From Dehalococcoidales bacterium (GTDB lineage Bacteria; Chloroflexota; Dehalococcoidia; Dehalococcoidales; RBG-16-60-22): 64,000 nucleotides of DNA. Below, one piece after another: positions 1-64,000 of this stretch. The translations under genes and the position numbers were made by a program. Below the pieces are notes generated by a model. It ran no database searches. It had not been told where the DNA came from and saw nothing but the letters and a program-made list of their open reading frames with translations. The stretch spans positions 215,700 through 279,699 of the forward strand of contig JBEKDZ010000003.1 of NCBI GenBank assembly GCA_050014095.1. Direction: 5' to 3'. Within the stretch, counting starts at the first letter, position 1. Each line of letters starts with the position of its first letter.

Positions 1-1005
1 AGTGGGGAGCAGACCTTCAGATCGTAACCATGCTGCCTGGTCATGGATAGACTCCTGCCACGGTCGCGAGGTGAAACCGAGTTCTTTACGAGCCCGCGCC
101 GAACTTACCAGAGAGTTACTCCGCAGCACATCGATGGAGTAAGCAGTGAAAACAGGCTTACGCCGGAGCAACCGATAATAAACGCTGGCGAGTACCCCTG
201 CAGTACGAGCGATTATAGTAGGTATCCTATAAGAGGGAGCAGGATAGCCGATGTCACGTTCCAGTTCTTTCATTAACTCCGGTACCTGAACCTGCGCACC
301 GGAGAGGATGTAGTGACGTCCGGATTGTCCCTTTTCCATAGCAAGTATTAGACCGCGGGCAACATCACGCACATCGACGAAATCATAGGCGCCGCTAACA
401 TAGGATTTCAGTTGTCCGCTGGCAAAATCGATGATAAGCTGCCCTATATTGGAAATGCCAAAGTCCCAGGGGCCGATAACACCTGTCGGGCAACAGATAA
501 CCGCATCTAATCCCCCCTGGCGAACTTCGTCGAGGAGAAGGAGTGTGGCACGGGCTTTGCTTCGAGCATAATCGCCCAAGACATGGTCAGGAGAAAATGG
601 CTGTGATTCATCAATGACGACACCATGAGGCGGTTCAGCCACAGCGTGAATAGAACTGGTATAGACAAGTCGGCGGACCCCGCAAGCGCGACAGGCAAGG
701 ATGACATTACGCATGCCCCCTACGTTTACCCGCTCGAGGATGTTTGCCATGCCCGGCATGATGGTGACAATACCAGCAAGGTGAAAAACGACATCAGCGC
801 CTTTGAACGCTGATTTCAGGCTTTCGGAGTCGGTAACATCGCCGTAGACAGTATCTACAGTCAAACGAGCAAGGGGGCGTTTATCGTCATCAGGTAAAAC
901 CAGAACTTTTACACTCATACCCCTGGCAAGCAACTCACGTACAAGAACGTTGCCAATATGTCCCGTCGCCCCGGTTACAATAACCACTCTCCCACTTCCT
1001 CTCAT
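1..1005 (-). CDS. NAD-dependent epimerase/dehydratase family protein (SDR, dihydroflavonol-reductase-like); 3' end runs off the window
   Basis: Absent from the ORF track because there is no stop in the window. Reverse-strand ATG at 1005 gives MRGSGRVVIVTGATGHIGNVLVRELL (GxxGxxG Rossmann motif). I checked the start (codons 1-30) and the last 20 codons down to position 1 and found no stop; the ORF track lists no minus-strand ORF across this region. Confidence 0.75.
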   Translation of the reverse strand, partial: MRGSGRVVIVTGATGHIGNVLVRELLARGMSVKVLVLPDDDKRPLARLTVDTVYGDVTDSESLKSAFKGADVVFHLAGIVTIMPGMANILERVNVGGMRNVILACRACGVRRLVYTSSIHAVAEPPHGVVIDESQPFSPDHVLGDYARSKARATLLLLDEVRQGGLDAVICCPTGVIGPWDFGISNIGQLIIDFASGQLKSYVSGAYDFVDVRDVARGLILAMEKGQSGRHYILSGAQVQVPELMKELERDIGYPAPSYRIPTIIARTAGVLASVYYRLLRRKPVFTAYSIDVLRSNSLVSSARARKELGFTSRPWQESIHDQAAWLRSEGLLPT

Positions 1006-1175
1006 ATTAATTGTATGAGGGTGAGAAACAGGTTGTCAATGCAAGAATATATCAATTCTCTAGTAATGACGAGATATTAGTTACCATTTAGTTAAACAGA
1101 AAAAAAGCGGTACATGCAATATTAGCTGCAACGTGGGGGTTATAAACTAGGTTATGGTACGCCAGCGGATTTTGC

Positions 1176-1880
1176 TTAAAGTCCCAGGTAGGCTTTCTTG
1201 ATATGCTCGCTGGCAAGGCAGGTGGCACAGTCGCCTTCCATCACGATTCGTCCGTTTTCCAGCACATAAGCCCTATCAGCAATCTCCAGGGTAGCCCTTA
1301 CGTTCTGCTCGATTAATAGTATCGTAATACCCTGCTTGCGGAGCGACTGTATAATTTGAAAAACCTCCAATACTACCATTGGCGCCAGGCCGTTTGAAGG
1401 TTCATCGATGATACAAAGCTTGGGTATAGACATCAGCCCTCGCCCCATCGCCAGCATTTGCTGCTCCCCGCCGCTGAAGGTTCTGGCAAGCTGACGCTCC
1501 CTCTCTTTTAACTTGGGGAACATTTCATATACTCGTTGCAGCGTCTCTTTCTTGCTTTTCCAGGCGTTTTTGGCATAAGCTCCCATCTCCAGGTTCTCTC
1601 TTACGCTCATCTCGGTAAAAAGTTTTCTGCCCTCCGGTATATGGGAAACCCCCATTTCTGTGATTATATATGGAGCCAGCTTATCAATACGTTTATCTAG
1701 AAAGTCAATTTCACCAGATGTGATACGCAATAAACCCGTAATAGAATTAACCAGAGTGGTTTTACCGGCGCCGTTGGCGCCAATGAGGGCGACAATCTCT
1801 CCCTGGTTTACCTTTAGACTGACATCCCATAATATCTGTATATTGCCGTAACCGGCACTAATATTTTTAACTTCCAACAT
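1176..1880 (-). CDS. livF: branched-chain amino acid ABC transporter ATP-binding protein (LivF type)
   Basis: Walker A GANGAGKTT, signature FSGGEQQ, Walker B CIIDEPS. Start moved to the internal ATG (MLEVKNISAGYG), which overlaps the livG stop by 14 nt. Confidence 0.85.
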   Translation of the reverse strand: MLEVKNISAGYGNIQILWDVSLKVNQGEIVALIGANGAGKTTLVNSITGLLRITSGEIDFLDKRIDKLAPYIITEMGVSHIPEGRKLFTEMSVRENLEMGAYAKNAWKSKKETLQRVYEMFPKLKERERQLARTFSGGEQQMLAMGRGLMSIPKLCIIDEPSNGLAPMVVLEVFQIIQSLRKQGITILLIEQNVRATLEIADRAYVLENGRIVMEGDCATCLASEHIKKAYLGL

Positions 1881-2601
1881 CAGCTTTTTCTCCCAGATAC
1901 ACCTCGATGACCTTTTCACTGTTTGTAATTTCTTGAGGAGTACCTTCAGCGATTTTTTTGCCGTAATTCAGTACGACAATCCTATCGCAGATACCCATAA
2001 TCGCCTTCATAACATGTTCGATCACGACAACCGTAACACCTTTTTTATGTATCTTATTGACCAGTTCCATCGCCTCGAGAAGCTCAGTCTGGTTAAGACC
2101 GGACATAATTTCATCAAGCAACAGAAGCTCCGGCTTGGTGGCGAGGGCTCTGGCAACTTCGACACGTTTCTGGTTTGCCAGGGTCAGGCCTCCGGCAGGC
2201 GCATAGGCAACGTCGGAGAGTCCCACAAACTCTAGCAGCTCTTTAGCTTCGGTAGTGGCATCCACGGCAAGCCGTTTCTGAGCGCCGAAAAGTGAACCTA
2301 TACGTACATTCTCGATAACGGGTAAACTACCCCATAGTTTTACAGTTTGAAAAGTCCTGGCTATACCCAGGCGGCAGACTTGATAGGGCTTTAACCCGTT
2401 GATTTTCTTGCCCTTGAACATTATCTCGCCTGGTTTGGGCTGCAACGCTGCCGATATCAAATTGAACAGGGTTGTTTTGCCGGCGCCATTGGGCCCTATC
2501 AGACCGACAACTTCACCTTCGTCGACATAAAAATCAACTTCGGATAGCGCGGCCAGTCCGCCAAAATGAATGGTGACCCCTTTACCCTCGAGTAGGTGCA
2601 C
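1867..2601 (-). CDS. livG: branched-chain amino acid ABC transporter ATP-binding protein (LivG type)
   Basis: GPNGAGKTT, LLLLDEIMSGL, GTPQEI. GTG start. Operon context with the permeases. Confidence 0.85.
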   Translation of the reverse strand: MHLLEGKGVTIHFGGLAALSEVDFYVDEGEVVGLIGPNGAGKTTLFNLISAALQPKPGEIMFKGKKINGLKPYQVCRLGIARTFQTVKLWGSLPVIENVRIGSLFGAQKRLAVDATTEAKELLEFVGLSDVAYAPAGGLTLANQKRVEVARALATKPELLLLDEIMSGLNQTELLEAMELVNKIHKKGVTVVVIEHVMKAIMGICDRIVVLNYGKKIAEGTPQEITNSEKVIEVYLGEKADVGS

Positions 2602-3544
2602 TTTTCGCTCCCTTAATTCGTCTCCAAAGGTTCTGGATTAATCCCATCAAACCATTAGGCAAGTATAGTATAGTGGCGACCAGCATAGCGCCAAAGATAA
2701 GCATATAATAGTTTTTCAGACTGCCTGTCTGCAATATTTCCTGGATATAGGTGAATATCACCGCACCCAGAACCGGGCCATAAATATTACCCATACCGCC
2801 GAAAATAGCCATTAGCGCCGGACTGAAAGACATCATCGGGTTAAAAGCTGTGCTCGGGTCAACATAGGTATTTTTTGTCGCCATAATCACGCCAACAGCG
2901 CCCATAAATACCGCGCTGATGGCAAAGGTGAGTATCTTGGTCATAGTGACATTGACGCCGGTATGCGCGGCCGCTTCTTCATTCTCACCGATGCTTTGCA
3001 GCGCCAGACCGTATTTCGACTTTCTTATAATGTAAGCGACAAGCATGGTAATGACGAAGATAGCCAGCAGATAATAATATACTGTCTCGTTGCTTTCAAG
3101 AGCGACAATACGACCTCGGGTTCCTTCGATAACAATTTCCCAGTAAAAGATGACTTCCTTCAACAGTAGCACAAGACCGAAAGTAAACATGGCAAAATAG
3201 ATACCCTTTAGTCTAAGTGTAATGGCGCCGACGATGAAGGCGAGAATAAAGCTGGCTACGCCTCCGATTAAAACAACGACATATAACGGTAGAGTGTTTC
3301 CGTATAACGCCGCGGCATAGATGCCAATCCCGTAAAATGCGGCGGTCGCCAGCGAGATATAGCCAGTGGCGCCGGAGAACATCGTCCAACTTACGGAAAT
3401 AATAATATAAAACAGGAAATTGGAGAACAATGTAACGCCATAATCCCAGCCGTAGTTAGGCATAAAGCCCAGTATCACCAGGATTATCAGAGGTATCCCT
3501 GCTGTGATGCCAAGCTGTTTCCAGTTTATCTTGCTAAAGTTCAT
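2582..3544 (-). CDS. livM: branched-chain amino acid ABC transporter permease (LivM type)
   Basis: 320-aa polytopic membrane protein adjacent to LivH/LivG/LivF homologs. Confidence 0.8.
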   Translation of the reverse strand: MNFSKINWKQLGITAGIPLIILVILGFMPNYGWDYGVTLFSNFLFYIIISVSWTMFSGATGYISLATAAFYGIGIYAAALYGNTLPLYVVVLIGGVASFILAFIVGAITLRLKGIYFAMFTFGLVLLLKEVIFYWEIVIEGTRGRIVALESNETVYYYLLAIFVITMLVAYIIRKSKYGLALQSIGENEEAAAHTGVNVTMTKILTFAISAVFMGAVGVIMATKNTYVDPSTAFNPMMSFSPALMAIFGGMGNIYGPVLGAVIFTYIQEILQTGSLKNYYMLIFGAMLVATILYLPNGLMGLIQNLWRRIKGAKSAPTRG

Positions 3545-3545
3545 T

Positions 3546-4412
3546 TTATTGATTCCCCATGAGACCCTTTGGTCTAACCAGTAATAAAATGATAAATATT
3601 ACATAGTAAGAAGCCACAGCTAAACCCGGTTGCCAGTAAGCAACACCAGTACCAATAATGCCCAGAATAAAACCCCCGATAAAACTGCCAGGGATGCTGC
3701 CCAGCCCGCCCAGCGTGATAACAACGGTGGCGATGACGGTATATCCCAGACCCATGGTTGTCAATATAGGATAACATATGCTAATTAGCACGCCGGCGGT
3801 GCCCGCCATGGCGGCGCCGAAGCCAAAACACAACGCCAGCACAAAATTGATATTTACACCCATCAGACCGGCGGTAGCGGGGTCCTGGGCGGCTGCCCTG
3901 ATAGCCTTGCCGGTGCGGGTGCTGGCCAGGAACAAATAAAATATAATACCGATAGCAACGGCAAATACCGCTGCCACTATCCGGTTCTCGATAAATAATG
4001 CGCCGCCGATATTAATGCCGGTGTTCAGAAACAAGTAACTTTTTGGCGTCGAACCCCAGATAAGAACCGCAATATTTTGCACGATAAAATAAAGCCCGAA
4101 GGCGGCCAGCATGCCATTGCTTTCAAAAACGCCCGGGTTAGGTGATTTTACCCTTATTCCTGTAAAGATAGTACGGTAAAGGATAAAGCCAACAATAAAC
4201 ATTACCGGAGCAATCACGACAATGGTAAGCAGTGGGTTAACGCCAATTTGCTGCAGCGCAAAAGTAATGAAAGCCCCAATCATTAGAAACTCGCCGTGAG
4301 CGATATTAAATACTTTGGCGACGCCGTACTGCAGGCTAAGCCCCATGGATACCAGCGAATAAATGGCGCCGATTAGTAATCCACCAATTAAGACATTTAA
4401 AAACAGTTCCAT
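3546..4412 (-). CDS. livH: branched-chain amino acid ABC transporter permease (LivH type)
   Basis: 288-aa polytopic membrane protein in typical LivH position, 1 nt from the livM start. Confidence 0.8.
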   Translation of the reverse strand: MELFLNVLIGGLLIGAIYSLVSMGLSLQYGVAKVFNIAHGEFLMIGAFITFALQQIGVNPLLTIVVIAPVMFIVGFILYRTIFTGIRVKSPNPGVFESNGMLAAFGLYFIVQNIAVLIWGSTPKSYLFLNTGINIGGALFIENRIVAAVFAVAIGIIFYLFLASTRTGKAIRAAAQDPATAGLMGVNINFVLALCFGFGAAMAGTAGVLISICYPILTTMGLGYTVIATVVITLGGLGSIPGSFIGGFILGIIGTGVAYWQPGLAVASYYVIFIILLLVRPKGLMGNQ

Positions 4413-4485
4413 TGTGTTATCTCAAAAGTTTTCGATTTATTATACATGATTACTAATAATAATGCCAATTACAATTGCAGGCCAC

Positions 4486-4549
4486 CTGAAGGTCATAATC
4501 GGTATCTTTAGAGGATACCGGCGGGATTAACCCGTGGTATGACCTCCAG
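4486..4549 (-). promoter_or_regulatory. intercistronic Y-shaped RNA structure between the binding-protein gene and livH
   Basis: Outer 12-bp stem (4486-4497 with 4538-4549; the single plus-strand mismatch becomes a G-U pair in the sense RNA). It encloses hairpins CGGTATC/GATACCG (4500-4520) and CGGG/CCCG (4522-4534). Confidence 0.5.
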
Positions 4550-4596
4550 ACAGCCTGTAATTTGAATGTCCTACTATTTAGTGTTTAAGTTAAGCC

Positions 4597-5853
4597 TTAT
4601 TTTGCAGGCCACGGTGGTTTAGGATATACGAATGGCGCGGTGTTGTTCTTATCATTGTCAACGACTTCGAAGATACCGTTCTGCCATTGTCCTATCTGAC
4701 CATTGTAGCATGCCTGCGGTAGTAGACCGCCGCCTTTGCCGTTCCCCTGGATATCCCAATAAAAGTCTCCTAATAATGTTGGGAAGTGAGTGGTCTTGTA
4801 AACTTCCAGGATTTTGTCGGTATCAAGGGTACCGGCTTTTGTGATTGCCTGCGCTAAGTACTGGAGAGTGGAATAGTATAAATTACTGCCCCAATAGTCC
4901 ATGTTTCCCTCGCCGCCGACAATTGGCCGGATTTTATCTGCGTAAGCGGCAAGCGCGGGCGAGCTCTTCGCGTTCCAGGCGCCCTCGCCACAAACATCCT
5001 CTAGAGCTTTGCCAAACGTGAGGGGAAAGAACCCGAAGTTACAGCCTGGGCCGATGAGAATACATTTGGGGTTAAAATTAAGCGCCATGGCTGTCTGCAT
5101 GAAAAGAATATTCTGGTTCGGATAGGCGAACATGCAGAAGACATCAGGATTTAAATCCTTGGCTTCTTTGATTATCGGGTCCATGTCCGTAATGGAAATC
5201 GGGATACTCTTGGCTTCCAGGACCTGGATGCCATGTAAACCACACTCACTCTGCATGGTAAGGTTATATTCAGCGCCATGCAGGTCGTTCATGAAGCAGA
5301 TATAAACCGTCTTGGCGCCCTTTGCGGCTATAAGGTTCACAAACATGGGTAGCTGGAAATGGTTAGAGTAGTTCAAAACCGCGAAGACATAGGGCATATT
5401 AGCCAGCTGCGGTTCCATGGTGGTAGCGCCGCCTTCGCCGCAGAGCATCATCGTCTTGTATTTATTGGCGATAGGTGTCGCGGCGAACATCATAGCTGTG
5501 CCGGTAGGCCCAAAGAGGAAGTTAACATGATCCTGCGTGCACAGCTTTTCAATATTCTTGACGCAGACGCCGGTGTCGCTGGCATCATCGTACTCAATCA
5601 ATCTTACCTTGAGTTTCTTGCCACCGACATCGATGCCGCCGGCAGCATTGACTTCATCTATCCACATCTTATAGACAGGCGCGTAGCCATATGCCTGGAA
5701 ACCAGCCTGTGGGCCGGTAATATCGCGGGAAGCGCCGATAACGATTTCGGTCTGTGTCGTGCCGCCCCCGCCGCAGCCAGTAAAGGTAACGGGCACAATA
5801 AGAGCTAAACAAAGGATTAATGGTATTGAAATTTTTAATATTTTACTCCACAT
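4597..5853 (-). CDS. ABC transporter substrate-binding lipoprotein (LivK/LivJ-like, type I periplasmic binding fold)
   Basis: Signal peptide plus lipobox (LALIVPVTFTGCGGGG). Start placed at ATG 5853, preceded by AAGGAGAGG 6 nt upstream, rather than the track start at 5907. Confidence 0.8.
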   Translation of the reverse strand: MWSKILKISIPLILCLALIVPVTFTGCGGGGTTQTEIVIGASRDITGPQAGFQAYGYAPVYKMWIDEVNAAGGIDVGGKKLKVRLIEYDDASDTGVCVKNIEKLCTQDHVNFLFGPTGTAMMFAATPIANKYKTMMLCGEGGATTMEPQLANMPYVFAVLNYSNHFQLPMFVNLIAAKGAKTVYICFMNDLHGAEYNLTMQSECGLHGIQVLEAKSIPISITDMDPIIKEAKDLNPDVFCMFAYPNQNILFMQTAMALNFNPKCILIGPGCNFGFFPLTFGKALEDVCGEGAWNAKSSPALAAYADKIRPIVGGEGNMDYWGSNLYYSTLQYLAQAITKAGTLDTDKILEVYKTTHFPTLLGDFYWDIQGNGKGGGLLPQACYNGQIGQWQNGIFEVVDNDKNNTAPFVYPKPPWPAK

Positions 5854-6426
5854 TATTTGCCTCTCCTTTTTGATAATTTTCTCGGGACTTTTTGCCACTT
5901 TTGTCACATATAGCTACCTCCCTTTTTTACATTACTTTTTATGATTCAACATAGCGTAGCACAACGGCTACTAAATTGCAACACAAAATTATCTATATAG
6001 CGTATAGTACTTTTAGTTTATACTAGTTCTCGGTAAGAAACTTAAAAAAATAGATAAAGGTAAAGCTATTTTAATACCTGAAACTAATTCTGTCAAATAT
6101 TTGGTTTTTAAGGTTTGTTCAAAACGTAAAATAGCTATAAATCAATCGGAACGAAAGCAGTTATCTGCCTCTCGTTGTCACTCTCCAGACAATCAGGATG
6201 AAAAGCAGACCGGCGGCAAAAGCAGGTACGCCTGAACTTTGGCCAGAAATTAGGAGAGCTTTTCACGACCCATCCCAATATGCTCAAAAGGGTGAGGCAA
6301 ATCTCTACTCTTATAGGCTGATAATATTCTGGACAATATAATTGGTTTTCGTTATACTTTCAGTGTAATAACCAAGAAGGTACGATCAACTTTAAGACGT
6401 GATTGTTGATAGGTCTAAGGGGCGTT

Positions 6427-9400
6427 ATGCGAAGAACATTAGGTCGTGCGGTTCTCCCACTGCTGACACTAGCTTTAGTACTGATAATACTCTGTGCCAG
6501 TTCCGTTAGTGTTCAGGCAGCCACCCCCGCCATTACCATTAATCCAATAAGCGGGCTTCCAGGCACCGTGGTGACCGTTACTGGCTCCGGCTTCAGTGCC
6601 AACGAGACGGGCGTCAGGATAACCTTCGATAGTAACCCGATTACTTCGGCTATAACGGCTGACTCTCTGGGAAACTGGAGCGGCACTTTCACCGTTTCCA
6701 CCGCGGTATTAGGACCCCATACGGTGAGTGCCTTTGGTTCCATTACTCCTTCCGGCGTGGTTCCTAACGTAACTTTTACGTTGCTGAATCCCAGCCTCTC
6801 TATCAGTCCAGCAAATGGGCCTCCGGGTACTTCGGTGACTGTTATCGGCTCAGGCTTTGCCGCCAGTGAAACCGGCATTACAATAACCTTTGACGGTAAC
6901 CCTGTCGCCTCGGGCATTTCGGCCAACTCCCTGGGTAACTGGATCGGTACCTTCATTGTCCCCGCTTCATCCTCCGGTGCCCATAGTGTTAGTGCCTACG
7001 GTCCCATTACCCTGTCCGGTTTTGTTCTTAGCATCACCTTCACAGTCCCGAATCGCATCCTTGCCATTAACCCGAGAAGCGGACCTCCGGGTACTGTGGT
7101 GACCGTCACCGGCTCTGGATTTGGTGCCGGTGAAACCGGCATAACAATAACCTTCGACGGTAACCCTGTCGCCTCGGGCATTTCGGCCGACTCCCTGGGG
7201 AACTGGAGCGGCACCTTCACTGTTCCCGCTGCGCCCTCAGGTGCCTATGCACTCAATGCCTACGGTTCCATTACCCCGGCTGGCTTCATACACTCTATAA
7301 ACTTCATGGTGAACCCCACCATTGCCGTTAGTCCGACAAGCAGGCCTCCAGGCGGTTCGGTGACCGTCACTGGCTCTGGATTTGGTGCCGGTGAAACCGG
7401 CATAACAATAACCTTCGACGGTAACCCTGTTGCCTCGGGCATTTCGGCCAACTCCCTGGGGAACTGGAGCGGCACCTTCACTGTTCCCGCTGCGCCCTCC
7501 GGTGTCCATGCACTCAATGCCTACGGCTCTATCACCCTGACTGGCTTCATACCCTCTATAAACTTCATGGTGAACCCCACCATTGCCATCAATCCGACAA
7601 GCAGGCCTCCGGGCAGTCCGGTGACCGTCACTGGCTCTGGATTTGGTGCTGGTGAAATCGGCATAACAATAACCTTCGACGGTAACCCTGTTGCCTCGGG
7701 CATTTCGGCCAACTCCCTGGGGAACTGGAGCGGCACCTTCACCGTTCCCGATTCACCCTCCGGTTCCCATACGGTGAGTGCCTACGGCTCTATCACCCTG
7801 GCTGGCTTCATACCCTCTATAAACTTCATGGTGAACCCCACCATTGCCATCAATCCGACAAGCGGGCCTCCAGGCGGTTCGGTGACCGTCACCGGCTCTG
7901 GATTTGGTGCTGGTGAAACCGGCATAACGATAACGTTTGATGGTAACCCTGTTGCCTCGGGCATTTCGGCCAACTCCCTGGGGAACTGGAGCGGTACTTT
8001 CACTATTCCTGCTTCAGTTCTAGGGTCCCACAGCGTTGGAGCCAAGGGCTCGATTACCCAGGGGGGCAGCCTCGGTGGAACCAACTTTGGGGTCACACCA
8101 GGTATCTCATTAAAACCCATCTCCGGCTATGTGGGGAGCACGGTTCAAATCAGCGGCTCCGGCTTCGCCGTTAATAGTCCCCTCACCTTTACTTATGACG
8201 ACAAAGAGATTCTGGCAGAAGGGGCCACCACCGATGCTACCGGTAGCTTCGTTAATTCGTTCGTCGTGCCCAAGTCGAAGGCTGGCGGTCACACTATCAG
8301 CGTCACGGACGTGCAAGGGAACAGCGCCAAAACCACTTTCAACATGGATAGCACCCCACCACCCATGCCCGTCCCGCTTTCCCCCGATGACGACGCCAGA
8401 ATTGGTATACTGGGGAACATCACTCCAAACTTTACATGGTCTAACGTCTCCGACCCCAGCGGCGTTACCTACTCTTTTCAAGTGGATACGTACCCGGACT
8501 TCTCTCAGCCTGTATTAGACAAGACGGATATCACGGCCAGTCACTATACTCTAACGGCGATAGAAGCTTTGCCGCGTGGCCAGTTTTACTGGAGGGTTAA
8601 AGCCATTGATGGTGCTTCTAATGAGAGCGCATGGTCACAGGTACGGTTACTAAAGTCCGGGCTCATGCCGCTGTGGGCTCTAGTGCTCATAATCCTGGTC
8701 GGCATCGCCGCCGTAGGCTCAGGTGGCTATTTCGGCCTGCTTCTTCTGAAAACGCGTCGGCGACAGGTAGTAACTGTTCCTGAAATCACGGTGCCTCAGA
8801 TTATTACAGGGGAATGGCGAGAGATTGAATCTGCCGAGGAAACTCCAAAATTACCCTGGAGGCTGTCTCTACCCCAGCCGACAAAAGGAGCCAAGAAACT
8901 CTCTACCGAAGACCAAGCCCGCCTCATGGTGATTATAGACTTTGCTCAGTCTTTGCCCCTGGTGGAGCCCGGTTATAATGTGAACTGGCTGGTTGACCTG
9001 ATAGAAACTGGAAGGGGGATCAAGATGTCAGCTCCGGTTTATAAGCAGTTGCTTAAAGGCGGACTTGAGGTGAGCTATGAGCCACAATGGACGCGCCACC
9101 CCATTTATCAGGACCTGTTGTCCTTATTAGAGGGGCAGTCAATCTTGCAGGACCTGAACGGGTTTGTTGACGCAGTTAACCGGTGCGCCTCCCAAGTAGT
9201 TTCGTTCCTGCAAGATATCTACCAAGATACGATCAAAGAAGCCCCGCCGGGCTTTATGAAGAAGGGTGGTTGGGAATTTATCTCCTCGGTTTACGCTGAT
9301 GCCGTGAGTTGGTTCCGCGGGAAATCTCTGCATGACCCCTCGGAGCGGGACTACATTATAAAACCTCAAAAGGGTCTTGTGCACGGGACAAAGGCCCTAG

Positions 9401-9618
9401 AGTTAAAAGGCGAGGAGACCACATCTTTCGCTGGCCCGATTATACGGGCCTCCAGTGATGAGGAAGCCCTGCGGCTCCGGTCTCTTCACCTGAAGCTGCG
9501 CTGCGCGTACAGGGACAATAACAGGGCTAAAGAAATCGCTACCATGCTCACCCAACTGGAGGTGCAGCGGAGCCGGTTACTTATTTTCTTTAGCGAATTC
9601 GGCAGACTCAAGCAATAA
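6427..9618 (+). CDS. large surface protein: signal peptide, 7 IPT/TIG-like Ig repeats, FN3-like module, one TM helix, ~290-aa cytoplasmic domain of unknown function
   Basis: ATG 6427 gives MRRTLGRAVLPLLTLALVLIILCASSVSVQA (signal peptide). Repeats carry the motif INPxSGPPGxxVTVTGSGFxxxETGITITFDGNPV. TM helix LWALVLIILVGIAAVGSGGYFGLLLL is followed by KTRRRQ. Confidence 0.85.
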   Translation: MRRTLGRAVLPLLTLALVLIILCASSVSVQAATPAITINPISGLPGTVVTVTGSGFSANETGVRITFDSNPITSAITADSLGNWSGTFTVSTAVLGPHTVSAFGSITPSGVVPNVTFTLLNPSLSISPANGPPGTSVTVIGSGFAASETGITITFDGNPVASGISANSLGNWIGTFIVPASSSGAHSVSAYGPITLSGFVLSITFTVPNRILAINPRSGPPGTVVTVTGSGFGAGETGITITFDGNPVASGISADSLGNWSGTFTVPAAPSGAYALNAYGSITPAGFIHSINFMVNPTIAVSPTSRPPGGSVTVTGSGFGAGETGITITFDGNPVASGISANSLGNWSGTFTVPAAPSGVHALNAYGSITLTGFIPSINFMVNPTIAINPTSRPPGSPVTVTGSGFGAGEIGITITFDGNPVASGISANSLGNWSGTFTVPDSPSGSHTVSAYGSITLAGFIPSINFMVNPTIAINPTSGPPGGSVTVTGSGFGAGETGITITFDGNPVASGISANSLGNWSGTFTIPASVLGSHSVGAKGSITQGGSLGGTNFGVTPGISLKPISGYVGSTVQISGSGFAVNSPLTFTYDDKEILAEGATTDATGSFVNSFVVPKSKAGGHTISVTDVQGNSAKTTFNMDSTPPPMPVPLSPDDDARIGILGNITPNFTWSNVSDPSGVTYSFQVDTYPDFSQPVLDKTDITASHYTLTAIEALPRGQFYWRVKAIDGASNESAWSQVRLLKSGLMPLWALVLIILVGIAAVGSGGYFGLLLLKTRRRQVVTVPEITVPQIITGEWREIESAEETPKLPWRLSLPQPTKGAKKLSTEDQARLMVIIDFAQSLPLVEPGYNVNWLVDLIETGRGIKMSAPVYKQLLKGGLEVSYEPQWTRHPIYQDLLSLLEGQSILQDLNGFVDAVNRCASQVVSFLQDIYQDTIKEAPPGFMKKGGWEFISSVYADAVSWFRGKSLHDPSERDYIIKPQKGLVHGTKALELKGEETTSFAGPIIRASSDEEALRLRSLHLKLRCAYRDNNRAKEIATMLTQLEVQRSRLLIFFSEFGRLKQ
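6529..8349 (+). repeat. in-frame tandem repeat array: 2 x 264 bp, 4 x 261 bp, 1 divergent 249-bp unit
   Basis: The marker string ggcat(a/t)acaataacctt recurs at 6874, 7138, 7399 and 7660, with diverged forms at 6610 and 7921. ataaacttcatggtgaacccc recurs at 7297, 7558 and 7819. Repeat 4 versus repeat 5 cores differ at 3 of about 123 nt by manual alignment. Confidence 0.95.
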
Positions 9619-9758
9619 ATTCGCCGCGCTTCTTTCTGAAGAAAATTGTGGGTAACTTTTTGGCTTAATGTACAGCGACAAAATATAAAATGTGCATTAT
9701 AATTTTTTCATATGAACTATTAAAATAGCATCTGGTTAGCGCATCATTGTTAATTTCA

Positions 9759-9788
9759 TTGACAGATTTCAGGCACCCTGTCTATACT
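9759..9788 (+). promoter_or_regulatory. sigma70-like promoter upstream of the AAA+ gene
   Basis: TTGACA (9759-9764), 18-nt spacer, TATACT (9783-9788), about 140 nt upstream of ATG 9930. Confidence 0.4.
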
Positions 9789-9929
9789 TTAATTAGCAGG
9801 TTTTATTTTCAATACAGGTCAAGCCGAGTTAGCATCAGGCAAATAGATTTTCCCTCTAACGGCAAAACCAATTTCTATTCCTTTTATCCTGTATGAATAA
9901 CCTGCTTGGCGGAAGACAGGTGATAAAAA

Positions 9930-11477
9930 ATGAAAATACCGGACAGCTTGGGATTTATTTCCCACATACATAAAAAAGAAACTAAGATCACCCGAGAAGA
10001 AACAAAGGCGACTCCTGTGGAGGGCGTTCGACAACCAACAGATAAATCTGAAAAGGCCGATATTACCAACGTCACGGAAGCGCGGAATAAGCCAAAGACC
10101 TTAGGCGAGCTTAGAGCATCGGGTTACCGGCCTTTACCGATAAGGGAAGAGATGAGGCGCAATCTCATATCGATGATAAAGGCAAAAAAGCCCATCTTTA
10201 ACGGTATCATCGGCTATGATAATACGGTAATTCCACAGGTGGAAAACGCTGTATTGTCCGGCCAGAACATCATCTTCCTTGGTGAAAGGGGGCAGGCTAA
10301 GTCCCGCGTGATGCGCCTTCTCGTCGGCCTGCTGGATGAAGCTATTCCCATCATCCGGGGCTGTGAAATCAACGATAACCCCTTCTCACCGATATGTAAG
10401 TATTGCCGGGAAAAAGTAGCCAGTGAAGGAGATAAGACGGAAATCGTCTGGCTATCGCGCGAGGACAGGTACGGAGAAAAACTCGCCACACCGGACACCA
10501 CGATTGCCGACCTCATCGGCGATGTCGACCCTATTAAAGTTGCCGAAGGACGTTATCTTTCCGATGAGCTGACCATGCACTACGGGATTATCCCGAGGAC
10601 GAACCGCGGGATATTCTGTATCAATGAGCTTCCCGACCTGGCGGAAAGGCTGCAAGTTGGCCTGTTCAACCTGTTGGAAGAAGCGGACATCCAGATAAAA
10701 GGCTATCGCGTCAGGCTGCCGCTGGATATCGTCCTTGTCGCCAGCGCCAATCCTGAAGACTATACCAGCCGAGGCCGGATTATTACTCCGCTGAAAGACC
10801 GTTTTGGCGCGCAGATTCGCACTCATTACCCTGTTACGATTAAAGATGAAATAGCCATCGTCGAACAGGAATGGCAGCGGTTCAATGATGGAGACGTTAG
10901 TTTTTATGTTCCAGACTATGTCAAAGAAGTAATTGCCGAGATTACCCACCTGGCACGGAACAGCTCGGACATTGGCCAGCGCTCCGGCGTTAGCGTAAGG
11001 GTCTCTATCGCCAACCTGGAAACAGTTGTCGCTAATGCCATCAGGCGGGCTACCGTGCTTGGCGAAAAGCTGGCCGTGCCGCGTATCAGCGACCTTCCTT
11101 ATATCGTCGCCTCAACCACTGGCAAGGTGGAGATGGAAGGCTTCGAGGATAAAAACGAGCAAAAAATCATCGACGACCTTACAAAAAAGGCGGTGCTCAT
11201 CGTATTCAACCGGTATTTCCAGTTTGAAGAACTTGACCCCATCGTCAGGCAGTTCAATGGCGGTTTCAACGTCGAGACTTCGGATGGCATGAACGCAAAA
11301 TCTTATGTGCGTTACACAAAAGAGATACCCGGTATGGCCAAAGCGGTTAAAAAGATGACCGATGCGGAAACGCCGGAGATAGTAGCATCGGCCATAGAGT
11401 TTATTCTCGAAGGCGCGCATCTGAATAAAAGGTTAAACAAGACAAAGGTCGAAGGCAAGACAGTCTACAGGCATTAA
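9930..11477 (+). CDS. AAA+ ATPase, ChlI/MoxR-like (Mg-chelatase subunit I family)
   Basis: Walker A GERGQAKS (10281-10304). The Walker B region reads GIFCINELPDL. VASANPEDYTSRGRIITPLKDRF is typical of ChlI/MoxR sensor regions. Followed 2 nt later by a vWA gene. Confidence 0.75.
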   Translation: MKIPDSLGFISHIHKKETKITREETKATPVEGVRQPTDKSEKADITNVTEARNKPKTLGELRASGYRPLPIREEMRRNLISMIKAKKPIFNGIIGYDNTVIPQVENAVLSGQNIIFLGERGQAKSRVMRLLVGLLDEAIPIIRGCEINDNPFSPICKYCREKVASEGDKTEIVWLSREDRYGEKLATPDTTIADLIGDVDPIKVAEGRYLSDELTMHYGIIPRTNRGIFCINELPDLAERLQVGLFNLLEEADIQIKGYRVRLPLDIVLVASANPEDYTSRGRIITPLKDRFGAQIRTHYPVTIKDEIAIVEQEWQRFNDGDVSFYVPDYVKEVIAEITHLARNSSDIGQRSGVSVRVSIANLETVVANAIRRATVLGEKLAVPRISDLPYIVASTTGKVEMEGFEDKNEQKIIDDLTKKAVLIVFNRYFQFEELDPIVRQFNGGFNVETSDGMNAKSYVRYTKEIPGMAKAVKKMTDAETPEIVASAIEFILEGAHLNKRLNKTKVEGKTVYRH

Positions 11478-11479
11478 AA

Positions 11480-13501
11480 ATGGAAAACAATCGCTATTCA
11501 GAATGGGATGGCTCGCAGAATATCTTCGAGCCGGATGCCGATGCAATCATGCAGGAGCTACAGCGTAACCTGATGCATGACGGCGACCTGGCCGAAGCCC
11601 TGCGTATGATGCAACGTAACGGCCTAACAGATAGACTGGGGAGACGTTTGCCCAGCCTCCAGGAACTCATTAAAAGGCTGCGGCAGCGGCGGCAGGAACA
11701 CCTTAAGAAATACAAGCTGAACTCCATGATGGAAGACATACGTAAGAGGCTCGACGATATTATCAATACCGAACGGCAGGGCATACAGAACCGGCTGGAT
11801 GAAGCCAGAAAAAAAGCGGCGGACGGCAGCCGGGACCTCGACCCGGAAATGCAGGAAAGACTGCTCAAGAACCTGGAAGAACGCGCTTCTCAGAACATGG
11901 AGAAGCTGGAAGGCCTGCCCAAGGATGTCGGGGGCCGGATAAAAGACCTGAACCAATACGACTTTATGGACGGAGGGGCCAGGCGGCAGTTCCAGGAACT
12001 CATGGACATGCTTAAAAGAAATGCCATGTCTTCTTACGCCAAGGAGATGACACAGCGACTCAAGAACATGGACGCCAATTCTCTCGCTGCCATGAGGCAT
12101 TTCATAGAAGCCATCAACCAGATGCTGGAGGCGCGGCGGCGGGGAGAGGAGCCAGACTTCGAGGGCTTCATGAAGCAATTCGGCGATTTCTTCGGCGATA
12201 ATCCGCCTAAAAACCTTGATGAATTGATTGAACGACTACAGCAGCAGATAGCCCAGGCGCAGGCATTGATGGAGAGCCTTTCGCCGGCGGACAGGCAAGA
12301 GCTCCAGAACCTGATAGACTCCATGCTTGATGAGTCCACCAAATATGAAATGGCCAAGATGATGGCCAATATGGAATCCCTGTATCCCGGCTGGCTTGAT
12401 ACCCAGGGGTATTCTTTCAGCGGTGAAGAATCGCTCTCTTATTCCGAAGCTTTAAAGCTGATGGAACACCTCCAGAAAATGGATAAATTAGAAGAGCAGT
12501 TCCAGGATTCCCGATATGATGATTCTCTGGACGAGATAGATGATAAATTAGTGAAGGAGCTTTTAGGCGAAAGTACGGCAGAAGAGCTGAAAAGGATGCG
12601 TGAAATTACTAAAATGCTCGAAGATGCCGGCTACATTAGAAAAAACCGCGGCCAGTATGAGTTAACGCCGCGCGGCATGAGGAAAATCGGGGAAAAAGCC
12701 CTGAACACAGTTTTCGCCAGCTTAAAAAAAGACCGTACCGGCTCCCATAATATCAGGCAGCGCGGCACCGGCGGCGAAAGAATTGATGAAACGAAGAGGT
12801 ACGAGTTCGGGGATGACTTCGATTTACATCTTCAAAAGACCTTGACCAACGCCCTGCTACGCCGTCCGCAGGTACCGATAAAGCTTGATGTCCAGGACTT
12901 TGAGGTTTTCCGGCAGGAAGAGGCTACCCGCTCTGCCACTGTAATGATGCTGGATATGAGCATGTCCATGCGGATGGGCGGAAATTTTGAAGCGGCCAAA
13001 ATCGTTTCCATTGCCCTTAACTCCTTAATCGCCGGCAAATTTCCTAAAGATAGCCTGTATATCCTGGGCTTCTCGGCTGTTGCCCGGCGCATGACTCCGG
13101 AAGAGCTGACCTATATTAGCTGGGACGATTTTACGCCCTATACCAATATGCAGCATGGGTTTATGACGGCGAGGAAAATCCTGGCGAAAGAACGCGCCGC
13201 CAACAAACAGATAATCATGATTTCCGATGGCCAACCCACCTCGCATATTGAAAACGGGCAGATTGTCTTTCATTTGCCAACCACCCAACGCTGCATCGAT
13301 GTAACGCTAAGGGAAGTGAATAACTGTACCCGTGTGGGTATTGTCATCAACACTTTCATGCTGCCCAGCCATGACATATTCAACATGTTTGTTGACAGGA
13401 TGGCGCGCTTGAACCACGGGCGGGTCTTTTTCACCGAACCCGGTGACCTGGGCAAGTATATTATCGTTGACTATATCAACAATAAAAAGACGAAAATTTA
13501 G
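11480..13501 (+). CDS. vWA domain protein with a long charged helical N-terminal region
   Basis: C-terminal vWA with MIDAS DMSMS (12963-12977), then ISDGQPT. The N-terminal ~470 aa are E/K/R/M-rich and predicted helical. Classic partner of ChlI/MoxR ATPases. Confidence 0.75.
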   Translation: MENNRYSEWDGSQNIFEPDADAIMQELQRNLMHDGDLAEALRMMQRNGLTDRLGRRLPSLQELIKRLRQRRQEHLKKYKLNSMMEDIRKRLDDIINTERQGIQNRLDEARKKAADGSRDLDPEMQERLLKNLEERASQNMEKLEGLPKDVGGRIKDLNQYDFMDGGARRQFQELMDMLKRNAMSSYAKEMTQRLKNMDANSLAAMRHFIEAINQMLEARRRGEEPDFEGFMKQFGDFFGDNPPKNLDELIERLQQQIAQAQALMESLSPADRQELQNLIDSMLDESTKYEMAKMMANMESLYPGWLDTQGYSFSGEESLSYSEALKLMEHLQKMDKLEEQFQDSRYDDSLDEIDDKLVKELLGESTAEELKRMREITKMLEDAGYIRKNRGQYELTPRGMRKIGEKALNTVFASLKKDRTGSHNIRQRGTGGERIDETKRYEFGDDFDLHLQKTLTNALLRRPQVPIKLDVQDFEVFRQEEATRSATVMMLDMSMSMRMGGNFEAAKIVSIALNSLIAGKFPKDSLYILGFSAVARRMTPEELTYISWDDFTPYTNMQHGFMTARKILAKERAANKQIIMISDGQPTSHIENGQIVFHLPTTQRCIDVTLREVNNCTRVGIVINTFMLPSHDIFNMFVDRMARLNHGRVFFTEPGDLGKYIIVDYINNKKTKI

Positions 13502-13560
13502 GACGTTAACTTTAAAATTCACGGCCGGTACGGGGTACTGACAAACAGGAAGAGGAAACC

Positions 13561-14373
13561 ATGGCTAGAACCCAACGGTGGGCGGATTGGATGTTTCGCA
13601 GGACAGATGAGAACTTTTCTATCCTCGATGTCGTGAAGTCCGGTACCATCGATTTTAAGCTTGCTGGGCTATTATGGCTCTTGATGGAGCACCGGGCTTC
13701 GGTAATGGTGGCAGCCGGTCCTGTCTGGGCTGGAAAAACTACACTGTTTCACGCCCTGTTGGATTTTCTCCGTCCTGAAATAGAACAGGTCTCTTTACGC
13801 GGCTATGATGAAGATTTCAAGTCTTTAGGAAATGATAAACCAGAAAATACCTATCTCATTACCGAAGAAATAAGTAATCACAGTTATGAATATCTCTGGG
13901 GCTACCAAGTCACTAAAGCGTTCGAGTTACTGCCAAAGGGCTACGCCCTGGGAGGCACGATACATGCCCGCAACATCAGGGAAGTCGCCTATGTTCTAAA
14001 TGCCCTCGGAGTACCTTTGCCGCTAATTGCCACTCTTGGGGTTATCATAACTCTCCAGGTTACCCGCGGACGCTCTTACTATGATGAACCACTCCGCTAT
14101 GTGGACACGGTAAGCACCTTCAATATTACCAAAGATGGTCTGGTCGCTCAAATCCTGGTCACGCGACATTTACCGGATGAAAAGTTTATTTATACCCCGG
14201 AACAATTGTTGCACGATAATCTTTTTAATAAGTTCCCTATCAAGTATAGTTCTGTATCTTCAGAGATGGAGCTTCGCGGGCATTATTTAAGCCAACTCGA
14301 CAATAGGGGTGTATCATCCCGTGAAGAAGTAAGAAAAGCAATTTTGAAATATTATCAGTCGCGATTTTCATGA
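13561..14373 (+). CDS. P-loop NTPase distantly resembling the PilT/VirB11/GspE secretion-ATPase core (degenerate)
   Basis: Walker A GPVWAGKT (13717-13740). YLITEEIS and GGTIHARN line up with the IIVGEIR and sTiHA motifs of T2SS/T4SS ATPases. Only 270 aa. RBS GGAAGAGGA. Confidence 0.45.
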   Translation: MARTQRWADWMFRRTDENFSILDVVKSGTIDFKLAGLLWLLMEHRASVMVAAGPVWAGKTTLFHALLDFLRPEIEQVSLRGYDEDFKSLGNDKPENTYLITEEISNHSYEYLWGYQVTKAFELLPKGYALGGTIHARNIREVAYVLNALGVPLPLIATLGVIITLQVTRGRSYYDEPLRYVDTVSTFNITKDGLVAQILVTRHLPDEKFIYTPEQLLHDNLFNKFPIKYSSVSSEMELRGHYLSQLDNRGVSSREEVRKAILKYYQSRFS

Positions 14374-14427
14374 ACTATGTGGGTTACACTTTCTGACGAA
14401 TTGTGCAGCGTATAGTTTCCCGGTTAT

Positions 14428-14639
14428 ATGCTGGCGGATTCGGAAACCGTAGCTAAATACGTAGCAGACCTGCATGATTTACTTAACGAGAGCTCTTTTG
14501 CCGAGAGGAAATCCTTTGTCAGAAGCTTCATCAAAGAGGTTAAAGTTACTGGGGATGACGTGCTATTAACTTATACAATGCCAATGCTGCCTAGGGGTTT
14601 AACGGAGGAGAAATTGCCAGTTCTGCCTGTTGATACCCT
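14428..14639 (+). pseudogene. C-terminal remnant of a large serine recombinase-like gene, reading into the tRNA-Leu 3' end
   Basis: ETVAKYVADLHDLLNESSFAERKSFVRSFIKEVKVTGDDVLLTYTMPM resembles the C-terminal tail of recombinase-family proteins. No catalytic N-terminal domain lies upstream. The ORF tail (GGEGGTRTPT) is simply the translated tRNA. Confidence 0.5.
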
Positions 14640-14724
14640 TGGTGGGGAAGGGGGGACTCGAACCCCCACGCATTGCTGCACTGGATCCTAAGTCCAGCCC
14701 GTCTGCCAGTTCCGGCACTCCCCC
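14640..14724 (-). tRNA. tRNA-Leu (anticodon UAG), encoded CCA
   Basis: Manual cloverleaf: acceptor GGGGGAG/CTTCCCC, anticodon arm CTGGA-CTTAGGA-TCCAG, long variable arm, T arm GGGGG-TTCGAGT-CCCCC, discriminator A plus CCA. Confidence 0.9.
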
Positions 14725-14834
14725 GCGGTGGTGAGAATCACTCTCCCGTACTATAGCATTTTATATGGGCAGTCTCAAGTATATTTATCAATTAAATGCG
14801 CTCAAATGGTCCTTACTTATGATAGAAAAGGTGA

Positions 14835-14879
14835 TTGACAAATTTCTTAAGTTCTGCTATTATACCTAGAGTATCTAGG
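14835..14879 (+). promoter_or_regulatory. promoter plus palindromic operator upstream of the small membrane-protein gene
   Basis: TTGACA (14835-14840), 17-nt spacer, TATTAT (14858-14863), then the perfect inverted repeat CCTAGA-GTA-TCTAGG (14865-14879). Confidence 0.5.
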
Positions 14880-14938
14880 TATTCAACACGTCGCGGCAGC
14901 CCTACTGGAAAAACAACAACATTACAGGAGGTTAACAA

Positions 14939-15079
14939 GTGAAATTACTAAGTCTGGCAATCTGCTCACTGGGAATTTGGGTTCTATTAAGTGCCTTCGT
15001 TAGCGCCTCATGGGTAAGCATCGTTTTTGGCGCCATTACCGCCGTTTTGGCATTAGGTGCCGCTGGTACATCTAAATAG
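14939..15079 (+). CDS. small hydrophobic protein (46 aa, two predicted TM segments)
   Basis: Below the track size cutoff. GTG start 8 nt after AGGAGG. Sequence VKLLSLAICSLGIWVLLSAFVSASWVSIVFGAITAVLALGAAGTSK. Confidence 0.45.
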   Translation: MKLLSLAICSLGIWVLLSAFVSASWVSIVFGAITAVLALGAAGTSK

Positions 15080-15175
15080 CACCAACTATCATTTAATATA
15101 AAAACTGGCTGCCCCGGTAACTTTAAATTTATTGTTTTATTAACCTCTTGCAAATGCGTAACATCTTTGATAGTA

Positions 15176-15204
15176 TTGACATACATAGAGTATCTAAGTA
15201 ATAA
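15176..15204 (+). promoter_or_regulatory. promoter with a second copy of the TAGAGTATCTA operator core, upstream of padR
   Basis: TTGACA (15176-15181), 17-nt spacer containing CATAGAGTATCTAAG (15184-15198), TAATAA (15199-15204). Confidence 0.5.
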
Positions 15205-15227
15205 TAACCGTGCTCGAGGTGATTAAT

Positions 15228-15569
15228 ATGGAACCGAAACGCGATCTCTTAAAAGGAAGCTCTAACTCGCTGCTCCTTTGTTTGCTGGAGCGGCAGCCGA
15301 TGTATGGCTACCAGATAGTAAAAGAGCTTGAGGTGAGGAGCCAAGGGTATTTCAAATTTAAAGAGGGCACGCTTTATCCAGCCCTCCACCGCCTGGAAAA
15401 GTCCGGGTTGATAACCGGGAAATGGGAAACGTTGCCTAATGGAAGGAAGCGGCGTTATTATCTCATTACCGCTAAGGGGCAAGCCAAGCTCGCCGAGGAA
15501 CGAACGCAGTGGTTAGATTTCTTTACCGCAGTTAAACTGATACTTGAGCCTGAAGTTAATAGAATCTAA
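15228..15569 (+). CDS. PadR family transcriptional regulator
   Basis: MYGYQIVKELE...GTLYPALHRLEKSGLI...RRYYLITAKG is the PadR winged-helix signature. ATG 15228 follows GAGGTGA. Confidence 0.85.
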   Translation: MEPKRDLLKGSSNSLLLCLLERQPMYGYQIVKELEVRSQGYFKFKEGTLYPALHRLEKSGLITGKWETLPNGRKRRYYLITAKGQAKLAEERTQWLDFFTAVKLILEPEVNRI

Positions 15570-15582
15570 AAGGACAGACATA

Positions 15583-16488
15583 ATGACACTGGATTTAACC
15601 CAATATCTGGAGAGCATAAAAGCTGATGCCCGGCTGGAGCAACCCGACGAAACGGGAATTATAAGCGAGCTTGAAGCCCATATCGAAGATAAGCTCCAGG
15701 AACTCAGCGATGCCGGCCTGACAAAAGAAGAGGCTATGAAAACATGTCTCAGTCAAATGGGCAGCATCAAGTCAATCGCCCGACAGATATATGAGGCTTA
15801 CAGTCAAGGCAGCTGGAAACAGGTACTATTAGCCGCCATGCCCCACTTCCTTTTCGGGCTATTGTTCGTTCTTAACTGGTGGCACTATCCCGGTTGGTTG
15901 TCGCTGGTGCTGGTGCTCATTCTCGGGACGACGTTCTACGGCTGGTCTCACGGTAAACCTTCTTGGGTTTTCCCCTGGCTGGGATACACTATGGTGCCGT
16001 TAATCATCGTAGGACTGATGTTTCTTTATCTGCCTAAAGGATGGTCATTCCTGGCAATACTGGTCTATCTACCCCTGGCGCTCTGGTGGCTCTTCCGCAT
16101 TATCATTCTAAGTATCAAAAGGGACTGGCTTTTCAGCTCATTAATGCTACTGCCGATGCCGATCATCATCGGCTGGTACCTGGCGATATCACCATCGGGC
16201 GAATTATCTGAAGAAACTTTACAGCAGCTTTCTTATTTTGCCCCATGGATAGGATTGAGCTTTATGGGACTGGCGCTGACAATCGCAGTTTTCATCCGTT
16301 TACGCCAGCGTTGGTTGAGAATCAGCTTGCTGGCAGCATCGGGACTAACGACATTGATCCTGATTGTCTATCACTCGACTGGTTACGTGAATAATCTCGC
16401 CTTCCTCGGACTTTTGTTTATTATGTGGGGAGTATTGCTCATTCCCCCCATATTGGAAAGACGACTGAAAAACATCCGGGTGAAATAA
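15583..16488 (+). CDS. PadR-associated membrane protein (N-terminal helical sensor-like domain plus ~7 TM)
   Basis: The N-terminus LTQYLESIKADA...ELEAHIEDKLQEL...GSIKSIARQI is typical of proteins encoded downstream of padR. The remainder is polytopic. Confidence 0.6.
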   Translation: MTLDLTQYLESIKADARLEQPDETGIISELEAHIEDKLQELSDAGLTKEEAMKTCLSQMGSIKSIARQIYEAYSQGSWKQVLLAAMPHFLFGLLFVLNWWHYPGWLSLVLVLILGTTFYGWSHGKPSWVFPWLGYTMVPLIIVGLMFLYLPKGWSFLAILVYLPLALWWLFRIIILSIKRDWLFSSLMLLPMPIIIGWYLAISPSGELSEETLQQLSYFAPWIGLSFMGLALTIAVFIRLRQRWLRISLLAASGLTTLILIVYHSTGYVNNLAFLGLLFIMWGVLLIPPILERRLKNIRVK

Positions 16489-16489
16489 C

Positions 16490-17347
16490 ATGAGGCAGGT
16501 AGCCATCGTTACCGATACCACTGCCTGTGTACCCCAGGAACAGGTTATCAGGTATGATATCGAAGTGGTGCCGGTACCCCTGATAATTAATGAGAAGACC
16601 TACCGCGACGGGATAGACATCACGGCCACCGAGTTCTATGGGATGCTGCGTAACGCGAAGAAAATGCCGACGACTTCCGCCTCTTCTCCCGAACCCTATT
16701 TACAAGCCTACCGTAATGCGAGCCGCAAGGCACCCAATGTTCTTTGTTTAACGGAGCCGAGCAAGTTTAGCGCGATGTTCAACTCCGCCCGCACGGCCAT
16801 TGAAACAGCCAAAACCACCCTGAAAAAGGTAACCATAGAAGTTATGGAATGCACTACCGCCGCCGCGGGCCAGGGACTGGTGGCTCTAGCAGCCGCGCGT
16901 GCCGCCGCAGCGGAGAAATCCTTAGAAGAAGTTAAACAAATCGTTCGCAGCGTTATGTCAAGGGTCAACCTGTTCGCGACACTGGATACCCTGCGCTACC
17001 TAGCAAGGAGCGGGCGGGTGCCGCAAGCCGCGGCGCTGATTAATTCCCTCCTTAATATCAAACCCGTTTTTACGCTCAACCACGCCAGCCCCCGTACTGT
17101 ATCTCTCCCGAGGACGATGAAAAGCGCCATTAACCGCATGCTGAAGGAAATGGAAGACGTCGTAACTAAAAAACAACAGCTACATGTTGCCGTCATGCAT
17201 GCCGACGCCATGGAAGAAGCGATAACTCTGAAAGACATGATTTCAGCTCGGTTCGAATGTAAAGAAATATATATCACTGAGTTCACCCCGGTAATGGGGG
17301 TGCATACAGGACCGGGATTAGTAGGCGTAGCCTTCTACGAAGAATAG
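16490..17347 (+). CDS. DegV family fatty-acid-binding protein
   Basis: Start IVTDTTACVP, TSASSPEPY, the ending FTPVMGVHTGPGLVGVAF, and a length of 285 aa. Confidence 0.8.
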   Translation: MRQVAIVTDTTACVPQEQVIRYDIEVVPVPLIINEKTYRDGIDITATEFYGMLRNAKKMPTTSASSPEPYLQAYRNASRKAPNVLCLTEPSKFSAMFNSARTAIETAKTTLKKVTIEVMECTTAAAGQGLVALAAARAAAAEKSLEEVKQIVRSVMSRVNLFATLDTLRYLARSGRVPQAAALINSLLNIKPVFTLNHASPRTVSLPRTMKSAINRMLKEMEDVVTKKQQLHVAVMHADAMEEAITLKDMISARFECKEIYITEFTPVMGVHTGPGLVGVAFYEE

Positions 17348-17410
17348 AACCTCACCAAGCTCCTTCTCTGTCTAGCCAAACTAAACAAAACAATCTATAA
17401 TCAATATGTT

Positions 17411-17998
17411 ATGCATGCTCCACAAGTTATCACCGATGCTCACCGGTTAGCCAATACCTTTGGCACCCTCCCCGAAGCGGAGGCGCAACCTACTGCCATT
17501 ATCGTCAGCGGCTTGCCGGGAACCGGTAAATCATATTTTTGCCGTCGGCTGGCGGAGCGTTTGCCATTTGTTATCCTAGAAAGCGATGCCCTACGCAAGC
17601 AACTTTTCGCAACCCCAACCTATACGGCGGAGGAGAGTGCCTATCTTTTCCGTGCCATTCACTGTTTGATGGAAGACCTCCTCAAGAGAGGCATGCCTAT
17701 CATCCTGGATGCTACCAACCTTGCTGAGAAACATCGGGAACGTATTTACAATATTGCCGAACTTCTCAACGCGCGGTTAATTATCGTGCACGTAAAAGCG
17801 CCACCGGAGCTGGTGCAGAAGCGACTTAAACAAAGGATGGAAAGAAAAACCCCGCAGGATAATTCCACTGCCGATTGGTCAGTCTACCAGAAGATGAGGA
17901 CATCAGTAGAAAAAATCAATCGCCGCCATTTTACCGTGGATACGTCTAAAGATATTACCCTGGCAATTGAGAAAATCGTCAGAGAAGCCAACCGCTGA
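17411..17998 (+). CDS. AAA-family P-loop kinase-like protein
   Basis: Walker A GLPGTGKS, ILDATN, 195 aa. Confidence 0.6.
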   Translation: MHAPQVITDAHRLANTFGTLPEAEAQPTAIIVSGLPGTGKSYFCRRLAERLPFVILESDALRKQLFATPTYTAEESAYLFRAIHCLMEDLLKRGMPIILDATNLAEKHRERIYNIAELLNARLIIVHVKAPPELVQKRLKQRMERKTPQDNSTADWSVYQKMRTSVEKINRRHFTVDTSKDITLAIEKIVREANR

Positions 17999-18012
17999 AA
18001 GGAGACCTTTTA

Positions 18013-19506
18013 ATGGAAATTAAAGCCGCCACCGGTGAGATTATCGGAGCTAAAACCGGCGCTATTATCATCAACCACTTCGAGGGTGCGAAGCAACCTG
18101 AAGGTGCTGCCGCCATCGTTGATAAAGCGTTAGGCGGCGCTATATCGAATCTTATGAAGCAGGGGGATATTAAAGGCAAGCTCAATGAGATAACCCTGTT
18201 GCATAGCCTGGGTAAACTGCCGGCGAGCCGCATCGCCGTTCTGGGACTGGGCAAGAAAAAGGAGCTAACGGTCAATAAAGTGCGTGGCGCCATTGGTGAG
18301 GTCTGCCGCTATCTACGGGGTAAAGGCGTCAGCAGTATCGCCAGCATCATCATCGGCGATGGAGTTAACGGGATAAAAACCGACGTCGCTGTTCAGGCAA
18401 TGACCGAGGGAGCTATACTTGGTCTTTATGCTTTCCGGCGCTACATCACCAAGCAAGAAAACGGCTTCGGTGAGATAAAAGAGTTCACGATAATCGGCAA
18501 GGAAAAGCAGCAGATGGAAAAAGCCATCGCCATCGGCAAAATTACCTCCGAGGCGGCTAACTACGCGCGGGACATGGTCAACGAGCCAGGCAATGTCATG
18601 ACGCCCACCAAAATGGCAGAAACCGCCCGCGATATTGCCAAAAAGTACGGGCTTAAGGTGGAGATTTTCGATAGAGATAAAATGAAGGAATTAGGGATGG
18701 GGGGCTTACTGGGGGTATCGCAAGGCAGCCAGCAGCCGCCTAAATTTATCGTCCTCAAATATAACGGCCGTAAATCCAGTGAAATCGATTTAGCATTAGT
18801 GGGTAAGGGCATCACCTTCGACTCCGGCGGCATCTCGATTAAACCGTCGGAGAACATGGCGGATATGAAAGATGACATGGCGGGTGGGGCTGCGGTACTG
18901 GCGACGCTAATGGCGCTGGCGCAGCTTAAACCCGCGATTAACGTGACGGCATTCGTCCCGGCGACGGAGAACCTGCCGAGCGGCACGGCGCTTAAACCGG
19001 GCGATATCATTACCATCATGAACGGCAAGACCATCGAGGTGCTTAATACCGACGCCGAGGGACGGCTGATTCTTGCCGACGCCTTAAGCTACGCCGTGAA
19101 AAGCGGGGCAAAAGCCATCATCGATGTGGCTACCCTGACCGGCGCCTGCCAGGTAGCGCTAGGAAAAATCACCACCGGGGCTTTTACCAACAACCAAGCG
19201 CTCGTGGATAAGGTAATCGCCGCCGGCAATGAGGTTGGCGAGCCTGCTTGGCAGCTACCAATGTTCGATGAATATAAAGAGTTTATCAAGAGCGATATCG
19301 CCGATATTAAAAACTCCGGCAACAGATACGGCAGCGCTATCACCACCGCTAAATTCCTCGAGGAGTTTGTGGATAAAACACCCTGGGTACATCTTGACCT
19401 TACTGGACCTGATAACGATAAAGAAAAAGGCTACCTGGTCAAAGGAGCAACCGGCGTGCCGGTGAGAACGCTGATAAGCTTTGTGATGGCACAGGCAAAG
19501 AAATAA
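18013..19506 (+). CDS. pepA: leucyl aminopeptidase (M17)
   Basis: VGKGITFDSGGISIKP and the NTDAEGRLILADAL signature. Confidence 0.9.
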   Translation: MEIKAATGEIIGAKTGAIIINHFEGAKQPEGAAAIVDKALGGAISNLMKQGDIKGKLNEITLLHSLGKLPASRIAVLGLGKKKELTVNKVRGAIGEVCRYLRGKGVSSIASIIIGDGVNGIKTDVAVQAMTEGAILGLYAFRRYITKQENGFGEIKEFTIIGKEKQQMEKAIAIGKITSEAANYARDMVNEPGNVMTPTKMAETARDIAKKYGLKVEIFDRDKMKELGMGGLLGVSQGSQQPPKFIVLKYNGRKSSEIDLALVGKGITFDSGGISIKPSENMADMKDDMAGGAAVLATLMALAQLKPAINVTAFVPATENLPSGTALKPGDIITIMNGKTIEVLNTDAEGRLILADALSYAVKSGAKAIIDVATLTGACQVALGKITTGAFTNNQALVDKVIAAGNEVGEPAWQLPMFDEYKEFIKSDIADIKNSGNRYGSAITTAKFLEEFVDKTPWVHLDLTGPDNDKEKGYLVKGATGVPVRTLISFVMAQAKK

Positions 19507-19525
19507 TAATCAAGGAGGGGGTAAA

Positions 19526-20167
19526 ATGAAGATTAAGTATTTAGCCCATTCCGCCTTTTTAATAACGTCGGAGAAAGGTACGAGAATCGTTACCGACCCC
19601 TATACCGCCTCGCCGGGAATGGGATACGGTGCGATAGCCGAAACGGCAGACATCGTTACCGTAAGCCACGAGCACGGTGACCATAATAACGTATCCGCTG
19701 TAAAAGGCAACCCGAAAATAGTTAAAACCAGCACCAATGTCAAAGATATTGTATTTATAGCCGTCCCCACCTCCCACGACGACCAAGGAGGCAGCCAGCG
19801 GGGTGAAAATACAATATTTTGTTTTGAGGTGGATGGTGTAAAAATGTGTCATGCCGGCGACCTCGGCCATGAGCTGACTGCCGAACAGGTAAAAGCCACC
19901 GGTAATGTTGACGTTTTAATGATTCCGGTGGGGGGCTTTTTTACGATAGACGCTAAAACCGCCGGGAAAGTCGTCGACCAGCTTAAACCTAAAGTGATTC
20001 TCCCCATGCACTATAAAATGGGTAAATCCAACTTCCCCATCGCCGGTGTGGAGGACTTCCTGAAGGGCAAGAGTAACGTGATTCGCTCGAATGATAGCGA
20101 GATAGAGCTCGAGGCAGGCAAGCTAACGAACACAGCAGAAATTGTTGTTTTAAAACCATCTCTATAA
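19526..20167 (+). CDS. MBL-fold metallo-hydrolase
   Basis: VSHEHGDH motif, 213 aa, UPF0173-like. Confidence 0.7.
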   Translation: MKIKYLAHSAFLITSEKGTRIVTDPYTASPGMGYGAIAETADIVTVSHEHGDHNNVSAVKGNPKIVKTSTNVKDIVFIAVPTSHDDQGGSQRGENTIFCFEVDGVKMCHAGDLGHELTAEQVKATGNVDVLMIPVGGFFTIDAKTAGKVVDQLKPKVILPMHYKMGKSNFPIAGVEDFLKGKSNVIRSNDSEIELEAGKLTNTAEIVVLKPSL

Positions 20168-20185
20168 GTTTGAGGAACAAATTAT

Positions 20186-20815
20186 ATGAATGACTATTGG
20201 GATAAAAGGTTCCGGGTTGAAGGTAAAATATGGGGCGATGTGCACAGCCGTACCGCCGAGTATGCTTTAGAGCTATTTAAAAAGAACGATGTTAAAAAGC
20301 TACTGGTGCCGGGGTCGGGCTATGGCAGGAACACCCGGCTGTTCTCGGCGTCAGGATTCAAGGTAACCGGCGTAGAAATCTCGGAAACAGCCTGTAAGAT
20401 GGCGCATAAATTCGACCCGGCTACCAGAATATTTAATGACTCCGTCCTGGATATGTCTTATCTTGGGACTAATTATGACGCTATCTATTGTTACAACGTG
20501 CTGCACCTGTTTCTGCAATATGACCGGCAGCTCTTTTTACAACAATGCATCAGCAGAATTAAAAAACAGGGGCTGATGTTTTTCACCGTCTTTTCAGAAA
20601 AAGAAGAGAGCTTCGGGAAAGGTAAAAAGGTCGAGAAAAACACCTTTGAAAGTAAACCAGGCCGGCCGGTGCATTACTTCGACGAGGAAGACCTGAAAGC
20701 CTATTTTAAGCGTATGGACATACTGGAAACAGGCACCATGGAAGACCCGGAAGACCACGGCGAGGGACCGCATACGCATTTGTTACGCTATATCTACGTT
20801 AGAAAAATCAAATGA
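20186..20815 (+). CDS. class I SAM-dependent methyltransferase
   Basis: LLVPGSGYGRN (motif I), 209 aa. Confidence 0.65.
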   Translation: MNDYWDKRFRVEGKIWGDVHSRTAEYALELFKKNDVKKLLVPGSGYGRNTRLFSASGFKVTGVEISETACKMAHKFDPATRIFNDSVLDMSYLGTNYDAIYCYNVLHLFLQYDRQLFLQQCISRIKKQGLMFFTVFSEKEESFGKGKKVEKNTFESKPGRPVHYFDEEDLKAYFKRMDILETGTMEDPEDHGEGPHTHLLRYIYVRKIK

Positions 20816-22104
20816 TCAACCCCAACGACGTCAACCTGATTATCTTCGATATGGACGGGACCATCGTCCCCTCCCTGCCGCCAGTATACGAGTCGATTAA
20901 AAGGGCTTTTAACAAGCTGGGCTGGCCAGTCAATTTCACTCCGGAGGAAATCAACCAGTTCTTCGGGGTAACGACGGCAGCCACCCAGGGCGGGCTGTAT
21001 GAATTCATTACCCCGCCGAACAGCCATCTTACCATACCGGAGGTCAGGGAAAAAGTGCGCGAAGAATATGAAGGAGTATTCCGCGACATGGCGCAGCCCT
21101 ACCCGGGGGTAAAGGAAACGCTCGCAGCTTTGAGAAAACGGGGCTATAAACTAGCCCAATATACTAACGCGTCGACCAAGTATCTTGGTGTTGTTATGTC
21201 AACTCTAGGCATGGAAGATTATTTCGACTATATTGAATGCATCCAGGATAATAACCTCACTAAACCCGAGCTGGTGAGGAAAATTAGAGAAAAGTTCGGT
21301 GGGTTAACCACCGCCATCGTCGGCGATAGAGTTCACGACATCGAAGCCGCCAGGGAGACCGGTTCCCTATCTATCGGCGCCCTGTATGGCTACGGCGATA
21401 ACGAACCGAAACAAGCTGACCTTGCGATAAACAAGTTCGACGACCTGCTCTCGATTTTCGATAAACGGCTGCCAATATTTGAGAAAATACTTAAAGAGAC
21501 CCGCGAGAAAAAGCCAAAAGATAAGGCTTTCGTTATCGGGGTAAATGGGATTGACGGGGCAGGGAAAACGCAATTTGCAGAGGCGCTGGAAGTATTTTTA
21601 AAAACGCAGGGCGAATTAACACAACTCATCCACCTCGATGATTTTCATAATCCAAAGGCAATCCGGTATGGCGGCAGCGACCAGGCTGATAACTATTATA
21701 ATAGAAGTTTCAATATAGGTCTGGTTATCGATAAATTACTATCGCCGATGCAAAAGAAGCAGCCGATATCCTTAAAACTCAAAACCCTCGATTTACAGAC
21801 AGATAAATATACCAACGAGCGCAAGTATGTCATCAAGCCAAACACCATTGTAATCTTCGAGGGGGTGTTCTTATTCCGGAAGGAACTTGCGCCTTATATC
21901 GACCTGAAAGTCTTCCTGCATATTTCTTTCGATGAAAGTAAAAGACGGGCTATGATAAGAGATTCAGAAGCAGACATAAAAAAGTACGATGAAAAGTACC
22001 TGCCGGCGCAGCGAAAATACTTAACGGAATATCCCCCTGCTAAAGTCGCCGATATCATCATCGATAACACCAATTGGGATTATCCAGTGATAAAGTCGGT
22101 CTAA
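20812..22104 (+). CDS. fusion protein: N-terminal HAD phosphatase plus C-terminal uridine-kinase/PRK-like P-loop kinase
   Basis: HAD motif I FDMDGTIV and motif IV VGDRVHDIEAA. Second half has the Walker A GVNGIDGAGKT and VIFEGVFLF. ATGA overlap with the upstream gene. Confidence 0.65.
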   Translation: MINPNDVNLIIFDMDGTIVPSLPPVYESIKRAFNKLGWPVNFTPEEINQFFGVTTAATQGGLYEFITPPNSHLTIPEVREKVREEYEGVFRDMAQPYPGVKETLAALRKRGYKLAQYTNASTKYLGVVMSTLGMEDYFDYIECIQDNNLTKPELVRKIREKFGGLTTAIVGDRVHDIEAARETGSLSIGALYGYGDNEPKQADLAINKFDDLLSIFDKRLPIFEKILKETREKKPKDKAFVIGVNGIDGAGKTQFAEALEVFLKTQGELTQLIHLDDFHNPKAIRYGGSDQADNYYNRSFNIGLVIDKLLSPMQKKQPISLKLKTLDLQTDKYTNERKYVIKPNTIVIFEGVFLFRKELAPYIDLKVFLHISFDESKRRAMIRDSEADIKKYDEKYLPAQRKYLTEYPPAKVADIIIDNTNWDYPVIKSV

Positions 22105-22238
22105 ATAGCTTAAGTATCCACATATATTATCATAAAAAAATTAGTATAATTTTTATATTATCCTCTAGTTAATGTTGACTTCTTATAGTATAATTATATA
22201 TAGGGGGTTAAGTGCGCGCTAGAAACTAGGCAGAAATT

Positions 22239-22853
22239 TTGGATATAAGCTGTATTATTCTGGCTGGTGGAAAAAGTACCCGCTTCGGACATGACAAGGT
22301 TTCAGAAAGAATCGGTAACACAAGCCTACTTGAACAGGTAATATCCCACGTAGACCCCATTTGTAAAGATATTATTATTGTTACAGCGAAAGGGAGAACT
22401 TTCGCCCAGTTGGCGAATCACCCAAAGATTAAAATAACGAATGACATTCTCCCGGGACGAGGCTCTTTGGGTGGCATATATACCGGACTAGTAAAATCAG
22501 AATCCTTTTATAACCTTGTTGTGGCTGCAGATATGCCTTTTTTAAACGAGCCTTTATTACGCTACATGATTGAGGTTGCTGATGGCTACGACTTTATACT
22601 ACCGCGAATCGACAATATGTATGAACCGCTGCATGCCATCTATTCCCGGAACTGTATCAGTCCCATTAAATCCGTATTAGAACAAGGTAAAAAGGTTATC
22701 ATCGAGCTTTTTAACTACGTCAAGGTGAGGTTCGTCGAGGCTAAGGAAATCGATAAGTACGACCCGAAGCATATAAGCTTTTTCAACATCAATACCAGAG
22801 CAGATATGAAGCGAGCAAAAGAGATAATTGGCGAAGGAGTAAAGGAATGCTAA
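22239..22853 (+). CDS. mobA: molybdenum cofactor guanylyltransferase
   Basis: ILAGGKSTRFG, AADMPF. TTG start. Confidence 0.8.
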   Translation: MDISCIILAGGKSTRFGHDKVSERIGNTSLLEQVISHVDPICKDIIIVTAKGRTFAQLANHPKIKITNDILPGRGSLGGIYTGLVKSESFYNLVVAADMPFLNEPLLRYMIEVADGYDFILPRIDNMYEPLHAIYSRNCISPIKSVLEQGKKVIIELFNYVKVRFVEAKEIDKYDPKHISFFNINTRADMKRAKEIIGEGVKEC

Positions 22854-24127
22854 GCGTTGAAGAGGCTCTCCAGAAGATATTAAGCGAGGTAAATGCACTC
22901 GAGGCAGAGTCCGTCCCTATCATGGAATCGCTGGGACAGGTTCTCGCCGAGGATATCATCTCCGATATCAATGTGCCGCCGCTGGACAATTCCGCCTTCG
23001 ACGGTTACGCCGTGCGTTCGGAGGATACCAAGGGGGCGAGTGAAAAAACGCCTAAAACCTTTAAGGTAATCGATACGGTCATTGCCGGCGACATTTCTAA
23101 GAAAGAAGTCGTGTTGGGCACAGCTATCCGTATTATGACCGGCGCGCCGATTCCGCCGGGGGCAGATAGCGTCGTGCAGTTCGAGGATACCGACGATCCC
23201 AAGAATAAAGACACCTCCTCTAACCAATCCCCCGGACAAGTGAACATTTTTGCCGAGACTAAAACAGACCAGAGCATCCGGCATGCCGGCGAAAATATTA
23301 CCCGAGGCAAGATAGTTTTAAAGAAAGGAACCGTTATCCGGCCGGCGGAAATAGGCTTGGTGGCATCAATGGGGCGCAGCCGGCTTGAGGTTATCCGGCG
23401 CCCGGTAGTGGCGGTGCTTTCCACCGGCAACGAACTGGTGGAAATCGATAAACCGCTGACCGAGGGCAAGATATACGATAGCAACATTTACAGCATTGCA
23501 GGTTTGGTCAAGCGTTATGGATGTGTCCCTAAAATCCTGGGAATAGCCCGCGATAATGAAAAGGACCTGGTAAAGAAACTACAACAGGCGCAGGACACGG
23601 ATATGCTGTTAACGACCGGTGGGGTTTCTATGGGCGATTACGACTTGGTAAAGGATATTCTAGCCAGAGACGGCAAGATGGTTTTTTGGAAAGTGCGGGT
23701 CAAGCCAGGGAAACCATTAGCCTTCGGGAAGATAAAAGGCAAAGATAAACAGGGCAAGGTCAAAAGCATACCCCACCTCGGGCTGCCCGGTAACGCCGCT
23801 AGCTGCATGGTTAGCTTCGAATTGTTCGTACGGCCGGCGCTGCTAAAGATGATGGGCAAAAGTAACCTGGTGAAACCCACCGTGGAAGCGATTATCGAAA
23901 ATACCGTGAAAAACGATGCTGGCAGGCGCATTTACGACCGGGCGATTATCCAGAAGCGCGACGGTCACTATTATGCCAGATTGACCGGCCCGCAAGGCTC
24001 GGGAATCCTTACGTCCATGAGTCTAGCGAACGGGCTGGTGCTTATCCCGGAAGAAGTAGAGCAGGTAAACAAAGGCGATACCGTCCAGGCGTTGATGCTG
24101 GACTGGAATGAAGAAGTAAATATTTAA
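22847..24127 (+). CDS. moeA: molybdopterin molybdenumtransferase
   Basis: PPLDNSAFDGYAV, TTGGVSMGDYD, VRVKPGKP. Confidence 0.9.
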   Translation: MLSVEEALQKILSEVNALEAESVPIMESLGQVLAEDIISDINVPPLDNSAFDGYAVRSEDTKGASEKTPKTFKVIDTVIAGDISKKEVVLGTAIRIMTGAPIPPGADSVVQFEDTDDPKNKDTSSNQSPGQVNIFAETKTDQSIRHAGENITRGKIVLKKGTVIRPAEIGLVASMGRSRLEVIRRPVVAVLSTGNELVEIDKPLTEGKIYDSNIYSIAGLVKRYGCVPKILGIARDNEKDLVKKLQQAQDTDMLLTTGGVSMGDYDLVKDILARDGKMVFWKVRVKPGKPLAFGKIKGKDKQGKVKSIPHLGLPGNAASCMVSFELFVRPALLKMMGKSNLVKPTVEAIIENTVKNDAGRRIYDRAIIQKRDGHYYARLTGPQGSGILTSMSLANGLVLIPEEVEQVNKGDTVQALMLDWNEEVNI

Positions 24128-24136
24128 TAGTAGCTA

Positions 24137-24787
24137 ATGAATATGCGGTCGATAATATCTTTCGTCGGCAAATCCAGTGCGGGTAAGACGACCCTGCTGG
24201 AAAAAATAATCGCCGAACTTAAAAAGCGGGGACATAAGGTGGCTATCGTCAAGCATTCGCACCATAAAGACGACCTGGATACCGCCGCCAAAGATACCTG
24301 GCGTTTTACCAAGGCAGGCAGCGAGCTTTCCGCCATCAATTCGCTGGACCACCTGGCGATTTACCGGCGTATGGATAGCTTCTTCGACCCGCAGGATATT
24401 GCTAATTACGTACTGTGGGACTTCGATATTATTTTGACCGAAGGCTTCAAGGGCAGCAGCTATCCCAAGATAGAAGTGCACCGTAGCGAACAGGGTGGTG
24501 AATTATTGACCGACCCCAAGTTTCTACTGGCGGTAGTCACCGATAAACCGCTGAAGGTGGATGTGCCGCAGTTTTCCCACGATGATATTGCCGGCATAGC
24601 CGATATCATAGAAAAGACGATGGCTAAACAAAACGGCGAAACGGAGCTGGAGCTGGTTATCAACGGCAAACATGAGACTATCAGCCCTTCTCTGAAAGAC
24701 CTATTGACCCGTACCTTCTCTGCCATGATACCGCAGAACAACGGCGAAATTAAAAACCTGCATATCTCCATGAGGAGGAAGCATTGA
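24137..24787 (+). CDS. mobB: molybdopterin-guanine dinucleotide biosynthesis adapter MobB with a ~50-aa C-terminal extension
   Basis: GKSSAGKTTLLEKII, VAIVKHSHH, ILTEGFK. Confidence 0.8.
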   Translation: MNMRSIISFVGKSSAGKTTLLEKIIAELKKRGHKVAIVKHSHHKDDLDTAAKDTWRFTKAGSELSAINSLDHLAIYRRMDSFFDPQDIANYVLWDFDIILTEGFKGSSYPKIEVHRSEQGGELLTDPKFLLAVVTDKPLKVDVPQFSHDDIAGIADIIEKTMAKQNGETELELVINGKHETISPSLKDLLTRTFSAMIPQNNGEIKNLHISMRRKH

Positions 24788-25515
24788 TTTTCGATACCTC
24801 GAATTTTGTATTTAAAGTACCATCGGTGGTAGCGAGGGCGCGGCGTGTCCTGATAAAGCCCAGTGCGTCTTACCCGTTGCCGTATCCGGTTACCACCAGC
24901 GCCGATATGCTGGCAGCCATCATCTCCAGCATCCGGAGAGTGAGCGATGCCGATATCATCCTGCTGGAAGGCACCCCGGATGGCATACCTACCCGACCGA
25001 TTTACCAGGCGCTGGGGTATAATTTCCCGCGGGTATTGACGCTGGATGTTAAGGACTGCATCTTTGTGGAAGTGGATAATCCCCTGCCTAAACCCTTCGC
25101 CGTGCCTACCTTCTGGGTGCCTAATGTGATATTATCCAGCGACTACCTGATTACAGTCGCGCCGCTAAAGACATACAACAGCTCGGGGAGCTTTACTATC
25201 CCCAACCTGCTTTCGCTCCTGCCGAGCAGCAAGTATAGCGGGGATACGCCGGGAGGGTGGGAAAATCTCTACGGCCTGGGCATCGATAAAGTGCTGGCTG
25301 ACCTCTATTTTACCCTCCCCTTCGACCTGGGAATTATCGAGGCGAAACAAAAATTCGCAGTCAAGGAAGACCCCAACGAAGGCGATATCGAAGATTATGA
25401 TAAGATATTTATCGGCGAGCCTTATGATACCGACCGTGAGGTTGCGGATACGCTGGGACTAAAAATCAACTATCTTGACCTGATAAAATCAGCCAAGGTT
25501 GAACTTCAAGCCTAA
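24784..25515 (+). CDS. DUF362-like protein
   Basis: RVLIKPSASYPLPYPVTTSADMLAAIISSIR resembles DUF362 N-termini. TTG start overlaps the mobB stop by 4 nt. Confidence 0.4.
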   Translation: MIFDTSNFVFKVPSVVARARRVLIKPSASYPLPYPVTTSADMLAAIISSIRRVSDADIILLEGTPDGIPTRPIYQALGYNFPRVLTLDVKDCIFVEVDNPLPKPFAVPTFWVPNVILSSDYLITVAPLKTYNSSGSFTIPNLLSLLPSSKYSGDTPGGWENLYGLGIDKVLADLYFTLPFDLGIIEAKQKFAVKEDPNEGDIEDYDKIFIGEPYDTDREVADTLGLKINYLDLIKSAKVELQA

Positions 25516-25529
25516 CCCTTACCGGACTT

Positions 25530-25814
25530 TTACCTGATACGAAAATTGGCAAAGCTGCCAGTATATTCCCCCCAGGTGGTGATGATATCCTTCACGCTGG
25601 CGGCCGGCGGACCGACCTTAAGATATTCCAACAATTTTTCCAGATTGGGCTTATCTCCCTCTGCCATGACCTCCACCAAATTGCCGGGACGGTTACGCAC
25701 GTAACCGGTCAGACTCAATTGTAAAGCCCGCTCTTCAACTGAAGTTCGGAAAAAGACACCCTGTACACGACCTTGAATGGTCGCATGAAACGACGCCTTT
25801 TCATCCATCAGCAT
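25530..25814 (-). CDS. acyP: acylphosphatase
   Basis: VQGVFFR and GYVRNRPGNLVEV motifs, 94 aa. Confidence 0.85.
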   Translation of the reverse strand: MLMDEKASFHATIQGRVQGVFFRTSVEERALQLSLTGYVRNRPGNLVEVMAEGDKPNLEKLLEYLKVGPPAASVKDIITTWGEYTGSFANFRIR

Positions 25815-25847
25815 TCACCCATAACTTCCGCTCTTATCACGGAAGAA

Positions 25848-25994
25848 CTATTCCTCATCCTCCTGCGGCTTTCTTTTCTTTCTAATGACTTCGACCTCTG
25901 CCGGCGGCGCCGTCATGGAAATAGGGGCTATTTTCTTGAGGTCTTTTTTAGTCTTCTTCTTTTCTCGATGAGAATAATCTCCTTGTCTGCCCAT
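25848..25994 (-). CDS. small basic protein (48 aa), hypothetical
   Basis: Below the track cutoff. ATG follows GAGGTGA. Sequence MGRQGDYSHREKKKTKKDLKKIAPISMTAPPAEVEVIRKKRKPQEDEE. Confidence 0.35.
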   Translation of the reverse strand: MGRQGDYSHREKKKTKKDLKKIAPISMTAPPAEVEVIRKKRKPQEDEE

Positions 25995-26051
25995 AATAAT
26001 CACCTCGCTAAGGTATTTTAGATATTCTCGATGCAGTTTACCAAATATAAT

Positions 26052-26753
26052 TTACTTCGTAAAGTCCATGTTAAGCGCTGCCAGCGTCAGATGGGCAGCT
26101 TCTGTTTCGGCGATTTTTTTACTCTTGCCAGTGCCTCTGCCCATTGACTTTCCATTTATGACTACCTCAACCATAAACACTTTATCATGGTCAGGACCTG
26201 TTTCCGAAACCAGGCGATATACCGGCGCCGACTGATACCTCGACTGCGTTAGCTCCTGGAGTTTCGATTTATATTCGATGTCAGCGCCCCGGCTGGTCAG
26301 CTTTTTCCACTCTTCAGCGAGAAGTCTGTTAACTACAGCCCCGGCGGTGTCGATACCCTGGTCGAGATATATCGCCGCGATAACAGCCTCCAGCGCTCCC
26401 GCCAGGTTAGGCGCTTTATTGCGTCCTCCGCTCGTTTCCTCCCCTTTGCCCATATATAAAAAGTCACCTAGTTTGATTTTGCCGGCGATATGAGATAGGG
26501 TATCGCGTCGCACCAGGGTCGCCCGGGCTTTGGTCATTTCACCTTCGGTTAAATCAGGGAAATCCTGATACAGTCTATCGGCGACGATAAAATCCAGGAC
26601 AGCATCACCGAGGAACTCCAGTCTTTCATTGTGGCTAATAGGACCGGCGGGGTTTTCGTTGATATAGGAGCTATGCACCAGCGCCTGCTCTAGCAACGCA
26701 GGTTGGCTAAAAGAGACCCCCAGGATTTTCTGCAGTTCAGCAATATCAGGCAC
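26052..26753 (-). CDS. rnc: ribonuclease III
   Basis: NERLEFLGDAVL catalytic signature plus a C-terminal dsRBD. Confidence 0.9.
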   Translation of the reverse strand: MPDIAELQKILGVSFSQPALLEQALVHSSYINENPAGPISHNERLEFLGDAVLDFIVADRLYQDFPDLTEGEMTKARATLVRRDTLSHIAGKIKLGDFLYMGKGEETSGGRNKAPNLAGALEAVIAAIYLDQGIDTAGAVVNRLLAEEWKKLTSRGADIEYKSKLQELTQSRYQSAPVYRLVSETGPDHDKVFMVEVVINGKSMGRGTGKSKKIAETEAAHLTLAALNMDFTK

Positions 26754-26859
26754 GTTCTAATCCCCTTTCTCGTAATAACAATAGACCGTTGGGAATAGAG
26801 TGTCAATAGGCACAGATTATTGTTTCCAGCCAATCTACGTGTTATAATTTACGTGTCGC

Positions 26860-26933
26860 TGGGGAGTCGTCTAGTGGTAGGACAGCAGACTCTGGATCTG
26901 TATGCGAAGGTTCGACTCCTTCCTCCCCAGCCA
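26860..26933 (+). tRNA. tRNA-Gln (anticodon CUG), encoded CCA
   Basis: Acceptor TGGGGAG/CTCCCCA with the U1-A72 pair typical of bacterial tRNA-Gln, anticodon loop CTCTGGA, T arm GAAGG-TTCGACT-CCTTC, discriminator G. Confidence 0.9.
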
Positions 26934-27025
26934 TTCAAGACGCTTCAGTTTACACGCTAATTCCACAAGGTTATAATATATAGCAGTGTATTCTTTTTAT
27001 TCCATGAGTAATTAAGGGATTATTT

Positions 27026-30000
27026 GTGATGAAAATAGGCATTGATATCGGCTCGGTCACGGCGAAGGCTGTAGTTTTTGATGATGCCGATAATATATTA
27101 GAGTCAAGATACATCCGCACCATGGGACAGCCTATTGAGACTGCTCTTGTTATTCTTGAAGACTTATTAACCAAATATCCAACCGCCAATTTCAATTCTG
27201 CGGCAGCTACCGGCACGGGAGGACAGCTCATTGCTACCCTGCTGAACATACCTTTCGTTAACGAAATTACCGCGCAGGCTGCCGGAACAGCCCGCTTCCA
27301 TCCGGAAGTCCAAACCATTCTGGAAATAGGCGGCGAGGATTCAAAGCTTATCGTCCTGCAAAAAGAGTCCGGTGAAGCTTTGCCTAAGGTTATCGATTTC
27401 GCTATCAATGGCGTCTGTGCCGCCGGCACCGGCTCCTTCCTCGACCAGCAGGCTTCCCGTATGGGCATCCCTATCGAAGAGTTTGGCGAAGTAGCTTTAA
27501 GGTCGGAACACCCCCCTCGTGTCGCCGGCCGCTGCAGCGTCTTCGCGAAAAGCGATATGATTCACCTCCAGCAGGTTGGCACACCCGTGCATGACATTGT
27601 CGCCGGCTTATGTTTCGCCATGATACGTAATTTTAAGGGACAGGTTATCCGTGGGCGTGACCTGGGTAAACCCATCGCTTTCCAGGGTGGTGTTGCCGCC
27701 AATAAAGGTATCCGGCGCGCCCTGTTGGAGGTCCTTGAACTAGAGGAAAAGGACTTAATCACACCAGAGCATTTTGCCGTCCTCGGCGCGGCTGGCGCCG
27801 CATTAGTAAGCAAGGAAAGCTCGCTGCCCACTGACACTATCCAGCGTCTGAAAGACCACATTAGCAGACACGATTATAAGTTCGTCACCATGTCGCCTTT
27901 AAAGGGCGATAACTATCCTATAGATATCGAGTCGGTAAAATTGGATACCGATAAACCCATCGAAGCTTATGTCGGTGTGGATATCGGCTCCATCAGCACC
28001 AACGTCGTCGTTATCGACCGGGAGAATAGGGTGCTAGCCAGACGTTACCTGATGACAGCCAGTCGCCCTATCGAAGCCGTTAAGCAAGGGCTTCTTGAGG
28101 TTGGCAAAGAGCTGGGGAACAAAGTCATTATTAAAGGCACCGGTTCCACCGGCTCCGGACGGTATATGACCGGCGAGTTCTTCGGCGCCGATGTCATCCA
28201 TAATGAAATTACTAGCCACGCCAAAGCCGCTTCATTCGTCTGCCCGAATGTCGCTACCATCTTTGAAATCGGCGGGCAGGACGCTAAATACATCAGCCTT
28301 CAAAATGGCACGATTATCGACTTCGCCATGAACAAAGTTTGCGCCGCCGGCACTGGTTCCTTCCTGGAAGAGCAGGCGGAGAAGCTGGGTATCAATATCA
28401 AAGAGGAGTTCGGGCAGCTGGGACTGGCTTCCAAACAGCCGCTGGACCTAGGCGAGCGGTGCACCGTTTTCATGGAAAACCAGCAGAACTACTGCAAGCA
28501 AAGGGGTGCCGCCAAGGAAGACCTGGTGGCGGGGCTGGCTTATTCCGTGGTAAAAAACTACCTGACCAAGGTCGTCGAGGACCGCAAAATCGGCGACCAT
28601 ATTTTGTTCCAGGGGGGCACTGCCTTCAACCGCGCCGTTAAAGCCGCCTTCGAGGCGGTGCTGGGCAAGAAAATCACCGTGCCGCCCCAGCATGATATCC
28701 TCGGGGCTATCGGCGTCGCGATGCTGGCGAAAGACGAGATGGAAGCGAGCGGTAAAAAGACTTGCTTCCGCGGCTTCGACCTTGCCAGTCGTAATTATGA
28801 GCTATCATCCTTCGAATGCCAGAGCTGCTCTAACCGATGCGAAATCCACAAGGTTGTCTTCGAGGGAGAGCAGCCGCTTTTCTACGGCTCCCGCTGCGGC
28901 AAGTGGGATAGCACAGAAAAGAAAGAGAAACGGCAGTCCTCCAAAATACCGCGCCTTTTCGAAGAACGCGCGCAGGCTTTGCTTAACACCTACGCCAAAG
29001 ATAAACCGGATAAACCTAACGGCAAGACCGTCGGTATCCCCCGCGTCTTGTTCTTCCATGAGCTTTTCCCTCTCTGGAAAGGCTTTTTCACCGAGCTTGG
29101 CTTCCAGGTAGTCCTCTCCGACCCTACCAATCGGCATATCATCCGGCAGGGGGTAGAGAATATCGTCGAAGAGCCGTGCCTGCCTATCAAGCTGGCGCAC
29201 GGGCACATGCTTAATCTGCTGGAAAAGAAACCAGACTTTATCTTCATGCCGGTGCAGTGCACCATGGAAAAACTCTCTGAAGATTTCAAAAAGTCCTGGA
29301 ACTGCCCATTAACACAGAGTCTGCCCTACCTCATGCTTAGCTCAACGCATATCAAAGAAGCACTGGAAGATGCCGCGGATAAACCAAAGCTGCTGCAGCC
29401 GGTCTTCCATCCCGACCGCGGCCGTAAATGGCTGAAAAAGAACTTAAGGGACACTGCTCGCAGTGTCGGGATTACGTCCCGCGTGCTGATAGAGAAAGCT
29501 ATCCAAGCCGGGCTTGATGCCCACGACGCATTTAGCCAGTGGCAAAGCAAGCGCGGGGAAGAAATCCTCTTGCAGCTTAAACCCGATGAAAAAGCAATCG
29601 TCGTCATCGGTAGGGCATATAATACCTACGATGAAGCCATGACCCTGGATATCCCAGGAAAATTGCGGGATATGAATATACTGGCAATACCGCTGGATTT
29701 CCTGCCGCTGCAGTCGCTGGCGGGAGAGGTCATTAAAGCCCACCCCAATATGTACTGGAAGGCGGGACAAAAAATATTAGGTGCTGCCAGGATGATTGCT
29801 AATGACCGCCGCCTCTTCGGACTGTATGTCACGAACTTCAACTGCGGGCCGGATTCATATCTGGTTAAATTTTTCAGCAAAGAGACCGAGGGTAAGCCCT
29901 TCCTGACGATAGAAATCGACGAGCATTCCGCCGATGCCGGCATCATCACGCGGTGCGAAGCTTTTATCGACACCATCCGCAACGCCAGGACACAGGGCAT

Positions 30001-31243
30001 CAGTAAACAAATACCACTCATCAGCATCTCGTCCAATCACACCAACGAGCGTATCGTCTATATCCCTTACATGATAGATCACGGGTATATCCTGGCCGCC
30101 GCCATGCGACACGGGGGCGTTAATGCCCAGCCGCTGCCGGAGTCCGACCAAATGACGCTGGAAATCGGGCGGAAATACACGACGGGCAAGGAATGCTACC
30201 CGAGTATCATCACCACCGGCGATATCGTGAAAAAGACCATGGCGCCGGACTTCGACCCGGAAAAATCTGCTTTCTTCATGCCGGCGGCGAGCGGACCCTG
30301 CCGCTTCGGGCAATATAACCGACTACACCGGCTGATACTCGATGAGCTGGGACTACAAAATGTGCCTGTCCTCGTCTTCGACCAGACGGGCGGCTACCAC
30401 CGGGACATGATATCTATGGGCAAAGGCTTCCGCCTCAACGCCTGGAAGGGCTTTATCGTCCTTGACTCTATGCAGAAAATGGCGCTGGAGAGGCGACCTT
30501 ATGAGGTCAATAGAGGCGAAATCGACGCCGTCTATAAGGAGTGGCTGGAAAAGCTCATTAAAAACGTGGGGCAGCACGTAAATGTGCTGGAAAAACTCTC
30601 TAAAGATGCCCGTGACGCCTTCGAGGCGGTGAAGATAGATGCCAGCTCGCGTAAGCCGCGTATCGGCATCGTGGGGGAGATATTCGTGCGGAGCAACTAC
30701 TTCGCTAACGATAGACTTATCCAAAAGCTGGAGGCATTGGGAGCGCAGTGCGGTGTGCCGCCCATCGAGGAGTGGTTCGACTATATAGACTTCGAGCGGG
30801 AATTCCGCTATGGCAAGCACATCGAGGGCGGCTGGAAAGACTGGACGATGCAGAAACTGACGGAAATCGTCATGGAGACGACCGTCGAGCGCTTAAGAAG
30901 GCAGTTCGATAAGTCCATCGAGTCGTTCGCGCGAGAACTGCCGATGCATGATATCGTCGTCAAAGGACATAAGTACCTGACGCCAGCGGTGGAGGGCGAG
31001 GCAATCTTAAGCATGGGGCGCGTGGTGGAGTACGCGGAGCACGGCTACGACGGGATTGTGAACATCATACCCTTCGGGTGCATGCCGGGGACCATCGTGA
31101 GTCTGCTGCTGCACCAGTTCCGCCAGGATTACGGGCTGCCCGTGCTGAACGTGGTGGTGGAGGGGACTAAAGACCCCGGCGAGGCGATACGCTTCGAGGC
31201 GTTCATCCAGCAGGCGAGAGAGCACCTACTTAAGCGTAAGTAA
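27026..31243 (+). CDS. 1405-aa fusion: two BcrA/BadF/HgdC-type activase ATPase domains plus a 2-hydroxyacyl-CoA-dehydratase-related C-terminal region
   Basis: Two copies of IGIDIGS...EIGGQD...VCAAGTGSFL (ASKHA activase motifs), a Cys cluster CQSCSNRCE, and a long C-terminal region typical of putative CoA-substrate-specific enzyme activase proteins. Confidence 0.7.
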   Translation: MMKIGIDIGSVTAKAVVFDDADNILESRYIRTMGQPIETALVILEDLLTKYPTANFNSAAATGTGGQLIATLLNIPFVNEITAQAAGTARFHPEVQTILEIGGEDSKLIVLQKESGEALPKVIDFAINGVCAAGTGSFLDQQASRMGIPIEEFGEVALRSEHPPRVAGRCSVFAKSDMIHLQQVGTPVHDIVAGLCFAMIRNFKGQVIRGRDLGKPIAFQGGVAANKGIRRALLEVLELEEKDLITPEHFAVLGAAGAALVSKESSLPTDTIQRLKDHISRHDYKFVTMSPLKGDNYPIDIESVKLDTDKPIEAYVGVDIGSISTNVVVIDRENRVLARRYLMTASRPIEAVKQGLLEVGKELGNKVIIKGTGSTGSGRYMTGEFFGADVIHNEITSHAKAASFVCPNVATIFEIGGQDAKYISLQNGTIIDFAMNKVCAAGTGSFLEEQAEKLGINIKEEFGQLGLASKQPLDLGERCTVFMENQQNYCKQRGAAKEDLVAGLAYSVVKNYLTKVVEDRKIGDHILFQGGTAFNRAVKAAFEAVLGKKITVPPQHDILGAIGVAMLAKDEMEASGKKTCFRGFDLASRNYELSSFECQSCSNRCEIHKVVFEGEQPLFYGSRCGKWDSTEKKEKRQSSKIPRLFEERAQALLNTYAKDKPDKPNGKTVGIPRVLFFHELFPLWKGFFTELGFQVVLSDPTNRHIIRQGVENIVEEPCLPIKLAHGHMLNLLEKKPDFIFMPVQCTMEKLSEDFKKSWNCPLTQSLPYLMLSSTHIKEALEDAADKPKLLQPVFHPDRGRKWLKKNLRDTARSVGITSRVLIEKAIQAGLDAHDAFSQWQSKRGEEILLQLKPDEKAIVVIGRAYNTYDEAMTLDIPGKLRDMNILAIPLDFLPLQSLAGEVIKAHPNMYWKAGQKILGAARMIANDRRLFGLYVTNFNCGPDSYLVKFFSKETEGKPFLTIEIDEHSADAGIITRCEAFIDTIRNARTQGISKQIPLISISSNHTNERIVYIPYMIDHGYILAAAMRHGGVNAQPLPESDQMTLEIGRKYTTGKECYPSIITTGDIVKKTMAPDFDPEKSAFFMPAASGPCRFGQYNRLHRLILDELGLQNVPVLVFDQTGGYHRDMISMGKGFRLNAWKGFIVLDSMQKMALERRPYEVNRGEIDAVYKEWLEKLIKNVGQHVNVLEKLSKDARDAFEAVKIDASSRKPRIGIVGEIFVRSNYFANDRLIQKLEALGAQCGVPPIEEWFDYIDFEREFRYGKHIEGGWKDWTMQKLTEIVMETTVERLRRQFDKSIESFARELPMHDIVVKGHKYLTPAVEGEAILSMGRVVEYAEHGYDGIVNIIPFGCMPGTIVSLLLHQFRQDYGLPVLNVVVEGTKDPGEAIRFEAFIQQAREHLLKRK

Positions 31244-31259
31244 GAAACACTTAAGAGTT

Positions 31260-31298
31260 AACCTCTCCCTTTTGTAAAGGGAGACGGAGAGGGTTTTT
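31260..31298. repeat. hairpin repeat (family B); probably also the terminator of the activase gene
   Basis: TCTCCCTTT-tgt-AAAGGGAGA (31264-31284), with an alternative outer pairing AACCTCTCC/GGAGAGGGTT, followed by TTTTT. Confidence 0.7.
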
Positions 31299-31316
31299 AG
31301 GAAATAGAGAGTTTTT

Positions 31317-31667
31317 ATGCACCCATATAATCCCAAACTAAAGCAACTGTCCCAAGAACTTAGAAAAAATATGACCGATGCTGAAAAACTGCTGTGGTCT
31401 AAGCTTAGAATAAAACAGCTTAAAGGTTTGATGTTCTCACGTCAAAAGCCTTTAGGCGAATATATCGCCGACTTTTATTGCCACCAAGCAAAGCTGGTGA
31501 TTGAAGTCGATGGCGGTCAGCACTTTTCCGATGATTCTATTAAATACGATAAAATCAGAGATGAGTTCATAGGTAGTATGGGGTTGACGGTGCTAAGATT
31601 CACAAATAACGACGTGTTGAATAATATTGACGGTGTTATTGAAGTAATTGAGAGAAATCTCCCTTAA
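31317..31667 (+). CDS. DUF559 (Vsr-like) endonuclease domain protein
   Basis: ADFYCHQAKLVIEVDGGQH...DKIRDEFIGSMGLTVLRFTNNDV is the DUF559 pattern. 116 aa. Confidence 0.8.
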   Translation: MHPYNPKLKQLSQELRKNMTDAEKLLWSKLRIKQLKGLMFSRQKPLGEYIADFYCHQAKLVIEVDGGQHFSDDSIKYDKIRDEFIGSMGLTVLRFTNNDVLNNIDGVIEVIERNLP

Positions 31668-31671
31668 TTAC

Positions 31672-31925
31672 TAAAAACTCCCTTCGTCCCTCTTTACGAA
31701 AGAGGGAGATGGGGAAAGGCAGCTGGATTCCTCCCATTTGCCCATCCCTTCTCCAAATTCGTTTAGTTCTAAAATCCCTCTCTCATCTCCCCTTACGAAT
31801 GGGAGACGATATCATTTTCTAATTCCAAAACAGCTACAACGACAGTCAGTGAGATTGCCACGTCACTTCGTTCCTCGCAATGACAGGGCGGTATTTGCCC
31901 ATTCCTTCTCCAATTTCGTAAAATA
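31672..31925. repeat. cluster of nested hairpin repeats (families A and B) bracketed by a 27-nt direct repeat
   Basis: TCCCTCTTT-acg-AAAGAGGGA (31687-31707), TCTCCC...GGGAGA (31786-31806), GAGATTGCCACG...CTCGCAATGACA (31851-31885). Direct repeats at 31736-31762 and 31893-31919. Confidence 0.8.
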
Positions 31926-31930
31926 GTTGC

Positions 31931-33019
31931 ATGAACAAATCCATCCAGCCCGCTCACCCTGAGCCCGTCGAAGGGCTTTCCTTCCTGGATAGATTTCTTA
32001 CGCTGTGGATATTCCTGGCGATGGGTTTAGGGGTATTGCTGGGGTGGGGGTCGCCGGAAGTTGGCAAATTCATTAACTCCTTAAGCGTGGGCACAACGTC
32101 CATCCCTATCGCCGTCGGTCTCATACTTATGATGTACCCGCCGCTGGCTAAAGTGCGCTACGAGGAGATGGGGCGGGTCTTCCGCAACTGGCGGGTGCTG
32201 CTGCTTTCGCTGGTGCAGAACTGGGTCATCGGGCCTATCCTCATGTTCCTGCTGGCGGTGCTGTTCCTCGGCAAAATCTGGCCGATGCCGGCATACATGT
32301 ATGGCTTGATAATGATAGGACTGGCGCGGTGTATCGCCATGGTCATTGTCTGGAACGAGCTGGCGCAGGGGGACAGGGAATACGCCGCGGGACTGGTGGC
32401 TTTAAACTCCATTTTCCAGATTCTCTTTTACTCCGTTTACGCTTACATCTTCATCACCGTGCTGCCGCAGTGGTTCGGTTTAGCCGGCTCGGCAGTGGAT
32501 GTGACGATGGGGGATATCGCCCGGAGCGTTTTCATCTACCTGGGGATACCGTTTTTCGGGGGGATGTTGACGCGCTTCATATTTTTAAAGACCAAGGGGC
32601 GCGATTGGTACGAGACCAGGTTCATCCCTAAGATAAGCCCGATAACGCTGGCGGCGCTGCTATTCACCATCGTGGTGATGTTCTCGCTCAAAGGCGAGCT
32701 GATTGTGCAGATACCGCTCGACGTGCTGAAGATAGCCGTGCCGCTATTAATCTACTTCGTGATTATGTTCCTGGTGTCCTTCTGGATGGGACGAAGAATA
32801 GGCGCGGATTATTCCCAAACTGCCAGTATCGCCTTTACGGCGGCTTCAAATAATTTCGAGCTGGCGATTGCCGTAGCGGTGGCGGTCTTTGGGATCGGGA
32901 GCGGGGAGGCTTTCGCGGCGGTAATAGGACCGCTGGTAGAAGTGCCGGTACTGGTGAGTCTGGTGAACCTGGCGCTGTATTTCCAGAAGAGGTACTTCAG
33001 GGGAGAAAAGGTGAGTTAA
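31931..33019 (+). CDS. acr3: arsenite efflux transporter, ACR3 family
   Basis: [14 protein letters not shown]-terminus, 10-TM profile, [12 protein letters not shown] motif. Confidence 0.85.
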
Positions 33020-33045
33020 CAGTTATTAGTAATCAGTTAGGGAAA

Positions 33046-33110
33046 AGACGGCTGGATTCCCAATCAAGTTGGGAATAACACTTGGGGGGTAAAGGGGAGG
33101 GGTGTATTCT
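33046..33110. repeat. hairpin repeat (GGATTCCC family) plus a G-rich tail
   Basis: ATTCCCAA-tcaag-TTGGGAAT (33056-33076), related to the hairpins at 50758-50778 and 50682-50701. Confidence 0.65.
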
Positions 33111-33175
33111 TGATTTCAACATCAGCTAAAGATATACTCTAAGCAAGGGTAAAGTATCATCGGGGAGGTAGCAAA

Positions 33176-33913
33176 ATGAAACGTGTTATCTGCATCATCG
33201 GTTCATTAATCTTAATTATGCTCATGCTCGGGCTGGCCGGCTGCGATATCTCGGGTTCTATCGGCACCAACCCCAACCAGACCAGCGGCATCTGGGTAAC
33301 GGGGGAGGGGAAAGTGACCGTTACGCCGGATGTGGCGATACTAAGTGTCGGCGTCCAGACCGAGAATAGCTCCGTAGCCCAGGCGCAGGAGCAAGCTTCT
33401 GTGGCGATGAATGCCGTCCTCAAAGCGCTGAAGGATAACGACATCGCCGATAAAGACGTCCAGACGCAGTACTTCAGCATCTCGCCGGTCAGAAACTACG
33501 TGATGAATACTGGGGAACAAAACATCACTGGCTACCGAGTGGACAACTCGCTAACAGTAAAAATCCGGAAAGTCGATGACGCCGCCAAGATTATCGATGC
33601 CGTTACCGCGGCCGGTGGCAACAATATCGTCATTAACAGTATTTCTTTTACGGTGGAAGACCCTACCACTTACCAGAAAGACGCCAGAGAAAAGGCGCTG
33701 GATAACGCCAAGATGAAGGCTCAAGAGATAGCCACTAAAGCGGGCCTAACCCTGGGTGAGCCGACCTTCCTCAACGAGACCTCCAGTTACAACCCGCCAT
33801 ATTCTGGTATAATGGCTTCGGCCATACCCACCCCAGTGATAGTAGGGTCGTCAGTTAACGCGGGAGAGATAGAAGTAACCGTCTACATACAGGTAGCGTA
33901 CAGCATAAAGTAA
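33176..33913 (+). CDS. SIMPL/DUF541 domain lipoprotein
   Basis: Lipobox LGLAGC. GEGKVTVTPDVAILSVGV...AQAQEQAS pattern of the 26-kDa periplasmic immunogenic protein family. Confidence 0.75.
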   Translation: MKRVICIIGSLILIMLMLGLAGCDISGSIGTNPNQTSGIWVTGEGKVTVTPDVAILSVGVQTENSSVAQAQEQASVAMNAVLKALKDNDIADKDVQTQYFSISPVRNYVMNTGEQNITGYRVDNSLTVKIRKVDDAAKIIDAVTAAGGNNIVINSISFTVEDPTTYQKDAREKALDNAKMKAQEIATKAGLTLGEPTFLNETSSYNPPYSGIMASAIPTPVIVGSSVNAGEIEVTVYIQVAYSIK

Positions 33914-33944
33914 ATATCGATTCTGGAGCAAGGAGAGAGTAAAT

Positions 33945-35045
33945 ATGGCAGTTATAGATTTCGGCGGCGTAAAGGAAGAGGTGGTCATGCGGAGCGAGTT
34001 CTCTATGGAGAAAGCCCGTAAGGTTTTAAAGGATGAAACGATAGCGGTAATCGGATATGGGGTACAGGGACCGGGACAGTCCTTAAATATGAAAGACAAC
34101 GGCTTCAACGTTATCATCGGGCAATCAAAAGACTTCATGCGGGACTGGGACCGGGCGGTGGCGGACGGCTGGAAGCCCGGTAAAGACCTATTCGAGATAG
34201 AAGAAGCAGCCAAACGCGGCACGATTATCGAGATGCTGACCAGCGATGCCTCCCAGCGGTTAATCTGGCCGACTATCAAAAAACAACTAACGGCTGGCAA
34301 AGCGCTGTATTTCTCACACGGATTCTCTATCGTCTATAAAGACCAGACAGGTATTATCCCGCCCAAAGATGTGGATGTTATCATGGTGGCGCCTAAGGGG
34401 AGTGGGACATCACTGCGGCGCAACTTCCTCTCCGGGGCAGGCATTAACGCCAGCTTTGCTATTTTCCAGGATGCTACGGGGCGGGCTAAAGAGCGCTGTC
34501 TGGCGCTGGGTATTGCTATCGGGTCCGGTTACCTCTTCCCGACGACCTTCGAAAGCGAGGTCTACAGCGACCTGGTGGGGGAGCGGGGGGTTTTGATGGG
34601 GGCGCTGGCGGGAATCATGGAAGCGCAGTACGACACCTTAAGAGCCCACGGACACACGCCCAGCGAAGCCTTTAACGAAACCGTCGAGGAGCTGACGGAA
34701 AGCCTGATAAAGCTAGTAGCGGAGAACGGGATGGACTGGATGTATGCTAACTGTTCCGCTACCGCCCAAAGGGGTGCCCTCGACTGGAAACCAAAGTTCA
34801 AAAAGGCGGTCATGCCCATCTTTAAAGACCTTTATAAGAGGGTGGCGAACGGGACGGAAACAAAACGTGTGATTGAGGCCTGCGGCGGAGCTAACTACAG
34901 GGAACTACTGGGCAAAGAATTATCGGTGATGGGCAACTCCGAGATGTGGCAAGCCGGCAAGGCTACCCGCTCTTTACGTCCTAAGGAGCCGGAAAAAGCT
35001 AATATCAAAACGGCTAAAGGGACGGCGGGGAGACAAACGAATTAA
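33945..35045 (+). CDS. ketol-acid reductoisomerase-like oxidoreductase (divergent)
   Basis: IGYGVQGPGQSLNMKDNGFNVIIG (Rossmann), VMVAPKGSGTSLRR, TTFESEVYSDLVGERGVLMG. Same order as KARI motifs but diverged from canonical IlvC, and no ilv neighbours. Confidence 0.6.
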   Translation: MAVIDFGGVKEEVVMRSEFSMEKARKVLKDETIAVIGYGVQGPGQSLNMKDNGFNVIIGQSKDFMRDWDRAVADGWKPGKDLFEIEEAAKRGTIIEMLTSDASQRLIWPTIKKQLTAGKALYFSHGFSIVYKDQTGIIPPKDVDVIMVAPKGSGTSLRRNFLSGAGINASFAIFQDATGRAKERCLALGIAIGSGYLFPTTFESEVYSDLVGERGVLMGALAGIMEAQYDTLRAHGHTPSEAFNETVEELTESLIKLVAENGMDWMYANCSATAQRGALDWKPKFKKAVMPIFKDLYKRVANGTETKRVIEACGGANYRELLGKELSVMGNSEMWQAGKATRSLRPKEPEKANIKTAKGTAGRQTN

Positions 35046-35057
35046 AAATTAATGCTT

Positions 35058-35392
35058 TATTGTCATTGCGAGTCCTTCCGTAGAAGGACGTGGCAATCTC
35101 CCGAATGAATTCACGACGATGATAGAGATTGCCGCGTCATCCCGATTACATCGGGATTCCTCGCAATGACAGTTTTTAATTATTGCGCCTTTCTTATGAC
35201 AAGGTTGCAGCAAAATCTCCCTCCTGTCCCTTCCTTCGGCTTCGCTCAGGACAGGCCTTACGAACGAGGGACGCCAATACCCCAAAAAGGGGTGTTAAAG
35301 AGGGGCATCAGCCCCTCTTAATTGAATATAACCCCCTCTCCAAACATATTAATAACAGGTTTGCTCCCTGTTCCGTTTGGAGAGGGGGCAAG
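35058..35392. repeat. cluster of nested hairpin repeats (families A, C, D and others)
   Basis: TGTCATTGCGAG...CGTGGCAATCTC (35061-35100) faces its inverted copy (35125-35171). Also CCTGTCC/GGACAGG (35223-35255), AAGAGGGGC-atca-GCCCCTCTT (35298-35319), and a 14-bp stem CCCCCTCTCCAAAC/GTTTGGAGAGGGGG with a 29-nt loop (35332-35388). Confidence 0.85.
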
Positions 35393-35469
35393 GGGGTGAG
35401 GCTTAGAGTAGATTCTGGCTTTTTCTGGGACGACACTTTCTCTCATTATTGCGCCTTTCTTATGACAAG
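35179..35469 (+). repeat. perfect 25-nt direct repeat bracketing 241 bp of hairpin repeats
   Basis: ATTATTGCGCCTTTCTTATGACAAG occurs at 35179-35203 and again at 35445-35469, spaced 266 bp. Confidence 0.9.
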
Positions 35470-35515
35470 TGTTAAAATAATATCAAACGATTATTTTCCC
35501 TCAAAGGGGTAAGGC

Positions 35516-36145
35516 ATGTTTACCGGCATCGTAGCAGAAGTAGGGAGTATTGTCTCCGTTAGCGCGGGCAAGCTAACCATCGGCGCCAGGCAGACGCTCA
35601 AGGATTTACAAATCGGCGGGAGCATCGCCGTCAACGGCGTCTGTTTAACGCTGACCGATTTCAATGACAAAACGTTTTCTGTGGACGTCATGCCGGAAAC
35701 ACTGAAAAGAACCAACCTGGGGCAATTGCACGTTGGCGATAGAGTAAATCTGGAAAGGCCCCTTAAGCTTAATGGGGAAATCGGCGGGCATTTTGTGCAG
35801 GGCCATATCGACGACACTGGCAGGGTCGTCCAAATCGCTAAAGAAGGCGAGGCAATGCTGATGCGCTTCCAGGCAGAACCCGAGGTAATGCGTTATATCG
35901 TGCCCAAGGGCTTTATCGCCGCGGACGGGACAAGCCTGACGGTGACCACCAAAGAAGCCAATACCTTCGGCGTATCCATCGTCGGCTATACCCGCGAGCA
36001 TACGATTTTGGCGGAAAGAAAACCGGGCGACCTCGTTAATCTGGAAGTGGACATCATCGGCAAATACGTAGCTGAACTAAATAAAGCACCAAGCACAGGC
36101 TTGACCGCCGAGTTTCTACGCGAGCACGGTTTCATGGTGAACTAA
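35516..36145 (+). CDS. ribE: riboflavin synthase
   Basis: MFTGIV start, duplicated lumazine-binding halves (NGVCLT / DGTSLT). Confidence 0.9.
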   Translation: MFTGIVAEVGSIVSVSAGKLTIGARQTLKDLQIGGSIAVNGVCLTLTDFNDKTFSVDVMPETLKRTNLGQLHVGDRVNLERPLKLNGEIGGHFVQGHIDDTGRVVQIAKEGEAMLMRFQAEPEVMRYIVPKGFIAADGTSLTVTTKEANTFGVSIVGYTREHTILAERKPGDLVNLEVDIIGKYVAELNKAPSTGLTAEFLREHGFMVN

Positions 36146-36154
36146 GGAGAAAAT

Positions 36155-37381
36155 ATGGCACTGGCAACTATACCGGAAGCTATTAAAGATATCAAGGCAG
36201 GCAAATTCGTTATCGTGGTGGACGACGAGGACCGTGAAAATGAAGGCGACCTTGTCATGGCAGCCGAGAAAGTGACAGCGGAATCCATCAACTTCATGGC
36301 TAGATATGGGCGGGGACTTATCTGCATGCCGATGACCGGCGAAAGGCTGGACGCGCTGCGGATACCCATGATGGTAAGCAATAACACGTCGCACTTCGGC
36401 ACGCCATTTTCGGTACCAGTCGAAGCTAGAGAGGGCACTACCACCGGCATTTCGGCGGCGGACCGGGCAAGGACAGTGCAAGTGATGGTCGACACCAAGA
36501 CCAAACCTGAAGACATACTTATGCCGGGGCACATGTTCCCATTACGCGCACGGGAAGGCGGCGTATTGGTACGCACTGGGCAGACCGAGGCGACAGTAGA
36601 CCTTGCCAGAATGGCGAGGCTTAAACCAGCGGGAGTCTGCTGTGAAATCATGAATGAAGACGGTACCATGGCACGGATGCCGCAACTTGAAGTATTTGCC
36701 AAAAAACACGATTTAAAAATAATCAGTGTTGCCGACTTAATCGCTTACCGCTACCGCCACGAGCGATTGGTGACGCGGGTGGCGGAAGCCAAGCTGCCAA
36801 CGAAATACGGTAATTTTAGAGTAATCGCCTACAAAAGCACCACCGACCCCGACGAGCACCTGGCGATGGTGATGGGCGATGTGAACACCGACGAGCCAGT
36901 GTTAGTCCGAGTGCATAGCCAATGCCTGACCGGCGATGTTTTCCACAGCATGCGCTGCGACTGCGGCGAGCAGATCGAAATGGCGATGAAGCGTATCGCC
37001 GATGAGGGGCGGGGAGTCGTGCTTTATATGCGGCAGGAAGGGCGGGGCATCGGTATCCACAACAAGATAAAAGCCTATGCCCTCCAGGATAAAGGACTGG
37101 ATACCGTCGAAGCAAACCTATCGCTGGGCTTCAAAGCCGACCAGCGTGATTATGGCATCGGCGCGCAGATACTCGCCGACCTGGGAATACACAATATGCG
37201 GCTGATGACGAACAATCCCAAGAAAATGAGTGGGCTGGAAAGCTACGGACTTAAGATAACCGAGCAGCTACCCATCACCACCAAGCCCAACCCGCATAAC
37301 CGCCGCTACCTCCGCACCAAGCAGGAAAAACTGGGGCATCTCCTGACCATCGCGGATGCCGATAGCGATAAAACAAACTAA
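36155..37381 (+). CDS. ribBA: bifunctional 3,4-dihydroxy-2-butanone-4-phosphate synthase / GTP cyclohydrolase II
   Basis: [11 protein letters not shown] (DHBP synthase) and [19 protein letters not shown] (GCH II zinc site). Confidence 0.9.
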
Positions 37382-37391
37382 GGAGAATGAT

Positions 37392-37859
37392 ATGAGCAAG
37401 ACTTACGAAGGGAATCTACTAGGCAAGGGATTGAAATTCGGGATTGTGGTCTCGCGGTTTAACGAGTTCTTCAGTACGAAGCTGCTGGAAGGCGCGAAAG
37501 ACGCCCTGCTGCGCCACGGGGTGGTTGATACAGATATCGAAGTTGCCTGGACACCGGGCTCGTTCGAGATACCGCTGATAGCGCAGAAAATGGTGGAAAG
37601 CAAGAAATATAACGCCGTAATCTGCCTGGGGGCGGTGATTAGAGGGGGGACGCCGCACTTCGACTACATTGCGTCAGAAGTCGCCAAAGGTATCGCCAAC
37701 GTGGGACTGAAGACGGGCGTGCCGGTAATCTTCGGGGTAATCACTACCGATACGCTGGAGCAGGCTATCGAGCGCTCCGGCACCAAGGACGGCAATAAGG
37801 GCTTCGACGCGGCGGTAAGCGCCATCGAAATGGCGAACCTGATAAAGACGATTGTGTAG
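37392..37859 (+). CDS. ribH: 6,7-dimethyl-8-ribityllumazine synthase
   Basis: [33 protein letters not shown]. Start moved to ATG 37392 after AGGAGA. Confidence 0.9.
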
Positions 37860-37914
37860 TTGTTGACTAGTTGTTAGTATAGAGTGAGAAAAGGGGCGGT
37901 TTCTTGACCTTACC

Positions 37915-38130
37915 CCCTACCCCCTCTCCAAACTTGAGTATGAATAATACTGTGTTTGCTATGTTTGGAGAGGGGTTTTTTGTTTCTTAAGAGGGGGCTA
38001 GCGCCCCCTCTTTAACACCCCGGTTGTGGGGAAAAGGGGTGAACCTCTCCCCCTTGTGTTCCCCCTCTCCGTACACAGAGAGGGGAAGTAATTATAAAAA
38101 CCCTCTTAATCTCCCTTTACGAAAGGGAGA
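37915..38130. repeat. cluster of hairpin repeats (families C, D, B) downstream of ribH
   Basis: 13-bp stem CCCCTCTCCAAAC/GTTTGGAGAGGGG with a 29-nt loop (37921-37975) followed by a T-run. Also AAGAGGGGGC-tagc-GCCCCCTCTT (37989-38012), CCCCTCT/AGAGGGG (38062-38085) and TCTCCCTTT-acg-AAAGGGAGA (38110-38130). Confidence 0.85.
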
Positions 38131-38299
38131 GACTGGCAAAGGTAACAGAACCCAGTCTTATCAGAACTATGCCCTAGAATATGGGAATAGAATATGTCTA
38201 TATCACGATTACTCTAAAGAACACCATGTGAACGCTAAGGCGATAAAGCAGATGCACACCGACTTTAGCCCGATTGCCGGTCTAGCGTTATCGGCTTAA

Positions 38300-38332
38300 C
38301 AGAAATAAATAACAACAAACCGAGGCTCGGTT
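38300..38332 (-). terminator. rho-independent terminator of the membrane-protein gene
   Basis: AACCGAG/CTCGGTT hairpin (38318-38332), followed on the minus strand by TTTGTTGTTATTTATTT. Confidence 0.55.
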
Positions 38333-38338
38333 GCGTCC

Positions 38339-38875
38339 TTAGGGTTTAGTTGTCGTAGGAGGAGATGATGTTGACTTAGTTGGACGCGTAGCGAAGTACA
38401 TGACAACCGTGAAAAGGAAACCGCCAATATACAAGAGCGCGGGGACTAATACGGGTGACGTGTCACGGTCTATCCAAACTATTGCTAACCCACCGATGAA
38501 AAACATACTACATCCCAGCCAGACCTTGTTGCCTTCCTGTTTGAAGCTTATTTTGTCGTGTAGGATTATAAAGGCTATTGCTGAAATTACACTAGCCAAC
38601 ACTCGAAAGGCTCCTGCGACAGCGAATGCATAAGCCATTCCTTCCGGTATACTTGTTAGTGTGATTTTGAGGCCGGATTGGGACCATCCGTTTGAGATTG
38701 TTAGCCAGGCAAAGCCCATAACGATTAAGCCTGATGCAGCGCGTACGATGTTCGTGATGCGCCGTTGTTTTGCGGTCAAGTTCACGGGGTTGCTACTCGT
38801 GTCTGATATTAGTGTAACGAGATTGTCCAGGGCGATGGCGAGCCCCGACACTATAAATACGTACCAAGGGTTCAT
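38339..38875 (-). CDS. hypothetical membrane protein (5-6 TM)
   Basis: 178 aa, hydrophobic segments throughout, no recognised motif. Confidence 0.5.
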   Translation of the reverse strand: MNPWYVFIVSGLAIALDNLVTLISDTSSNPVNLTAKQRRITNIVRAASGLIVMGFAWLTISNGWSQSGLKITLTSIPEGMAYAFAVAGAFRVLASVISAIAFIILHDKISFKQEGNKVWLGCSMFFIGGLAIVWIDRDTSPVLVPALLYIGGFLFTVVMYFATRPTKSTSSPPTTTKP

Positions 38876-39034
38876 AATTTGATAGCCTCCCGTTATGATT
38901 TATTACTTTTTTCAGATTCGAGTTGCTCGTTGAGCCGATTGAGCTTTATTTCAATTTCGCGCAACTTACGGTTTAAGCGTCGATTGTTCATGCGCTAATT
39001 ATAGCACGCGCTCGCGCGATATCAAATTGTCTTA

Positions 39035-39286
39035 TTATGTAACCTTGTAAACCACGTCTCCCGGTCTAACGCGCTCGGGGACTTTAATGCCGACGGACTG
39101 GCCCTTTTTAGCCTGTTTAACGTTCTCGTTGTCGATCTGCATCGAGGTCAAGTCCATCTCGATATCCGTGGTGTGGCCCTTGATGTGAATCTTGTCCCCC
39201 ACCTTCAGCGTGCCGGTCATATCAATGCCGGCGACCACTACATGAGCAAAGAAATCGCTTACCTTGCCGACTGCTTTCTCCTTCAT
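39035..39286 (-). CDS. small EF-Tu domain-2-like beta-barrel protein
   Basis: 83 aa. GTLKVGDKIHIKG...GQSVGIKV...PGDVVYKV resembles translation-factor domain II. Strong RBS GGAGGGAGG. Confidence 0.6.
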   Translation of the reverse strand: MKEKAVGKVSDFFAHVVVAGIDMTGTLKVGDKIHIKGHTTDIEMDLTSMQIDNENVKQAKKGQSVGIKVPERVRPGDVVYKVT

Positions 39287-39382
39287 ATTTCCTCCCTCCT
39301 TAATAAATTATATCGGGCAAAATTACAGTTTGTGTTAAGGATTATACGCCCCGAGATTCAGGAAATCAACACCAGTCGAACC

Positions 39383-39481
39383 GTCATTGCGAGGAGTCCC
39401 GATAAAATCGGGACGACGTGGCAATCTCCATCATTGGTTTTGTTCTGACATAGGGATTGCCACGCTTCGCTCGCAATGACA
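39383..39481. repeat. composite palindrome made of two inverted family-A units
   Basis: GTCATTGCGAGG-[GTCCCGAT aaa ATCGGGAC]-GACGTGGCAATCTC (39383-39428) faces GGGATTGCCACG...CTCGCAATGACA (39453-39481). Confidence 0.85.
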
Positions 39482-39550
39482 TCCCGTTTTTGACTAATTT
39501 TCTTTCAGGACATATAATAGGTCTAAATAAAAGATTTAGAGGACCATTCT

Positions 39551-39766
39551 TTGGCCAAGACACAAGAAACCACACCAGCAGACAACCTGGAGAAAATAGA
39601 AAAACGCCTCGATTCATTGGATAGTCGTTTGGATAATATTGACTCCATGGTTAGCGCTGTTGCCGAGCGCGTCATGAAACAACCGATTACGCTAAACGTT
39701 ACCTGCAGCCATTGCGGTCACAAATTAGAAATAGCCATTTTAGGCACCGAAAAACCGACCAAGTAA
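39551..39766 (+). CDS. hypothetical protein (71 aa) with a coiled-coil N-terminus and a CxxC near the C-terminus
   Basis: TTG start 7 nt after GAGGA. No recognised family. Confidence 0.35.
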   Translation: MAKTQETTPADNLEKIEKRLDSLDSRLDNIDSMVSAVAERVMKQPITLNVTCSHCGHKLEIAILGTEKPTK

Positions 39767-39847
39767 ATCCAGCAGATATAAACAATTTTCCCTATTTGTT
39801 TCATTGGGCGTGAACATACAACAAAACCATCATACCAGGAGGCAAGG

Positions 39848-40507
39848 ATGACGATATCGGCGAGAATCAGCGAGACTAGATATAACGTTTTCAAATGGCG
39901 CTATGAGTTAAGCATACCCAAGAAACTGGCGCTGGCTCTGGGGGTAGCCATACTCACCGGTCTGCTGGCGCAGCTTAGATTCTATCTCCCGTGGAGTCCT
40001 GTGCCACTTACCGGGCAGACCTTCGGGGCTCTCTTTGCCGGCATCATACTGGGGACATGGTGGGGAGGCATCAGCATGGCGCTTTACGCCGGGCTGGGGG
40101 CGGCGGGTTTACCCTGGTTCCAGGGGTGGAGCGGGGGATTTGCCTATCTAACCGGGCCCACCGGCGGCTATATCGTTGGTTTTATCCTGGCGGCGCTTTT
40201 CCTGGGGTATTTCACCGATAAATTCGTGAGGTCGCGGAGCTTCTTTGCCATGCTCGGGCTGATGCTCATCGCCAACTTTATCCTTATCTATGGACCGGGA
40301 CTTTTACAACTTAACCTCTGGCTTGCCAACGTCAAAGGCGAGCCGGTAGCGTTCGGCCAGCTGCTCACAATGGGCGCCATACCCTTTATCGTCGGGGACA
40401 TCACCAAGGCGGTTATGGCGGCGCTTATCGCCCGTGGCATCACACCTAAAAAAGCCTACGCCAAAGAGACAGATGGAGATAAGTGGGCGAGGTGGAGATT
40501 GCCGTAA
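39848..40507 (+). CDS. bioY: biotin transporter BioY (ECF S component)
   Basis: PVPLTGQTFGALFAGIILG, GPTGGYIVGF, IPFIVGDITKA. Confidence 0.85.
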   Translation: MTISARISETRYNVFKWRYELSIPKKLALALGVAILTGLLAQLRFYLPWSPVPLTGQTFGALFAGIILGTWWGGISMALYAGLGAAGLPWFQGWSGGFAYLTGPTGGYIVGFILAALFLGYFTDKFVRSRSFFAMLGLMLIANFILIYGPGLLQLNLWLANVKGEPVAFGQLLTMGAIPFIVGDITKAVMAALIARGITPKKAYAKETDGDKWARWRLP

Positions 40508-40518
40508 AAGAAATATCA

Positions 40519-40751
40519 AGATACAAGATACAATAACCAAACAATACTCAAAAAATCAAAGGACAAACAAAATCCTTCTCATTCTCCCTTTATAAAAGGG
40601 AGACGATATTGTTTTCCTTAACAAGCATCGCTTGCAGCCCATTCGCTTGTCCCTCTTTCGCAAAGAGGGTTTACCCTGAAGACTCACCCTGAAGGGAGAA
40701 AGGGAGATTTTGTTTCACCCTCACCCTTCCCTCTCCCATCAAGGGAGAGGG
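40519..40751. repeat. cluster of hairpin repeats (family B variants) plus the AAGATACAATAACCAAA motif
   Basis: CAAGATACAATAACCAAA is also present at 50650. Hairpins: TCTCCCTTT-ata-AAAGGGAGA (40583-40603), CCCTCTTT-cgc-AAAGAGGG (40651-40669), CCCTCTCCC-atcaa-GGGAGAGGG (40729-40751). Confidence 0.8.
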
Positions 40752-40786
40752 TTTAGAGAAGAGGACTGGTTAAAACTCTAATCTAA

Positions 40787-40815
40787 TTGCGCCCCTAGCT
40801 GAACGTTGCTATAAT
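40787..40815 (+). promoter_or_regulatory. candidate promoter giving a leaderless thrS mRNA
   Basis: TTGCGC (40787-40792), 17-nt spacer, TATAAT (40810-40815). The thrS ATG begins 7 nt after the -10 element and there is no Shine-Dalgarno. Confidence 0.4.
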
Positions 40816-40821
40816 GGGTCT

Positions 40822-42561
40822 ATGAGTCAAGAGCATCAGCTAAATACTATGCGCCATTCCGCATCCCATGTAATAGCGGAGGCAGTACTGTCTATCTTCC
40901 CGGATGCGAAATTCGCCATCGGCCCGGCAATAGAGGACGGATTTTATTACGACTTCGATTTACCGCGCTCGCTAACGCCGGAAGACCTGCCCATCATCGA
41001 GAAAAAGATGGCGGAAATCATTAAAGCCAACCTACCCTTCAAGCATAGGGAAATATCCAAAGCCGAAGCGAAAAAGCTTTTCGCCAAACAGCCATATAAG
41101 CTGGAACTAATCGAAGAGCTCCCCGACGACAAGGTGGGCATTTACGAACAGGGCAACTTTATCGACCTCTGCAAGGGACCACATGTTAACACGACCGGCG
41201 AGATAAAGGCTTTCAAGCTGACGAGCATCGCCGGTGCGTACTGGCGCGGGGATGAGCATAACGCCATGCTCCAGCGCATCTACGGTCTGGCATTTAATAC
41301 CCAGAAAGAGTTGGATGATTATTTAGTTCATCTTGAAGAAATCAAAAAGAGAGACCATAGAAAAATAGGCAAGGATTTAGACCTTTTTGTATTTTCGGAA
41401 TTGGTAGGGAAAGGGCTACCGCTCTTTACGGAAAAGGGGTCGATAATAAGGCGGGAACTGGAACGCTTCGTGGTGGATGAGGAGTTGAAGCGTGGTTATA
41501 AACATATATATACACCAGACCTTGCTCTTGTAGCGCTTTTCAAGACTTCTGGCCACTACCCTTATTATAAAGATACCATGTTCCCTATCATGAAAGTAGA
41601 TGATGAAGAGCTTATTTTAAGACCCATGACCTGCCCCCACCATTATCAATACTATGCCAGCAGGCCAAGGTCTTACCGGGAACTGCCGTTTAAAATAGCC
41701 GAACTGGCTAAACAATTCCGCTATGAAAAATCCGGCGAACTTACCGGCCTTATCAGAGCCCGTATGTTCTGCCTGGCGGATTCCCATATCATCTGCCAAA
41801 AAGAACAAGCGGTCAGTCAAATAAACGAGGTTTTGGACTTAATAGAATATGCCGCCGGGGTTTTATATAAAAACGGCGCAGAATACCGCTACCGGCTGTC
41901 TCTTGGCGATAGAAAAGATGATAAAAAATATTACAAAGACGATGAAGCCTGGGATTACGCGGAAAACGTCTTACGCAGTGTGTTGAAACAAAGAGGAGCC
42001 AATTTCTTCGAAGCCGATGATGAAGCCGCTTTTTACGGCCCCAAAATTGATATCCAGATGAAAAACTTCGCCGGTAAGGAAGACACGGCTTTCACCGTCC
42101 AGTATGACTTTGTAGGGCCGAAACGTTTTAAGCTAACCTATATCGACACCGATGGTAAAGAAAAAGAGCCTATCGTTATTCACCGCTCTTCCATCGGCGC
42201 CATCGAAAGAACCATGGCATTCCTCATCGAGCATTATGCCGGAGCCTTCCCCACCTGGCTGGCGCCGGTACAGGTAAAGCTCATACCCATCTCCGACCGG
42301 CATATTGAGCATGTAAAAAAGGTGGCTGCCGAGCTCAAGGAGCGGGGCATAAGGGTGGAAACGGACGACCGTTCCGAGCGAATGAACCTTAAAATCCGCC
42401 AGGCGCAGCAGGAAAAGATACCGTACATGGTCGTCATCGGGGATAAAGAGGCGGCGGATAATACCGTATCCGTACGCAAACGCAGCGGAGAGCAGCTGCC
42501 TGTACAGCCTCTCGCAAATTTTATTGAGATGCTAACGGCAGAAATTGCCAACAAAGCATGA
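40822..42561 (+). CDS. thrS: threonine--tRNA ligase (short form without the N-terminal TGS domain)
   Basis: Starts at the editing-domain HSASHV motif. Class II motifs (RPMTCPHH, FRYEKSG, GPKID). 579 aa. Confidence 0.9.
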   Translation: MSQEHQLNTMRHSASHVIAEAVLSIFPDAKFAIGPAIEDGFYYDFDLPRSLTPEDLPIIEKKMAEIIKANLPFKHREISKAEAKKLFAKQPYKLELIEELPDDKVGIYEQGNFIDLCKGPHVNTTGEIKAFKLTSIAGAYWRGDEHNAMLQRIYGLAFNTQKELDDYLVHLEEIKKRDHRKIGKDLDLFVFSELVGKGLPLFTEKGSIIRRELERFVVDEELKRGYKHIYTPDLALVALFKTSGHYPYYKDTMFPIMKVDDEELILRPMTCPHHYQYYASRPRSYRELPFKIAELAKQFRYEKSGELTGLIRARMFCLADSHIICQKEQAVSQINEVLDLIEYAAGVLYKNGAEYRYRLSLGDRKDDKKYYKDDEAWDYAENVLRSVLKQRGANFFEADDEAAFYGPKIDIQMKNFAGKEDTAFTVQYDFVGPKRFKLTYIDTDGKEKEPIVIHRSSIGAIERTMAFLIEHYAGAFPTWLAPVQVKLIPISDRHIEHVKKVAAELKERGIRVETDDRSERMNLKIRQAQQEKIPYMVVIGDKEAADNTVSVRKRSGEQLPVQPLANFIEMLTAEIANKA

Positions 42562-42670
42562 ACGTCAGGTCATTTCCCAATGGCCAGCCGCCAGAGGGTT
42601 GATTTCCCACACATAATATGATATAGTTTTGTTCGTAGAGCACCTATCAACGGAGGAGGTTAGAGAGTAT

Positions 42671-43345
42671 ATAATTAAGCAACTGCGCGTCAACGAGCGA
42701 ATAATCGCCAGAGAAGTTCGCCTGGTCGGAGAGAAAGGCGAACAGCTTGGCGTTATGCCAGTGTTGCAGGCAAGAGAACTGGCGAAGAAAAGCAACCTTG
42801 ACCTTGTCGAGGTAGCGCCGACATCAGTCCCTCCGGTCTGCCGCCTTCTCGACTACGGTAAGTTCAAATACGAACAGCAGAAAAAAGAGCAGCAGGCGAA
42901 GAAGAGTCAGAAGGTAACATTATTAAGAGAGATACGCCTGCGACCCAAGATAGGCGTCCACGATTTTAATTTTAAAGCCAAGACAGCTTCAAAGCTGCTG
43001 GCTGACGGAGCCAAGGTAAAGGTTACGCTAATGTTCCGGGGACGCGAAATCACGCATCCCGAATTGGGCTGGAAAATTTTACAGCGTATGGCGGAAACAT
43101 TAAATGAAGTAGGTACGCTGGAGAGGCAGCCGGTGATGGAAGGCCGAAGGATGGATATCATCATCGCGCCCATCGGCTCCAAGCCCAAGGTTAAAACAGA
43201 AGCCAAGCCGGAAGCGAAAAAAGAGATAAAAACGGAAGCGAAAGCAGCAACAAATACCGAAGTAAAAGCCGAAGCCAAAAAGGAAACCAAAGTTAAAGTA
43301 GAAGCCAAAGCGGGAGTAAAGGAAGTCCAGAATGCCAAAACTTAA
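42671..43345 (+). CDS. infC: translation initiation factor IF-3 with a non-AUG start and a ~50-aa Lys/Glu/Ala-rich C-terminal tail
   Basis: VNERIIAREVRLVGEKGEQLGV is the IF-3 N-domain. GGAGGAGG at 42652-42659 is followed by ATA (42671) and ATT (42674). The tail is KTEAKPEAKKEIKTEAKAATNTEVKAEAKKETKVKVEAK. Confidence 0.85.
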   Translation: MIKQLRVNERIIAREVRLVGEKGEQLGVMPVLQARELAKKSNLDLVEVAPTSVPPVCRLLDYGKFKYEQQKKEQQAKKSQKVTLLREIRLRPKIGVHDFNFKAKTASKLLADGAKVKVTLMFRGREITHPELGWKILQRMAETLNEVGTLERQPVMEGRRMDIIIAPIGSKPKVKTEAKPEAKKEIKTEAKAATNTEVKAEAKKETKVKVEAKAGVKEVQNAKT

Positions 43346-43535
43346 GACTCATAAAGGGGCCAAGAGCCGTTTCAAGATTACGGGAACCGGTAAAATATTA
43401 CGCACCCAGGGGCCAAAAAGCCATCTGCGTGTACATAAAGCCAAACGCGTGCGGAATACATTCGATAAGATGACGGAGCTTTACGCGGGAGACCGCAAGC
43501 GCATATCAAGGCTGATACCTAACGGCATCAAGTAG
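43332..43535 (+). CDS. rpmI: 50S ribosomal protein L35
   Basis: MPKLKTHKGAKSRFKITGTGK. The ATG lies 14 nt inside the infC tail. Confidence 0.9.
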   Translation: MPKLKTHKGAKSRFKITGTGKILRTQGPKSHLRVHKAKRVRNTFDKMTELYAGDRKRISRLIPNGIK

Positions 43536-43553
43536 GACAGGAGTAACAGTAAC

Positions 43554-43913
43554 ATGCCTAGAGTTAAAAGAGGTGTAACCTCTCACCATAAACATAAGAA
43601 GGTGTTAGCCCTGACCAAAGGGCACCGGAGCACCAGTCACCGCCTTATCAAGCGCGCCCACGAGTCAATGATGCACTCCTTGAGCTATGCCTATTTCCAC
43701 CGTCGGGAACGCAAAGGCGATTTCCGGCGACTCTGGATACTACGCGTTAACGCCGCCTGTCGCGCCCAGGGCTTAACGTATAGTCAGTTCATGAACGGGC
43801 TTAAAAAAGCCGGCATCGAAATAAACCGGAAGTCGCTGGCCGATATGGCCGTCAAAGAGCCGGCGAGCTTTAGCAGCCTGGTCGCTCTCGCGGGAGGGAA
43901 AGGCCAGGACTGA
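43554..43913 (+). CDS. rplT: 50S ribosomal protein L20
   Basis: [18 protein letters not shown]...[18 protein letters not shown]. Confidence 0.9.
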
Positions 43914-43949
43914 AAGACTCCGGTTCTCAACTAATTTAGTTTTTTAGTT

Positions 43950-43983
43950 CCCCTTCCCCTACCCAGCGGAAGGGGATTTTTTT
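43950..43983 (+). terminator. rho-independent terminator/attenuator between rplT and pheS
   Basis: CCCCTTCC (43950-43957), 10-nt loop, GGAAGGGG (43968-43975), then ATTTTTTT. Confidence 0.65.
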
Positions 43984-43996
43984 AAGGAACGTAGCG

Positions 43997-45034
43997 ATGC
44001 TGAAAGAAATAGAAAAAATAAAAACGGAAGCCCTCAAGCAGCTGGGGGTTATTAGCAATCCAAAAGACCTGGAGGCATGGCGCGTCCACTACCTCGGCAA
44101 GAAAAGTCCGCTGACCCAAATACTCCGGGGATTAACAGCACTTTCTATCGAGGATAGAAAAGCGGTCGGCGCAGCGGCGAACCAGCTGAAAAACCTGCTG
44201 GAAACCAGCGCCGGGGAAAAGGGACAGGCTCTGCGTGAGACACAGCTAAAATCCGCCGCCCAAAAAGAGTCCATCGATATCTCGCTGCCGGGGCGACCAT
44301 TATCCATAGGTCATCAGCACCCCATTACCCAAGCCATCGAAGAGATTTGCGATATCTTTATCTCAATGGGATTTCAGGTTAAAGAGGGACCGGACGTGGA
44401 GTGGGACTATTACAATTTCGAGGCGCTCAATATACCCGCCGAGCACCCCTCCCGCGATAATATGTCGTCCTACTGGATTAATGCGCCGCCGGGGGAAAAG
44501 GGGAAGCAGCTTTTAAGAACGCACGGCACCGCTATCAGCGCCCGTATCGTAGAGAATATGAAGCCGCCCATCCGTACTATCGAGCCGGCGCGGGTCTATA
44601 GATACGAAGCGGTCAACGCCACCCATCTTAACATCTACCACAATCTCGACGGACTGGCAGTAGACAAAGGCATCACCATGGCAGACCTGAAGGGCGTGCT
44701 TTTTGAGTTGGTGCGGCGGTACTTCGGGGGGAAGAGGAAAGCCAGGTTCCGCACCGATTTCTTCCCATTCGTAGAGCCGGGCGGGGAAATTGCCATCGAC
44801 TGTATCGTTTGCAAAGGCTCGGGCTGCCGTGCCTGCGGGAACAGCGGCTGGCTGGAGCTAGGGGGTTGCGGTATGACCCACCCTGATGTACTGCGGCGGG
44901 GAGGTATCGACCCGGAGGAATATACCAGTTTTGCCTTCGGTCTAGGTCTTGAGAGGTTCCCGATGCAGCGCTACGGCATCGAGCAGATGCGGACATTCTA
45001 TAATAACGACCTGCGATTTTTAAGGCAATTTTAA
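43997..45034 (+). CDS. pheS: phenylalanine--tRNA ligase alpha subunit
   Basis: HPSRDNMSS, LLRTHGT, FFPFVEPG, GCGMTHP. Confidence 0.9.
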   Translation: MLKEIEKIKTEALKQLGVISNPKDLEAWRVHYLGKKSPLTQILRGLTALSIEDRKAVGAAANQLKNLLETSAGEKGQALRETQLKSAAQKESIDISLPGRPLSIGHQHPITQAIEEICDIFISMGFQVKEGPDVEWDYYNFEALNIPAEHPSRDNMSSYWINAPPGEKGKQLLRTHGTAISARIVENMKPPIRTIEPARVYRYEAVNATHLNIYHNLDGLAVDKGITMADLKGVLFELVRRYFGGKRKARFRTDFFPFVEPGGEIAIDCIVCKGSGCRACGNSGWLELGGCGMTHPDVLRRGGIDPEEYTSFAFGLGLERFPMQRYGIEQMRTFYNNDLRFLRQF

Positions 45035-45052
45035 AGGGGAGTTGAAGGCATT

Positions 45053-45128
45053 TGTCATTCTGAGCGAAGCGAAGAATCCGCTTGAATAGAATAGAGATTC
45101 CCACGTCGCTTCGCTCCTCGGAATGACA
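45053..45128. repeat. 76-bp palindromic repeat (family A variant) inserted between pheS and pheT
   Basis: TGTCATTCTGAGCGAAGCGA (45053-45072) pairs with TCGCTTCGCTCCTCGGAATGACA (45106-45128). Confidence 0.85.
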
Positions 45129-45146
45129 GTTGAACAGGATAATCGA

Positions 45147-47558
45147 ATGAAAGTCCCATTAAAGTGGCTTAAGGATTATGTAGAGGTAACGCTACCGATA
45201 CCGGAACTAGCGGAAAGACTAACGCTGGCCGGATTCGAGGTAAGCGAAATTATCACCACCGGCGGCAGCTGGGATAATATAATCATCGGGGAAATAACCG
45301 CCATTAATCCCCACCCCAACGCCGACCGCTTAAAGCTGGCAACTGTCAATCTGGGAAAAGAGCAAGAGACGGTCGTCTGCGGCGCTCCCAACCTGACTAA
45401 AGGCGATAAAATAGCTTTTGCCAAAGTAGGCGCGCGCCTGACCAACCCGGAAAACGGCAAAGTCGAGACTCTTAAACCCGCCAAAATACGCGGCGTGGAA
45501 TCCAAAGGCATGATTTGCTCGGAGAGAGAGCTCGGTATCTCGGAAAGTCACGAAGGGATTTTAGTCCTGGCCAAAGGGGCGGAGGTAGGCACCGCGCTGG
45601 CGGATTTCATGGGCGATACGGTGCTGGACATCGATATCACCGCCAACCGGCCGGACGGGTTATCCGTGATTGGGATAGCGCGAGAAGTGGCGGCGATATG
45701 CGGGCAGAAATCTCATATTCCAGAAATCAAATACCCAGAAACGGGCGATTCTATTGAAAAACAGATAGCCATCGAGATTATCGATAGTGAGCTTTGTCCG
45801 CGGTACTGCGCCAGCCTCATCACCAACGTCAAAATAAGAGAGTCGCCGGCGTGGCTGCAGGAAAGGCTGATAGCCTGCGGGCAGCGTCCCATCAATAATA
45901 TCGTCGATATCTCCAACTACGTTATGCTGGAGTACGGGCAGCCGCTCCATACCTTCGACTACGAAAAGCTCAAGGGCAAGAAAATCGTCGTCAAACGGGC
46001 GAAAGACGGTGAGAAATTTATTACCCTCGATGCTAACGAGCGCCAGCTTGCTGGCGACATGCTGGTCATCGGAGACGGCGAAAGAACCGTCGCCATTGCG
46101 GGTGTCATGGGCGGACTGAACAGTGACGTGACGGAAAGTACAACATCCATCCTGCTGGAAGCCGCCAGCTTTAAAGCAGCCAGCCTGCACTACACCAGCC
46201 GCAAGCTCGGCTTGATGAGCGAAGCTTCGGCCAGGTTCGAGCGGGGCATCAGCGCGGGGCTAACGCTACCCGCCCTGAAACACGCTACCCAGCTTATCGC
46301 CGAGCTGGGCGAAGGCAAGATAGCCAAAGGAATTATCGACGTTTACCCGGGTAAAAAAGAGCCTAAGCCGATTACCGTGAGGGTAGAAAGAGTCAAGCGT
46401 CTCCTCGGCATTGAATATAGCGTCAAACAAATAGTGGGCGCGCTGGAAGCTCTCGGCATCGAGTGTCAAGCGGATAGCGCTAAAGTGAGCGCTACCGTCC
46501 CTTACTGGCGCAGCGATATTAAGATAGAAGAAGACCTCATCGAAGAGATGGCGCGCGTCTACGGCTACGATAAAATCCCGACCACGCTGCTGGCTGATGA
46601 AATACCCATACCTGATCCCGCACTGGATATTAGGTTGAAGAAAAACATTAGACGCAGCCTCGTCGGTTTCGGCTTCCAGGAGGTTATGACCTACACCCTG
46701 ACCAGTCTGCAAGCTTTGAGCAATACCGTTGCCGAACCGCATCCACCGGAGCCAATGCCCGTGCATATCGTCAACCCCATGACCGCAGAGCAAGAATATC
46801 TGCGGTCCAGCCTGCGCGCCAATCTTCTAGCAACATTGGCAATTAACCGACGTCACGATGATGGCGGTATCAGACTATTTGAAATAGGTAAGATATACAT
46901 ATCAAGAGGGAACGACCTGCCAGAAGAGCCGGAAATACTGTGCGGTCTGATGCACGGCAGCCGGGTGGAGAGGTCGTGGCTGGGGGGCGACAGCGCTTAC
47001 GATTTTTACGATGTCAAGGGGACGGCGGAGGGACTTTTCCAAAAACTGGGCATCGACGTATCCTTTGAATCCGGCAACGACGAGGGACTGCATCCCGCAC
47101 GGCAGGCAGCCATCATCGGGAAAAACGACGGGAAAAAGATAAGGCTGGGTGTCCTCGGGGAGCTGCACCCGAAGGTGGCCGACGCTTTCGAGATTGAAGG
47201 TACGGCCTGTCTTTTCGAGGTGAGTATCCAAGCGCTGCTACCTTGCATTACCAGAGAAAAAATATATCAACCGATACCCCGCTTCCCCAGTACCGTCAGA
47301 GACCTGGCGCTGGTCGTCGATGCCGATGTGACCAACCAGCAGATACTGGACGTCATTAAAAGCTTCAAGCTGATTAGCGAAGTAATTCTGTTCGATGTTT
47401 ATGCCGGCAAGCAGGTGGCAGAAGGCAAGAAGTCGCTCGCCTACCGGCTGGTCTACCAATCGCTCGACCAGACCCTGACCGACGAGACCGTCAACAAGGT
47501 GCAGGAGCAGGTGTTGGCCAAGCTCACCAAAGAGTTTGGGGCGACGCTAAGGCAATAA
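45147..47558 (+). CDS. pheT: phenylalanine--tRNA ligase beta subunit
   Basis: MKVPLKWLKDYV canonical N-terminus, tRNA-binding, B3/4, B5 and FDX-ACB regions. The track start at 45123 lies inside the repeat, so the start was moved to ATG 45147. Confidence 0.9.
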   Translation: MKVPLKWLKDYVEVTLPIPELAERLTLAGFEVSEIITTGGSWDNIIIGEITAINPHPNADRLKLATVNLGKEQETVVCGAPNLTKGDKIAFAKVGARLTNPENGKVETLKPAKIRGVESKGMICSERELGISESHEGILVLAKGAEVGTALADFMGDTVLDIDITANRPDGLSVIGIAREVAAICGQKSHIPEIKYPETGDSIEKQIAIEIIDSELCPRYCASLITNVKIRESPAWLQERLIACGQRPINNIVDISNYVMLEYGQPLHTFDYEKLKGKKIVVKRAKDGEKFITLDANERQLAGDMLVIGDGERTVAIAGVMGGLNSDVTESTTSILLEAASFKAASLHYTSRKLGLMSEASARFERGISAGLTLPALKHATQLIAELGEGKIAKGIIDVYPGKKEPKPITVRVERVKRLLGIEYSVKQIVGALEALGIECQADSAKVSATVPYWRSDIKIEEDLIEEMARVYGYDKIPTTLLADEIPIPDPALDIRLKKNIRRSLVGFGFQEVMTYTLTSLQALSNTVAEPHPPEPMPVHIVNPMTAEQEYLRSSLRANLLATLAINRRHDDGGIRLFEIGKIYISRGNDLPEEPEILCGLMHGSRVERSWLGGDSAYDFYDVKGTAEGLFQKLGIDVSFESGNDEGLHPARQAAIIGKNDGKKIRLGVLGELHPKVADAFEIEGTACLFEVSIQALLPCITREKIYQPIPRFPSTVRDLALVVDADVTNQQILDVIKSFKLISEVILFDVYAGKQVAEGKKSLAYRLVYQSLDQTLTDETVNKVQEQVLAKLTKEFGATLRQ

Positions 47559-47582
47559 CCAATAACCAATCGGAGAGTTCTT

Positions 47583-47709
47583 AAGAGGGGCTAACGCCCC
47601 TCTTTTTATTTCACCCCCTTCCTTTGGCAAAGGAAGGGGGACAGGGGGATAGATTACTTATAGAAACAAAAAGGGCGAGGACGGATTCTTCACTGCGTTC
47701 AGAATGACA
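47583..47709. repeat. hairpin repeats after pheT; the first one doubles as a terminator
   Basis: AAGAGGGGC-taac-GCCCCTCTT plus T-run (47583-47607), 12-bp stem CCCCCTTCCTTT-ggc-AAAGGAAGGGGG (47614-47640), GGATTCTTCACTGCGTTCAGAATGACA (47683-47709). Confidence 0.8.
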
Positions 47710-47721
47710 GCGAGTCCATTC

Positions 47722-47759
47722 TTGACAAAAGATATTTGTTCCCTTATACTATCAGTATA
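47722..47759 (+). promoter_or_regulatory. promoter with an inverted repeat overlapping the -10 element, upstream of the abrB-like/arsM genes
   Basis: TTGACA (47722-47727), 17-nt spacer, TATACT (47745-47750). TATACT-atc-AGTATA is a perfect inverted repeat (47745-47759). Confidence 0.5.
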
Positions 47760-47800
47760 GTCTGATTTTTCTGAATTTTCTGTTTATTAAGGAGGCATCA

Positions 47801-48067
47801 ATGGCTAAGGAAGAGAAGAATAGCTTCTGTTCTCCCGCAGGGTGCTGTAAGGTGGAGGCGGTAGTGAGTGTTGATGAAAGAGGGCAGATGATATTGCCTA
47901 AGGAGCTAAGAGACAGAGCCGGTATACATGCCGGTGATAAGCTGGCCGTGGTCAGTATGGATCAAGACGGCAAAACCTGCTGTCTTTCTTTAATTAAAGT
48001 CGAATCGATAACGAACATGGTTAAAGACATGCTCGGGCCGGTAATGGAAGAAGCATTCAAAAAATAG
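47801..48067 (+). CDS. AbrB/MazE/SpoVT-type DNA-binding protein with an N-terminal Cys cluster
   Basis: ERGQMILPKELRDRAGIHAGDKLAV is the SpoVT-AbrB swapped-hairpin motif. Preceded by CSPAGCC, and a second CC lies at KTCCLS. Confidence 0.7.
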   Translation: MAKEEKNSFCSPAGCCKVEAVVSVDERGQMILPKELRDRAGIHAGDKLAVVSMDQDGKTCCLSLIKVESITNMVKDMLGPVMEEAFKK

Positions 48068-48081
48068 AAAGAGGCAATGAA

Positions 48082-48918
48082 ATGAAAGGCACTGAAATAA
48101 AAAGGTCAGTTAGAGAAGGTTATGCTAAAATCGCCAAGGAAGGCGGCTCCTGCTGTGATAGCAGCACTAAAGCCTGTGGCTGCAACAGTAGTCAATCTGC
48201 TAAAGATATCAGCCAGAGTATCGGCTACTCCGAAGAAGATGTCAATAACGTGCCTGATGGAGCCAATCTGGGGCTAGGGTGCGGCAATCCTATCGCACTG
48301 GCTTCTTTAAAAGAAGGCGAAACGGTGCTCGATTTGGGGTCGGGGGCGGGGTTCGATTGTTTCCTAGCGGCGAATAAGGTCGGTAAAAAAGGCAGGGTCA
48401 TCGGGGTGGATATGACGCCGGAGATGCTGGAAAAAGCCCGGGAGAACGCCATTAAAGGCAAATATACCAACGTAGAGTTCCGCCTCGGTGAGATAGAGTC
48501 GTTACCCGTGGCCGATAGCACGGTGGATATTATCATTTCAAACTGCGTAATCAACCTATCCGTAGATAAAGAGAGGGTTTTTAAAGAGGCTTTCCGCGTG
48601 CTTAAGCCGGGAGGCCGCTTAATGGTTTCCGATATCGTCTTAACCAAACCCCTCCCCGATGTTGTCAGGAAATCCGTCCAGGCTTACATCGGCTGCGTGG
48701 GAGGAGCGATGCTGGAATCGGACTACCTGGGGGCTATCGAAGGGGCGGGATTCGTTAACGTAAGGGTAGCCGACGAGGGAGGCATCGATGCGGACTCGCT
48801 GGAGAATGACCCGTTGGCATCATCAATAGCAGAGAGCTCTGAATTAACGCCCGACCAAATGCGTGACCTGGCGCGCTCGATAAAGAGCATCAGGGTATCC
48901 GCTGGTAAACCTAAATAG
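48082..48918 (+). CDS. arsM: arsenite S-adenosylmethionine methyltransferase
   Basis: VREGYAKIA, Cys-rich GGSCCDSSTKACGC, GETVLDLGSGAGFDCF, LKPGGRLMVSD. Confidence 0.85.
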   Translation: MKGTEIKRSVREGYAKIAKEGGSCCDSSTKACGCNSSQSAKDISQSIGYSEEDVNNVPDGANLGLGCGNPIALASLKEGETVLDLGSGAGFDCFLAANKVGKKGRVIGVDMTPEMLEKARENAIKGKYTNVEFRLGEIESLPVADSTVDIIISNCVINLSVDKERVFKEAFRVLKPGGRLMVSDIVLTKPLPDVVRKSVQAYIGCVGGAMLESDYLGAIEGAGFVNVRVADEGGIDADSLENDPLASSIAESSELTPDQMRDLARSIKSIRVSAGKPK

Positions 48919-48935
48919 AATAAAGCGGGGTCGAT

Positions 48936-49676
48936 TTAATCCCATCTAAAGAAGCGTGCCGCCAGCAGCGCTGAGACGACCGTAATCCCTACCGTGATTA
49001 AAGACGCGCTGGTATACCAATCAAAACCGAGCCAAGGGTTCTGCAGCGTGTAGATTACCCAATGCAGCGGCGTTATATTCCCGATTACCTGCATCGCGCT
49101 GGACATGACTTCCATCGGCGGCCCGGCGCCGCCAAGTATCATCATGATAAAGAAGAGCAGCATCCCTACCCCCTGGGCAGAACGGGTGGAGGGTAATACC
49201 GCGCCGAGGAAAAATCCAAAGCAGGTAAAGCATACCGTACCCATTACAAAAGCCACCACCAAAAGCCCGGGGTTAACCGGCCAATGGGGCGAATAGGCTA
49301 CCTTACCCATTATGGTTACCAGGATGCTGCCGGCTATCGCAATAACAAAGCTTACCAGCAGCTGCGAACCTAGTACCGACCATACGGAGAAAGACGACGC
49401 CCTAAAACGCCGCAGTATGCCGCGTTCGCGGTAGCCGGCCAGGTGCACGGGCAGCGCCACGGTGCCGATAGCCATCATTATCAGTCCATAATAGGACGGC
49501 ATGTAGTAATCCATAGGACCGACGCCGCGGTAAATATCCGGACTAGGTGTGTTACCAAAAACCCCACCCATTACGAAGAGGAAAATGATGGGTAAAGCGA
49601 GCGTAAAGACTACCGTGATAGGCTCACGGATAAAGAGCTTGATTTCCACCCAGGTCAGTTTAAACAATGTACTCAT
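48936..49676 (-). CDS. ABC-2 type transporter permease
   Basis: 246 aa, 6 TM, directly downstream of the ATPase gene. Confidence 0.7.
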   Translation of the reverse strand: MSTLFKLTWVEIKLFIREPITVVFTLALPIIFLFVMGGVFGNTPSPDIYRGVGPMDYYMPSYYGLIMMAIGTVALPVHLAGYRERGILRRFRASSFSVWSVLGSQLLVSFVIAIAGSILVTIMGKVAYSPHWPVNPGLLVVAFVMGTVCFTCFGFFLGAVLPSTRSAQGVGMLLFFIMMILGGAGPPMEVMSSAMQVIGNITPLHWVIYTLQNPWLGFDWYTSASLITVGITVVSALLAARFFRWD

Positions 49677-49685
49677 TCAAATTCA

Positions 49686-50594
49686 TCATTCCGCAGCGGA
49701 GTGACCCGTCACCTTCAAGAAAACATCCTCTAAAGACGGCTGCTCAACGCGAAGGTCGGACGGCACGATACCGTGCTCGACCAGCGCCGCCGCTACTAAA
49801 GCCAACAGCGGACCCGTGCCTGCAACTTCGACTTGCTTACCTCTATGGCTGATTCTTTTCACACCGGCTACTTTCTTCAGCCAGGCAAGGTCGGTTTTAT
49901 CCGTGGAGAAAATAACACGCACCGCGGTGGCATGACTGGCAACAAGACCTTGCGGACTATCTGAAGCAACGATTTTGCCTTTATCGACGATGGCAACGCG
50001 GTCGCAAAGGTTTTCCGCCTCATCCATAAAGTGGGTGACCAGCAAGACGGTGGTGCCCCTATCTCGTACAGAGCGAATCAGGTCCCAGGCGACGCGGCGG
50101 GCGGCGGGGTCGAGACCGGTGGTCATTTCATCCAGAAAAACGACCTCCGGATTATTTACCAGCGACAGCGCGATAAATAGTCGCTGTTTTTGCCCGCCGG
50201 AGAGACTGGCAAAGCTGGACTTTCGTTTATCGGCTAGTCCCCACTGCTCCAGAAGGACATGCCAATCTAAAGCCTTAGAGGCGACCGAGGCAAAGAGGTC
50301 TAAAGCCTCCCAGGCCTTGATGCGGTCAGGCAAGGCTGATTCCTGAAGCTGTGAGCCGATACGACGACGTAGCTCCTGGGCATCACGTAAGGGGTTAAGA
50401 CCAAGCACGCGGATATCACCGGAATCGGGATGTCTTAAAGCCTGAAGGCATTCCACCGTGGTAGTCTTGCCGGCGCCATTGGGGCCGAGGATACCGAAGA
50501 TTTCACCTTTAGTGACTTCGAAAGAGATATCATCGACGGCAACAGTTTTGCCATAGGTTTTACGGAGGTTTTGGACGGATATAATTGAAGGCAT
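49686..50594 (-). CDS. ABC transporter ATP-binding protein (DrrA/ABC-2 exporter type)
   Basis: GPNGAGKTT, LSGGQKQRL, VFLDEMTTGLD. Confidence 0.85.
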   Translation of the reverse strand: MPSIISVQNLRKTYGKTVAVDDISFEVTKGEIFGILGPNGAGKTTTVECLQALRHPDSGDIRVLGLNPLRDAQELRRRIGSQLQESALPDRIKAWEALDLFASVASKALDWHVLLEQWGLADKRKSSFASLSGGQKQRLFIALSLVNNPEVVFLDEMTTGLDPAARRVAWDLIRSVRDRGTTVLLVTHFMDEAENLCDRVAIVDKGKIVASDSPQGLVASHATAVRVIFSTDKTDLAWLKKVAGVKRISHRGKQVEVAGTGPLLALVAAALVEHGIVPSDLRVEQPSLEDVFLKVTGHSAAE

Positions 50595-50648
50595 TTAAGG
50601 TTAATTATAACGGAGAATAGAAGTAGATTTCAATAAATAACCAATAAC

Positions 50649-50828
50649 CAAGATACAATAACCAAATAGGAAACTCTAACCATTCCGATGTAAATCGGAA
50701 TCCAGTGAGACGGAGTTGCTTTAATTGCCGCAATCGCTGCTAACTTTATTGAGCTGGATTCCCGATCAGGTCGGGAATGACGTGGTTTTTAGGCTTTTTA
50801 TCAAACGTCATTCCCGCGAAGGCGGGAA
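50649..50828. repeat. cluster of hairpin repeats (GGAAT-type)
   Basis: ATTCCGAT-gtaa-ATCGGAAT (50682-50701), ATTCCCGA-tcagg-TCGGGAAT (50758-50778), TTCCCGC-gaag-GCGGGAA (50811-50828), plus the AAGATACAATAACCAAA motif. Confidence 0.8.
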
Positions 50829-50849
50829 CCCAGAGGGGAAAAGGGGTGG

Positions 50850-52541
50850 TTAAATACACGCTTTTATCTTCTTAATTATCTCCGCCAGCGGCACGATTTC
50901 CGAATCTTTTTCCGCGCGTTTTTTAAGCTCCACGCTGTCTTTCTCTAAAGTGCGGGGGCTGACGGTAACGCGGAAAGGTACGCCGATTAAGTCAGCGTCG
51001 TTGAACTTTACGCCGGCGGATTCAGTACGGTCGTCGAAAAGCACCTCAATGCCAGAAGCTTGAAGGTCGGCATAAAGCTTTTCGGCAACCTCGCTTACTT
51101 TAGAGTTCTCACGATACAGCGGGCAGAGATAGATGTGGTAAGGCGCGATAGCCGCGGGCCAGATAATGCCTTTATCGTCGTGGTTTTGCTCGACAGCGGC
51201 CGCCAGCAAACGACTGGGTCCCAAGCCATAACAACCCATTACAATAGGATGAGAGTTACCCTTTTCATCAATATAGTTTGCACCGAACTTGACACTATAA
51301 ATCGTACCCAGCTTAAAGATATGGGCAGCCTCGATGCCACGCTTGGACGTAAGCTTACCGCCGCAATTAACGCATTTATCTCCCGCGCGAGCCGATACAA
51401 TATCGGCTACGATATCCGCCTTAAAATCACGCGGGTAGTTAACGTTTTTCAGGTGGGTATCCGGCTTGTTGCCGCCGGCGACGAAATTTACACCGGATGT
51501 TACAGAATCGTCGGCAATGACTTTAATACCCTTTAACCCTACCGGTGAAGCGAAACCAGCTACGATACCCGCGGCAGTAATCTCAGCCTCGGTAGCCAGA
51601 CGCAGGTCGGCGCAATGCAGCTGGTTCTTAAGCTTGGTTTCGTTAACCGCAAGGTCGCCGCGGATGACGCCGAAAACAAATGAGCCATCGGCGATATAGA
51701 AGACGGCTTTAAGGGTTTGAGAGGGAGGCACCTTAAGAAAACCAGCTACTTCCTCGATGGACTTCATACCGGGGGTGGCGATTTCCTCCATAGGGAGGGG
51801 TTTGCCGGTATCGATTTTCTCCTTTACGCTAATCGCTTTTTCGCCGTTGGCGGCGTATTGACATTTCGGGCAATAGATAACCTCATCTTCGCCGGTATCG
51901 GCGATAACCATGAACTCACGGGAGTCCTTACCGCCGATAGCGCCGCTATCCGCCTCGACGACCATAACCGGCAAGCCGCAGCGTTTAAAGATATTCTGGT
52001 ATGCCTGGAGTATTTTATCGTAAGAGATATCCAGTCCGGCTTCGTCGATGTCAAAGCTATAGGCGTCCTTCATGGAAAACTCGCGCGCCCGGACCAAGCC
52101 GCCGCGGGGCCTAGGCTCATCGCGGAACTTGGTCTGTATCTGGTAAAGCATGAGGGGTAAATCGCGGTAGCTCTGGGCATAGCGCGATACCAGCGTGGTA
52201 ATGACTTCCTCATGGGTAGGGCCAAGAGTCAGCTTGCGCTCCCGCCGGTCGAAGAGGTGAAAGAGGACGTCATTCATCGTAAGGTCACGCCCGGAGGTCA
52301 CCCAGAGGTCATTGGGCTGTAGAATCGGCATATGCAGTTCCTGCCCGCCGATTTTATCCATCTCGTCGCGGACGATGGCTGATATCTTTTCTAACGACCG
52401 CCAGCCCAGCGGCAGGTAGGAATAGACGCCCGCCATGAGCTGGTTGATTAAGCCCGCCCGGACCATCAACTGATGCCCGATAGTATCCGCATCGGCGGGG
52501 ACCTCTCTTACCGTTTTGCTAAGCAGCTTTGAAATGCGCAC
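50850..52541 (-). CDS. proS: proline--tRNA ligase (bacterial type with INS editing domain)
   Basis: 563 aa. FRDEPRPRGGLVRAREF, the INS region, and a C-terminal anticodon-binding domain. Confidence 0.9.
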   Translation of the reverse strand: MRISKLLSKTVREVPADADTIGHQLMVRAGLINQLMAGVYSYLPLGWRSLEKISAIVRDEMDKIGGQELHMPILQPNDLWVTSGRDLTMNDVLFHLFDRRERKLTLGPTHEEVITTLVSRYAQSYRDLPLMLYQIQTKFRDEPRPRGGLVRAREFSMKDAYSFDIDEAGLDISYDKILQAYQNIFKRCGLPVMVVEADSGAIGGKDSREFMVIADTGEDEVIYCPKCQYAANGEKAISVKEKIDTGKPLPMEEIATPGMKSIEEVAGFLKVPPSQTLKAVFYIADGSFVFGVIRGDLAVNETKLKNQLHCADLRLATEAEITAAGIVAGFASPVGLKGIKVIADDSVTSGVNFVAGGNKPDTHLKNVNYPRDFKADIVADIVSARAGDKCVNCGGKLTSKRGIEAAHIFKLGTIYSVKFGANYIDEKGNSHPIVMGCYGLGPSRLLAAAVEQNHDDKGIIWPAAIAPYHIYLCPLYRENSKVSEVAEKLYADLQASGIEVLFDDRTESAGVKFNDADLIGVPFRVTVSPRTLEKDSVELKKRAEKDSEIVPLAEIIKKIKACI

Positions 52542-52574
52542 GCGAGGCTCCTTTTTCTTAAAATCCCCCTTGGT

Positions 52575-52652
52575 CCCCCTTTTTCAAAGGGGGAAACGCG
52601 GAGGAAAACGTATTTATAAAATCTCCATTAATCCCTCCTTACGAAGGAGGGA
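52575..52652. repeat. two family-B hairpin repeats upstream of proS
   Basis: CCCCCTTT-ttc-AAAGGGGG (52575-52593) and TCCCTCCTT-acg-AAGGAGGGA (52632-52652). Confidence 0.8.
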
Positions 52653-52673
52653 AGGAAAAACATTCTACCACAC

Positions 52674-52934
52674 TTAAGTATCACCTTCATCTCGAATCTG
52701 CGGCCAAGAGTGGTGTTTTTTCCAATATGATTGTAATTTTAATGCTACTTTTTTATCATGGTGGCAAATTTGTTCGAGAGAAACCTTAAAAAATCCTTCT
52801 AGCCAAATAGTATGTTCGCCTCCTGGGTGTTCGTTAAGTGCTGTTAAGTTCATATGTTCAGCTAAAGCCAAGAAACTTTGTGACTGATAATCTACTATCG
52901 GACAAGTGACTATTTCCTTATTTTTTCTTCTCAT
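52674..52934 (-). CDS. hypothetical protein (86 aa), His/Trp-rich, AT-rich gene
   Basis: ATGA start/stop overlap with ispG. No recognised motif. Confidence 0.45.
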   Translation of the reverse strand: MRRKNKEIVTCPIVDYQSQSFLALAEHMNLTALNEHPGGEHTIWLEGFFKVSLEQICHHDKKVALKLQSYWKKHHSWPQIRDEGDT

Positions 52935-53977
52935 ATCCCATCCACCTCTCTCATTAACGCGGTTAAAAAGTCTTTTTCTTCGACTACGGCGAGTTGTTGG
53001 CCTTTTTTAAAGATAACGCCTTTACCTTTACCACAGGCGATGCCGACATCGGCGTCTTTAGCCTCGCCGGGGCCATTGACCACGCACCCCATGACGGCAA
53101 CCTTAATCGGCTTATTAATTTTCAAGAGTCGTTTTTCGACCTCTTGCGCCAATTTTACCACGTCCGCCTCGGCGCGACCACAGGTGGGGCAGCTAACGAG
53201 GACGGGGCCATGCTGGCGTAAATCCAGGCTCTTGAGGATTTCATAAGCGGCGAAGACCTCCTCCTGGGGCGGGGCGGTTAAAGAGACGCGGATGGTATCG
53301 CCAATACCGAGCCAAAGCAAAGTGCCGATGCCCACCGAACTCCTGATAACGCCGCTCCTTGGCGTGCCCGCTTCGGTGATGCCGATGTGGAGGGGATAAG
53401 GTATTTTCTCCGCGATAGCCTTATAAGCCGCGATGGTGGTAGGGACGTCGAAAGCCTTAAGCGACACTTTTATAAGGTCGAAGTTTAAACTCTCCAGCAG
53501 CTTTATCTGCCCTAAAGCGACGTCGACCATTCTTTCCGCGATTGTTAGAGATGAATCTTTTGTTGGGGGCAAGCTGCCGGCATTCAAGCCGATGCGGATG
53601 GGCACTCCCCTTTCTTTAGCGGCCAAAGCAACCTTCTTTACCTTATCCGGCTCTCCTATATTGCCGGGGTTAAGGCGGAGTCCATCCACGCCAGCCTCCA
53701 GCGACATAAGAGCCAGCCGATAGTCAAAGTGGATATCCGCGACCAGAGGAATTTTTGCCTTCTTCTTTATGTCAACTAATGCTTTGGCGGCTTCCGCGTC
53801 CGGGACGGCGACGCGCACGATTTCACAGCCGACCTCCTCAAGTTGTTTAATCTGGTGGAGGGTGGCTTTAACATCGCGGGTATCGGTCTTGGTCATGGAC
53901 TGCACGACAATAGGCGCTCCCCCGCCGACGGTAACGCCGCCGATTTTTATTGCTTTACTAATGCGTCGCTTCATCAT
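52931..53977 (-). CDS. ispG: 4-hydroxy-3-methylbut-2-en-1-yl diphosphate synthase
   Basis: IGGVTVGGGAPIVVQSMT, C-terminal CPTCGR and GCVVNGPGE. Start placed at ATG 53977, 12 nt after the rseP stop. Confidence 0.9.
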   Translation of the reverse strand: MMKRRISKAIKIGGVTVGGGAPIVVQSMTKTDTRDVKATLHQIKQLEEVGCEIVRVAVPDAEAAKALVDIKKKAKIPLVADIHFDYRLALMSLEAGVDGLRLNPGNIGEPDKVKKVALAAKERGVPIRIGLNAGSLPPTKDSSLTIAERMVDVALGQIKLLESLNFDLIKVSLKAFDVPTTIAAYKAIAEKIPYPLHIGITEAGTPRSGVIRSSVGIGTLLWLGIGDTIRVSLTAPPQEEVFAAYEILKSLDLRQHGPVLVSCPTCGRAEADVVKLAQEVEKRLLKINKPIKVAVMGCVVNGPGEAKDADVGIACGKGKGVIFKKGQQLAVVEEKDFLTALMREVDGI

Positions 53978-53988
53978 CTTCTTGCCTG

Positions 53989-55050
53989 CTAGCCTCCCAG
54001 CAAACTCCCTCCAGAAATCCACCGGACGAGATCCTGATAGGTAATCAGCACCATCAAAGTCAGCAGTATCATAAAGCCCACGGAATGCACAATGCCTTCG
54101 ACTCTCGGGGAGATGCGTTTACCACGCCGTAGCCATTCGACAACGACAAAGAGCATCCGGCTGCCATCAAGCGCCGGGAACGGTATCAACTGGGTAAGGG
54201 CGATAGCGATGCTGATAAAAGCCGTCAGCTCCAGCACCGGGCTGAAGCCGGAATGAGCCACTTCTCCCGCTACTTGCACAATACCGACCGGTCCCGCCGG
54301 TACGAAAGGCACCGCGCCGATAATCATTTCGATGATGCCGTTTTTATACAAAATAAGCGTCTCCCAGACCGAAGTTGCGCCTGCGGGAATCGCTCGCCAG
54401 AACGGCAAACTTCCGCTAACGATATCCGGATTCATCGTCTGGGAGGCTATCCCGATAGACCCCTGCCCTTCCGGGGGCTTCCAGCGGGGCACCAGGTGAA
54501 CTGTTTCGGTGGATAAATCGGCGTGCTTGATATCGAGTGAAATTTCCGTACCCAGATGCAATTGTATAAAGCGGGAAAGGTCACCTACGCTCTCGATGGC
54601 GTTGCCATCACCGCTCAAGATAGTATCGCCGACCTTGATGCCTGCCAGCTCCGCCGGCGAGCCGACGGCAACCTCCTGGATAACCACCTGTCCCTGGACA
54701 ATATCATGAGGGACCATGTAAGCAATAAACATCAGCACAAAGGGTAAAATCAAATTCATCAACATGCCCCCGCCGAGCACCAGCAACCTCACCCAGTACT
54801 TCCGGGCAGCTAAAGCCCGTGGTGCGGCGGGGTCGACTTCTCCGGAAATCTTATTAAAGCCGCCGAAGGGAATCCAGTTAATGGAATAAATCGTGTCCCC
54901 AATCTTTTTACCGTAAAGACGGGGCGGGAAACCGATGCCGAACTCTTCCACCCAGCAGCCCGTGGCTTTAGCCGCGATGAAGTGTCCCAACTCATGAGCG
55001 ATGATAAGCACGGACAGAACGACGATGCCGACGACTATCGTGAGTATCAT
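53989..55050 (-). CDS. rseP: RIP metalloprotease RseP (site-2 protease)
   Basis: HELGHF zinc motif, PDZ segment (GIKVGDTILSGDG), NLIPFPALDG motif. Confidence 0.9.
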   Translation of the reverse strand: MILTIVVGIVVLSVLIIAHELGHFIAAKATGCWVEEFGIGFPPRLYGKKIGDTIYSINWIPFGGFNKISGEVDPAAPRALAARKYWVRLLVLGGGMLMNLILPFVLMFIAYMVPHDIVQGQVVIQEVAVGSPAELAGIKVGDTILSGDGNAIESVGDLSRFIQLHLGTEISLDIKHADLSTETVHLVPRWKPPEGQGSIGIASQTMNPDIVSGSLPFWRAIPAGATSVWETLILYKNGIIEMIIGAVPFVPAGPVGIVQVAGEVAHSGFSPVLELTAFISIAIALTQLIPFPALDGSRMLFVVVEWLRRGKRISPRVEGIVHSVGFMILLTLMVLITYQDLVRWISGGSLLGG

Positions 55051-56201
55051 TATTCATTACCACCGATAATCTTTAATGCCGTTTCCCGCGCCCATTTATC
55101 CGCCGCCTTAATATCATCAAGCGTAGGATGAGAAACACTGCTATGTTTCTCCAGCGTTTTTTCGACGATAATAGGAATATCCGTAAAACGTATTTTCTCC
55201 TGTAAGAAAAGGTCGACGGCCACCTCGTCGGCAGCGCAGAGAACGGCAGGATAGGTACCGCCCCTGTTGCCAGCCTCGATAGCCAGGCGGAGACAGGGGA
55301 ACTTAGTCATATCCGGCTGCTGAAACGTAAGGTCAGCGAAATTAGACCAGTCGAGATTTGGCAATATCGTGTTGGGGAGGCGGTCAGGGTAAGAAAGGGC
55401 GTACTGAATAGGCAAACGCATATCGGGATAGCTCAACTGCGCCTTGACCGAGCCATCGATGAACTCCACCATGGAGTGGACGATGCTTTGCGGGTGGATG
55501 AGCACCGTTACATCCTCCAGCGGCACACTAAAGAGCCAGTGCGCCTCGATAACCTCAAGCCCTTTGTTCATCAAGGTAGCCGAGTCGATGGTGACCTTTT
55601 TGCCCATCTTCCAGGAGGGGTGGGCTAAAGCCTGCATAACGGTAATATTAGCCATCCGCTCAGGCGGATAATCTAGGAAGGGTCCGCCGGATGCTGTAAG
55701 GATAATGCGGCAGGGTGCCTGCTTTTCACCGTTAAGGCACTGCCAGATGGCGCTATGCTCGCTATCAACGGGGTGAATGTGGGCTTTACTTTTTTTCGCG
55801 GTGGCGTTAATGATTTCGCCTGCGGCTACCAGCGACTCTTTATTGGCGAGGGCAATAGTTTTGCCGGCTTTGACCGCCGCTAACACAGCGTCCAAACCTG
55901 CCACACCGGAGGTGGCGATAACCACGATATCCACATCCTGATGAGTCGCCATTTGCTCGAGGGGGAGGTAGCGGGGTCGCAGGAATACCGCACGGTCGGT
56001 ATTCTCGCTGCTATATCCGGCGTAATAAAAGAATTCCGGTTTGAACTCCTGTATCTGTTGCATAAGTAAAGCATGGTTATCGCCGGCAGCTAAGCAAACG
56101 ACTAAGAAACGCTCCGGCATCGCGCGGACAATATCCAGCGTCTGCTGCCCGATCGAGCCCGTGGAGCCCAGTAACGACAGCTTCTTTATCTTGGTCACCA
56201 T
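55050..56201 (-). CDS. dxr: 1-deoxy-D-xylulose 5-phosphate reductoisomerase
   Basis: LLGSTGSIG, LANKESLV, PVDSEHSAI, HPSWKMG. Confidence 0.9.
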   Translation of the reverse strand: MVTKIKKLSLLGSTGSIGQQTLDIVRAMPERFLVVCLAAGDNHALLMQQIQEFKPEFFYYAGYSSENTDRAVFLRPRYLPLEQMATHQDVDIVVIATSGVAGLDAVLAAVKAGKTIALANKESLVAAGEIINATAKKSKAHIHPVDSEHSAIWQCLNGEKQAPCRIILTASGGPFLDYPPERMANITVMQALAHPSWKMGKKVTIDSATLMNKGLEVIEAHWLFSVPLEDVTVLIHPQSIVHSMVEFIDGSVKAQLSYPDMRLPIQYALSYPDRLPNTILPNLDWSNFADLTFQQPDMTKFPCLRLAIEAGNRGGTYPAVLCAADEVAVDLFLQEKIRFTDIPIIVEKTLEKHSSVSHPTLDDIKAADKWARETALKIIGGNE

Positions 56202-56491
56202 AACATCTATAGTTTACAACAAATGATAAACCGAAGCTATCGAGCGTAAAACTAACGCAGTATGACCCGCAGGGAGTCATTAGTTCAAGTCCATTAACGC
56301 CCACCATCGATGCTAGCCGAGGTTTCCTGACCTCGGTAGTGATTCAACTTGACAAAGAGAATCATTTTAATATATACTTTATGTATAGTTCCGGTTTAGG
56401 TTATTATCAACTTCTTAGAATCCCCTTAGATTTTTATCAAGTATTGGATGACCCGAGCTCTAACTAAAATTTTAAGAGAGGAGGCCATCCA

Positions 56492-56680
56492 ATGAGTTTT
56501 CAAGACAAGTCAATCCAGTGTTTAGATTGCAAGACTACCTTCACTTTCACTGCGGGGGAACAAGAATTCTACCAGACTAAAGGTTTTACCAATGAGCCTA
56601 AGCGCTGTTCCTCGTGCCGCCGCATCAACAAAGCACAACGTTCCGATAGTGGCAGCAACAGCTACGCGTCGCGGTATTAA
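56492..56680 (+). CDS. zinc-ribbon domain protein (62 aa)
   Basis: CLDCKTTFTFTAGEQEFYQTKGF...PKRCSSCR pattern of a widespread small CxxC...CxxC family. RBS GAGGAGG. Confidence 0.65.
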   Translation: MSFQDKSIQCLDCKTTFTFTAGEQEFYQTKGFTNEPKRCSSCRRINKAQRSDSGSNSYASRY

Positions 56681-56876
56681 GTCTTCTGCGTATCTATAAC
56701 TAGGTGTCGCCCATAGAATGAAGTTACCTTAAAAGGACAGGCAATATGAATAATTATCTTGTATCGTCTGCCCTCTGGGACTACTAGCAAGACCCTTTAA
56801 AATGATGGCTATATTATCTAAATAAGCCTATCAAGAGACGCCATTTAAATAAATTAGCAAGGAGTGGCCTGCATAA

Positions 56877-57014
56877 ATGAATACGAATAATTTATCAAAA
56901 TCAAGGAAAATATTTATTCGCAGGGAGAAGGCTCGGATTCGCCGGGATGTTTTTGATTTAAAAGAACAGGAGAAATTGATTAGTGGCTTATATTCAATAG
57001 TTCATCAGGCGTAG
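56877..57014 (+). CDS. possible small basic protein (45 aa)
   Basis: Below the track cutoff. MNTNNLSKSRKIFIRREKARIRRDVFDLKEQEKLISGLYSIVHQA. AAGGAG lies 12 nt upstream, which is far. Confidence 0.2.
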   Translation: MNTNNLSKSRKIFIRREKARIRRDVFDLKEQEKLISGLYSIVHQA

Positions 57015-57083
57015 ATACGCTTGGTAAGGCATTTCGATTCAGACAATAAAATTTCCATTACCCAGGAATGAAACGGAGGTATT

Positions 57084-57260
57084 ATGACTTTAGACTCCTT
57101 GTGTGTTCATTGGTGGATGATCGGAGAATACTCGGTAGGTCACTGCAAAAAGTGCGGTGCCACAAGAGATTTTGAAAAACTAAGACAAGAAGAGCAGGCA
57201 CGCAAGAATATTCACAGGGCGAAAATGCATAGTCCAGTCGTCAGTGTTCTCAAATTATAA
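57084..57260 (+). CDS. small Cys/His protein (58 aa), paralog of 57899..58162
   Basis: Below the track cutoff. GGAGGT lies 5 nt upstream. Shares the motif C-x-H-x-W-x-I...G-x-C-K-x-C-G-x-T-[RK]-[DE]-F with the 87-aa ORF. Confidence 0.5.
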   Translation: MTLDSLCVHWWMIGEYSVGHCKKCGATRDFEKLRQEEQARKNIHRAKMHSPVVSVLKL

Positions 57261-57356
57261 TTAGACCGGGTTTTAGGGTCAGGTCACGAGGACCAAATAA
57301 GCCTGGATTGTTTACTTTTATACAAAAGATTGAACTTAACTAGTATCAGAGTATAC

Positions 57357-57881
57357 TTAAACGATAATTTCGGATTTACCCTTTTCACCAGCGCGCAGGA
57401 AGAGAATCGCCGCGATATCACCGGGTTTCAATCCCGCTAAAGCTCTTTCCATATCGTCCGCGCTGTCGATTCTCCCACCATTGATTTCAGTAATAATGTC
57501 CCCGGTTTTTAAACCCGCCTTCTCCCCCAGTAAGCCCGGAGATACCTCCCCGATGATAGCGCCGTGCGTGGGACTCAAACCCATCTGCGGTGCGACGCTA
57601 ACGGCATCGGCGATTTTAATTCCGAAGCGGAGCGGCTGGGAAGGGCGGGCGCCGCCTGATAATAGCTCTTGGATACGGGTACGGTCGAAGCCGATGACAT
57701 CTTGACCGTCAATAACGATAACGGGCACGCCCATCTGCCCGGTGAGGCTAACCATCTCTTCCGCCGCCGCACTATCGCGGGAAACATCGAACTCCTTGAA
57801 CGGTACGCCAAGCTGGCCAAGAAAGCTCTTGGCTTGATAGCAATAGCCTCATGTAGGTGTAGTGTAAATTTTCACGTCCAT
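57357..57881 (-). CDS. glutaredoxin-like domain fused to a PDZ domain, with an in-frame TGA (candidate selenocysteine) at codon 11 in place of the first Cys of CxxC
   Basis: ATG 57881 gives MDVKIYTTPT-TGA-GYCYQAKSFLGQLGVPFKEFDVSRDSAAAEE, in frame (126 nt = 42 codons) with the track ORF 57357..57755. Grx homologs read TPTCPYC at this position. The PDZ region contains GLKTGDIITEINGGRI. Confidence 0.6.
57816..57833 (-). promoter_or_regulatory. SECIS-like hairpin downstream of the in-frame UGA
   Basis: mRNA GCCAAGA-GCUU-UCUUGGC: a perfect 7-bp stem with a 4-nt loop starting with G. The stem begins 15 nt after the UGA (57851..57849). Confidence 0.5.
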
Positions 57882-57898
57882 AGCATCACGTCACCACT

Positions 57899-58162
57899 TC
57901 AGGACTTACTATCTTTATCGATTTCAATGCTCGGCAGCTTCGGCAACCGAAGAGGATTGCCATTTTTCTTTAAAGGATTAAAGGTTGGGAACGCATTAAA
58001 AAACTCTTTAGTTTCACCGCAATATTTGCATGTACCAATACTGCTGGGTCCGTTAGCCACTTCGATTACCCAGAAATGATGGCACGCTTGTTTTTCTGTT
58101 TTTTCTTCAACCATTTCCTTAGTTTTTACTCTCTGTCTCATCACACACCCCCTGTTCTCCAA
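57899..58162 (-). CDS. small Cys/His zinc-ribbon-like protein (87 aa; may start at the internal Met at 58141)
   Basis: ACHHFWVIEVANGPSSIGTCKYCGETKEF. Its stop lies 17 nt before the Grx-PDZ ATG. Confidence 0.55.
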   Translation of the reverse strand: MENRGCVMRQRVKTKEMVEEKTEKQACHHFWVIEVANGPSSIGTCKYCGETKEFFNAFPTFNPLKKNGNPLRLPKLPSIEIDKDSKS

Positions 58163-58327
58163 TCAATATAATTCTAGGTTAAAATAGCATCGCCGTATGC
58201 GACTTTTGTCTTATATAGATAATAACGTGCGAATATGAAGATTTTGTTAATATAAAGTGAAAAGATAAACTTTCAGAGGGAAAACAACAAAAGACAAGAT
58301 AGAATACCCGGGACGAGAAAAACGCGA

Positions 58328-58546
58328 CTATTCGCTATCGTCTTCAAGAACGATTTCAAAGGGGCAGGAGATAGCCCCGGTTGGGCAAACAAGCTCGCAC
58401 ATGGTGCACCAGCCGCATTCGTCGGCTTTGACAACTTTTACCACATTATCCTCCATCGCCAGAGCACCACAGGTACAAATGCTAACACATAAACCACACT
58501 GTTCGCATTTCGCTTCGTCGATTATCGGCACGTCACCCATATTCAT
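58328..58546 (-). CDS. 2x[4Fe-4S] ferredoxin
   Basis: CEQCGLCVSIC and CGWCTMCELVCP cluster motifs, 72 aa. Confidence 0.85.
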   Translation of the reverse strand: MNMGDVPIIDEAKCEQCGLCVSICTCGALAMEDNVVKVVKADECGWCTMCELVCPTGAISCPFEIVLEDDSE

Positions 58547-58602
58547 ATCTCTCCATAATCACATTCTAGTAGGCAAATGGTAAAACGTCTGCGACATTTC
58601 TC

Positions 58603-59265
58603 TCATTCCATAATACCGGCGATTTTCTTTAAAACCGCATAGTTAGTGATAATGATACGGTTACGCTCGACCCTGATAGCCCCCTCTTCCTCCAGGTTTC
58701 TGAAGGACCTACCCACCATCTCTCGCGCGGTGCCTATCATCGCCGCCATCTCCTGCTGCGTCAGACGCGGCCTTTCACCGTTCGCGGCATATTCCAGTAG
58801 TATCTTAGCGACCCTGCCATTGACATGGCGGAAGGAAAGGTCTTCAACCAAACCTACCATCTCCTGCACCCGTAGGGATAGCACCTTAATGATATTCAAG
58901 GCAACCTGCGGATATTCTCTGGAGATATTTTCCAGGTCTTTCTTCTTGATACCGTGAAGAGTGACGGCACTCATCGCCGCTGCGCTGGCCAGATTAATCC
59001 CGCCGAGAGCCGGTACATCATTAAAGGAGTCGCCGGGGCGAATGATACGCAGTATCTGCTCCTTGCCGTCGGCAGAGGTCTTGAAGACTTTTACGACGCC
59101 GGAGATGACGAAATACAGCGCTTCGGTAGGTTCTCCCTCGAAAACTACGATATCGCCCCGCACCGCCTTCTTTTCAAAAACATGACTGTTTATCGAAGCC
59201 AGCACGGACTCGCTCAAGCCGGAGAAATAAGGTATATTTTTTAACGCATCCAGGTTTTCCGTCAT
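58603..59265 (-). CDS. Crp/Fnr family transcriptional regulator
   Basis: cNMP-binding fold (GDIVVFEGEP...LYFVISGVVKV) and a C-terminal HTH (QQEMAAMIGTAREMVGRSFRNLE). Start moved to ATG 59265, giving 220 aa. Confidence 0.85.
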   Translation of the reverse strand: MTENLDALKNIPYFSGLSESVLASINSHVFEKKAVRGDIVVFEGEPTEALYFVISGVVKVFKTSADGKEQILRIIRPGDSFNDVPALGGINLASAAAMSAVTLHGIKKKDLENISREYPQVALNIIKVLSLRVQEMVGLVEDLSFRHVNGRVAKILLEYAANGERPRLTQQEMAAMIGTAREMVGRSFRNLEEEGAIRVERNRIIITNYAVLKKIAGIME

Positions 59266-59401
59266 ATCGAACCTTAAGCCTGCGTCCAGGCAATTTTCTT
59301 CAAGGATTATAACAGCTTGTGGCAGATACAGTAAAGGATGCCAAAATACTGGAATGCGGTTCTCGATCGGCAATAAAAGTGATATAGCTGGTATCGTTCT
59401 G

Positions 59402-60100
59402 TTAGTTTATACTCTGAAAGTAATAGCCTACGCCAGCCTCGGTCAAGATATACCTCGGCACTGATGGATCCGGCTCGATTTTCTGTCGGAGGTGAGAAAT
59501 ATATATCCGCACGTAGTCAATATCGTCAATGTATTCAAAACCCCAAACATGCTCCAGAACCGACTGGTGAGAGACGACACAACCAACATTTTCTAAAAGC
59601 AGGGCTAAAAGCCGAAACTCATGCGGGGTGAGCCTAACTTTTTTGCCACTAACCATGACTCTGTGCTCCGCTACATCTATCGTAAGGATATCATCGGAAA
59701 AATGGACACTCGCTATTTTTTTAATTGGCGGGCTATCAGCGCGCCGCAAGATCGCTTTAACCCTGGCTACAAGTTCCCGGTTACCAATCGGTTTAGAGAG
59801 ATATTCATCAGCTCCGCATTCCAATCCCCGCACAATGTCTGCTTCTGTATTATGTTTGCCGGTAAGCATGATAATTGGTATTTCATCGAAATCACGAATC
59901 AAACGACATGTCTGCCAGCCGTCTATTTCCGGCATCATAACGTCAAGCAGGACAAGGTCAGGCTTTTCTTTGTTGACGATATTTACAGCTTCATGCCCGC
60001 TAGTGGCTTTCAATATCTTATATCCACTAAAAGAAAGAAGCTGGGCAAACATTTTAACCTGGACTGGGTCATCATCAACGACGAGAATGCTTTTAGCCAC
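59402..60100 (-). CDS. OmpR-family response regulator
   Basis: ILVVDDD, LVLLDVMMP, LTGK receiver motifs plus a winged-helix output domain (LTPHEFRLLALL...GVGYYF). Confidence 0.9.
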   Translation of the reverse strand: MAKSILVVDDDPVQVKMFAQLLSFSGYKILKATSGHEAVNIVNKEKPDLVLLDVMMPEIDGWQTCRLIRDFDEIPIIMLTGKHNTEADIVRGLECGADEYLSKPIGNRELVARVKAILRRADSPPIKKIASVHFSDDILTIDVAEHRVMVSGKKVRLTPHEFRLLALLLENVGCVVSHQSVLEHVWGFEYIDDIDYVRIYISHLRQKIEPDPSVPRYILTEAGVGYYFQSIN

Positions 60101-60197
60101 TACGTTATTTCCACCAAGAATTTTTATTTTTTATTATTAAAGTAATATTAATTGAAATTTGATAACTTATTAAATAACACCTATGATATTATGGATT

Positions 60198-60545
60198 TTA
60201 CTTCTTTCCCGATTTAGTTTCCAATTGTTTTAATATGTTGCTTGTTAAGTCATATAGTCGATTGCCGTAGGTTAAAATATTCTGCAATGCCTCACGTTGT
60301 GCCATGTTGATTTTTCCGCTTGCCCCGTCCAGCATTATTTGAGCATAGCCGATAATAACATTTATCGAACCGCGAATATCATGAGCAATTTTATCGAGAT
60401 TGTCCAGGGCATCGTAATCAATTCTCGGGTAGGGATACTCCGATACGGGCATCCGACTATTGCCAGGATTTTCAACTTCAATTTGACTGATATTTTTACG
60501 CACTACGGGGCATATTATATCATCTGTATGGACACCAGACAACAT
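60198..60545 (-). CDS. stand-alone HisKA (DHp) domain protein lacking a catalytic ATPase domain
   Basis: H-box LDKIAHDIRGSINVIIGYAQIML. The ORF ends about 50 aa later, and the 97 nt before the response-regulator gene are AT-rich non-coding. Confidence 0.6.
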   Translation of the reverse strand: MLSGVHTDDIICPVVRKNISQIEVENPGNSRMPVSEYPYPRIDYDALDNLDKIAHDIRGSINVIIGYAQIMLDGASGKINMAQREALQNILTYGNRLYDLTSNILKQLETKSGKK

Positions 60546-60690
60546 AACAATTAAAGCAAACGTTACATAATCGTTATTTCTGTTAAAAAAGTGACGTTTT
60601 TATCGTTTAGTCATTTAAATAATACGTGATAGCCGGCAGGTTGTATTTACATGAAAATTTTGTCTATAATAATTTTAGATAGAGGACAAT

Positions 60691-61464
60691 ATGAGCAAAC
60701 TAATAGATAAACTCCGCAAGCTATCCCAGGCAACGCCCCAGCCGATGGGATTCCGTACCTCTCGACAAGTAGAAGCCAGCTCGAAAATCCTGATTATCGG
60801 CAGGTTAGCATTAAACAGCGCCACCCCACCATTAAAAAGCGACCCCGTCGCCGATGCCGTTCTGGTTCAAATAGATGCATCCAAACCTACGGATAAAGAT
60901 ATCCAAAAGGCTGCAAAATTGCTGGGGGATATTCCCTGGGGGGTCTATCTCGAAGAAAGCGACGGCGATTTGGCAACCTTAATCGAGGCTGGTTGCGATT
61001 TCGTGGTATTTTCACCAGCCAGCCTGGTTCCCGACCTGCCGCAGGATGAGAAAGTGGGAAAAATCCTCCAGGTGGAGTCATCCATGGATGACGGGCTATT
61101 GAGAGCGATTAACGACCTGCCGGCCGATGCCGTGCTGATTAACGATACTTTAGACAACGATACGACGCTGACTGTCCACCGCCTGATGATATACCGTCAC
61201 CTGGCGAATTTCATCGCCAAACCGCTGATAGTGCCCGTGGCAACCAACATTACCGAGGCGGAGCTTAAAGCCCTCCAGGACGCGGAAATCGACGGCGTGA
61301 TGGTAGAGATGGATGGAAAAGACCTGAAAGAGCTGCGTCAGGCTATCAGCAAGCTGCCGGCACGTTCCGCGAGGAAGCGGGATAAAACAGGCGTACTGCT
61401 ACCCCACCTCGGCGGCGAGACTATCCCTACACCCCCTGACGAAGAAGAGGAAGAAGACGAGTAA
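60691..61464 (+). CDS. hypothetical protein with a poly-acidic C-terminal tail
   Basis: 257 aa ending PPDEEEEEDE. No recognised motif. Confidence 0.5.
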   Translation: MSKLIDKLRKLSQATPQPMGFRTSRQVEASSKILIIGRLALNSATPPLKSDPVADAVLVQIDASKPTDKDIQKAAKLLGDIPWGVYLEESDGDLATLIEAGCDFVVFSPASLVPDLPQDEKVGKILQVESSMDDGLLRAINDLPADAVLINDTLDNDTTLTVHRLMIYRHLANFIAKPLIVPVATNITEAELKALQDAEIDGVMVEMDGKDLKELRQAISKLPARSARKRDKTGVLLPHLGGETIPTPPDEEEEEDE

Positions 61465-61475
61465 CTCTCTTTAGT

Positions 61476-62348
61476 CTATTTTACTGTCCCTACCCCACAT
61501 ATAATCGCGATGAATATATGGGGTTTGCGGAATTCCCTATAACGCAGCGGTCGGTGCTTTACACCACTAGAGATAAATAGGGAGCTGGTAGTATTGAACG
61601 TTAATAGCTGCCCGCCGAGATAAAACTCCATCTCACTACCGAGGTCTTCAGGATTAGCCGGGTCGCCGCCGAGGTTGATGATAATTTCATCGGCGTCCTG
61701 ATGTGCCATTTCCTTGATACTTTCAATTCTGGAAGCAGATTGTCCAGTTATCCAGCCATACTCAATATGGTGCTTCACGCCCGGCACCTGTAAGCTGCTC
61801 ATATAGGTCATTGCCGATGCCGCGCCTGCCTCAAATAAAGGACTCCGCACCACGTACCGCTCGTAGTCGTATTCCTTCGTCTTCTTCGGTAAGGCTCCCT
61901 TCTCATCATGGATACCGCTGGTGCCCCAGGCTTCGCCAGCACTGCCGGTGCCGCACATTATCGCCATCTGGAGGTGAGGAAACTGAAATTTTTTCCAGAT
62001 TACCGGACCGTGCGGCGTGCCTTTGGGAATATAAAAAGTGGTCGACGTATTAAAGATAATCGGCTGCCCGCCGACGTAAAACTCCACCTCCCCGCCGAGC
62101 ACCTGCGGCGTCCGGTAATCCCCACCCATGTGCATGACAATCTCATCAAAGTCGTGAACGTGCTCATGGAGGCTGGGGTTAGGGTCGGGGATACCGTATA
62201 TCCAGCCGGGCTCTATATAGTAGTTAGACCCCGGCACCTGCTTGTTGCTCATCATGGTCATGGTGGGACTCTGGCGATTTTTCGTACCGCCGAAGGCTTC
62301 GTAAAGAGGCTTTCTTACCAAGTATTTTTCATAGTCGATTTTAGGCAT
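61476..62348 (-). CDS. hypothetical protein with an internal tandem duplication (cupin-like halves)
   Basis: Both halves share DYE+Y-V+-PL-EA...QVPG...IE-GWI-G...H-D-DEI...GGD...LG-E-EFY-GGQ...FNT...H-P. Confidence 0.5.
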   Translation of the reverse strand: MPKIDYEKYLVRKPLYEAFGGTKNRQSPTMTMMSNKQVPGSNYYIEPGWIYGIPDPNPSLHEHVHDFDEIVMHMGGDYRTPQVLGGEVEFYVGGQPIIFNTSTTFYIPKGTPHGPVIWKKFQFPHLQMAIMCGTGSAGEAWGTSGIHDEKGALPKKTKEYDYERYVVRSPLFEAGAASAMTYMSSLQVPGVKHHIEYGWITGQSASRIESIKEMAHQDADEIIINLGGDPANPEDLGSEMEFYLGGQLLTFNTTSSLFISSGVKHRPLRYREFRKPHIFIAIICGVGTVK

Positions 62349-62464
62349 ATGTCTCTACTCCATTTATGTATTTGTGTTAATCATAGCGGGAGAAAGGTAA
62401 AGTGTCAAAGCGAATATGGGCTGACTTTACAGCTAGTATCTGGTAATAATATAATGCGAAAACA

Positions 62465-63013
62465 ATGAAGAACAACCACAATACATATATCCATTCTCGG
62501 CGCTCAATCAGGCTTAAAGGTTACGATTATTCTCAATCCGGAGCATATTTCGTTACCATTGTCACCCATCAAAGGATATTATTATTTGGAGATATAACAA
62601 ACCCCGTAGGAGCGAATTTAAAACCTTTCCTTACCCTGAATCAATATGGAGAGATAGTACAAACATCCTGGTATGATATTCCTAATCATTATTCCAATAT
62701 TTTATTAGATTCTTTTATCATCATGCCAAATCATGTTCACGGGATAATTATGATTAATAATCCTGTAGGGGCGGGTTTAAAACCCGCCCCTACGAAAAAT
62801 CATCCCCTTTCTGAAATCATTCGCGCGTTTAAAACATTTTCCGCCAGGCGTATTAACGAAATACATAAAACATCTAGCGTACCCATATGGCAACGTAACT
62901 ATTATGAGCGTATCATTAGAGACGAAAAAGAACTCAACTTAATACGTGAATATATTGAAAACAATATCATTAGGTGGGAATCCGATAAAGAAAATCTAAA
63001 ATCTATCCATTGA
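62465..63013 (+). mobile_element. REP-associated tyrosine transposase (RAYT, IS200-like HUH Y1 family, COG1943)
   Basis: SIRLKGYDYSQSGAYFVT, HUH motif MPNHVHGII, catalytic-Tyr region WQRNYYERIIRDEKELNLIREYIENN. No IS ends recognised. Confidence 0.8.
62765..62793 (+). repeat. GC-rich hairpin inside the RAYT ORF
   Basis: GTAGGGGCGGG-tttaaaa-CCCGCCCCTAC (11-bp stem) encodes VGAGLKPAPT. A decayed copy GTAGGAGCGAATTTAAAACCTTTCCTTAC lies at about 62606-62634 and encodes VGANLKPFLT. Confidence 0.8.
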
Positions 63014-63040
63014 AACTAAAAGACGTCGTAAAAAAACCAA

Positions 63041-64000
63041 CTACACTCGCTGCGCCATCTGGTAGGACTTGCCCTCGGTGACGATGGACGGCGCGATGAC
63101 CATCTCGGCTTTATGGAACTCTTTGATATTGGCGGCGCCACAAAAGCCCATCGCCGTACGTAAAGCCCCGACGAAGTTTTCCGTGCCGTGGACGACTGAT
63201 GTAGGGCCGAAGAGCAGCTTTTCCAGCGTGGTATTCGTTCCGACTTTTATGCGTGTACCTCTTGGCAACGCGGGGTGGGGATGAGACATGCCCCAGTGAT
63301 AGCCGCGTCCGGGGGCTTCCTTTGTCTGGGCGATGGGTGAACCTATCATCACCGCGTCCGTGCCAGCGGCAAAAGCTTTACAGATATCCCCGCCTTTGCG
63401 CAGACCGCCGTCGGTAATAATCGGGATATACTTACCGGATTCCTGGTAATATACATCTCTGGCCGCCGCGCAATCGATAGTAGCGGTTATCTGCGGAACA
63501 CCGACCCCGAGCACTTCCCTTGAGGTACAGGCGGCTCCGGGACCGACGCCAACCAGCACGCCGGCAATACCTGTTCTCATGAGCTCCAGGCAGGCCGTAT
63601 AGCTAACACAGTTGCCGACAACAATCGGCATTTTAATCTGCTTGACCATTTCCGAGAATATTAAGCCGCGGTAGCTCTTGGAAATATGACGGGCGCTGGT
63701 AACGGTGGACTGCACTACCAGTATATCGCCGCCGGCTTCCACTACGACTGGCGCCAGGCGCTTGGTGTTGGCCGGTATCAGCGAAATAGCGCAGATGGCA
63801 CCGGCTTGTTTAATCGCCCTTACCCTATCGCCAACCAGGTTATCTTTAATCGGCTCTTTATATACCTTTTGCAACAAAGCGGTAACTTCGGCATCGGAAG
63901 CTTTAGCGATTTTATCCAGAATCTCATCGGGATTGGCATAGCGTGCCTGGATGCCATCCAGATTGAGAACGCCGAGTCCTCCCAGCTTGTTTATCTGGAT
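63041..64000 (-). CDS. IMP dehydrogenase-family protein (GuaB3-like, no CBS insert seen); 5' end outside the window
   Basis: GVGPGAACTSREVLGVGVPQ, ITDGGLRKGGD, MIGSPIA. The frame stays open upstream to 64000 (…LGGLGVLNLDGIQARY…). Confidence 0.8.
   Translation of the reverse strand: MQINKLGGLGVLNLDGIQARYANPDEILDKIAKASDAEVTALLQKVYKEPIKDNLVGDRVRAIKQAGAICAISLIPANTKRLAPVVVEAGGDILVVQSTVTSARHISKSYRGLIFSEMVKQIKMPIVVGNCVSYTACLELMRTGIAGVLVGVGPGAACTSREVLGVGVPQITATIDCAAARDVYYQESGKYIPIITDGGLRKGGDICKAFAAGTDAVMIGSPIAQTKEAPGRGYHWGMSHPHPALPRGTRIKVGTNTTLEKLLFGPTSVVHGTENFVGALRTAMGFCGAANIKEFHKAEMVIAPSIVTEGKSYQMAQRV

Follow-up and report, generated by a model that had tools for sequence, protein, structure and literature searches.

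The window, that is, the whole 64,000-nucleotide stretch of Dehalococcoidales DNA that was analysed, includes a DUF559 endonuclease gene, rib genes, rplT, pheS and pheT and, at 62465–63013, a gene for a RAYT-like Y1 transposase with HUH and Tyr motifs. Short hairpin repeats, belonging to at least two widespread kinds, populate its intergenic DNA between 31 and 53 kb, together with a few ordinary terminators (Table 1). Perfect hairpins (stem of at least 8, loop of 3–12) number 31 in the window versus 8.3 ± 3.1, and never more than 15, in Markov shuffles; 24 of the 31 lie inside 31244–52673, and 20 of those in its 3,248 nt of intergenic DNA. Sequence reads, the hairpin scan and the CGTC scan located every site listed in the original prediction to within 3 nt, and where it had counted eleven hairpin-bearing gaps, a recount of the 21 intervals separating called genes at 31.2–52.7 kb gave 12 with a perfect hairpin or repeat unit. 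The families had been described as missing from the first 31 kb, which was objectively borne out for two of them. R1, a covariance model made from DUF559-flanking units of other phyla with no window sequence used, identified 7 complete units (E <= 7e-6), along with 2 matches to the hairpin alone, all at 31262–52654, and had no match at E < 0.1 in 1–31 kb or 53–64 kb. The CGTC-type scan of the window returned 9 units, spanning 31854 to 50781, and 2 extra matches in coding sequence (26.5 and 29.8 kb), as many as expected from shuffles (2.4).

Table 1. Repeat units, hairpins and the DUF559 gene in the 31–53 kb part of the window.
Feature	Position	Strand	Evidence and details
B unit, 18 nt upstream of DUF559 start codon	31262..31298	-	R1 43.4 bits, E 3.7e-12; outer segment GAGAGGGTTTTT toward the gene
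DUF559 (YcjD-like, Vsr-fold) endonuclease gene, 116 aa	31317..31667	+	Pfam PF04480, E 2.4e-37; PDB 3HRL, E 6e-28
B unit, 5 nt downstream of DUF559 stop codon	31673..31709	+	R1 45.5 bits, E 7.3e-13; outer segment AAAAACTCCCTT toward the gene
Solo B unit, one stem mismatch	31772..31808	+	R1 24.6 bits, E 7e-6
CGTC/TGTC-tagged REP unit (family A)	31854..31884	-	T-GTCATTGCGAG..GGCAAT-CTC; CGTC scan
Degenerate CGTC-type hairpin (ATTCCCAA/TTGGGAAT)	33056..33076		Tag GTT, not GTC; CCA tail
CGTC-type facing pair, differing inner hairpins	35062..35170	35062-35097 +, 35128-35170 -	CGTC scan; DNA fold -9.4 kcal/mol, z -4.6
25-nt direct duplication (35179-35203, 35445-35469) enclosing 241 nt of repeat units	35179..35469	+	Sequence
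C+D composite: D hairpin (AAGAGGGGC n4 GCCCCTCTT), C hairpin (14-bp stem, 29-nt loop), GGGGGTGAGG outer segment	35289..35402	+	Sequence, hairpin scan; fold -19.3 kcal/mol, z -7.8
Second C+D composite, inverted	37908..38021	-	Sequence
Hairpin CCCCTCTC n8 GAGAGGGG, then solo B unit (38096-38132)	38062..38132	+	B unit: R1 47.2 bits, E 2e-13; element 89-92% identical to DUF559-flanking units of the window and L221
CGTC-type facing pair	39383..39480	39383-39425 +, 39456-39480 -	CGTC scan
Solo B unit	40569..40605	+	R1 43.7 bits, E 2.9e-12
B-type hairpin without outer segment	40651..40669		Hairpin scan, R1 E about 1e-3
BoxC element CACCCTCACCCTT-CCCTCTCCC-atcaa-GGGAGAGGG	40713..40752	+	Matches published E. 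coli BoxC sequences; also in several IMG/VR loci
Ordinary hairpin and T7, between rplT and pheS	43949..43976	+	Sequence and position conserved in L082, L083, L084
CGTC-type variant facing pair, stems ATTCT/AGAAT and ATTCC/GGAAT, between pheS and pheT	45054..45127		CGTC scan
D hairpin, then T-run	47583..47604	+	Top terminator-like site
B-type 12-bp pyrimidine-first hairpin, then GGGGGAT	47614..47640		Sequence, hairpin scan, R1
CGTC-type unit TGTC-ATTCT..AGAAT-CCG	47685..47708	-	CGTC scan
Three CGTC-type hairpins (family E)	50682..50830	50682-50701 degenerate; 50758-50781 -; 50807-50830 +	Sequence, CGTC scan
Two solo B units, 52560-52596 and 52618-52654	52560..52654	+	R1 53.1 and 39.3 bits, E 2e-15 and 8.5e-11

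The five families (A–E) first proposed had to be regrouped, and the repeats belong to two kinds already on record, the CGTC-tagged REPs and the BoxC-like elements. Families A and E form a single superfamily of CGTC/TGTC-tagged REPs, with a GTC tag, a covarying basal stem ATTnn/nnAAT, an apical hairpin that varies and a tail; an internal loop may be present in addition, and facing pairs are frequent. The conserved outer arm with a swappable inner hairpin, recognised from the start, holds for family A, where 160 units have 101 distinct inner sequences of 8–38 nt with hairpin potential retained. This kind is spread over several phyla and, like family A itself, over more than 120 IMG/VR stretches; family A is also present in 6 of 80 unrelated loci. 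The family E units at 50758–50781 and 50807–50830 have a CGTC tag, an 8-bp stem beginning AT, a 4–5-nt loop and a CCA tail.

Family B, the variant at 40729 and family C share one three-segment, pyrimidine-first design, as in E. coli BoxC. A pyrimidine tract (Lo) is repeated 2–4 nt further on as the 5′ arm (Li) of a hairpin that has the matching purine tract as its 3′ arm (Ri). The hairpins originally separated as C and D are one composite of about 114 nt, present twice in the window; in metagenome contigs, of which more than 120 contain family C, a D-like hairpin lies within 70 nt of 78 of 124 C units. To judge from its sequence, the D hairpin at 47583 is probably the pheT terminator. The hairpin at 43949, absent from the earlier list of sites, is a terminator or attenuator and not a mobile unit.

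Mobility had been predicted, with complete positional conservation as its opposite, and the orthologous gaps of close relatives proved empty or differently filled. The relatives are three syntenic ones (L082, L083 and L084) with RibBA 91–95% identical, and between them the repeats are insertion-polymorphic; mobility is supported. The facing pair at 35062..35170 is missing in L083 and L084. In the same two genomes the 25-nt sequence that is duplicated in the window, and that contains the rib promoter -35 region, is single-copy in a gap of 121 nt, and in L348 a similar duplication encloses a different unit block. The gap of the C+D composite at 37908..38021 is just 9–16 nt long in L083 and L084, and at 39383..39480 the site is empty in L083, whereas L084 has just one unit there and L082 one unit together with another element. 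Only 1 nt separates pheS from pheT in L082 and L083; L084 has 80 nt there, with a B unit and a TGTC unit, and in the window, where the CGTC pair lies, the gap measures 88 nt by the ORF call and 112 nt to the homologous pheT start at 45147. An ATG at 45123, inside the repeat, was rejected as the pheT start. No target duplication is visible on comparing filled and empty sites. The units are dispersed non-autonomous repeats rather than ordinary terminators, as had been proposed, and most have no T-run; the further suggestion of an active or recently active system is unproven.

The DUF559 gene retains the invariant residues D52, E63, D65 and H69 and looks intact. It is bracketed by two inverted B units in the order (Li-loop-Ri-Ro) gene (Lo-Li-loop-Ri), the extra segments facing the gene. 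Flanking hairpins were surveyed at 80 homologous DUF559 loci drawn from more than 12 phyla, and a pyrimidine-first hairpin was found within 200 nt of the gene at 73 of them, with 57 of 76 upstream and 57 of 78 downstream flanks containing one. This makes 74% for DUF559 gene ends, compared with 3.7% for the ends of the remaining long ORFs at these loci and 9.3% per 200 nt of intergenic DNA (p about 1e-82). The geometry around the gene is constant, the consensus is mirrored between its two sides and the layout recurs in more than 12 phyla and at E. coli ycjD. Solo hairpins match those beside the gene at their own locus in 26 of 39 cases, compared with 14.1 ± 2.5 when loci are permuted; none of 2000 permutations reaches 26. 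In the closest relatives, a two-hairpin module of ~85 nt stands at each side of the gene. The BoxC-like units are the cognate flanking repeat of the DUF559 gene, and the survey strongly supports the association with DUF559 suggested earlier, for family B only. Loci selected by family C showed no DUF559 enrichment (1 match in 622 kb). L082 possesses a flanked DUF559 gene (L220), yet B units are absent from its 20-kb syntenic stretch.

In E. coli, BoxC is a 56-bp family of about 20–30 copies. The 3′ end of ycjD, the DUF559 gene of this species, overlaps a BoxC unit and is followed by two further units, the identity of which was checked against published BoxC sequences; a different hairpin lies upstream. 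No link of BoxC to ycjD or DUF559 was found in the searchable literature.

The reading we prefer, with a probability of about 0.55, is that there are two repeat kinds and that DUF559, to which the BoxC-like units are cognate, is the candidate mobiliser of these units. The single-copy protein, with its Vsr-like PD-(D/E)XK fold, would recognise and nick the units when they are extruded or single-stranded, and host replication or repair would then copy them into new intergenic sites. The process would parallel the supposed mobilisation of REP/REPIN elements by RAYTs, with a different nuclease fold. The analysis suggests DUF559 as a candidate enzyme for BoxC-like repeats, which have so far been without one.

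It is also possible, with roughly half that likelihood, that DUF559 behaves as a selfish nuclease gene of the homing type, inserting beside or between existing BoxC-like hairpins, the hairpins spreading by other means and the gene being a passenger. The position of the gene varies among close relatives, orthologues of 84–90% identity having differing genomic contexts, and at L035 the gene with its own, differently sequenced 3′ unit lies inside a tandem array of 38-nt units. Several loci have identical flanking hairpins, loop included, in direct orientation, which could be a duplicated target; however, the loop relations vary by locus (direct, inverted, unrelated), and no empty-site/filled-site pair was recovered for the gene itself. 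The hairpin arm classes do not follow DUF559 protein similarity, with 355 of 2000 permutations reaching the value observed, and this comparison thus gives no evidence of specific co-evolution. Only 62% of E. coli genomes possess ycjD; BoxC-like units occur in 4911 genomes versus 3378 for the gene, and the repeats thus persist without it. Against homing, identical DUF559 proteins keep one genomic context each and never occur at two sites, so no recent transposition of the gene is seen. The gene is single-copy and chromosomal, rare on plasmids and phages to the point of near absence, which is the pattern described for RAYTs.

A classical REP/REPIN-RAYT system, in which the RAYT at 62465–63013 mobilises the hairpin families of 31–53 kb, is unlikely. 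The presence of such a gene with its HUH and Tyr motifs, the resemblance of family A facing pairs to REPINs and the lack of target duplication at filled versus empty sites, as with REPs, agree with it. The RAYT link that had been proposed was nevertheless not borne out: no A, B or E unit lies beside the gene, the associated hairpin is of the GTAG type (GTAGGGGCGGGTT..AACCCGCCCCTAC) and within the ORF, and the A and E tags are CGTC/TGTC, a superfamily for which no tyrosine transposase was found in the literature. The neighbours of 207 units in 80 IMG/VR loci include no recurrent transposase, and no mobilising enzyme was identified for the CGTC-tagged kind here, as in previous work.

Even less credible are fixed functional RNA or DNA structures (terminators, mRNA 3′ stabilisers, attenuators) that are alike through convergence and are immobile. 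The 43949 hairpin does keep its position in all the relatives. T-runs noted in the original prediction follow the C hairpin behind ribH and the D hairpin behind pheT, while the TTTTT downstream of the activase gene belongs to a B unit (GAGAGGGTTTTT) and is no terminator tail. Family A often adjoins capsid and scaffold genes in IMG/VR contigs, which would suit terminators or stabilisers. However, beyond the scarcity of T-runs, an Rfam search matched none of the units, their non-stem flanking sequence is kept across phyla, presence and content differ at orthologous sites of close relatives and one insertion lies in the 1-nt pheS–pheT gap. A metagenome assembly artefact (collapsed repeats or chimeric joins) is highly improbable: although the window is on a short-read k141 contig, the same families and gene-hairpin layout occur in isolates (E. 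coli, Acinetobacter, Neisseria, Synechocystis, Azospirillum) and on megabase-sized contigs, and three independent assemblies are syntenic with the window in gene order.

The CGTC-tagged REP superfamily, which includes Neisseria dRS3 and Rickettsia RPE-4/-6, shares with the window units a CGTC or TGTC tag, a stem starting with AT, a 4–5-nt loop, a CCA tail, dimers and the lack of a dedicated transposase, none having been found by Di Nocera, De Gregorio and Rocco (2013). The units at 50758 and 50807 fall within the published family definition (PMC3733652) and match the superfamily in every feature. Family A differs in its basal stem of only 5 bp with an internal loop (GAG / CGTG), its highly variable apical hairpin and its CTC tail, and was found in Chloroflexota and many IMG/VR contigs, whereas the described range is mainly alphaproteobacterial.

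E. coli BoxC has the same three segments, CACCCTCACCCT-aa-CCCTCTCCC-loop-GGGAGAGGG, and the window sequence at 40713–40752 is nearly identical to published ones; the window units are likewise intergenic and dispersed. Most of them (family B) differ from BoxC in their arms (TCyCyCTTT/AAAGrGrGA), their 3-nt loop and an outer segment prefixed by AAAA, and family C differs in its 28–31-nt loop and attached D hairpin. DUF559 belongs to the fold family of the Vsr endonuclease and of the N. gonorrhoeae DUF559 protein of PDB 3HRL, and profile comparison with YcjD detects Vsr (PMC1189080). Vsr is found alongside a cytosine methyltransferase and nicks at T:G mismatches within CCWGG sites, whereas the DUF559 gene of the window has no methyltransferase beside it.

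The nuclease between the B units is Vsr-like PD-(D/E)XK and not an HUH/Y1 transposase as in REP/REPIN-RAYT systems (Nunvar 2010; Bertels and Rainey 2011; Ton-Hoang 2012); the window units have no GTAG head, and the window's own RAYT is flanked by none of these families. The similarity to these systems lies in the arrangement: a single-copy, chromosomal, vertically inherited nuclease gene is flanked by cognate hairpins, and the cognate repeats are scattered through intergenic DNA, frequently in the form of inverted dimers. By analogy, DUF559 may act on BoxC-like hairpins as RAYT does on REPs.

Perfect hairpins (stem of at least 8 bp, loop of 3–12 nt) are in clear excess over chance in the window, which holds 31 against 8.3 ± 3.1 in Markov shuffles. 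Of the 24 that lie within 31244–52673, 20 are intergenic, in a total of 3,248 nt, and repeat units or perfect hairpins were seen in 12 of the 21 gaps from 31.2 to 52.7 kb. The window belongs to a metagenome contig at ENA (ERZ27250059 k141_522885, 162.7 kb). Housekeeping genes fill 27–56 kb, and the window proteins have their best homologues in Dehalococcoidales/Chloroflexota MAGs. The features are listed in the table. All the hairpin sites of the original prediction were found in the window on re-reading. Its hairpins are real, but its division of them into five families, A to E, is wrong: A and E form one superfamily, and C is joined to D. The repeats are of known kinds, namely CGTC-tagged REPs (A and E) and BoxC or BoxC-like units. 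Rfam searches at gathering and permissive thresholds returned two tRNAs, three sub-threshold chance matches and no family for the repeats, and a literal search of papers for the repeat sequences returned primers only. A pyrimidine-first bias was considered as a signal of strand orientation and dropped, since such a hairpin is identical when read from either strand.

Genes, hairpins and repeat-bearing gaps of the window, with the state of the gaps in four relatives of the source genome (L082, L083, L084 and L348)
Feature	Position (nt)	Window	L082	L083	L084	L348
Six tandem repeats	6403–9618	261–264 nt, 63–90% identical, inside a 1071-aa ORF				
CoA-enzyme activase, DUF559 protein, SBF transporter, SIMPL, ilvC	within 27–56 kb					
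DUF559 gene	31317–31667 (+)	116 aa				
ribE, ribBA, ribH, then BioY	within 27–56 kb					
thrS, infC, rpmI, rplT, then pheS, pheT	within 27–56 kb					
AbrB/MazE-like gene, methyltransferase, ABC transporter	within 27–56 kb					
proS, ispG	within 27–56 kb					
RAYT-like Y1 transposase gene	62465–63013					
In-frame GTAG-type hairpin of the RAYT-like gene	62765–62793	perfect, 13 bp				
ilvC-ribE gap		family A pair; 241-nt block between two direct copies of a 25-nt segment with the rib promoter −35	split by an inserted gene	121 nt, one GTAG-type hairpin	121 nt, one GTAG-type hairpin	different unit set, promoter segment also duplicated
Repeat block with duplicated promoter segment	35046–35515					593–976 (L348 positions)
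Dispersed hairpin (CCTGTCCCTTCCTTCGGCTTCGCTCAGGACAGG)	35227–35270	inside the 241-nt block				
Gap after ribH		1,175 nt	1,700 nt, four small ORFs	9 nt	16 nt	
ORF after ribH	38339–38875 (−)	178 aa, no Pfam match				
Gap from EF-Tu-D2-like gene to 71-aa ORF		family A pair	one unit and another element	empty	single unit	
BioY-thrS gap		three BoxC-like units	no BoxC-like units	no BoxC-like units	no BoxC-like units	
pheS-pheT gap		88 nt by ORF call, 112 nt to homologous start 45147; CGTC pair	1 nt	1 nt	80 nt, B unit and TGTC unit	
Inverted dimers of CGTC-tagged REPs	35062/35128, 39383/39456, 45054/45097					
Family E units	50758, 50807					
Unit almost identical to E. coli BoxC	40713–40752					
Hairpin followed by T7	43949					
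D hairpin followed by T-run	47583					
A/T-rich motif (CCAATAACCAA / GATACAATAACCAAA)	40508–40550, 47559–47572, 50620–50670	directly 3′ of stop codons; same places in relatives L084 and L221				

The family B unit extends beyond its 21-nt hairpin and consists of an outer segment Lo (AAAAyCCyyCTy), 2–4 nt, the arm Li (TCyCyCTTT), a 3-nt loop and the arm Ri (AAAGrGrGA). In a comparison with the published BoxC set, one unit of the window, listed in the original prediction as a looser variant of family B, was almost identical to E. coli BoxC and carries its sequence CACCCTCACCCY-nn-CCCTCTCCC-n4-5-GGGnGAGGG. Families B and C differ from this sequence in their arms (TCTCCCTTT, TCCCCCTTT, CCCCTCTCCAAAC) and share with E. 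coli BoxC only the three-segment architecture; judged by sequence, they are BoxC-like and not BoxC. In family C the three segments are CCTCACCCCCT-nn-CCCCCTCTCCAAAC, a loop of 28–31 nt and then GTTTGGAGAGGGGG. Together with a D hairpin it forms a composite of about 114 nt, of which the window has two copies and L083 one. Family C occurs in more than 120 metagenome contigs, where a D-like hairpin lies at most 70 nt away for 78 of 124 C units.

Genes for DUF559 proteins are associated with BoxC-like units in a common geometry and over a broad phylogenetic range. The DUF559 gene of the window lies between two B units whose outer segments both point towards it. We examined 80 loci with DUF559 homologues (47–77% identical), taking one genome per species. 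The set covers Chloroflexota, Nitrospirota, Desulfobacterota, Bacteroidota, Planctomycetota, Zixibacteria, the candidate phyla radiation, Cyanobacteria and Firmicutes, and includes isolates of Acinetobacter, Thiocystis, Bibersteinia, Mannheimia, Rivularia and Pedobacter. Within 200 nt of the gene, 57 of 76 loci show a perfect pyrimidine-first hairpin on the upstream side and 57 of 78 on the downstream side; 73 of the 80 loci have one on one side or both, in line with the link to DUF559 suggested in the original prediction. Such hairpins are present in 74% of the DUF559 gene-end windows, against 3.7% at the termini of the other long ORFs of these loci and an intergenic background of 9.3% per 200 nt (p about 1e-82). 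The upstream consensus, tCCCCCTTT-NNN-AAAGGGGGg-n3-aGGGGgattt, typically ends about 5–20 nt before the start codon, and the downstream consensus, aaAAtCCCCCc-n3-cCCCCCTTT-NNN-AAAGGGGGg, often starts at the stop codon. A covariance model built from 56 DUF559-flanking units, none of them from the window, found seven full units there (24.6–53.1 bits), all at 31.2–52.7 kb; it found two in L084, and L082 and L083 had none.

The units are dispersed and the gene is single-copy and chromosomal. Solo hairpins match the gene-flanking hairpins of their own locus in 26 of 39 cases (14.1 ± 2.5 in permuted loci). In the closest relatives, a two-hairpin module of about 85 nt stands on both sides of the DUF559 gene, whose genomic context is different in each. 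Multi-copy identical DUF559 genes were sought and none was found, each exact protein having one genomic context. Plasmids and phages seldom carry homologues: 39 of 72,556 plasmid records do, most of them chromids or mislabelled chromosomes, and 2 of 50,697 phages. Across bacteria, BoxC-like units bracket DUF559 genes in a conserved manner, which provides a testable candidate enzyme for a long-known orphan repeat family. No publication linking DUF559 or ycjD with BoxC or any hairpin repeat was found in the non-subscription literature searched.

The units are also polymorphic at orthologous gaps. Three syntenic relatives, L082, L083 and L084 (RibBA 95, 94 and 91% identical to that of the window), were compared with the window, and a fourth, partial relative, L348, was compared at the ilvC-ribE gap. 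Orthologous gaps are empty or otherwise filled in the relatives: the units have no fixed positions, and insertion sites that vary between related genomes, the check proposed in the original prediction, were seen. The earlier view of the repeats as mobile and non-autonomous was largely right. A comparison of filled and empty sites revealed no short target duplication, as MITEs would have, at the borders of family A pairs, and the 25-nt duplication stands on both sides of the block upstream of ribE. The promoter-bearing segment of 25–35 nt (TTATTGCGC..TTATGACAAG) is duplicated around the repeat block of the window and around different units in L348, and is single-copy in L083 and L084. The dispersed hairpin inside the block matches loci of unrelated organisms (L028, L089, L206 and L207). 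No FMN riboswitch was found upstream of the rib operon at any threshold of the Rfam search. The stretch after ribH is a small variable islet adjoining the repeat cluster. The possibility that short RibBA contigs end at repeats through assembly breaks was rejected, as both contigs checked end inside genes.

In MAG annotations, repeat units give rise to spurious ORFs and false start codons, and they can add false extensions at the N-terminus. The pheT ORF is an example: its first ATG, at 45123, lies inside a repeat unit (GGAATGACA), and comparison with L082 and L083 indicates the ATG at 45147 (MKVPLKWL) as the true start.

The DUF559 protein of the window matches the Pfam family with an E-value of 2.4e-37 and 127.6 bits (cut-off 20.6), and 20 homologues share D52, E63, D65 and H69 without exception. 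Among solved structures, only 3HRL is related (E 6e-28); it is an uncharacterised 'endonuclease-like protein' of N. gonorrhoeae. Kosinski et al. (2005, PMC1189080) placed the E. coli homologue, YcjD, next to Vsr in the PD-(D/E)XK superfamily. The window protein shows the features of a Vsr-like PD-(D/E)XK enzyme and is a predicted nuclease; no functional study of a DUF559 nuclease was found in the literature.

Distant homologues (43–55% identical) in E. coli, N. gonorrhoeae, Synechocystis and Azospirillum also adjoin BoxC-type hairpins. The 3′ end of E. coli ycjD is a BoxC unit, which encodes the C-terminal residues of YcjD (..SPSPQPSP), and two more BoxC units precede fabI (NZ_CP023142.1, 1161–1750 of the ycjD locus L227). 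The 48-mer at the ycjD 3′ end, which is the BoxC unit, occurs at a median of 16 places per E. coli genome. The gene itself occurs as a single copy and was found in 3378 of 5426 complete E. coli genomes (62%), against 90% for BoxC-like 48-mers.

To our knowledge, BoxC, on record in E. coli since the 1990s, has been assigned no origin or function, and the DUF559 family, though very widespread and structurally solved, has no known substrate. The gene-plus-hairpin layout, extending over more than 12 phyla, ties these two unknowns together, and the question becomes testable in E. coli through YcjD and BoxC. In the main reading, the DUF559 protein would recognise and nick the BoxC-like units, and nicking would lead to their copying. 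In a bolder reading, to which we give a probability of about 0.35, DUF559/YcjD proteins would be a second class of nucleases, independent of the RAYTs, single-copy and inherited with the chromosome, each maintaining and spreading its own BoxC-like hairpins in most bacterial phyla through a Vsr-type PD-(D/E)XK fold and not through the HUH fold of the RAYTs. If so, E. coli BoxC would be a product of YcjD. Several points speak against a nuclease that mobilises the units: co-variation between hairpin arm class and DUF559 protein similarity was not significant; loci selected for family C showed no DUF559 enrichment, with 1 match in 622 kb; BoxC persists in E. coli genomes without ycjD; and there is no BoxC unit upstream of E. 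coli ycjD. The main rival explanation holds that DUF559 is a homing-type passenger targeting hairpins that already existed. The WOR-3 locus L035, where the DUF559 gene sits inside a tandem array of units, fits such a passenger at least as well as a mobilising nuclease.

Two hairpins of the window look like ordinary terminators. One is followed by T7 and keeps its sequence and position in all three relatives (four genomes with the window); the other, a D hairpin followed by a T-run, was the only convincing hit in a terminator scan of the window. Most units have no T-run, and a G+C-rich hairpin directly before a T-run, the mark of an intrinsic terminator, is absent from most A and B units. The earlier claim that the hairpins are not ordinary terminators stands for most units and probably fails for the D hairpin. 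CRISPR or integron-like arrays were rejected, as the spacing is irregular and an integrase is absent among the scanned genes.

Families A and E belong to the CGTC-tagged REPs of Di Nocera et al. (2013, PMC3733652), a superfamily with a CGTC/TGTC tag, a stem starting with AT, a loop of 4–5 nt and a CCA tail, which forms dimers, has no dedicated transposase and includes dRS3 of Neisseria. Membership was judged by an unpaired CGTC (or TGTC/CCTC) and a stem of 8–9 bp that begins with A-T pairs. Nine units of the window share the layout (C/T)GTC, ATTnn ... nnAAT, C, and the unpaired tag, with C or T before GTC, is present in all nine; among IMG/VR units, this base is T in 123 and C in 27 of 160. 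The basal 5-bp stem covaries (ATTGC/GCAAT, ATTCT/AGAAT, ATTCC/GGAAT, ATTCCCGA/TCGGGAAT), and inverted dimers occur at three sites. The two family E units of the table match every feature of the superfamily, whereas family A is a variant of it because of its 5-bp ATTGC/GCAAT stem, internal loop, variable apical hairpin and CTC tail. The swappable inner hairpin noted in the original prediction was confirmed: among 160 exact-arm units taken from 120 IMG/VR stretches there are 101 different inner parts of 8–38 nt, about half of which fold significantly better than their shuffled versions. Facing pairs of the 11-mer GTCATTGCGAG were also found in 6 of 80 unrelated loci (Chloroflexota, Planctomycetota, LCP-89 and Elusimicrobia), with about 0.2 occurrences expected by chance. 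Clustering of the ORFs near 207 family A units in 80 IMG/VR loci yielded no mobilising gene: the recurrent neighbours are phage structural genes only, with no nuclease or transposase among them. At the comparison locus L017 (4458–4900), family A pairs flank a gene that resembles, judged by eye from its translation, a 23S rRNA intervening-sequence (four-helix-bundle) protein, and a facing pair of B units interrupts it.

A link of the repeats to the RAYT-like gene had also been suggested, and a role of the RAYT in spreading A, B or E is unsupported, because no such units adjoin the gene and the hairpin it carries is of the GTAG type. This in-frame hairpin encodes VGAGLKPAPT. RAYT homologues have 0, 1, 2, 3 or more copies of this peptide at exactly the same position, between the HUH motif and the next helix, so REP-like hairpins sit in variable number inside the RAYT ORF. 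The same hairpin type also occurs solo after ilvC in L083 and L084. The GTAG head of REP/REPIN-RAYT repeats is absent from families A, B and E: A and E carry C/TGTC, B is untagged, and the only hairpin starting with GTAG in this test was the one inside the RAYT ORF. The proposed arrangement of DUF559 genes and their units would be like that of REP/RAYT systems, but with a different nuclease fold.

Follow-up and report, generated by a model that had tools for sequence, protein, structure and literature searches.

In Dehalococcoides, the genomic islands at ssrA form tandem arrays, and cis-mobilizable elements are likewise known to accrete (McMurdie et al., 2011; PMC3146451). These islands are kilobases long, are targeted to the end of an RNA gene, and many of them carry a DsiB/DsiA serine-recombinase module. 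REP/BIME mosaic clusters contain several short G+C-rich palindrome families arranged as intergenic mosaics (Nunvar, 2010, PMC2817692; Di Nocera, 2013, PMC3733652). Integron cassette arrays and CALINs consist of small tandem cassettes beside a promoter (Cury, 2016, PMC4889954). Protein-coding modules with a gene-end anchor make up the arrays ascribed to homology-facilitated illegitimate recombination, such as the orphan immunity genes of the Vibrio cholerae T6SS (Kirchberger, 2017, PMC5361080) and orphan Rhs/CDI 3' ends. The locus described here lies upstream of ribE in a 64,000-nt stretch of DNA from a Dehalococcoidales bacterium (hereafter the window). We read it as a small array that undergoes recombination, not as the footprint of a transposon.

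The duplicated 25-mer and the ribE promoter

The 25-mer ATTATTGCGCCTTTCTTATGACAAG occurs exactly twice in the window, on the plus strand at 35179-35203 and 35445-35469, with 241 bp between the copies, and both copies sit between the ilvC-like gene and ribE. The identical direct repeat claimed in the original prediction was borne out by window-wide exact and mismatch searches. With up to three mismatches allowed, 0 further matches were found on both strands (0 expected from 100 shuffles), and a separate repeat search of the window gave the same two copies. The two copies have different neighbouring bases, A/C to the left and G/T to the right, which sets the length of the repeat at exactly 25 nt. 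The features of the locus are listed below, with related loci given as L numbers.

33945-35045, plus strand: ketol-acid reductoisomerase gene (KARI, ilvC-like; Pfam KARI_N and KARI_C), the left conserved anchor of the variable spacer
35061-35171, no strand assigned: A-family MITE-like element of 111 bp, with 12-nt terminal inverted repeats TGTCATTGCGAG/CTCGCAATGACA and internal hairpins (inverted repeats I6, I5 and I16)
35179-35203, plus strand: 25-mer copy 1, a predicted orphan promoter fragment with -35 TTGCGC (35183-35188) and spacer but no -10; it aligns with the single promoter copy of L086
35204-35285, plus strand: unit head (82 nt), made of the linker GTTGCAGC (35204-35211) and the E-type hairpin module AAAATCTCCCT...GACGCCAATACCCCAA, with the CCTGTCC/GGACAGG stem included
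35223-35229 and 35249-35255: arms of the CCTGTCC/GGACAGG hairpin
35279-35283 and 35289-35293: arms of the ACCCC/GGGGT hairpin
35286-35444, plus strand: unit tail T2, with the right arm of ACCCC/GGGGT, the D and C hairpins (35298-35319 and 35332-35388) and a 56-nt stretch ending in CTTTCTCTC; inverted repeats I12 and I4 belong to this tail
35298-35306 and 35311-35319: arms of the family D hairpin, AAGAGGGGC/GCCCCTCTT
35332-35345 and 35375-35388: 14-nt arms of the family C hairpin
35445-35469, plus strand: 25-mer copy 2, the -35 (35449-35454) and spacer of the predicted functional ribE promoter; the block is conserved in 20 orthologous loci
35470-35478, plus strand: extended -10 TG-T-TAAAAT, present after copy 2 only; TGnTAnAAT is conserved in the 20 loci
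35516-37859, plus strand: ribE-ribBA-ribH operon (Pfam Lum_binding, DHBP_synthase, GTP_cyclohydro2 and DMRL_synthase), the right conserved anchor
35516-36145, plus strand: ribE (Pfam)
36155-37381, plus strand: ribBA (Pfam)
37356-37859, plus strand: ribH (Pfam)

The proposed gene context, an ilvC-like gene/ribE intergenic region with a rib operon downstream, agrees with the Pfam assignments, and the KARI gene is syntenic with ribE in L002-L008, L086-L090 and L092. The A-family element is the resident left flank and lies outside the duplicated unit. Elsewhere in the window there is a copy of it at 39382-39481 and a half copy at 31851-31886. Hairpins had been said to make up most of the 241 bp, and a rough count puts them at about 55-60%; the inverted-repeat search found none in the last 56 nt of the interval (35389-35444). 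The reverse complement of 37908-38031 is 73.6% identical to the equivalent part of L087 unit 2 (5007-5128), shares exact 14-17-nt blocks with the tail in the window, and is collinear by eye with 35276-35400.

An ORF runs across the unit (35183-35512), but it has no Pfam match and no homologue among 5.8 billion proteins, and a coding unit was rejected. In the Rfam search of the whole window at gathering thresholds, two tRNAs and neither an FMN riboswitch nor any other known RNA were found. At E ≤1, the region 34000-36500 gave one chance miRNA match and no riboswitch before the rib operon. This is a lineage without an FMN riboswitch at the rib operon.

The downstream copy had been described as running into a plausible promoter for ribE (TTGCGC, an 18-nt spacer and TAAAAT); TTGCGC lies at 35449-35454, and the -10 is of the extended type. 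Alignment of the ribE upstream regions supports this, in that the pattern TTGnnn-N18-TGnTAnAAT is conserved in 20 orthologous Dehalococcoidales loci. The ribE promoter is absent from the list given by a generic promoter and terminator scan of the plus strand, because TTGCGC agrees with TTGACA at only 3/6 positions and falls below the scan threshold; the assignment therefore relies on the conservation in the 20 loci. Judged from this alignment, the 25-mer is the predicted upstream half of the native ribE promoter, that is, its -35 hexamer and spacer, and the spacer probably includes the operator-like CTTATGACAAG. No -10 stands at usable spacing after 35183-35188, in line with the earlier description of the upstream copy. 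Under every reading considered below, the orphan -35/spacer copies and the conserved CTTATGACAAG point to putative protein-based control of the riboflavin genes.

Unit number and composition in related loci

One copy of the 25-mer is the common state, found in 13 related loci that carry it (L086 and 12 others), always before ribE, and L004, L006 and L007 retain only its CTTATGRCAAGTG core. An empty site with a single 25-mer had been predicted and exists in L086, whose RibE is 92% identical. L086 has the same A-family element and GTTTTTA flank as the window (35046-35178 at 94.7% identity), then one 25-mer and the -10, and is the exact empty site with the left flank as in the window (join A-element-25-mer-TGTTAAAAT). 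The 25-mer might instead have been a dispersed repeat, which the original prediction had named as evidence against itself. This idea was rejected, with the 25-mer found only before ribE orthologues: a scan of the metagenome collection found it in 3 contigs only, one copy each and before ribE orthologues, and it had no match in viral contigs.

Related uncultured Dehalococcoidales carry 0, 1 or 3 units at the same ribE site, and within a clade of ~8% divergence the number is 0 in L086, 1 in the window and 3 in L087. L090 has one unit, with a tail unlike that of the window. The three units of L087 come with four 25-mer copies, and one of them carries a MazF toxin-antitoxin operon. The divergent L005 also has one unit, with a different junction (25-mer plus TGTT joined to GGGGAGTCT), another linker and an E module that has diverged. 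The same ~82-nt head comes after every extra 25-mer of the window, L087 and L090 (alignment A1), and the 25-mer plus head (~107 nt) is common to all window-type units. Since the tails differ between units, the match to a tandem duplication, with sequence shared beyond the short repeat, is only partial. The unit in the window is 266 bp long and lies directly before the working -10. The linker and head pattern (GYTGCAGCAAAATCTCCCTCCTGT) and the tail-end pattern were found only at the ribE promoter, adjoining 25-mers; E-type modules without a 25-mer are present elsewhere.

These relatives also bear on whether the duplication is real. An assembly artefact is an unlikely source of it, judged from the recurring junctions, and the concatenation of two strain variants of the spacer at a shared k-mer has a negligible chance of being the explanation. 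Such an error would suit the source, a metagenome-assembled genome with many short repeats, and the L085 contig ends within the unit. Against it, the right junction of the unit is seen again in L085 and the unit-to-unit junction in L087, and the same junctions occur in the separate samples L085, L087 and L090. Over 3328 bp, the separate Logan assembly of run SRR7028477 (L001) agrees with the window at every base, although it possibly comes from the window's own reads. Assemblers of such metagenomes normally use k-mers >25 nt, which also counts against an artefact.

The head in the window matches that of L087 unit 1 at 79/82 positions and the tail matches that of L087 unit 2 at 156/159 (98.1%), and the last 48 nt of the tail are identical in L085. 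From these identities, the unit in the window is apparently a recombinant of two L087 units, with the head of unit 1 and the tail of unit 2, an outcome expected of a crossover within the head's conserved 3' portion. Copy-number differences and recombinant units are both found among close relatives. Within L087, the same 55 nt are found at the start of unit 1 and at the unit 2/3 junction. They contain the 6-nt end of a T2 tail, TCTCTC, to the left of the first 25-mer, which indicates that the array once reached further left. The T1-type tails (L090 and L087 unit 1) together with the 25-mer are collinear with the native upstream region and promoter of the single-copy loci L088 and L006, and this unit content matches local sequence. 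The end of the L087 toxin-antitoxin unit, compared by eye, resembles the hairpin-TTT-25-mer flank of single-copy alleles.

Flanking genes of the window and L087 are 89-93% identical (third codon positions 77-81%), compared with 98.1% for the tail. High conservation of the unit is no more than suggestive of mobility, because 7% of coding 159-nt windows are equally similar. The four closest genomes form a star-like tree, with 56% support for a nested L086, and the order of gain and loss is not recoverable from it. A CRISPR-like array was rejected on the anatomy, with a common head in all intervals (150-734 bp), and the window scans gave no cas genes. The ribE spacer is an accessory-gene hotspot without a recombinase, with AAA_21 and DUF4435 genes in L003, SIR2_2 in L083 and MazF in L087. 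By sequence resemblance, not Pfam, L005 has an ABC transporter and a TetR-like gene, and L091 the end of a similar TetR-like gene.

Origin of the units

The original prediction read the repeat as a duplication of about 25 nt of target made by one insertion, and named relatives with both copies around unrelated sequence as evidence against this. Relatives do carry two or more copies with partly unrelated sequence between them, as the different tail in L090 and the three units in L087 show. The repeated segment is the 25-mer with its ~82-nt head and not the 25-mer alone. The duplication boundaries are not independent of local conservation, for conservation in the 20 aligned ribE upstream regions starts no more than 1-2 nt from the repeat's left edge. 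Such an edge is expected if the promoter fragment at the end of each unit was copied from an allele; under a staggered cut it would be only a coincidence. A search for other hairpin clusters flanked by long direct repeats had also been suggested. The 341 kb of related DNA contain no other intergenic block within an exact direct repeat of at least 18 nt, hairpin-module repeats aside, which favours a locus-specific accident over a general insertion mechanism. The fallback offered with the prediction, a replication- or repair-based origin in place of a transposase, comes close to the explanation preferred here. Target duplication by a single insertion is not supported.

Classical transposition of a 241-bp non-autonomous element, with a 25-nt staggered cut giving a target-site duplication, is in our view already effectively refuted and has very little probability left. 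Relative to the empty site, the insertion does have an exact direct repeat at both sides, and some IS4-group elements (IS1634, IS1549) make long, variable duplications. However, no terminal inverted repeats joining the ends of 35204-35444 were found among the 19 pairs listed, and no copies of the block with other duplications around them occur in the 341 kb. The same 25-mer and junction recur with different inserts and in arrays, and the left edge of the repeat is the promoter-conservation edge. The only transposase class seen here is of the IS200/IS605 type, and these enzymes make no such duplications (Nunvar, 2010, PMC2817692).

We favour segmental duplication or concatenation of the promoter-upstream region, followed by unequal crossover and exchange between alleles, with a probability of about 0.45. 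The ancestral allele would already have had hairpin modules upstream of the promoter, and a stretch reaching from the E module as far as the end of the promoter spacer would have been duplicated in tandem. Alternatively, a copy from another allele may have been joined through one illegitimate junction between the 25-mer and GYTGCAGC. A simple tandem-duplication junction at an AAAAT microhomology does not fit, since the linker GYTGCAGC stands between the promoter part and AAAAT. The repeated 25-mers and heads would then be substrates for ordinary homologous recombination, that is, unequal crossover, deletion between direct repeats and exchange between strains, the last anchored on the right in the conserved promoter and ribE and on the left in E modules or 25-mers. 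Such events would give 0, 1 or 3 units, recombinant units, swapped tails (the toxin-antitoxin operon included) and different left flanks, and a dedicated transposase or integrase would be unnecessary. The exact 25 nt in the window may be what remains of a crossover with an allele of different left flank, of the A-element type like L086; the crossover would be confined to the conserved promoter block because this is the only sequence shared by both alleles. Only the last copy keeps a -10 and is predicted to drive ribE, with the upstream copies left as putative orphan promoter fragments.

Several observations count against this favoured explanation. No allele was found with GYTGCAGC and an E head upstream of the promoter but lacking a preceding 25-mer, and the founding junction of 25-mer and linker was not caught. 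The window-type units share one junction, and three different tails all start after ACCCCAA; both facts would follow just as well from a site-specific process. The high identity of the window and L087 units needs recent exchange or constraint. The different L005 junction requires that a rare event happened twice or that the junction mutated later.

Site-specific accretion would take the 25-mer, linker and head as an attachment site. Small non-autonomous circles (25-mer, head and cargo) would enter and leave the ribE promoter through a serine or tyrosine recombinase whose gene lies elsewhere, building tandem arrays like the Dehalococcoides ssrA islands or streptococcal cis-mobilizable elements. 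We consider this unlikely, but it matches a good part of the pattern. The topology is that of the ssrA islands, with an intact target at one end, target direct repeats bounding the units and conserved element-side sequence, and the repeat boundaries are constant across the T1, T2 and toxin-antitoxin cargos. Locus specificity is strict, the units are more alike between genomes than the flanking genes, and the 25-mer and linker form an imperfect inverted repeat in the fold, TTGCGCCTT-N9-AAGGC(TGCA)GCAA, shaped like a recombinase core site. However, neither the window nor the called genes of the related loci nor the inserted genes of L003, L008, L083 and L087 yielded a recombinase, and the L005 ORFs, judged by eye, show none. 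In the 64-kb window, Pfam gave no integrase or resolvase among the 56 ORFs (no Phage_integrase-type hit). A search for a free element with an attP gave no match to the attP-type junction among 2.9 million viral contigs and none to the spacer in plasmid and phage records. The supposed attP left arms are wholly different between units, and one resembles by eye the native flank of single-copy alleles. The T1 tails match native upstream regions, the position of the left edge at the promoter-conservation edge would be a coincidence, and the L005 junction differs.

Flank capture by an HUH single-strand transposase of the IS200/IS605 or RAYT type is quite improbable. The E-type head would be the left end, and the enzyme would cut behind GACAAG twice, in the target and at a surrogate right end within the promoter. 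Head, tail and promoter fragment would be excised as one piece and re-inserted 3' of the same promoter GACAAG, so that tandem units would arise with no real duplication of the target. At 62465-63013 the window has a gene for a Y1 transposase-like protein, which shows HVH and YY motifs and a Pfam Y1_Tnp match of 31.5 bits (cut-off 23). Its best NCBIfam match is the REP-associated tyrosine transposase, but the REP_Tyr_transpos score of 59.8 bits is below the family cut-off of 80. The spacer hairpins are REP/BIME-like, and the E module of L006 abuts AATGACAGG, similar to ATGACAAGG in the 25-mer. Capture would account for the fixed right edge, the homology-set left edge, the conserved head, and the variable cargo with its right part like native promoter-upstream DNA. 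Against it, other E-module copies lack a conserved 5' target sequence, the 25-mer has no evident right-end hairpin, and the junction in L005 differs. This class of enzyme is not known to use surrogate ends.

More broadly, and still doubtful, the promoter upstream half may be the portable attachment site of a cassette system without its own integrase, minimal, integron-like and promoter-anchored. Its units, each a promoter fragment with a structured head and variable cargo (a toxin-antitoxin operon at the largest), would be cut out and re-inserted at the ribE promoter by a trans-acting recombinase or HUH transposase, and would also be exchanged between Dehalococcoidales strains, whose genomes are otherwise known for ssrA-specific islands. 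If site-specific integration or HUH capture is true, the locus would represent a new, very small mobile-cassette system with a defined 25-nt site. If segmental duplication and recombination is true, streamlined, repeat-rich genomes would build and reshuffle small arrays by homologous recombination alone, using as substrate a duplicated fragment of an essential promoter, at a site where relatives have gathered defence and toxin-antitoxin genes. The locus also cautions that a long, perfect direct repeat on both sides of an insertion is not always a target-site duplication, and that the edge of a repeat can mark simply where homology between two alleles ends.

Comparison with known arrays

The locus shares with integron cassette arrays and CALINs the small tandem cassettes beside a promoter, one cassette with a toxin-antitoxin pair and its own promoter, and a structured repeat of ~107 nt (25-mer and head) that separates the cassettes. 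In contrast to them, most units are geneless, the repeat is a copy of the adjacent promoter, and intI was not found, although an integron integrase is not required for a CALIN. attC cores (RYYYAAC/GTTRRRY, 40-150 nt apart) were absent from either strand of the spacers of the window, L087, L090 and L005. An integron or CALIN identity was rejected on the absence of attC core pairs and of an integrase among the window ORFs.

Palindrome families A, C, D and E and the GTAG hairpin recur in the window and its relatives, as in the intergenic mosaics of REP/BIME clusters. The GTAG-tagged hairpin family, the RAYT-like gene and the rapid cluster turnover between relatives are also like those of REP/BIME and RAYT systems. 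REP-type repeats can act as join points for duplications. A BIME cluster, however, is normally without a duplicated fragment of the neighbouring promoter around it, and the repeat that defines the unit here is promoter-derived and locus-specific, not a dispersed REP.

The ssrA islands belong to the same bacterial class and likewise keep an essential single-copy target intact at one array end. Their units are bounded by a target direct repeat of 20-25 nt with conserved element-side sequence adjoining, as found in the window, L087 and L090, some units are without integration genes, and unit number varies by strain. The units here differ in being 173-760 bp long and mostly non-coding, with no recombinase found, and in having a promoter as target instead of an RNA gene end, with tails like the native upstream DNA of other alleles.

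The T6SS and Rhs arrays differ from this locus in their modules and anchor, which are here mostly hairpins and a 25-nt promoter stretch; in both cases the mechanism is inferred. The proposed logic would be shared. A conserved stretch would anchor incoming allelic DNA at one end, the other end would be joined illegitimately, and successive events would leave modules each with a copy of the anchor, with no integrase involved.

Repeat identity and the ribE promoter

The sequence ATTATTGCGCCTTTCTTATGACAAG, referred to here as the 25-mer, occurs at 35179–35203 and 35445–35469. Elsewhere in the window, neither strand has another match even when 3 mismatches are allowed; the number expected by chance is zero. 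The bases next to the two copies differ on both the left and the right side, which limits the repeat to exactly 25 nt. As the original prediction described, the intervening 241 bp contain the hairpin CCTGTCC/GGACAGG, a family D hairpin (9-nt arms) and a family C hairpin (14-nt arms); an ACCCC/GGGGT hairpin is present as well, and the final 56 nt of the interval are non-hairpin. Its placing of the repeat between an ilvC-like gene and ribE also holds: the KARI gene (33945–35045) is followed by ribE, ribBA and ribH. The source organism is an uncultured Dehalococcoidales bacterium, and run SRR7028477, as assembled separately in Logan, matches the window at 100% across 3328 bp.

Orthologous loci were drawn from species-representative genomes, metagenomes scanned for the pattern TTGCGCCTNTCTTATGACAAG, and contigs encoding the closest RibE relatives. 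In an alignment of 20 ribE upstream regions, a single conserved block extends from position 2–3 of the 25-mer through TGnTAnAAT, and no conservation was found upstream of it. Because this block reads as TTGnnn, an 18-nt spacer and an extended -10, the 25-mer is, judged by this layout, the -35 hexamer plus spacer of the predicted native ribE promoter. The spacer core is kept in the distant relatives L004, L006, L007, L008 and L012, and it is all that is left of the 25-mer in L004, L006 and L007. Neutral promoter spacers are seldom this constant.

35455–35472: conserved spacer CTTATGRCAAGTG, an imperfect palindrome; the same block is present in 20 loci, across genera

A putative protein operator may overlap the promoter spacer. 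An Rfam search detected no FMN riboswitch before the rib operon; together with the conserved spacer, this absence suggests that this lineage may control its riboflavin genes through a regulatory protein. The 25-mer is not a dispersed repeat. All three metagenome matches (3/3) are single copies immediately before ribE, and no 25-mer was found in viral contigs.

Filled and empty sites and the anatomy of the repeat units

Single copies of the 25-mer are carried by the relatives L002, L003, L008, L012, L082, L083, L084, L086, L088, L089, L091 and L092. L086 is similar to the window (RibE 92% identical; genes ~92–95% identical at the DNA level) and shows the order KARI stop, 111-bp A-family element as in the window, GTTTTTAT, single 25-mer and -10. 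The empty site envisaged by the original prediction therefore exists, in exact form, and the window has 266 bp more at this spot. L086 may never have gained a unit or may have lost it; the four closest genomes form a well-supported, star-like clade, which fits either history. In L085 (RibE 94%), one 25-mer is visible adjoining a contig break; its right junction is the same as that of the window, and the contig begins 48 nt upstream of this junction. In L090 (RibE 87%), the 2 copies are exact and 173 bp separate them; the tail in this interval is a different one. L087 (RibE 90%) has 4 copies separated by 175-, 266- and 758-bp units, the last carrying a TTGACA-N17-TATAAT promoter, an antitoxin and a PemK/MazF toxin. 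In L005 (RibE 77%), the upstream copy has diverged (4 mismatches); TGTT, a linker of another sequence and an E-type module come after it. The array was seen in just five or six uncultured genomes.

One common head follows every extra 25-mer in the window, L087 and L090 (alignment A1). It consists of the linker GYTGCARC and an E-type hairpin module ending in GACGCCAATACCCCAA, with the inner hairpin in two versions, h1 and h2. The head pattern was found only beside 25-mers, and plain E modules are present in other intergenic regions. Past ACCCCAA, the tails diverge into the following types:

T1: second E-like hairpin and F module
T2: the window's hairpins D and C and 56 nt
T3: toxin-antitoxin operon

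The h1 head of the window unit matches L087 unit 1 (79/82) and its tail matches L087 unit 2 (156/159). By these matches, the window unit is a recombinant that joins two adjacent units of the L087 type, broken where the 3' part of the head is conserved. Within L087, a stretch of 55 nt is identical at the beginning of unit 1 and at the junction between units 2 and 3, and this stretch places TCTCTC, the final 6 nt of a T2 tail, left of the first 25-mer; the array thus probably once reached further left. T1 tails, taken with the 25-mer to their right, run collinear with the promoter and native upstream DNA that L088 and L006, both single-copy alleles, carry; by eye the T3 right end looks like the hairpin-TTT-25-mer flank seen in single-copy alleles, among them L002 and L089. 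Because of these resemblances, each unit looks like a copy of some allele's promoter-upstream region, ending in that allele's promoter fragment. The window and L087 tails are 98% identical, versus 89–93% for flanking genes (third codon positions 77–81%). This higher similarity is only suggestive of recent exchange or constraint, since 7% of coding windows are as similar as the unit tail.

Hairpin families, a Y1-like gene and accessory genes

Several hairpin families recur in the window and in relatives too.

35061–35171, 39382–39481: A family (half copy 31851–31886)
L086 9812–9922, L087 4640–4724, L090 5613–5750: A-family copies in relatives
37920–37976: C family
47583–47604: D family
31771, 38095, 40570: E-like
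62465–63013 (+): Y1 (HUH) transposase-like protein, 182 aa, A+T-rich gene; Pfam Y1_Tnp above cut-off

In A-family elements the 12-nt terminal inverted repeats (TGTCATTGCGAG/CTCGCAATGACA) are fixed, but internal hairpins and lengths (~85–140 bp) vary; the elements resemble MITEs whose cores can be exchanged. Their right terminus, ATGACAG, is similar to ATGACAAG, which ends the 25-mer. Hairpin clusters show fast turnover, and the window cluster downstream of ribH could not be aligned with L086 or L087. This region (37860–39035) is a hairpin mosaic in which a C+D composite matches the reverse complement of a T2-type tail. The reverse complement of 37908–38031 matches the corresponding part of L087 unit 2 (73.6%) and has exact blocks in common with the window tail. 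The region also contains an ORF at 38339–38875 (-) of 178 aa without a Pfam family, and the ~1.1-kb stretch downstream of ribH has no counterpart in L086.

The best NCBIfam match of the Y1-like protein is a REP-associated tyrosine transposase, under the family cut-off. The coding sequence of this protein contains, at 62765–62793, the perfect GTAG-tagged hairpin GTAGGGGCGGGTTTAAAACCCGCCCCTAC (29 nt), which encodes ...VGAGLKPAPT... and is similar to the hairpin before the 25-mer in L089 and L092. Given this REP-transposase-like gene with its GTAG hairpin and the recurring families, the window hairpins are classed from sequence as REP/BIME-like. Transposases of the Y1/RAYT class generate no target duplications (PMC2817692). 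Capture of flanking DNA by a Y1/RAYT-like enzyme cutting after GACAAG would account for most features, but direct support exists for none of its steps, and we consider it improbable.

The KARI-ribE spacer is an accessory-gene hotspot in relatives, with genes sitting directly upstream of the conserved promoter block.

L003 2219–3811: fused AAA_21+DUF4435 protein (Pfam)
L083 277–1386: SIR2_2 protein (Pfam)
L087 5340–5880: MazF toxin-antitoxin pair (Pfam)
L005 1089–3596: ABC-transporter-like and TetR-like ORFs (resemblance of translations/sequence only)
L091 2–415: end of a TetR-like gene similar to that of L005 (resemblance only)

No recombinase was found beside these genes in L003, L083, L087, L005 or L091, nor any integrase or resolvase among the 56 window ORFs. 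Accretion through a site-specific recombinase supplied in trans would have its topology in common with Dehalococcoides ssrA islands (PMC3146451). No recombinase for it was found in the window or the related loci, it requires variable attP arms resembling native flanks and leaves the boundary coincidence to chance, and we consider it unlikely.

The region is otherwise syntenic but varies at one further spot, just upstream of the SBF transporter gene, where relatives carry defence genes. Elsewhere in the window, an IPT/TIG-domain gene contains six tandem repeats of 261–264 nt (6522–8132), which are 63–90% identical to the reference copy with exact common runs of up to 84 nt.

L087 1–821 (-): AIPR abortive-infection gene, upstream of the SBF gene
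L090 1537–3133: N6/N4 methyltransferase and MvaI/BcnI restriction enzyme, upstream of the SBF gene
31317–31667 (+): DUF559 (Vsr-like endonuclease domain) ORF, adjoining the hairpin cluster 31770–31890 upstream of the SBF gene
6403–9618 (+): 1071-aa IPT/TIG-domain protein gene

Origin of the array and comparison with known systems

The original prediction proposed that the 25 nt were duplicated as a target during insertion of the hairpin block, or that the block was copied by template switching. Classical target-site duplication does not fit: terminal inverted repeats are missing from the insert, 341 kb of related DNA yielded no further copy flanked by a duplication of its own, one junction recurs with differing inserts, and the left edge of the repeat is the edge of promoter conservation.

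The explanation we favour, with a probability of about 0.45, is that a segment was duplicated or alleles were concatenated, and that homologous recombination then acted on the result. The first join would have linked the promoter-spacer end to an upstream-region copy starting at the E module, either by tandem duplication or because allelic DNA, with its anchor in the promoter/ribE, was captured through a single illegitimate join. Capture by a homology anchor and an illegitimate join has been proposed for other arrays (PMC5361080). Later recombination between 25-mers or heads could then produce growth to three units, precise loss and recombinant units, as well as the exchange of tails with other alleles and a new left flank. 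If the left flank came from an allele sharing only the promoter block (A-element type, as in L086), the crossover would be confined to that block, and the window repeat would thus be exactly the conserved 25 nt. We infer the event order and the enzymes involved from the observed structures, boundaries and homologies.

In membership tests, the ribE-promoter locus does not qualify as an integron or as a transposon with target duplication. In its description it resembles an accretion array, but the recombinase that such an array requires was not found in the window or the related loci. Reading the array as mobile cassettes is doubtful; if true, the locus would gain interest. The nearest known patterns include tandem islands bounded by target-derived repeats (ssrA, Dehalococcoides), REP/BIME mosaics, and arrays ascribed to homology-facilitated illegitimate recombination; the locus itself is a copy-number-variable array delimited by a repeat that is a fragment of an essential promoter.

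Follow-up and report, generated by a model that had tools for sequence, protein, structure and literature searches.

The window (the whole stretch of DNA analysed here, 64 000 nucleotides from a Dehalococcoidales bacterium) carries on its minus strand a glutaredoxin–PDZ (Grx–PDZ) fusion gene whose codon 11 is an in-frame TGA. The gene stands in a small cluster with three others, and the features of the locus are as follows.

57357–57881, minus strand: coding sequence of the proposed Grx–PDZ selenoprotein, 174 codons plus TAA, with selenocysteine (Sec) at codon 11 (translation; Pfam Glutaredoxin and PDZ matches)
57849–57851, minus strand: in-frame TGA, proposed to be read as Sec (U11 of U-G-Y-C), aligned with the invariant first Cys of CxxC
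57816–57833, minus strand: bacterial SECIS-type hairpin GCCAAGA-GCUU-UCUUGGC, a perfect 7 bp stem with a 15-nt spacer after the UGA (fold, conservation and covariation)
57891–57895, minus strand: Shine–Dalgarno-like GGTGA, 9 nt 5' of the ATG (read from the sequence; putative function)
57657–57881, minus strand: glutaredoxin-like (YruB/NrdH-type) thioredoxin-fold domain, residues 1–75 (PF00462, TIGR02196, AF2 model of a Cys ortholog)
57366–57635, minus strand: PDZ domain, residues 83–172 (PF17820/PF13180/PF00595, E about 1e-9)
57899–58141, minus strand: conserved 80-aa Cys/His-rich small protein with a C-H...CxxC core and an acidic C-terminal tail ending in ...EIDKDSKS, its stop 17 nt before the Grx–PDZ ATG
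58328–58540, minus strand: 4Fe-4S ferredoxin, 70 aa, co-operonic (Pfam Fer4 families; conserved synteny)
58603–59265, minus strand: neighbouring Crp/Fnr-family transcription regulator (NCBIfam and Pfam matches; conserved synteny)

Read directly from the minus strand, the ATG at 57881 opens the frame MDVKIYTTPT-TGA-GYCYQAKSFLGQ..., which ends in ...KSEIIV and the TAA stop at 57359–57357. The TGA at 57851–57849 is the sole in-frame stop inside 57881–57357, and full-length orthologs of the protein have 169–176 aa. The mechanical list of open reading frames holds only a 132-aa piece (57357–57755) that starts at Met43. An earlier note on this DNA had given the same ATG, the GGTGA before it, the MDVKIYTTPT-TGA opening with its single interruption and the 132-aa fragment from an internal Met, all of which were recovered on re-reading the strand.

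With Cys substituted for Sec, residues 3–61 match the Pfam Glutaredoxin family (PF00462) with E = 6e-20 and 71.6 bits against a gathering threshold of 22.9, so that the NrdH/Grx-like fold with an appended PDZ domain that had been recognized by eye is confirmed by Pfam. Among curated families the N-terminal domain scores best against YruB (TIGR02196), which is matched over profile positions 2–73 of 74 with 89.6 bits, a small margin over the cutoff of 88.55 and again for the sequence in which Cys replaces Sec; the stand-alone length of about 75 aa that belongs to this family does not apply to the window protein, which has 174 aa and a C-terminal PDZ domain. Because of the YruB/NrdH-like affiliation, any glutathione dependence of the Grx domain is doubtful. 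The PDZ domain scores 38.6, 37.4 and 37.0 bits against PF17820, PF13180 and PF00595 (Pfam cutoffs 27, 27 and 23.2, respectively) and contains the best-conserved motif of the family, [RH]FG[LI]K[IV]ADA, which by analogy with other PDZ domains is the predicted carboxylate-binding loop.

Structural detail comes from P0008, a Cys ortholog 71% identical to the window protein, which was modelled with AF2. Its Grx domain has the order β-α-β-α-β-β-α with the redox motif (residues 11–14) before H12–24 and GVPV at residues 51–54; the model thus shows a thioredoxin fold whose redox motif stands at the N-terminal end of helix 1, together with the cis-Pro loop, and the domain superimposes on PDB entry 7c10 with a TM score of 0.93 and an r.m.s.d. 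of 1.1 Å. The PDZ fold of the modelled ortholog resembles the PDZ domains of HtrA/DegP/DegQ. The inter-domain orientation in this model is undefined (pTM 0.53).

The 80-aa small protein, for which a search of Pfam and NCBIfam returned no match, lies directly 5' of Grx–PDZ in 17 other loci, in Sec and Cys forms alike. Synteny common to both forms comprises the genes for a response regulator, Crp, ferredoxin, the small protein and Grx–PDZ. The clustering of a Crp/Fnr regulator, a ferredoxin and a small Cys-rich protein with Grx–PDZ suggests a redox-sensing or repair module. Comparison of the spacer with phage records gave no match.

About 60 orthologous Grx–PDZ loci of Chloroflexota/Dehalococcoidia were compared at codon 11, which is TGA in 31 of them besides the window and TGT or TGC in 28. 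These 31 comprise 13 from among 26 species-representative Chloroflexota genomes plus 18 further metagenome loci, and they span about 35–98% protein identity. Each TGA form has 150–168 open codons downstream, with no other stop or frameshift, and all of them keep the start and the N-terminal decapeptide M-x-V-x-[IV]-Y-[TS]-[TS]-P-T. The tree shows the Sec and Cys forms intermingled: there are at least 12 switches between the two, and some sister pairs are mixed, for instance L001 (Cys) and L003 (Sec). The approximately 90 stand-alone Grx relatives sampled all have Cys. Nine out of 48 ordinary window genes end in TGA, which speaks against any genome-wide reassignment of the codon. Alignment to the Cys orthologs places the TGA exactly at the redox-active first Cys of the motif (U-G-Y-C), as the earlier note had it. 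That note had also suggested two checks, one on whether TGA or Cys occupies codon 11 in orthologs and whether the hairpin covaries, the other on extra stops or frameshifts as signs of decay: codon 11 is TGA or Cys, the hairpin covaries in the TGA forms, and the TGA-form orthologs contain no additional lesions.

The hairpin begins 15 nt after the UGA and its loop begins with G, as had been noticed from the sequence, and folding reproduces its perfect 7-bp stem at 57833–57816. The distance from the UGA to the apical loop is 22 nt, the loop is GCUU (4 nt, G first) and the minimum free energy (MFE) is −10.1 kcal/mol. These values lie within every published bSECIS criterion quoted in PMC13188914 (loop of 3–9 nt, stem of 4–16 bp, G in loop position 1 or 2, UGA–loop distance of 16–37 nt, MFE ≤ −7.5 kcal/mol), in keeping with the earlier view that spacing and loop follow the bacterial SECIS rules; compared with the bSECISearch model (Zhang and Gladyshev, in PMC13188914), the element agrees with its requirements but is very short and simple. 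The window loop starts with G-C, unlike the commonest G-[G/U]. The E. coli fdhF SECIS has a bulged U, which the window hairpin lacks. A search of Rfam with the hairpin found no family at gathering or permissive thresholds.

Considered by itself, the window sequence gives a 61-nt fold that is unremarkable against shuffles (z = −1.07), and a perfect 7-bp hairpin with a loop of 3–5 nt starting 12–24 nt after a TGA is found at 12 of the 1807 TGA triplets in the window (0.7%). The decisive evidence beyond chance comes from the ortholog comparison. The hairpin is present at the identical offset in all 30 TGA forms folded. Their 27-nt segment has a mean MFE of −8.47 kcal/mol (n = 30); the mean is −3.89 for 29 Cys–PDZ forms (Mann–Whitney p = 1.7e-10) and −2.04 for 90 genes of stand-alone Grx. 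The Cys forms are mostly without the hairpin, although a few fold it (L091, L098, L099 and L102). In the subgroup with a 7-bp stem, 99% of cells are paired and three of the seven pairs are changed on both sides (CG/UA, CG/GC/UA and AU/GC). None of 500 shuffles matched the observed percentage paired, the number of cells changed on both sides or the covariation score, while two type-count covariation measures were unexceptional against the 500 shuffles; controls with a slid register drop to 33–59% paired. A second TGA subgroup forms the stem in a shifted register, with 8 bp, a 3-nt loop and 93% pairing. Since the hairpin sequence overlaps the conserved peptide A/V-K-x-F-L, constraint on the protein accounts for some of its conservation. 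A covariance model (R1) was tried as a specificity test and dropped, as it also scores Cys homologs, owing to its capture of coding-sequence homology. The recurrence of TGA in 31 orthologs and the specificity of the hairpin together support the reading of a Sec codon with a bacterial SECIS that had been put forward from the single sequence.

Genes for Sec insertion were sought around the locus. Searches of the 64-kb window and of approximately 7 kb past its left edge on the source contig revealed no selA, selB, selC or selD, and no selA, selB, selD or tRNA-Sec turned up in any locus flank of the TGA forms. In a scan for tRNA-Sec, the only tRNAs that ARAGORN detected in the window were tRNA-Leu and tRNA-Gln, and 61 loci gave nothing of relevance; NCBIfam assigned only housekeeping genes among 20 window proteins. 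E. coli SelA, SelB and SelD sequences, serving as probes only, gave a single genuine tblastn match in the collected DNA, the SelD of L094; a SelB-like match in the TGA-form locus L013 proved to be LepA. Read-through scans of open reading frames, including UxxC and CxxU motifs, yielded nothing convincing as a second selenoprotein gene in the window or the TGA-form loci. At L094, a related Chloroflexota Grx–PDZ locus, the adjoining SelD (TIGR00476, 340 bits) has an in-frame TGA of its own, at SAG-U-ACK. Dehalogenimonas possesses selC, selB and genes of Sec synthesis, and its SelD likewise contains an in-frame UGA (PMC4918011); BSepDB lists Dehalococcoidia MAGs with 46–49 selenoproteins (PMC13326102), and the class is regarded as selenoprotein-rich (PMC13326102, PMC4918011). 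Sec capacity is thus supported only at the level of the lineage, by the SelD of L094 and the documented use of Sec in Dehalococcoidia.

We are highly confident that the product is a cytoplasmic selenoprotein of two domains, consisting of a Grx domain with U-G-Y-C, a flexible linker and a PDZ domain, in which the UGA is decoded via the hairpin. Four other explanations were weighed against this. The comparative data prove recoding and a SelB-type hairpin but not which residue is inserted, which leaves some room for site-specific recoding to another amino acid, such as Cys via SelB and a tRNASec-like tRNA-Cys of a kind reportedly described, or Trp or Cys by near-cognate read-through. One gene call (P0004) does render the codon as Trp, most likely as a code-4 artefact. 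Alternation of Sec and Cys at the catalytic nucleophile combined with a SECIS-type hairpin is, however, the canonical selenoprotein signature, a related lineage has a Sec-SelD, use of Sec is documented for the Dehalococcoidia (PMC4918011, PMC13326102) and no unusual tRNA was found in the window; insertion of a residue other than Sec is accordingly very unlikely.

Public gene calls routinely shorten the Sec forms to products of 132–151 aa, which JGI, for example, labels 'S1-C subfamily serine protease', and several Cys orthologs bear the NCBI name NF041212. Such annotations would fit a protein initiated past the TGA, for example at Met43, comprising the PDZ domain alone or half of the Grx domain plus PDZ, with the upstream sequence as an untranslated leader. 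A start at Met43 would nevertheless halve the thioredoxin fold, with loss of β1-α1-β2-α2. Codons 1–42 are headed by an ATG with an SD-like site, and every TGA form conserves them as protein, the motif's second Cys among them. The callers also pick different internal starts in different orthologs (Val, Met or Leu at positions 24–27, or position 43), as would be the case for artefacts, and we regard a downstream start as very unlikely.

The earlier note had offered as its alternative a pseudogene, in which a TGC-to-TGA nonsense mutation killed a Cys-type Grx–PDZ gene next to a coincidental hairpin. The gene callers that take the TGA as a stop, the unremarkable z-score of the single-sequence fold and the lack of Sec machinery in the window speak in its favour. 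It is contradicted by the identical TGA in 31 deeply diverged and otherwise intact orthologs that retain start and decapeptide, by a covarying hairpin specific to TGA forms, by the interleaved tree and by the conserved operon that both forms share; independent decay at the same codon in more than 30 lineages is not credible, and the pseudogene is highly improbable. A sequencing or assembly error, a general possibility in metagenome assemblies and nothing more, has a negligible chance of having produced the TGA, as two public assemblies (ENA ERZ27250059 and Logan SRR7028477) carry the gene region (547 nt, TGA included) with 100% identity, the close relatives P0005 (98% identity) and P0018 (90%) are truncated in the same manner as the window gene, and TGA recurs in 31 other loci.

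For the two-domain selenoprotein, Sec insertion itself can be pictured from the known bacterial system. The UGA at codon 11 would escape being read as a stop in translation, with the hairpin 15 nt 3' of it acting as a bacterial SECIS; through its G-containing apical loop, SelB-GTP-Sec-tRNA(Sec) would be recruited at the moment when the UGA reaches the ribosomal A site. By the chemistry of the family, the catalytic cycle would have Sec11 serve as the N-terminal nucleophile where the CxxC dithiol has a Cys, and attack a substrate disulfide or mixed disulfide, giving a selenenylsulfide that would be resolved by Cys14. The PDZ domain probably keeps the reductase attached to certain client proteins by their C-terminal tails.

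Experiments have established Sec-containing glutaredoxins (PF00462, UxxC) in Clostridium oremlandii/OhILAs (Kim et al. 2011, as cited by PMC13188914), and others are predicted for Geobacter, Moorella and Alkaliphilus (PMC1794560). The window protein shares with them the thioredoxin-fold Grx domain, Sec as the N-terminal nucleophile of UxxC, a bSECIS just downstream in the coding sequence and the existence of Cys orthologs, and it matches C. oremlandii Grx structures, namely 4tr0 by sequence (E = 1.4e-9) and 7c10 by both sequence and the ortholog model. It differs in its C-terminal PDZ domain, in having U-G-Y-C rather than a CPxC-type context, in its location in a Dehalococcoidia-specific operon and in its assignment by HMM to a YruB-like branch. 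It resembles YruB (TIGR02196) and NrdH, whose structures were matched, in the size of the domain, the position of CxxC and the cis-Pro (GVPV) region, but these are stand-alone Cys proteins of about 75 aa, whereas the window protein carries Sec and continues into a PDZ domain.

The UXX-star proteins (NF041212, NF041114, NF041211 and NF047338) have a distantly related Grx-like fold and belong to families flagged as containing selenoproteins. Against NF041212 the window protein scores 63.2 bits, below the cutoff of 66, with profile positions 67–70 unmatched. Judging from the family names and a table in PMC13188914, UXX-star proteins carry Sec three residues before the C-terminal stop, some with UxxT, whereas in the window protein the Grx domain is followed by the linker and PDZ and no C-terminal U-x-x-stop is present. 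The Trx7/PDZ (seleno)protein NF041199 (predicted, CxxU) likewise pairs a thiol/selenol oxidoreductase with PDZ and has Sec in its redox motif, but its Thioredoxin_7 catalytic domain is not homologous, Sec is the C-terminal residue of CxxU and the profile has 390 positions; the window protein scores 24 bits against it, in the PDZ region only (cutoff 300). The Sec-bearing Grx–PDZ fusion had not been recognized as described when it was first noticed, and a literature search agrees, having returned no paper that joins glutaredoxin, a PDZ domain and Chloroflexi. Only the PDZ fusion on a Sec-Grx appears to be undescribed; it is new relative to the known UxxC Grx family, as are the operon context and the systematic mis-annotation, and the understanding of Sec decoding is unchanged by it.

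A more specific role can be sketched, which we rate as speculative and rather unlikely in its entirety: Grx–PDZ would not reduce disulfides in general but would provide the catalysis in a dedicated redox switch that the operon encodes in Dehalococcoidia. The PDZ domain would dock a specific client, either the co-transcribed 80-aa Cys/His-rich (zinc-ribbon-like) protein, by its conserved C-terminal tail, or another one, the Sec site would reduce the client's C...CxxC centre with electrons from the adjacent 4Fe-4S ferredoxin, and Crp/Fnr would control the entire cluster. If true, this would be a PDZ-targeted selenol reductase module without a described counterpart.

Truncation and mislabelling of the Sec forms conceal the redox domain and with it part of the selenoproteomes of the hosts. 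A family that is widespread in Chloroflexota/Dehalococcoidia joins the genes that need UGA to be read as Sec, with Sec in about half of the orthologs sampled, and its switches between Sec and Cys (at least about 12, with some Cys forms keeping the hairpin) make it a natural data set for the gain and loss of SECIS elements inside a constrained coding sequence. The presence of a PDZ-tethered selenol oxidoreductase beside a ferredoxin and a Crp/Fnr regulator would point to a client-specific redox role in the strictly anaerobic Dehalococcoidia.

The gene for Grx-PDZ, a protein of 174 residues that couples a glutaredoxin domain to a PDZ domain, and its associated elements are arranged as follows:

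57881 to 57359..57357, minus strand: Grx-PDZ open reading frame by translation, from ATG (57881) to TAA (57359..57357)
57895..57891, minus strand: SD-like sequence GGTGA
57833..57816, minus strand: hairpin GCCAAGA-GCUU-UCUUGGC, which starts 15 nt after the UGA
57899-58141, minus strand: 80-residue Cys/His-rich protein, 17 nt upstream of Grx-PDZ

The translation reads MDVKIYTTPT-TGA-GYCYQAKSFLGQLGVPFKEFDVSRD..., and the only interruption of the frame is the TGA at 57851..57849; the mechanical ORF list contains only a 132-residue piece (57357..57755) that starts at Met43. With the stop replaced by cysteine, Pfam assigns residues 3-61 to Glutaredoxin (E = 6e-20) and residues 83-172 to PDZ. The N-terminal domain is placed in the YruB glutaredoxin-like family (NCBIfam TIGR02196; 89.6 bits, cutoff 88.55) and scores 63.2 bits with the NCBIfam profile 'Uxx-star glutaredoxin-like (seleno)protein', slightly under its cutoff of 66. 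Frame, TGA, domains and hairpin were all found where the earlier note, made from the sequence alone, had placed them. The ENA contig ERZ27250059:k141_522885 matches the window at 100% identity to approximately position 62792; beyond this point (62792-64000) the final 519 nt of the contig have no alignment with the window, which therefore appears to derive from another, or a longer, assembly for the same organism. Elsewhere in the window, a 1071-residue ORF (6403-9618, plus strand) with TIG/Big_13 matches contains internal DNA repeats offset by ∼260 nt (76-86% identity), as seen from staggered self-matches between the contig extension and the window.

A protein search returned 641 relatives, chiefly from Dehalococcoidales/Dehalococcoidia, the majority of which are 169-176 residues in length with the motif TPTCGYC; one has TPTWGYC. 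N-terminal truncation (132-151 residues) is seen in 22 of the best 120 of these relatives, and many truncated proteins carry the JGI name 'S1-C subfamily serine protease'. In ortholog DNA from species-representative genomes and metagenome contigs, TGA is located exactly at the codon of the first Cys of the CxxC motif in the window and in 31 further Grx-PDZ loci (T-U-[GP]-[YWH]-C), and TGT or TGC occupies this codon in 28 loci. The ∼90 stand-alone YruB-like relatives from the same scans all have Cys. This pattern cannot be explained by a nonsense mutation, a decaying pseudogene (the alternative considered in the earlier note) or an assembly error, since the TGA recurs at one codon with the downstream frame intact (150-168 open codons in every TGA form), the ten codons preceding it are conserved at the protein level behind an ATG start in all TGA forms, and the window gene is present at 100% identity in two public assemblies.

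The remaining question is whether the hairpin could be owing to chance. The 61-nt fold in the window is unexceptional against its shuffles (z = -1.07), but a perfect 7 bp hairpin 12-24 nt after the triplet is found for only 12 of 1807 window TGA triplets (0.7%). The window sequence alone is thus suggestive and not decisive, and the comparison across orthologs decides. Each of the 30 TGA forms subjected to folding has a 7-8 bp hairpin whose start lies 18 nt from the U of UGA. The 27-nt segment has a mean energy of -8.47 kcal/mol in these 30 forms versus -3.89 kcal/mol in 29 Cys-type Grx-PDZ genes (Mann-Whitney p = 1.7e-10), and -2.04 kcal/mol in 90 stand-alone Grx genes. The window belongs to the subgroup with a 7 bp stem and a 4-nt loop, in which 99% of cells are paired and three of the seven pairs show two-sided changes (CG/UA; CG/GC/UA; AU/GC). 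The covariation score, the percentage paired and the number of cells with two-sided changes are each higher than in any of 500 shuffles; the number of pairs with a double change (reached in 45 of 500) and the number of pair types (240 of 500) are unexceptional. When the partner is displaced by one to three columns, pairing falls to 33-59%. The second subgroup retains the stem with its register shifted by one, giving 8 bp and a 3-nt loop (e.g. GUGAAAGA-GUU-UCUUUCAC), and is 93% paired with little variation. Hairpin conservation is partly protein-driven, because the stem overlaps the conserved peptide A/V-K-x-F-L. The SECIS-like character claimed in the earlier note holds: with a loop of 4 nt, a stem of 7 bp, G at loop position 1, 22 nt from UGA to loop and -10.1 kcal/mol, the window hairpin lies within all published bacterial limits (loop 3-9 nt, stem 4-16 bp, G in loop position 1-2, UGA to loop 16-37 nt, MFE ≤ -7.5; PMC13188914). 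Together, the TGA in 31 other loci and the hairpin in every folded TGA form support the selenoprotein interpretation, and we consider it very probable that the Grx-PDZ UGA is truly a Sec codon directed by a SECIS element.

UGA is a normal stop in the source organism, since nine of 48 ordinary window genes end in TGA, among them thrS, whose product fits its profile end to end. Read-through is predicted to be limited to the Grx-PDZ UGA with its hairpin. The Sec machinery is the weak point of the selenoprotein case: the window contains tRNA genes for tRNA-Leu and tRNA-Gln only, SelA, SelB and SelD are absent from its larger genes, no Sec machinery was found in the 7 kb past its left edge, and no locus flank contains tRNA-Sec. 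One tblastn match adjoining a TGA-form locus resembled SelB and was identified as LepA. The flank of a Cys-form locus on a Chloroflexota metagenome contig (L094) contains the following gene, ∼9 kb from Grx-PDZ:

L094:18683-19730, minus strand: SelD (TIGR00476, 340 bits)

The active site of this SelD (SAG-U-ACK) likewise contains an in-frame TGA, with the hairpin UAGGUCC-GGG-GGACCUA 10 nt behind it (13 nt when counted from the U of UGA), and mechanical ORF calling reports the gene in truncated form. Dehalogenimonas alkenigignens possesses selC, selB and genes for Sec synthesis, and its SelD also contains an in-frame UGA (PMC4918011); BSepDB includes, among the richest bacteria, Dehalococcoidia MAGs that have 46-49 selenoprotein genes (PMC13326102). 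Support for Sec use therefore does exist at the lineage level. Another Cys-form locus contains an odd tRNA-like gene (L092:3507-3593, minus strand) to which ARAGORN gives an undetermined two-base anticodon, 'gg'.

Sec and Cys forms share a gene cluster consisting of a response regulator, a Crp/Fnr regulator, a 4Fe-4S ferredoxin, the 80-residue protein and Grx-PDZ. A neighbour-joining tree built from 30 Sec and 26 Cys proteins, all 56 of them full-length, shows the two states interleaved, with at least 12 changes by parsimony and several Sec/Cys sister pairs (e.g. L003/L001, L004/L005 and L013/L012). This is the dynamic exchange among orthologs that is classical for redox selenoproteins (PMC1794560). 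In four Cys forms (L091, L098, L099 and L102) a hairpin at the SECIS position (codons 7-13 after the Cys codon) still folds, at -6.1 to -8.0 kcal/mol, and is probably a fossil SECIS element left by a recent Sec-to-Cys replacement.

An AlphaFold model (mean pLDDT 85) of a Cys ortholog (P0008, 71% identical to the window protein) has two domains predicted with confidence and, between them, a disordered linker (residues 78-82); owing to this linker and a pTM of 0.53 the relative orientation of the domains is undefined. The N-terminal domain adopts a β-α-β-α-β-β-α thioredoxin fold with the redox motif opening helix 1, and superposes on the dithiol glutaredoxin 7c10 (r.m.s.d. of 1.1 Å, TM 0.93), NrdH and E. 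coli Grx3. Its sequence also matches 4tr0/4tr1, a glutaredoxin 3, which we take to be the Clostridium oremlandii enzyme of the experimentally studied Sec-Grx system. The C-terminal domain matches the PDZ domains of HtrA/DegP/DegQ and RseP. Its motif [RH]FGLK[IV]ADA is more conserved than any other in the family and is taken, by analogy to PDZ domains of other proteins, to be the putative carboxylate-binding loop. In the mechanism that we propose, the hairpin would recruit SelB and Sec-tRNA(Sec), and Sec would be inserted at codon 11. Within a U-x-x-C selenol/thiol pair, Sec11 would make the nucleophilic attack and Cys14 would resolve the selenenylsulfide, and the PDZ domain may tether the enzyme by binding the C-terminal tails of its clients. 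Ferredoxin, thioredoxin reductase and a low-molecular-weight thiol are candidate reductants.

The 80-residue protein, which matches no Pfam or NCBIfam family, is conserved: its gene directly precedes Grx-PDZ in 17 other loci of both Sec and Cys forms. It has the core C-[HG]-H-[FY]-W-[VI]-I-[ED]-[VI]-A-N-G-P-x-S-x-G-x-C-K-[YF]-C-G and a conserved acidic tail ending in D-K-[DE]-S-[KE]-S. That this co-transcribed protein is a partner, substrate or client of the PDZ-reductase is speculative, and the client idea is rated low because its polar C-terminus is unlike the typical hydrophobic ligand of HtrA-type PDZ domains. On the other side of Grx-PDZ, a 1.1 kb spacer (56202-57356) separates it from dxr; in L001, L002 and L081 dxr starts within ∼100-300 nt of the Grx-PDZ stop, and L103 also has dxr-rseP-ispG. 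No phage match was found in the window spacer, which holds three tiny plus-strand ORFs:

57084-57260, plus strand: 58-residue ORF, a paralog of the small Cys-rich protein (CVHWWMIGEYSVGHCKKCGATRDF)
56877-57014, plus strand: ORF for a basic 45-residue peptide
56492-56680, plus strand: treble-clef zinc-ribbon protein (PF13451, E = 1.5e-20)

Glutaredoxin (PF00462) with a UxxC motif is an experimentally verified prokaryotic selenoprotein (PMC13188914 Table 1, citing Kim et al., 2011), and Grx selenoproteins had been counted by 2006 (PMC1794560). The predicted 'Trx7/PDZ' CxxU family (NF041199) is different: its profile matches the PDZ region at 24 bits, and what the two have in common is limited to the design idea. 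Judging by the family names and by the motif table of the review, it is a Sec three residues ahead of the stop that seems to define the 'UXX-star' Grx-like families; Grx-PDZ falls under their cutoff and lacks their C-terminus. The 2026 review tables contain no Grx-PDZ fusion selenoprotein and a full-text search returned no paper on one, in line with the earlier note, which did not recognise such a fusion as described. Homology-based resources such as BSepDB may already hold these genes under 'Grx'. The mechanism is not new; the domain architecture and operon appear undescribed. The practical value of the finding lies in the correction of a systematic mis-annotation and in a neat data set for the evolution of Sec/Cys exchange and of SECIS elements.
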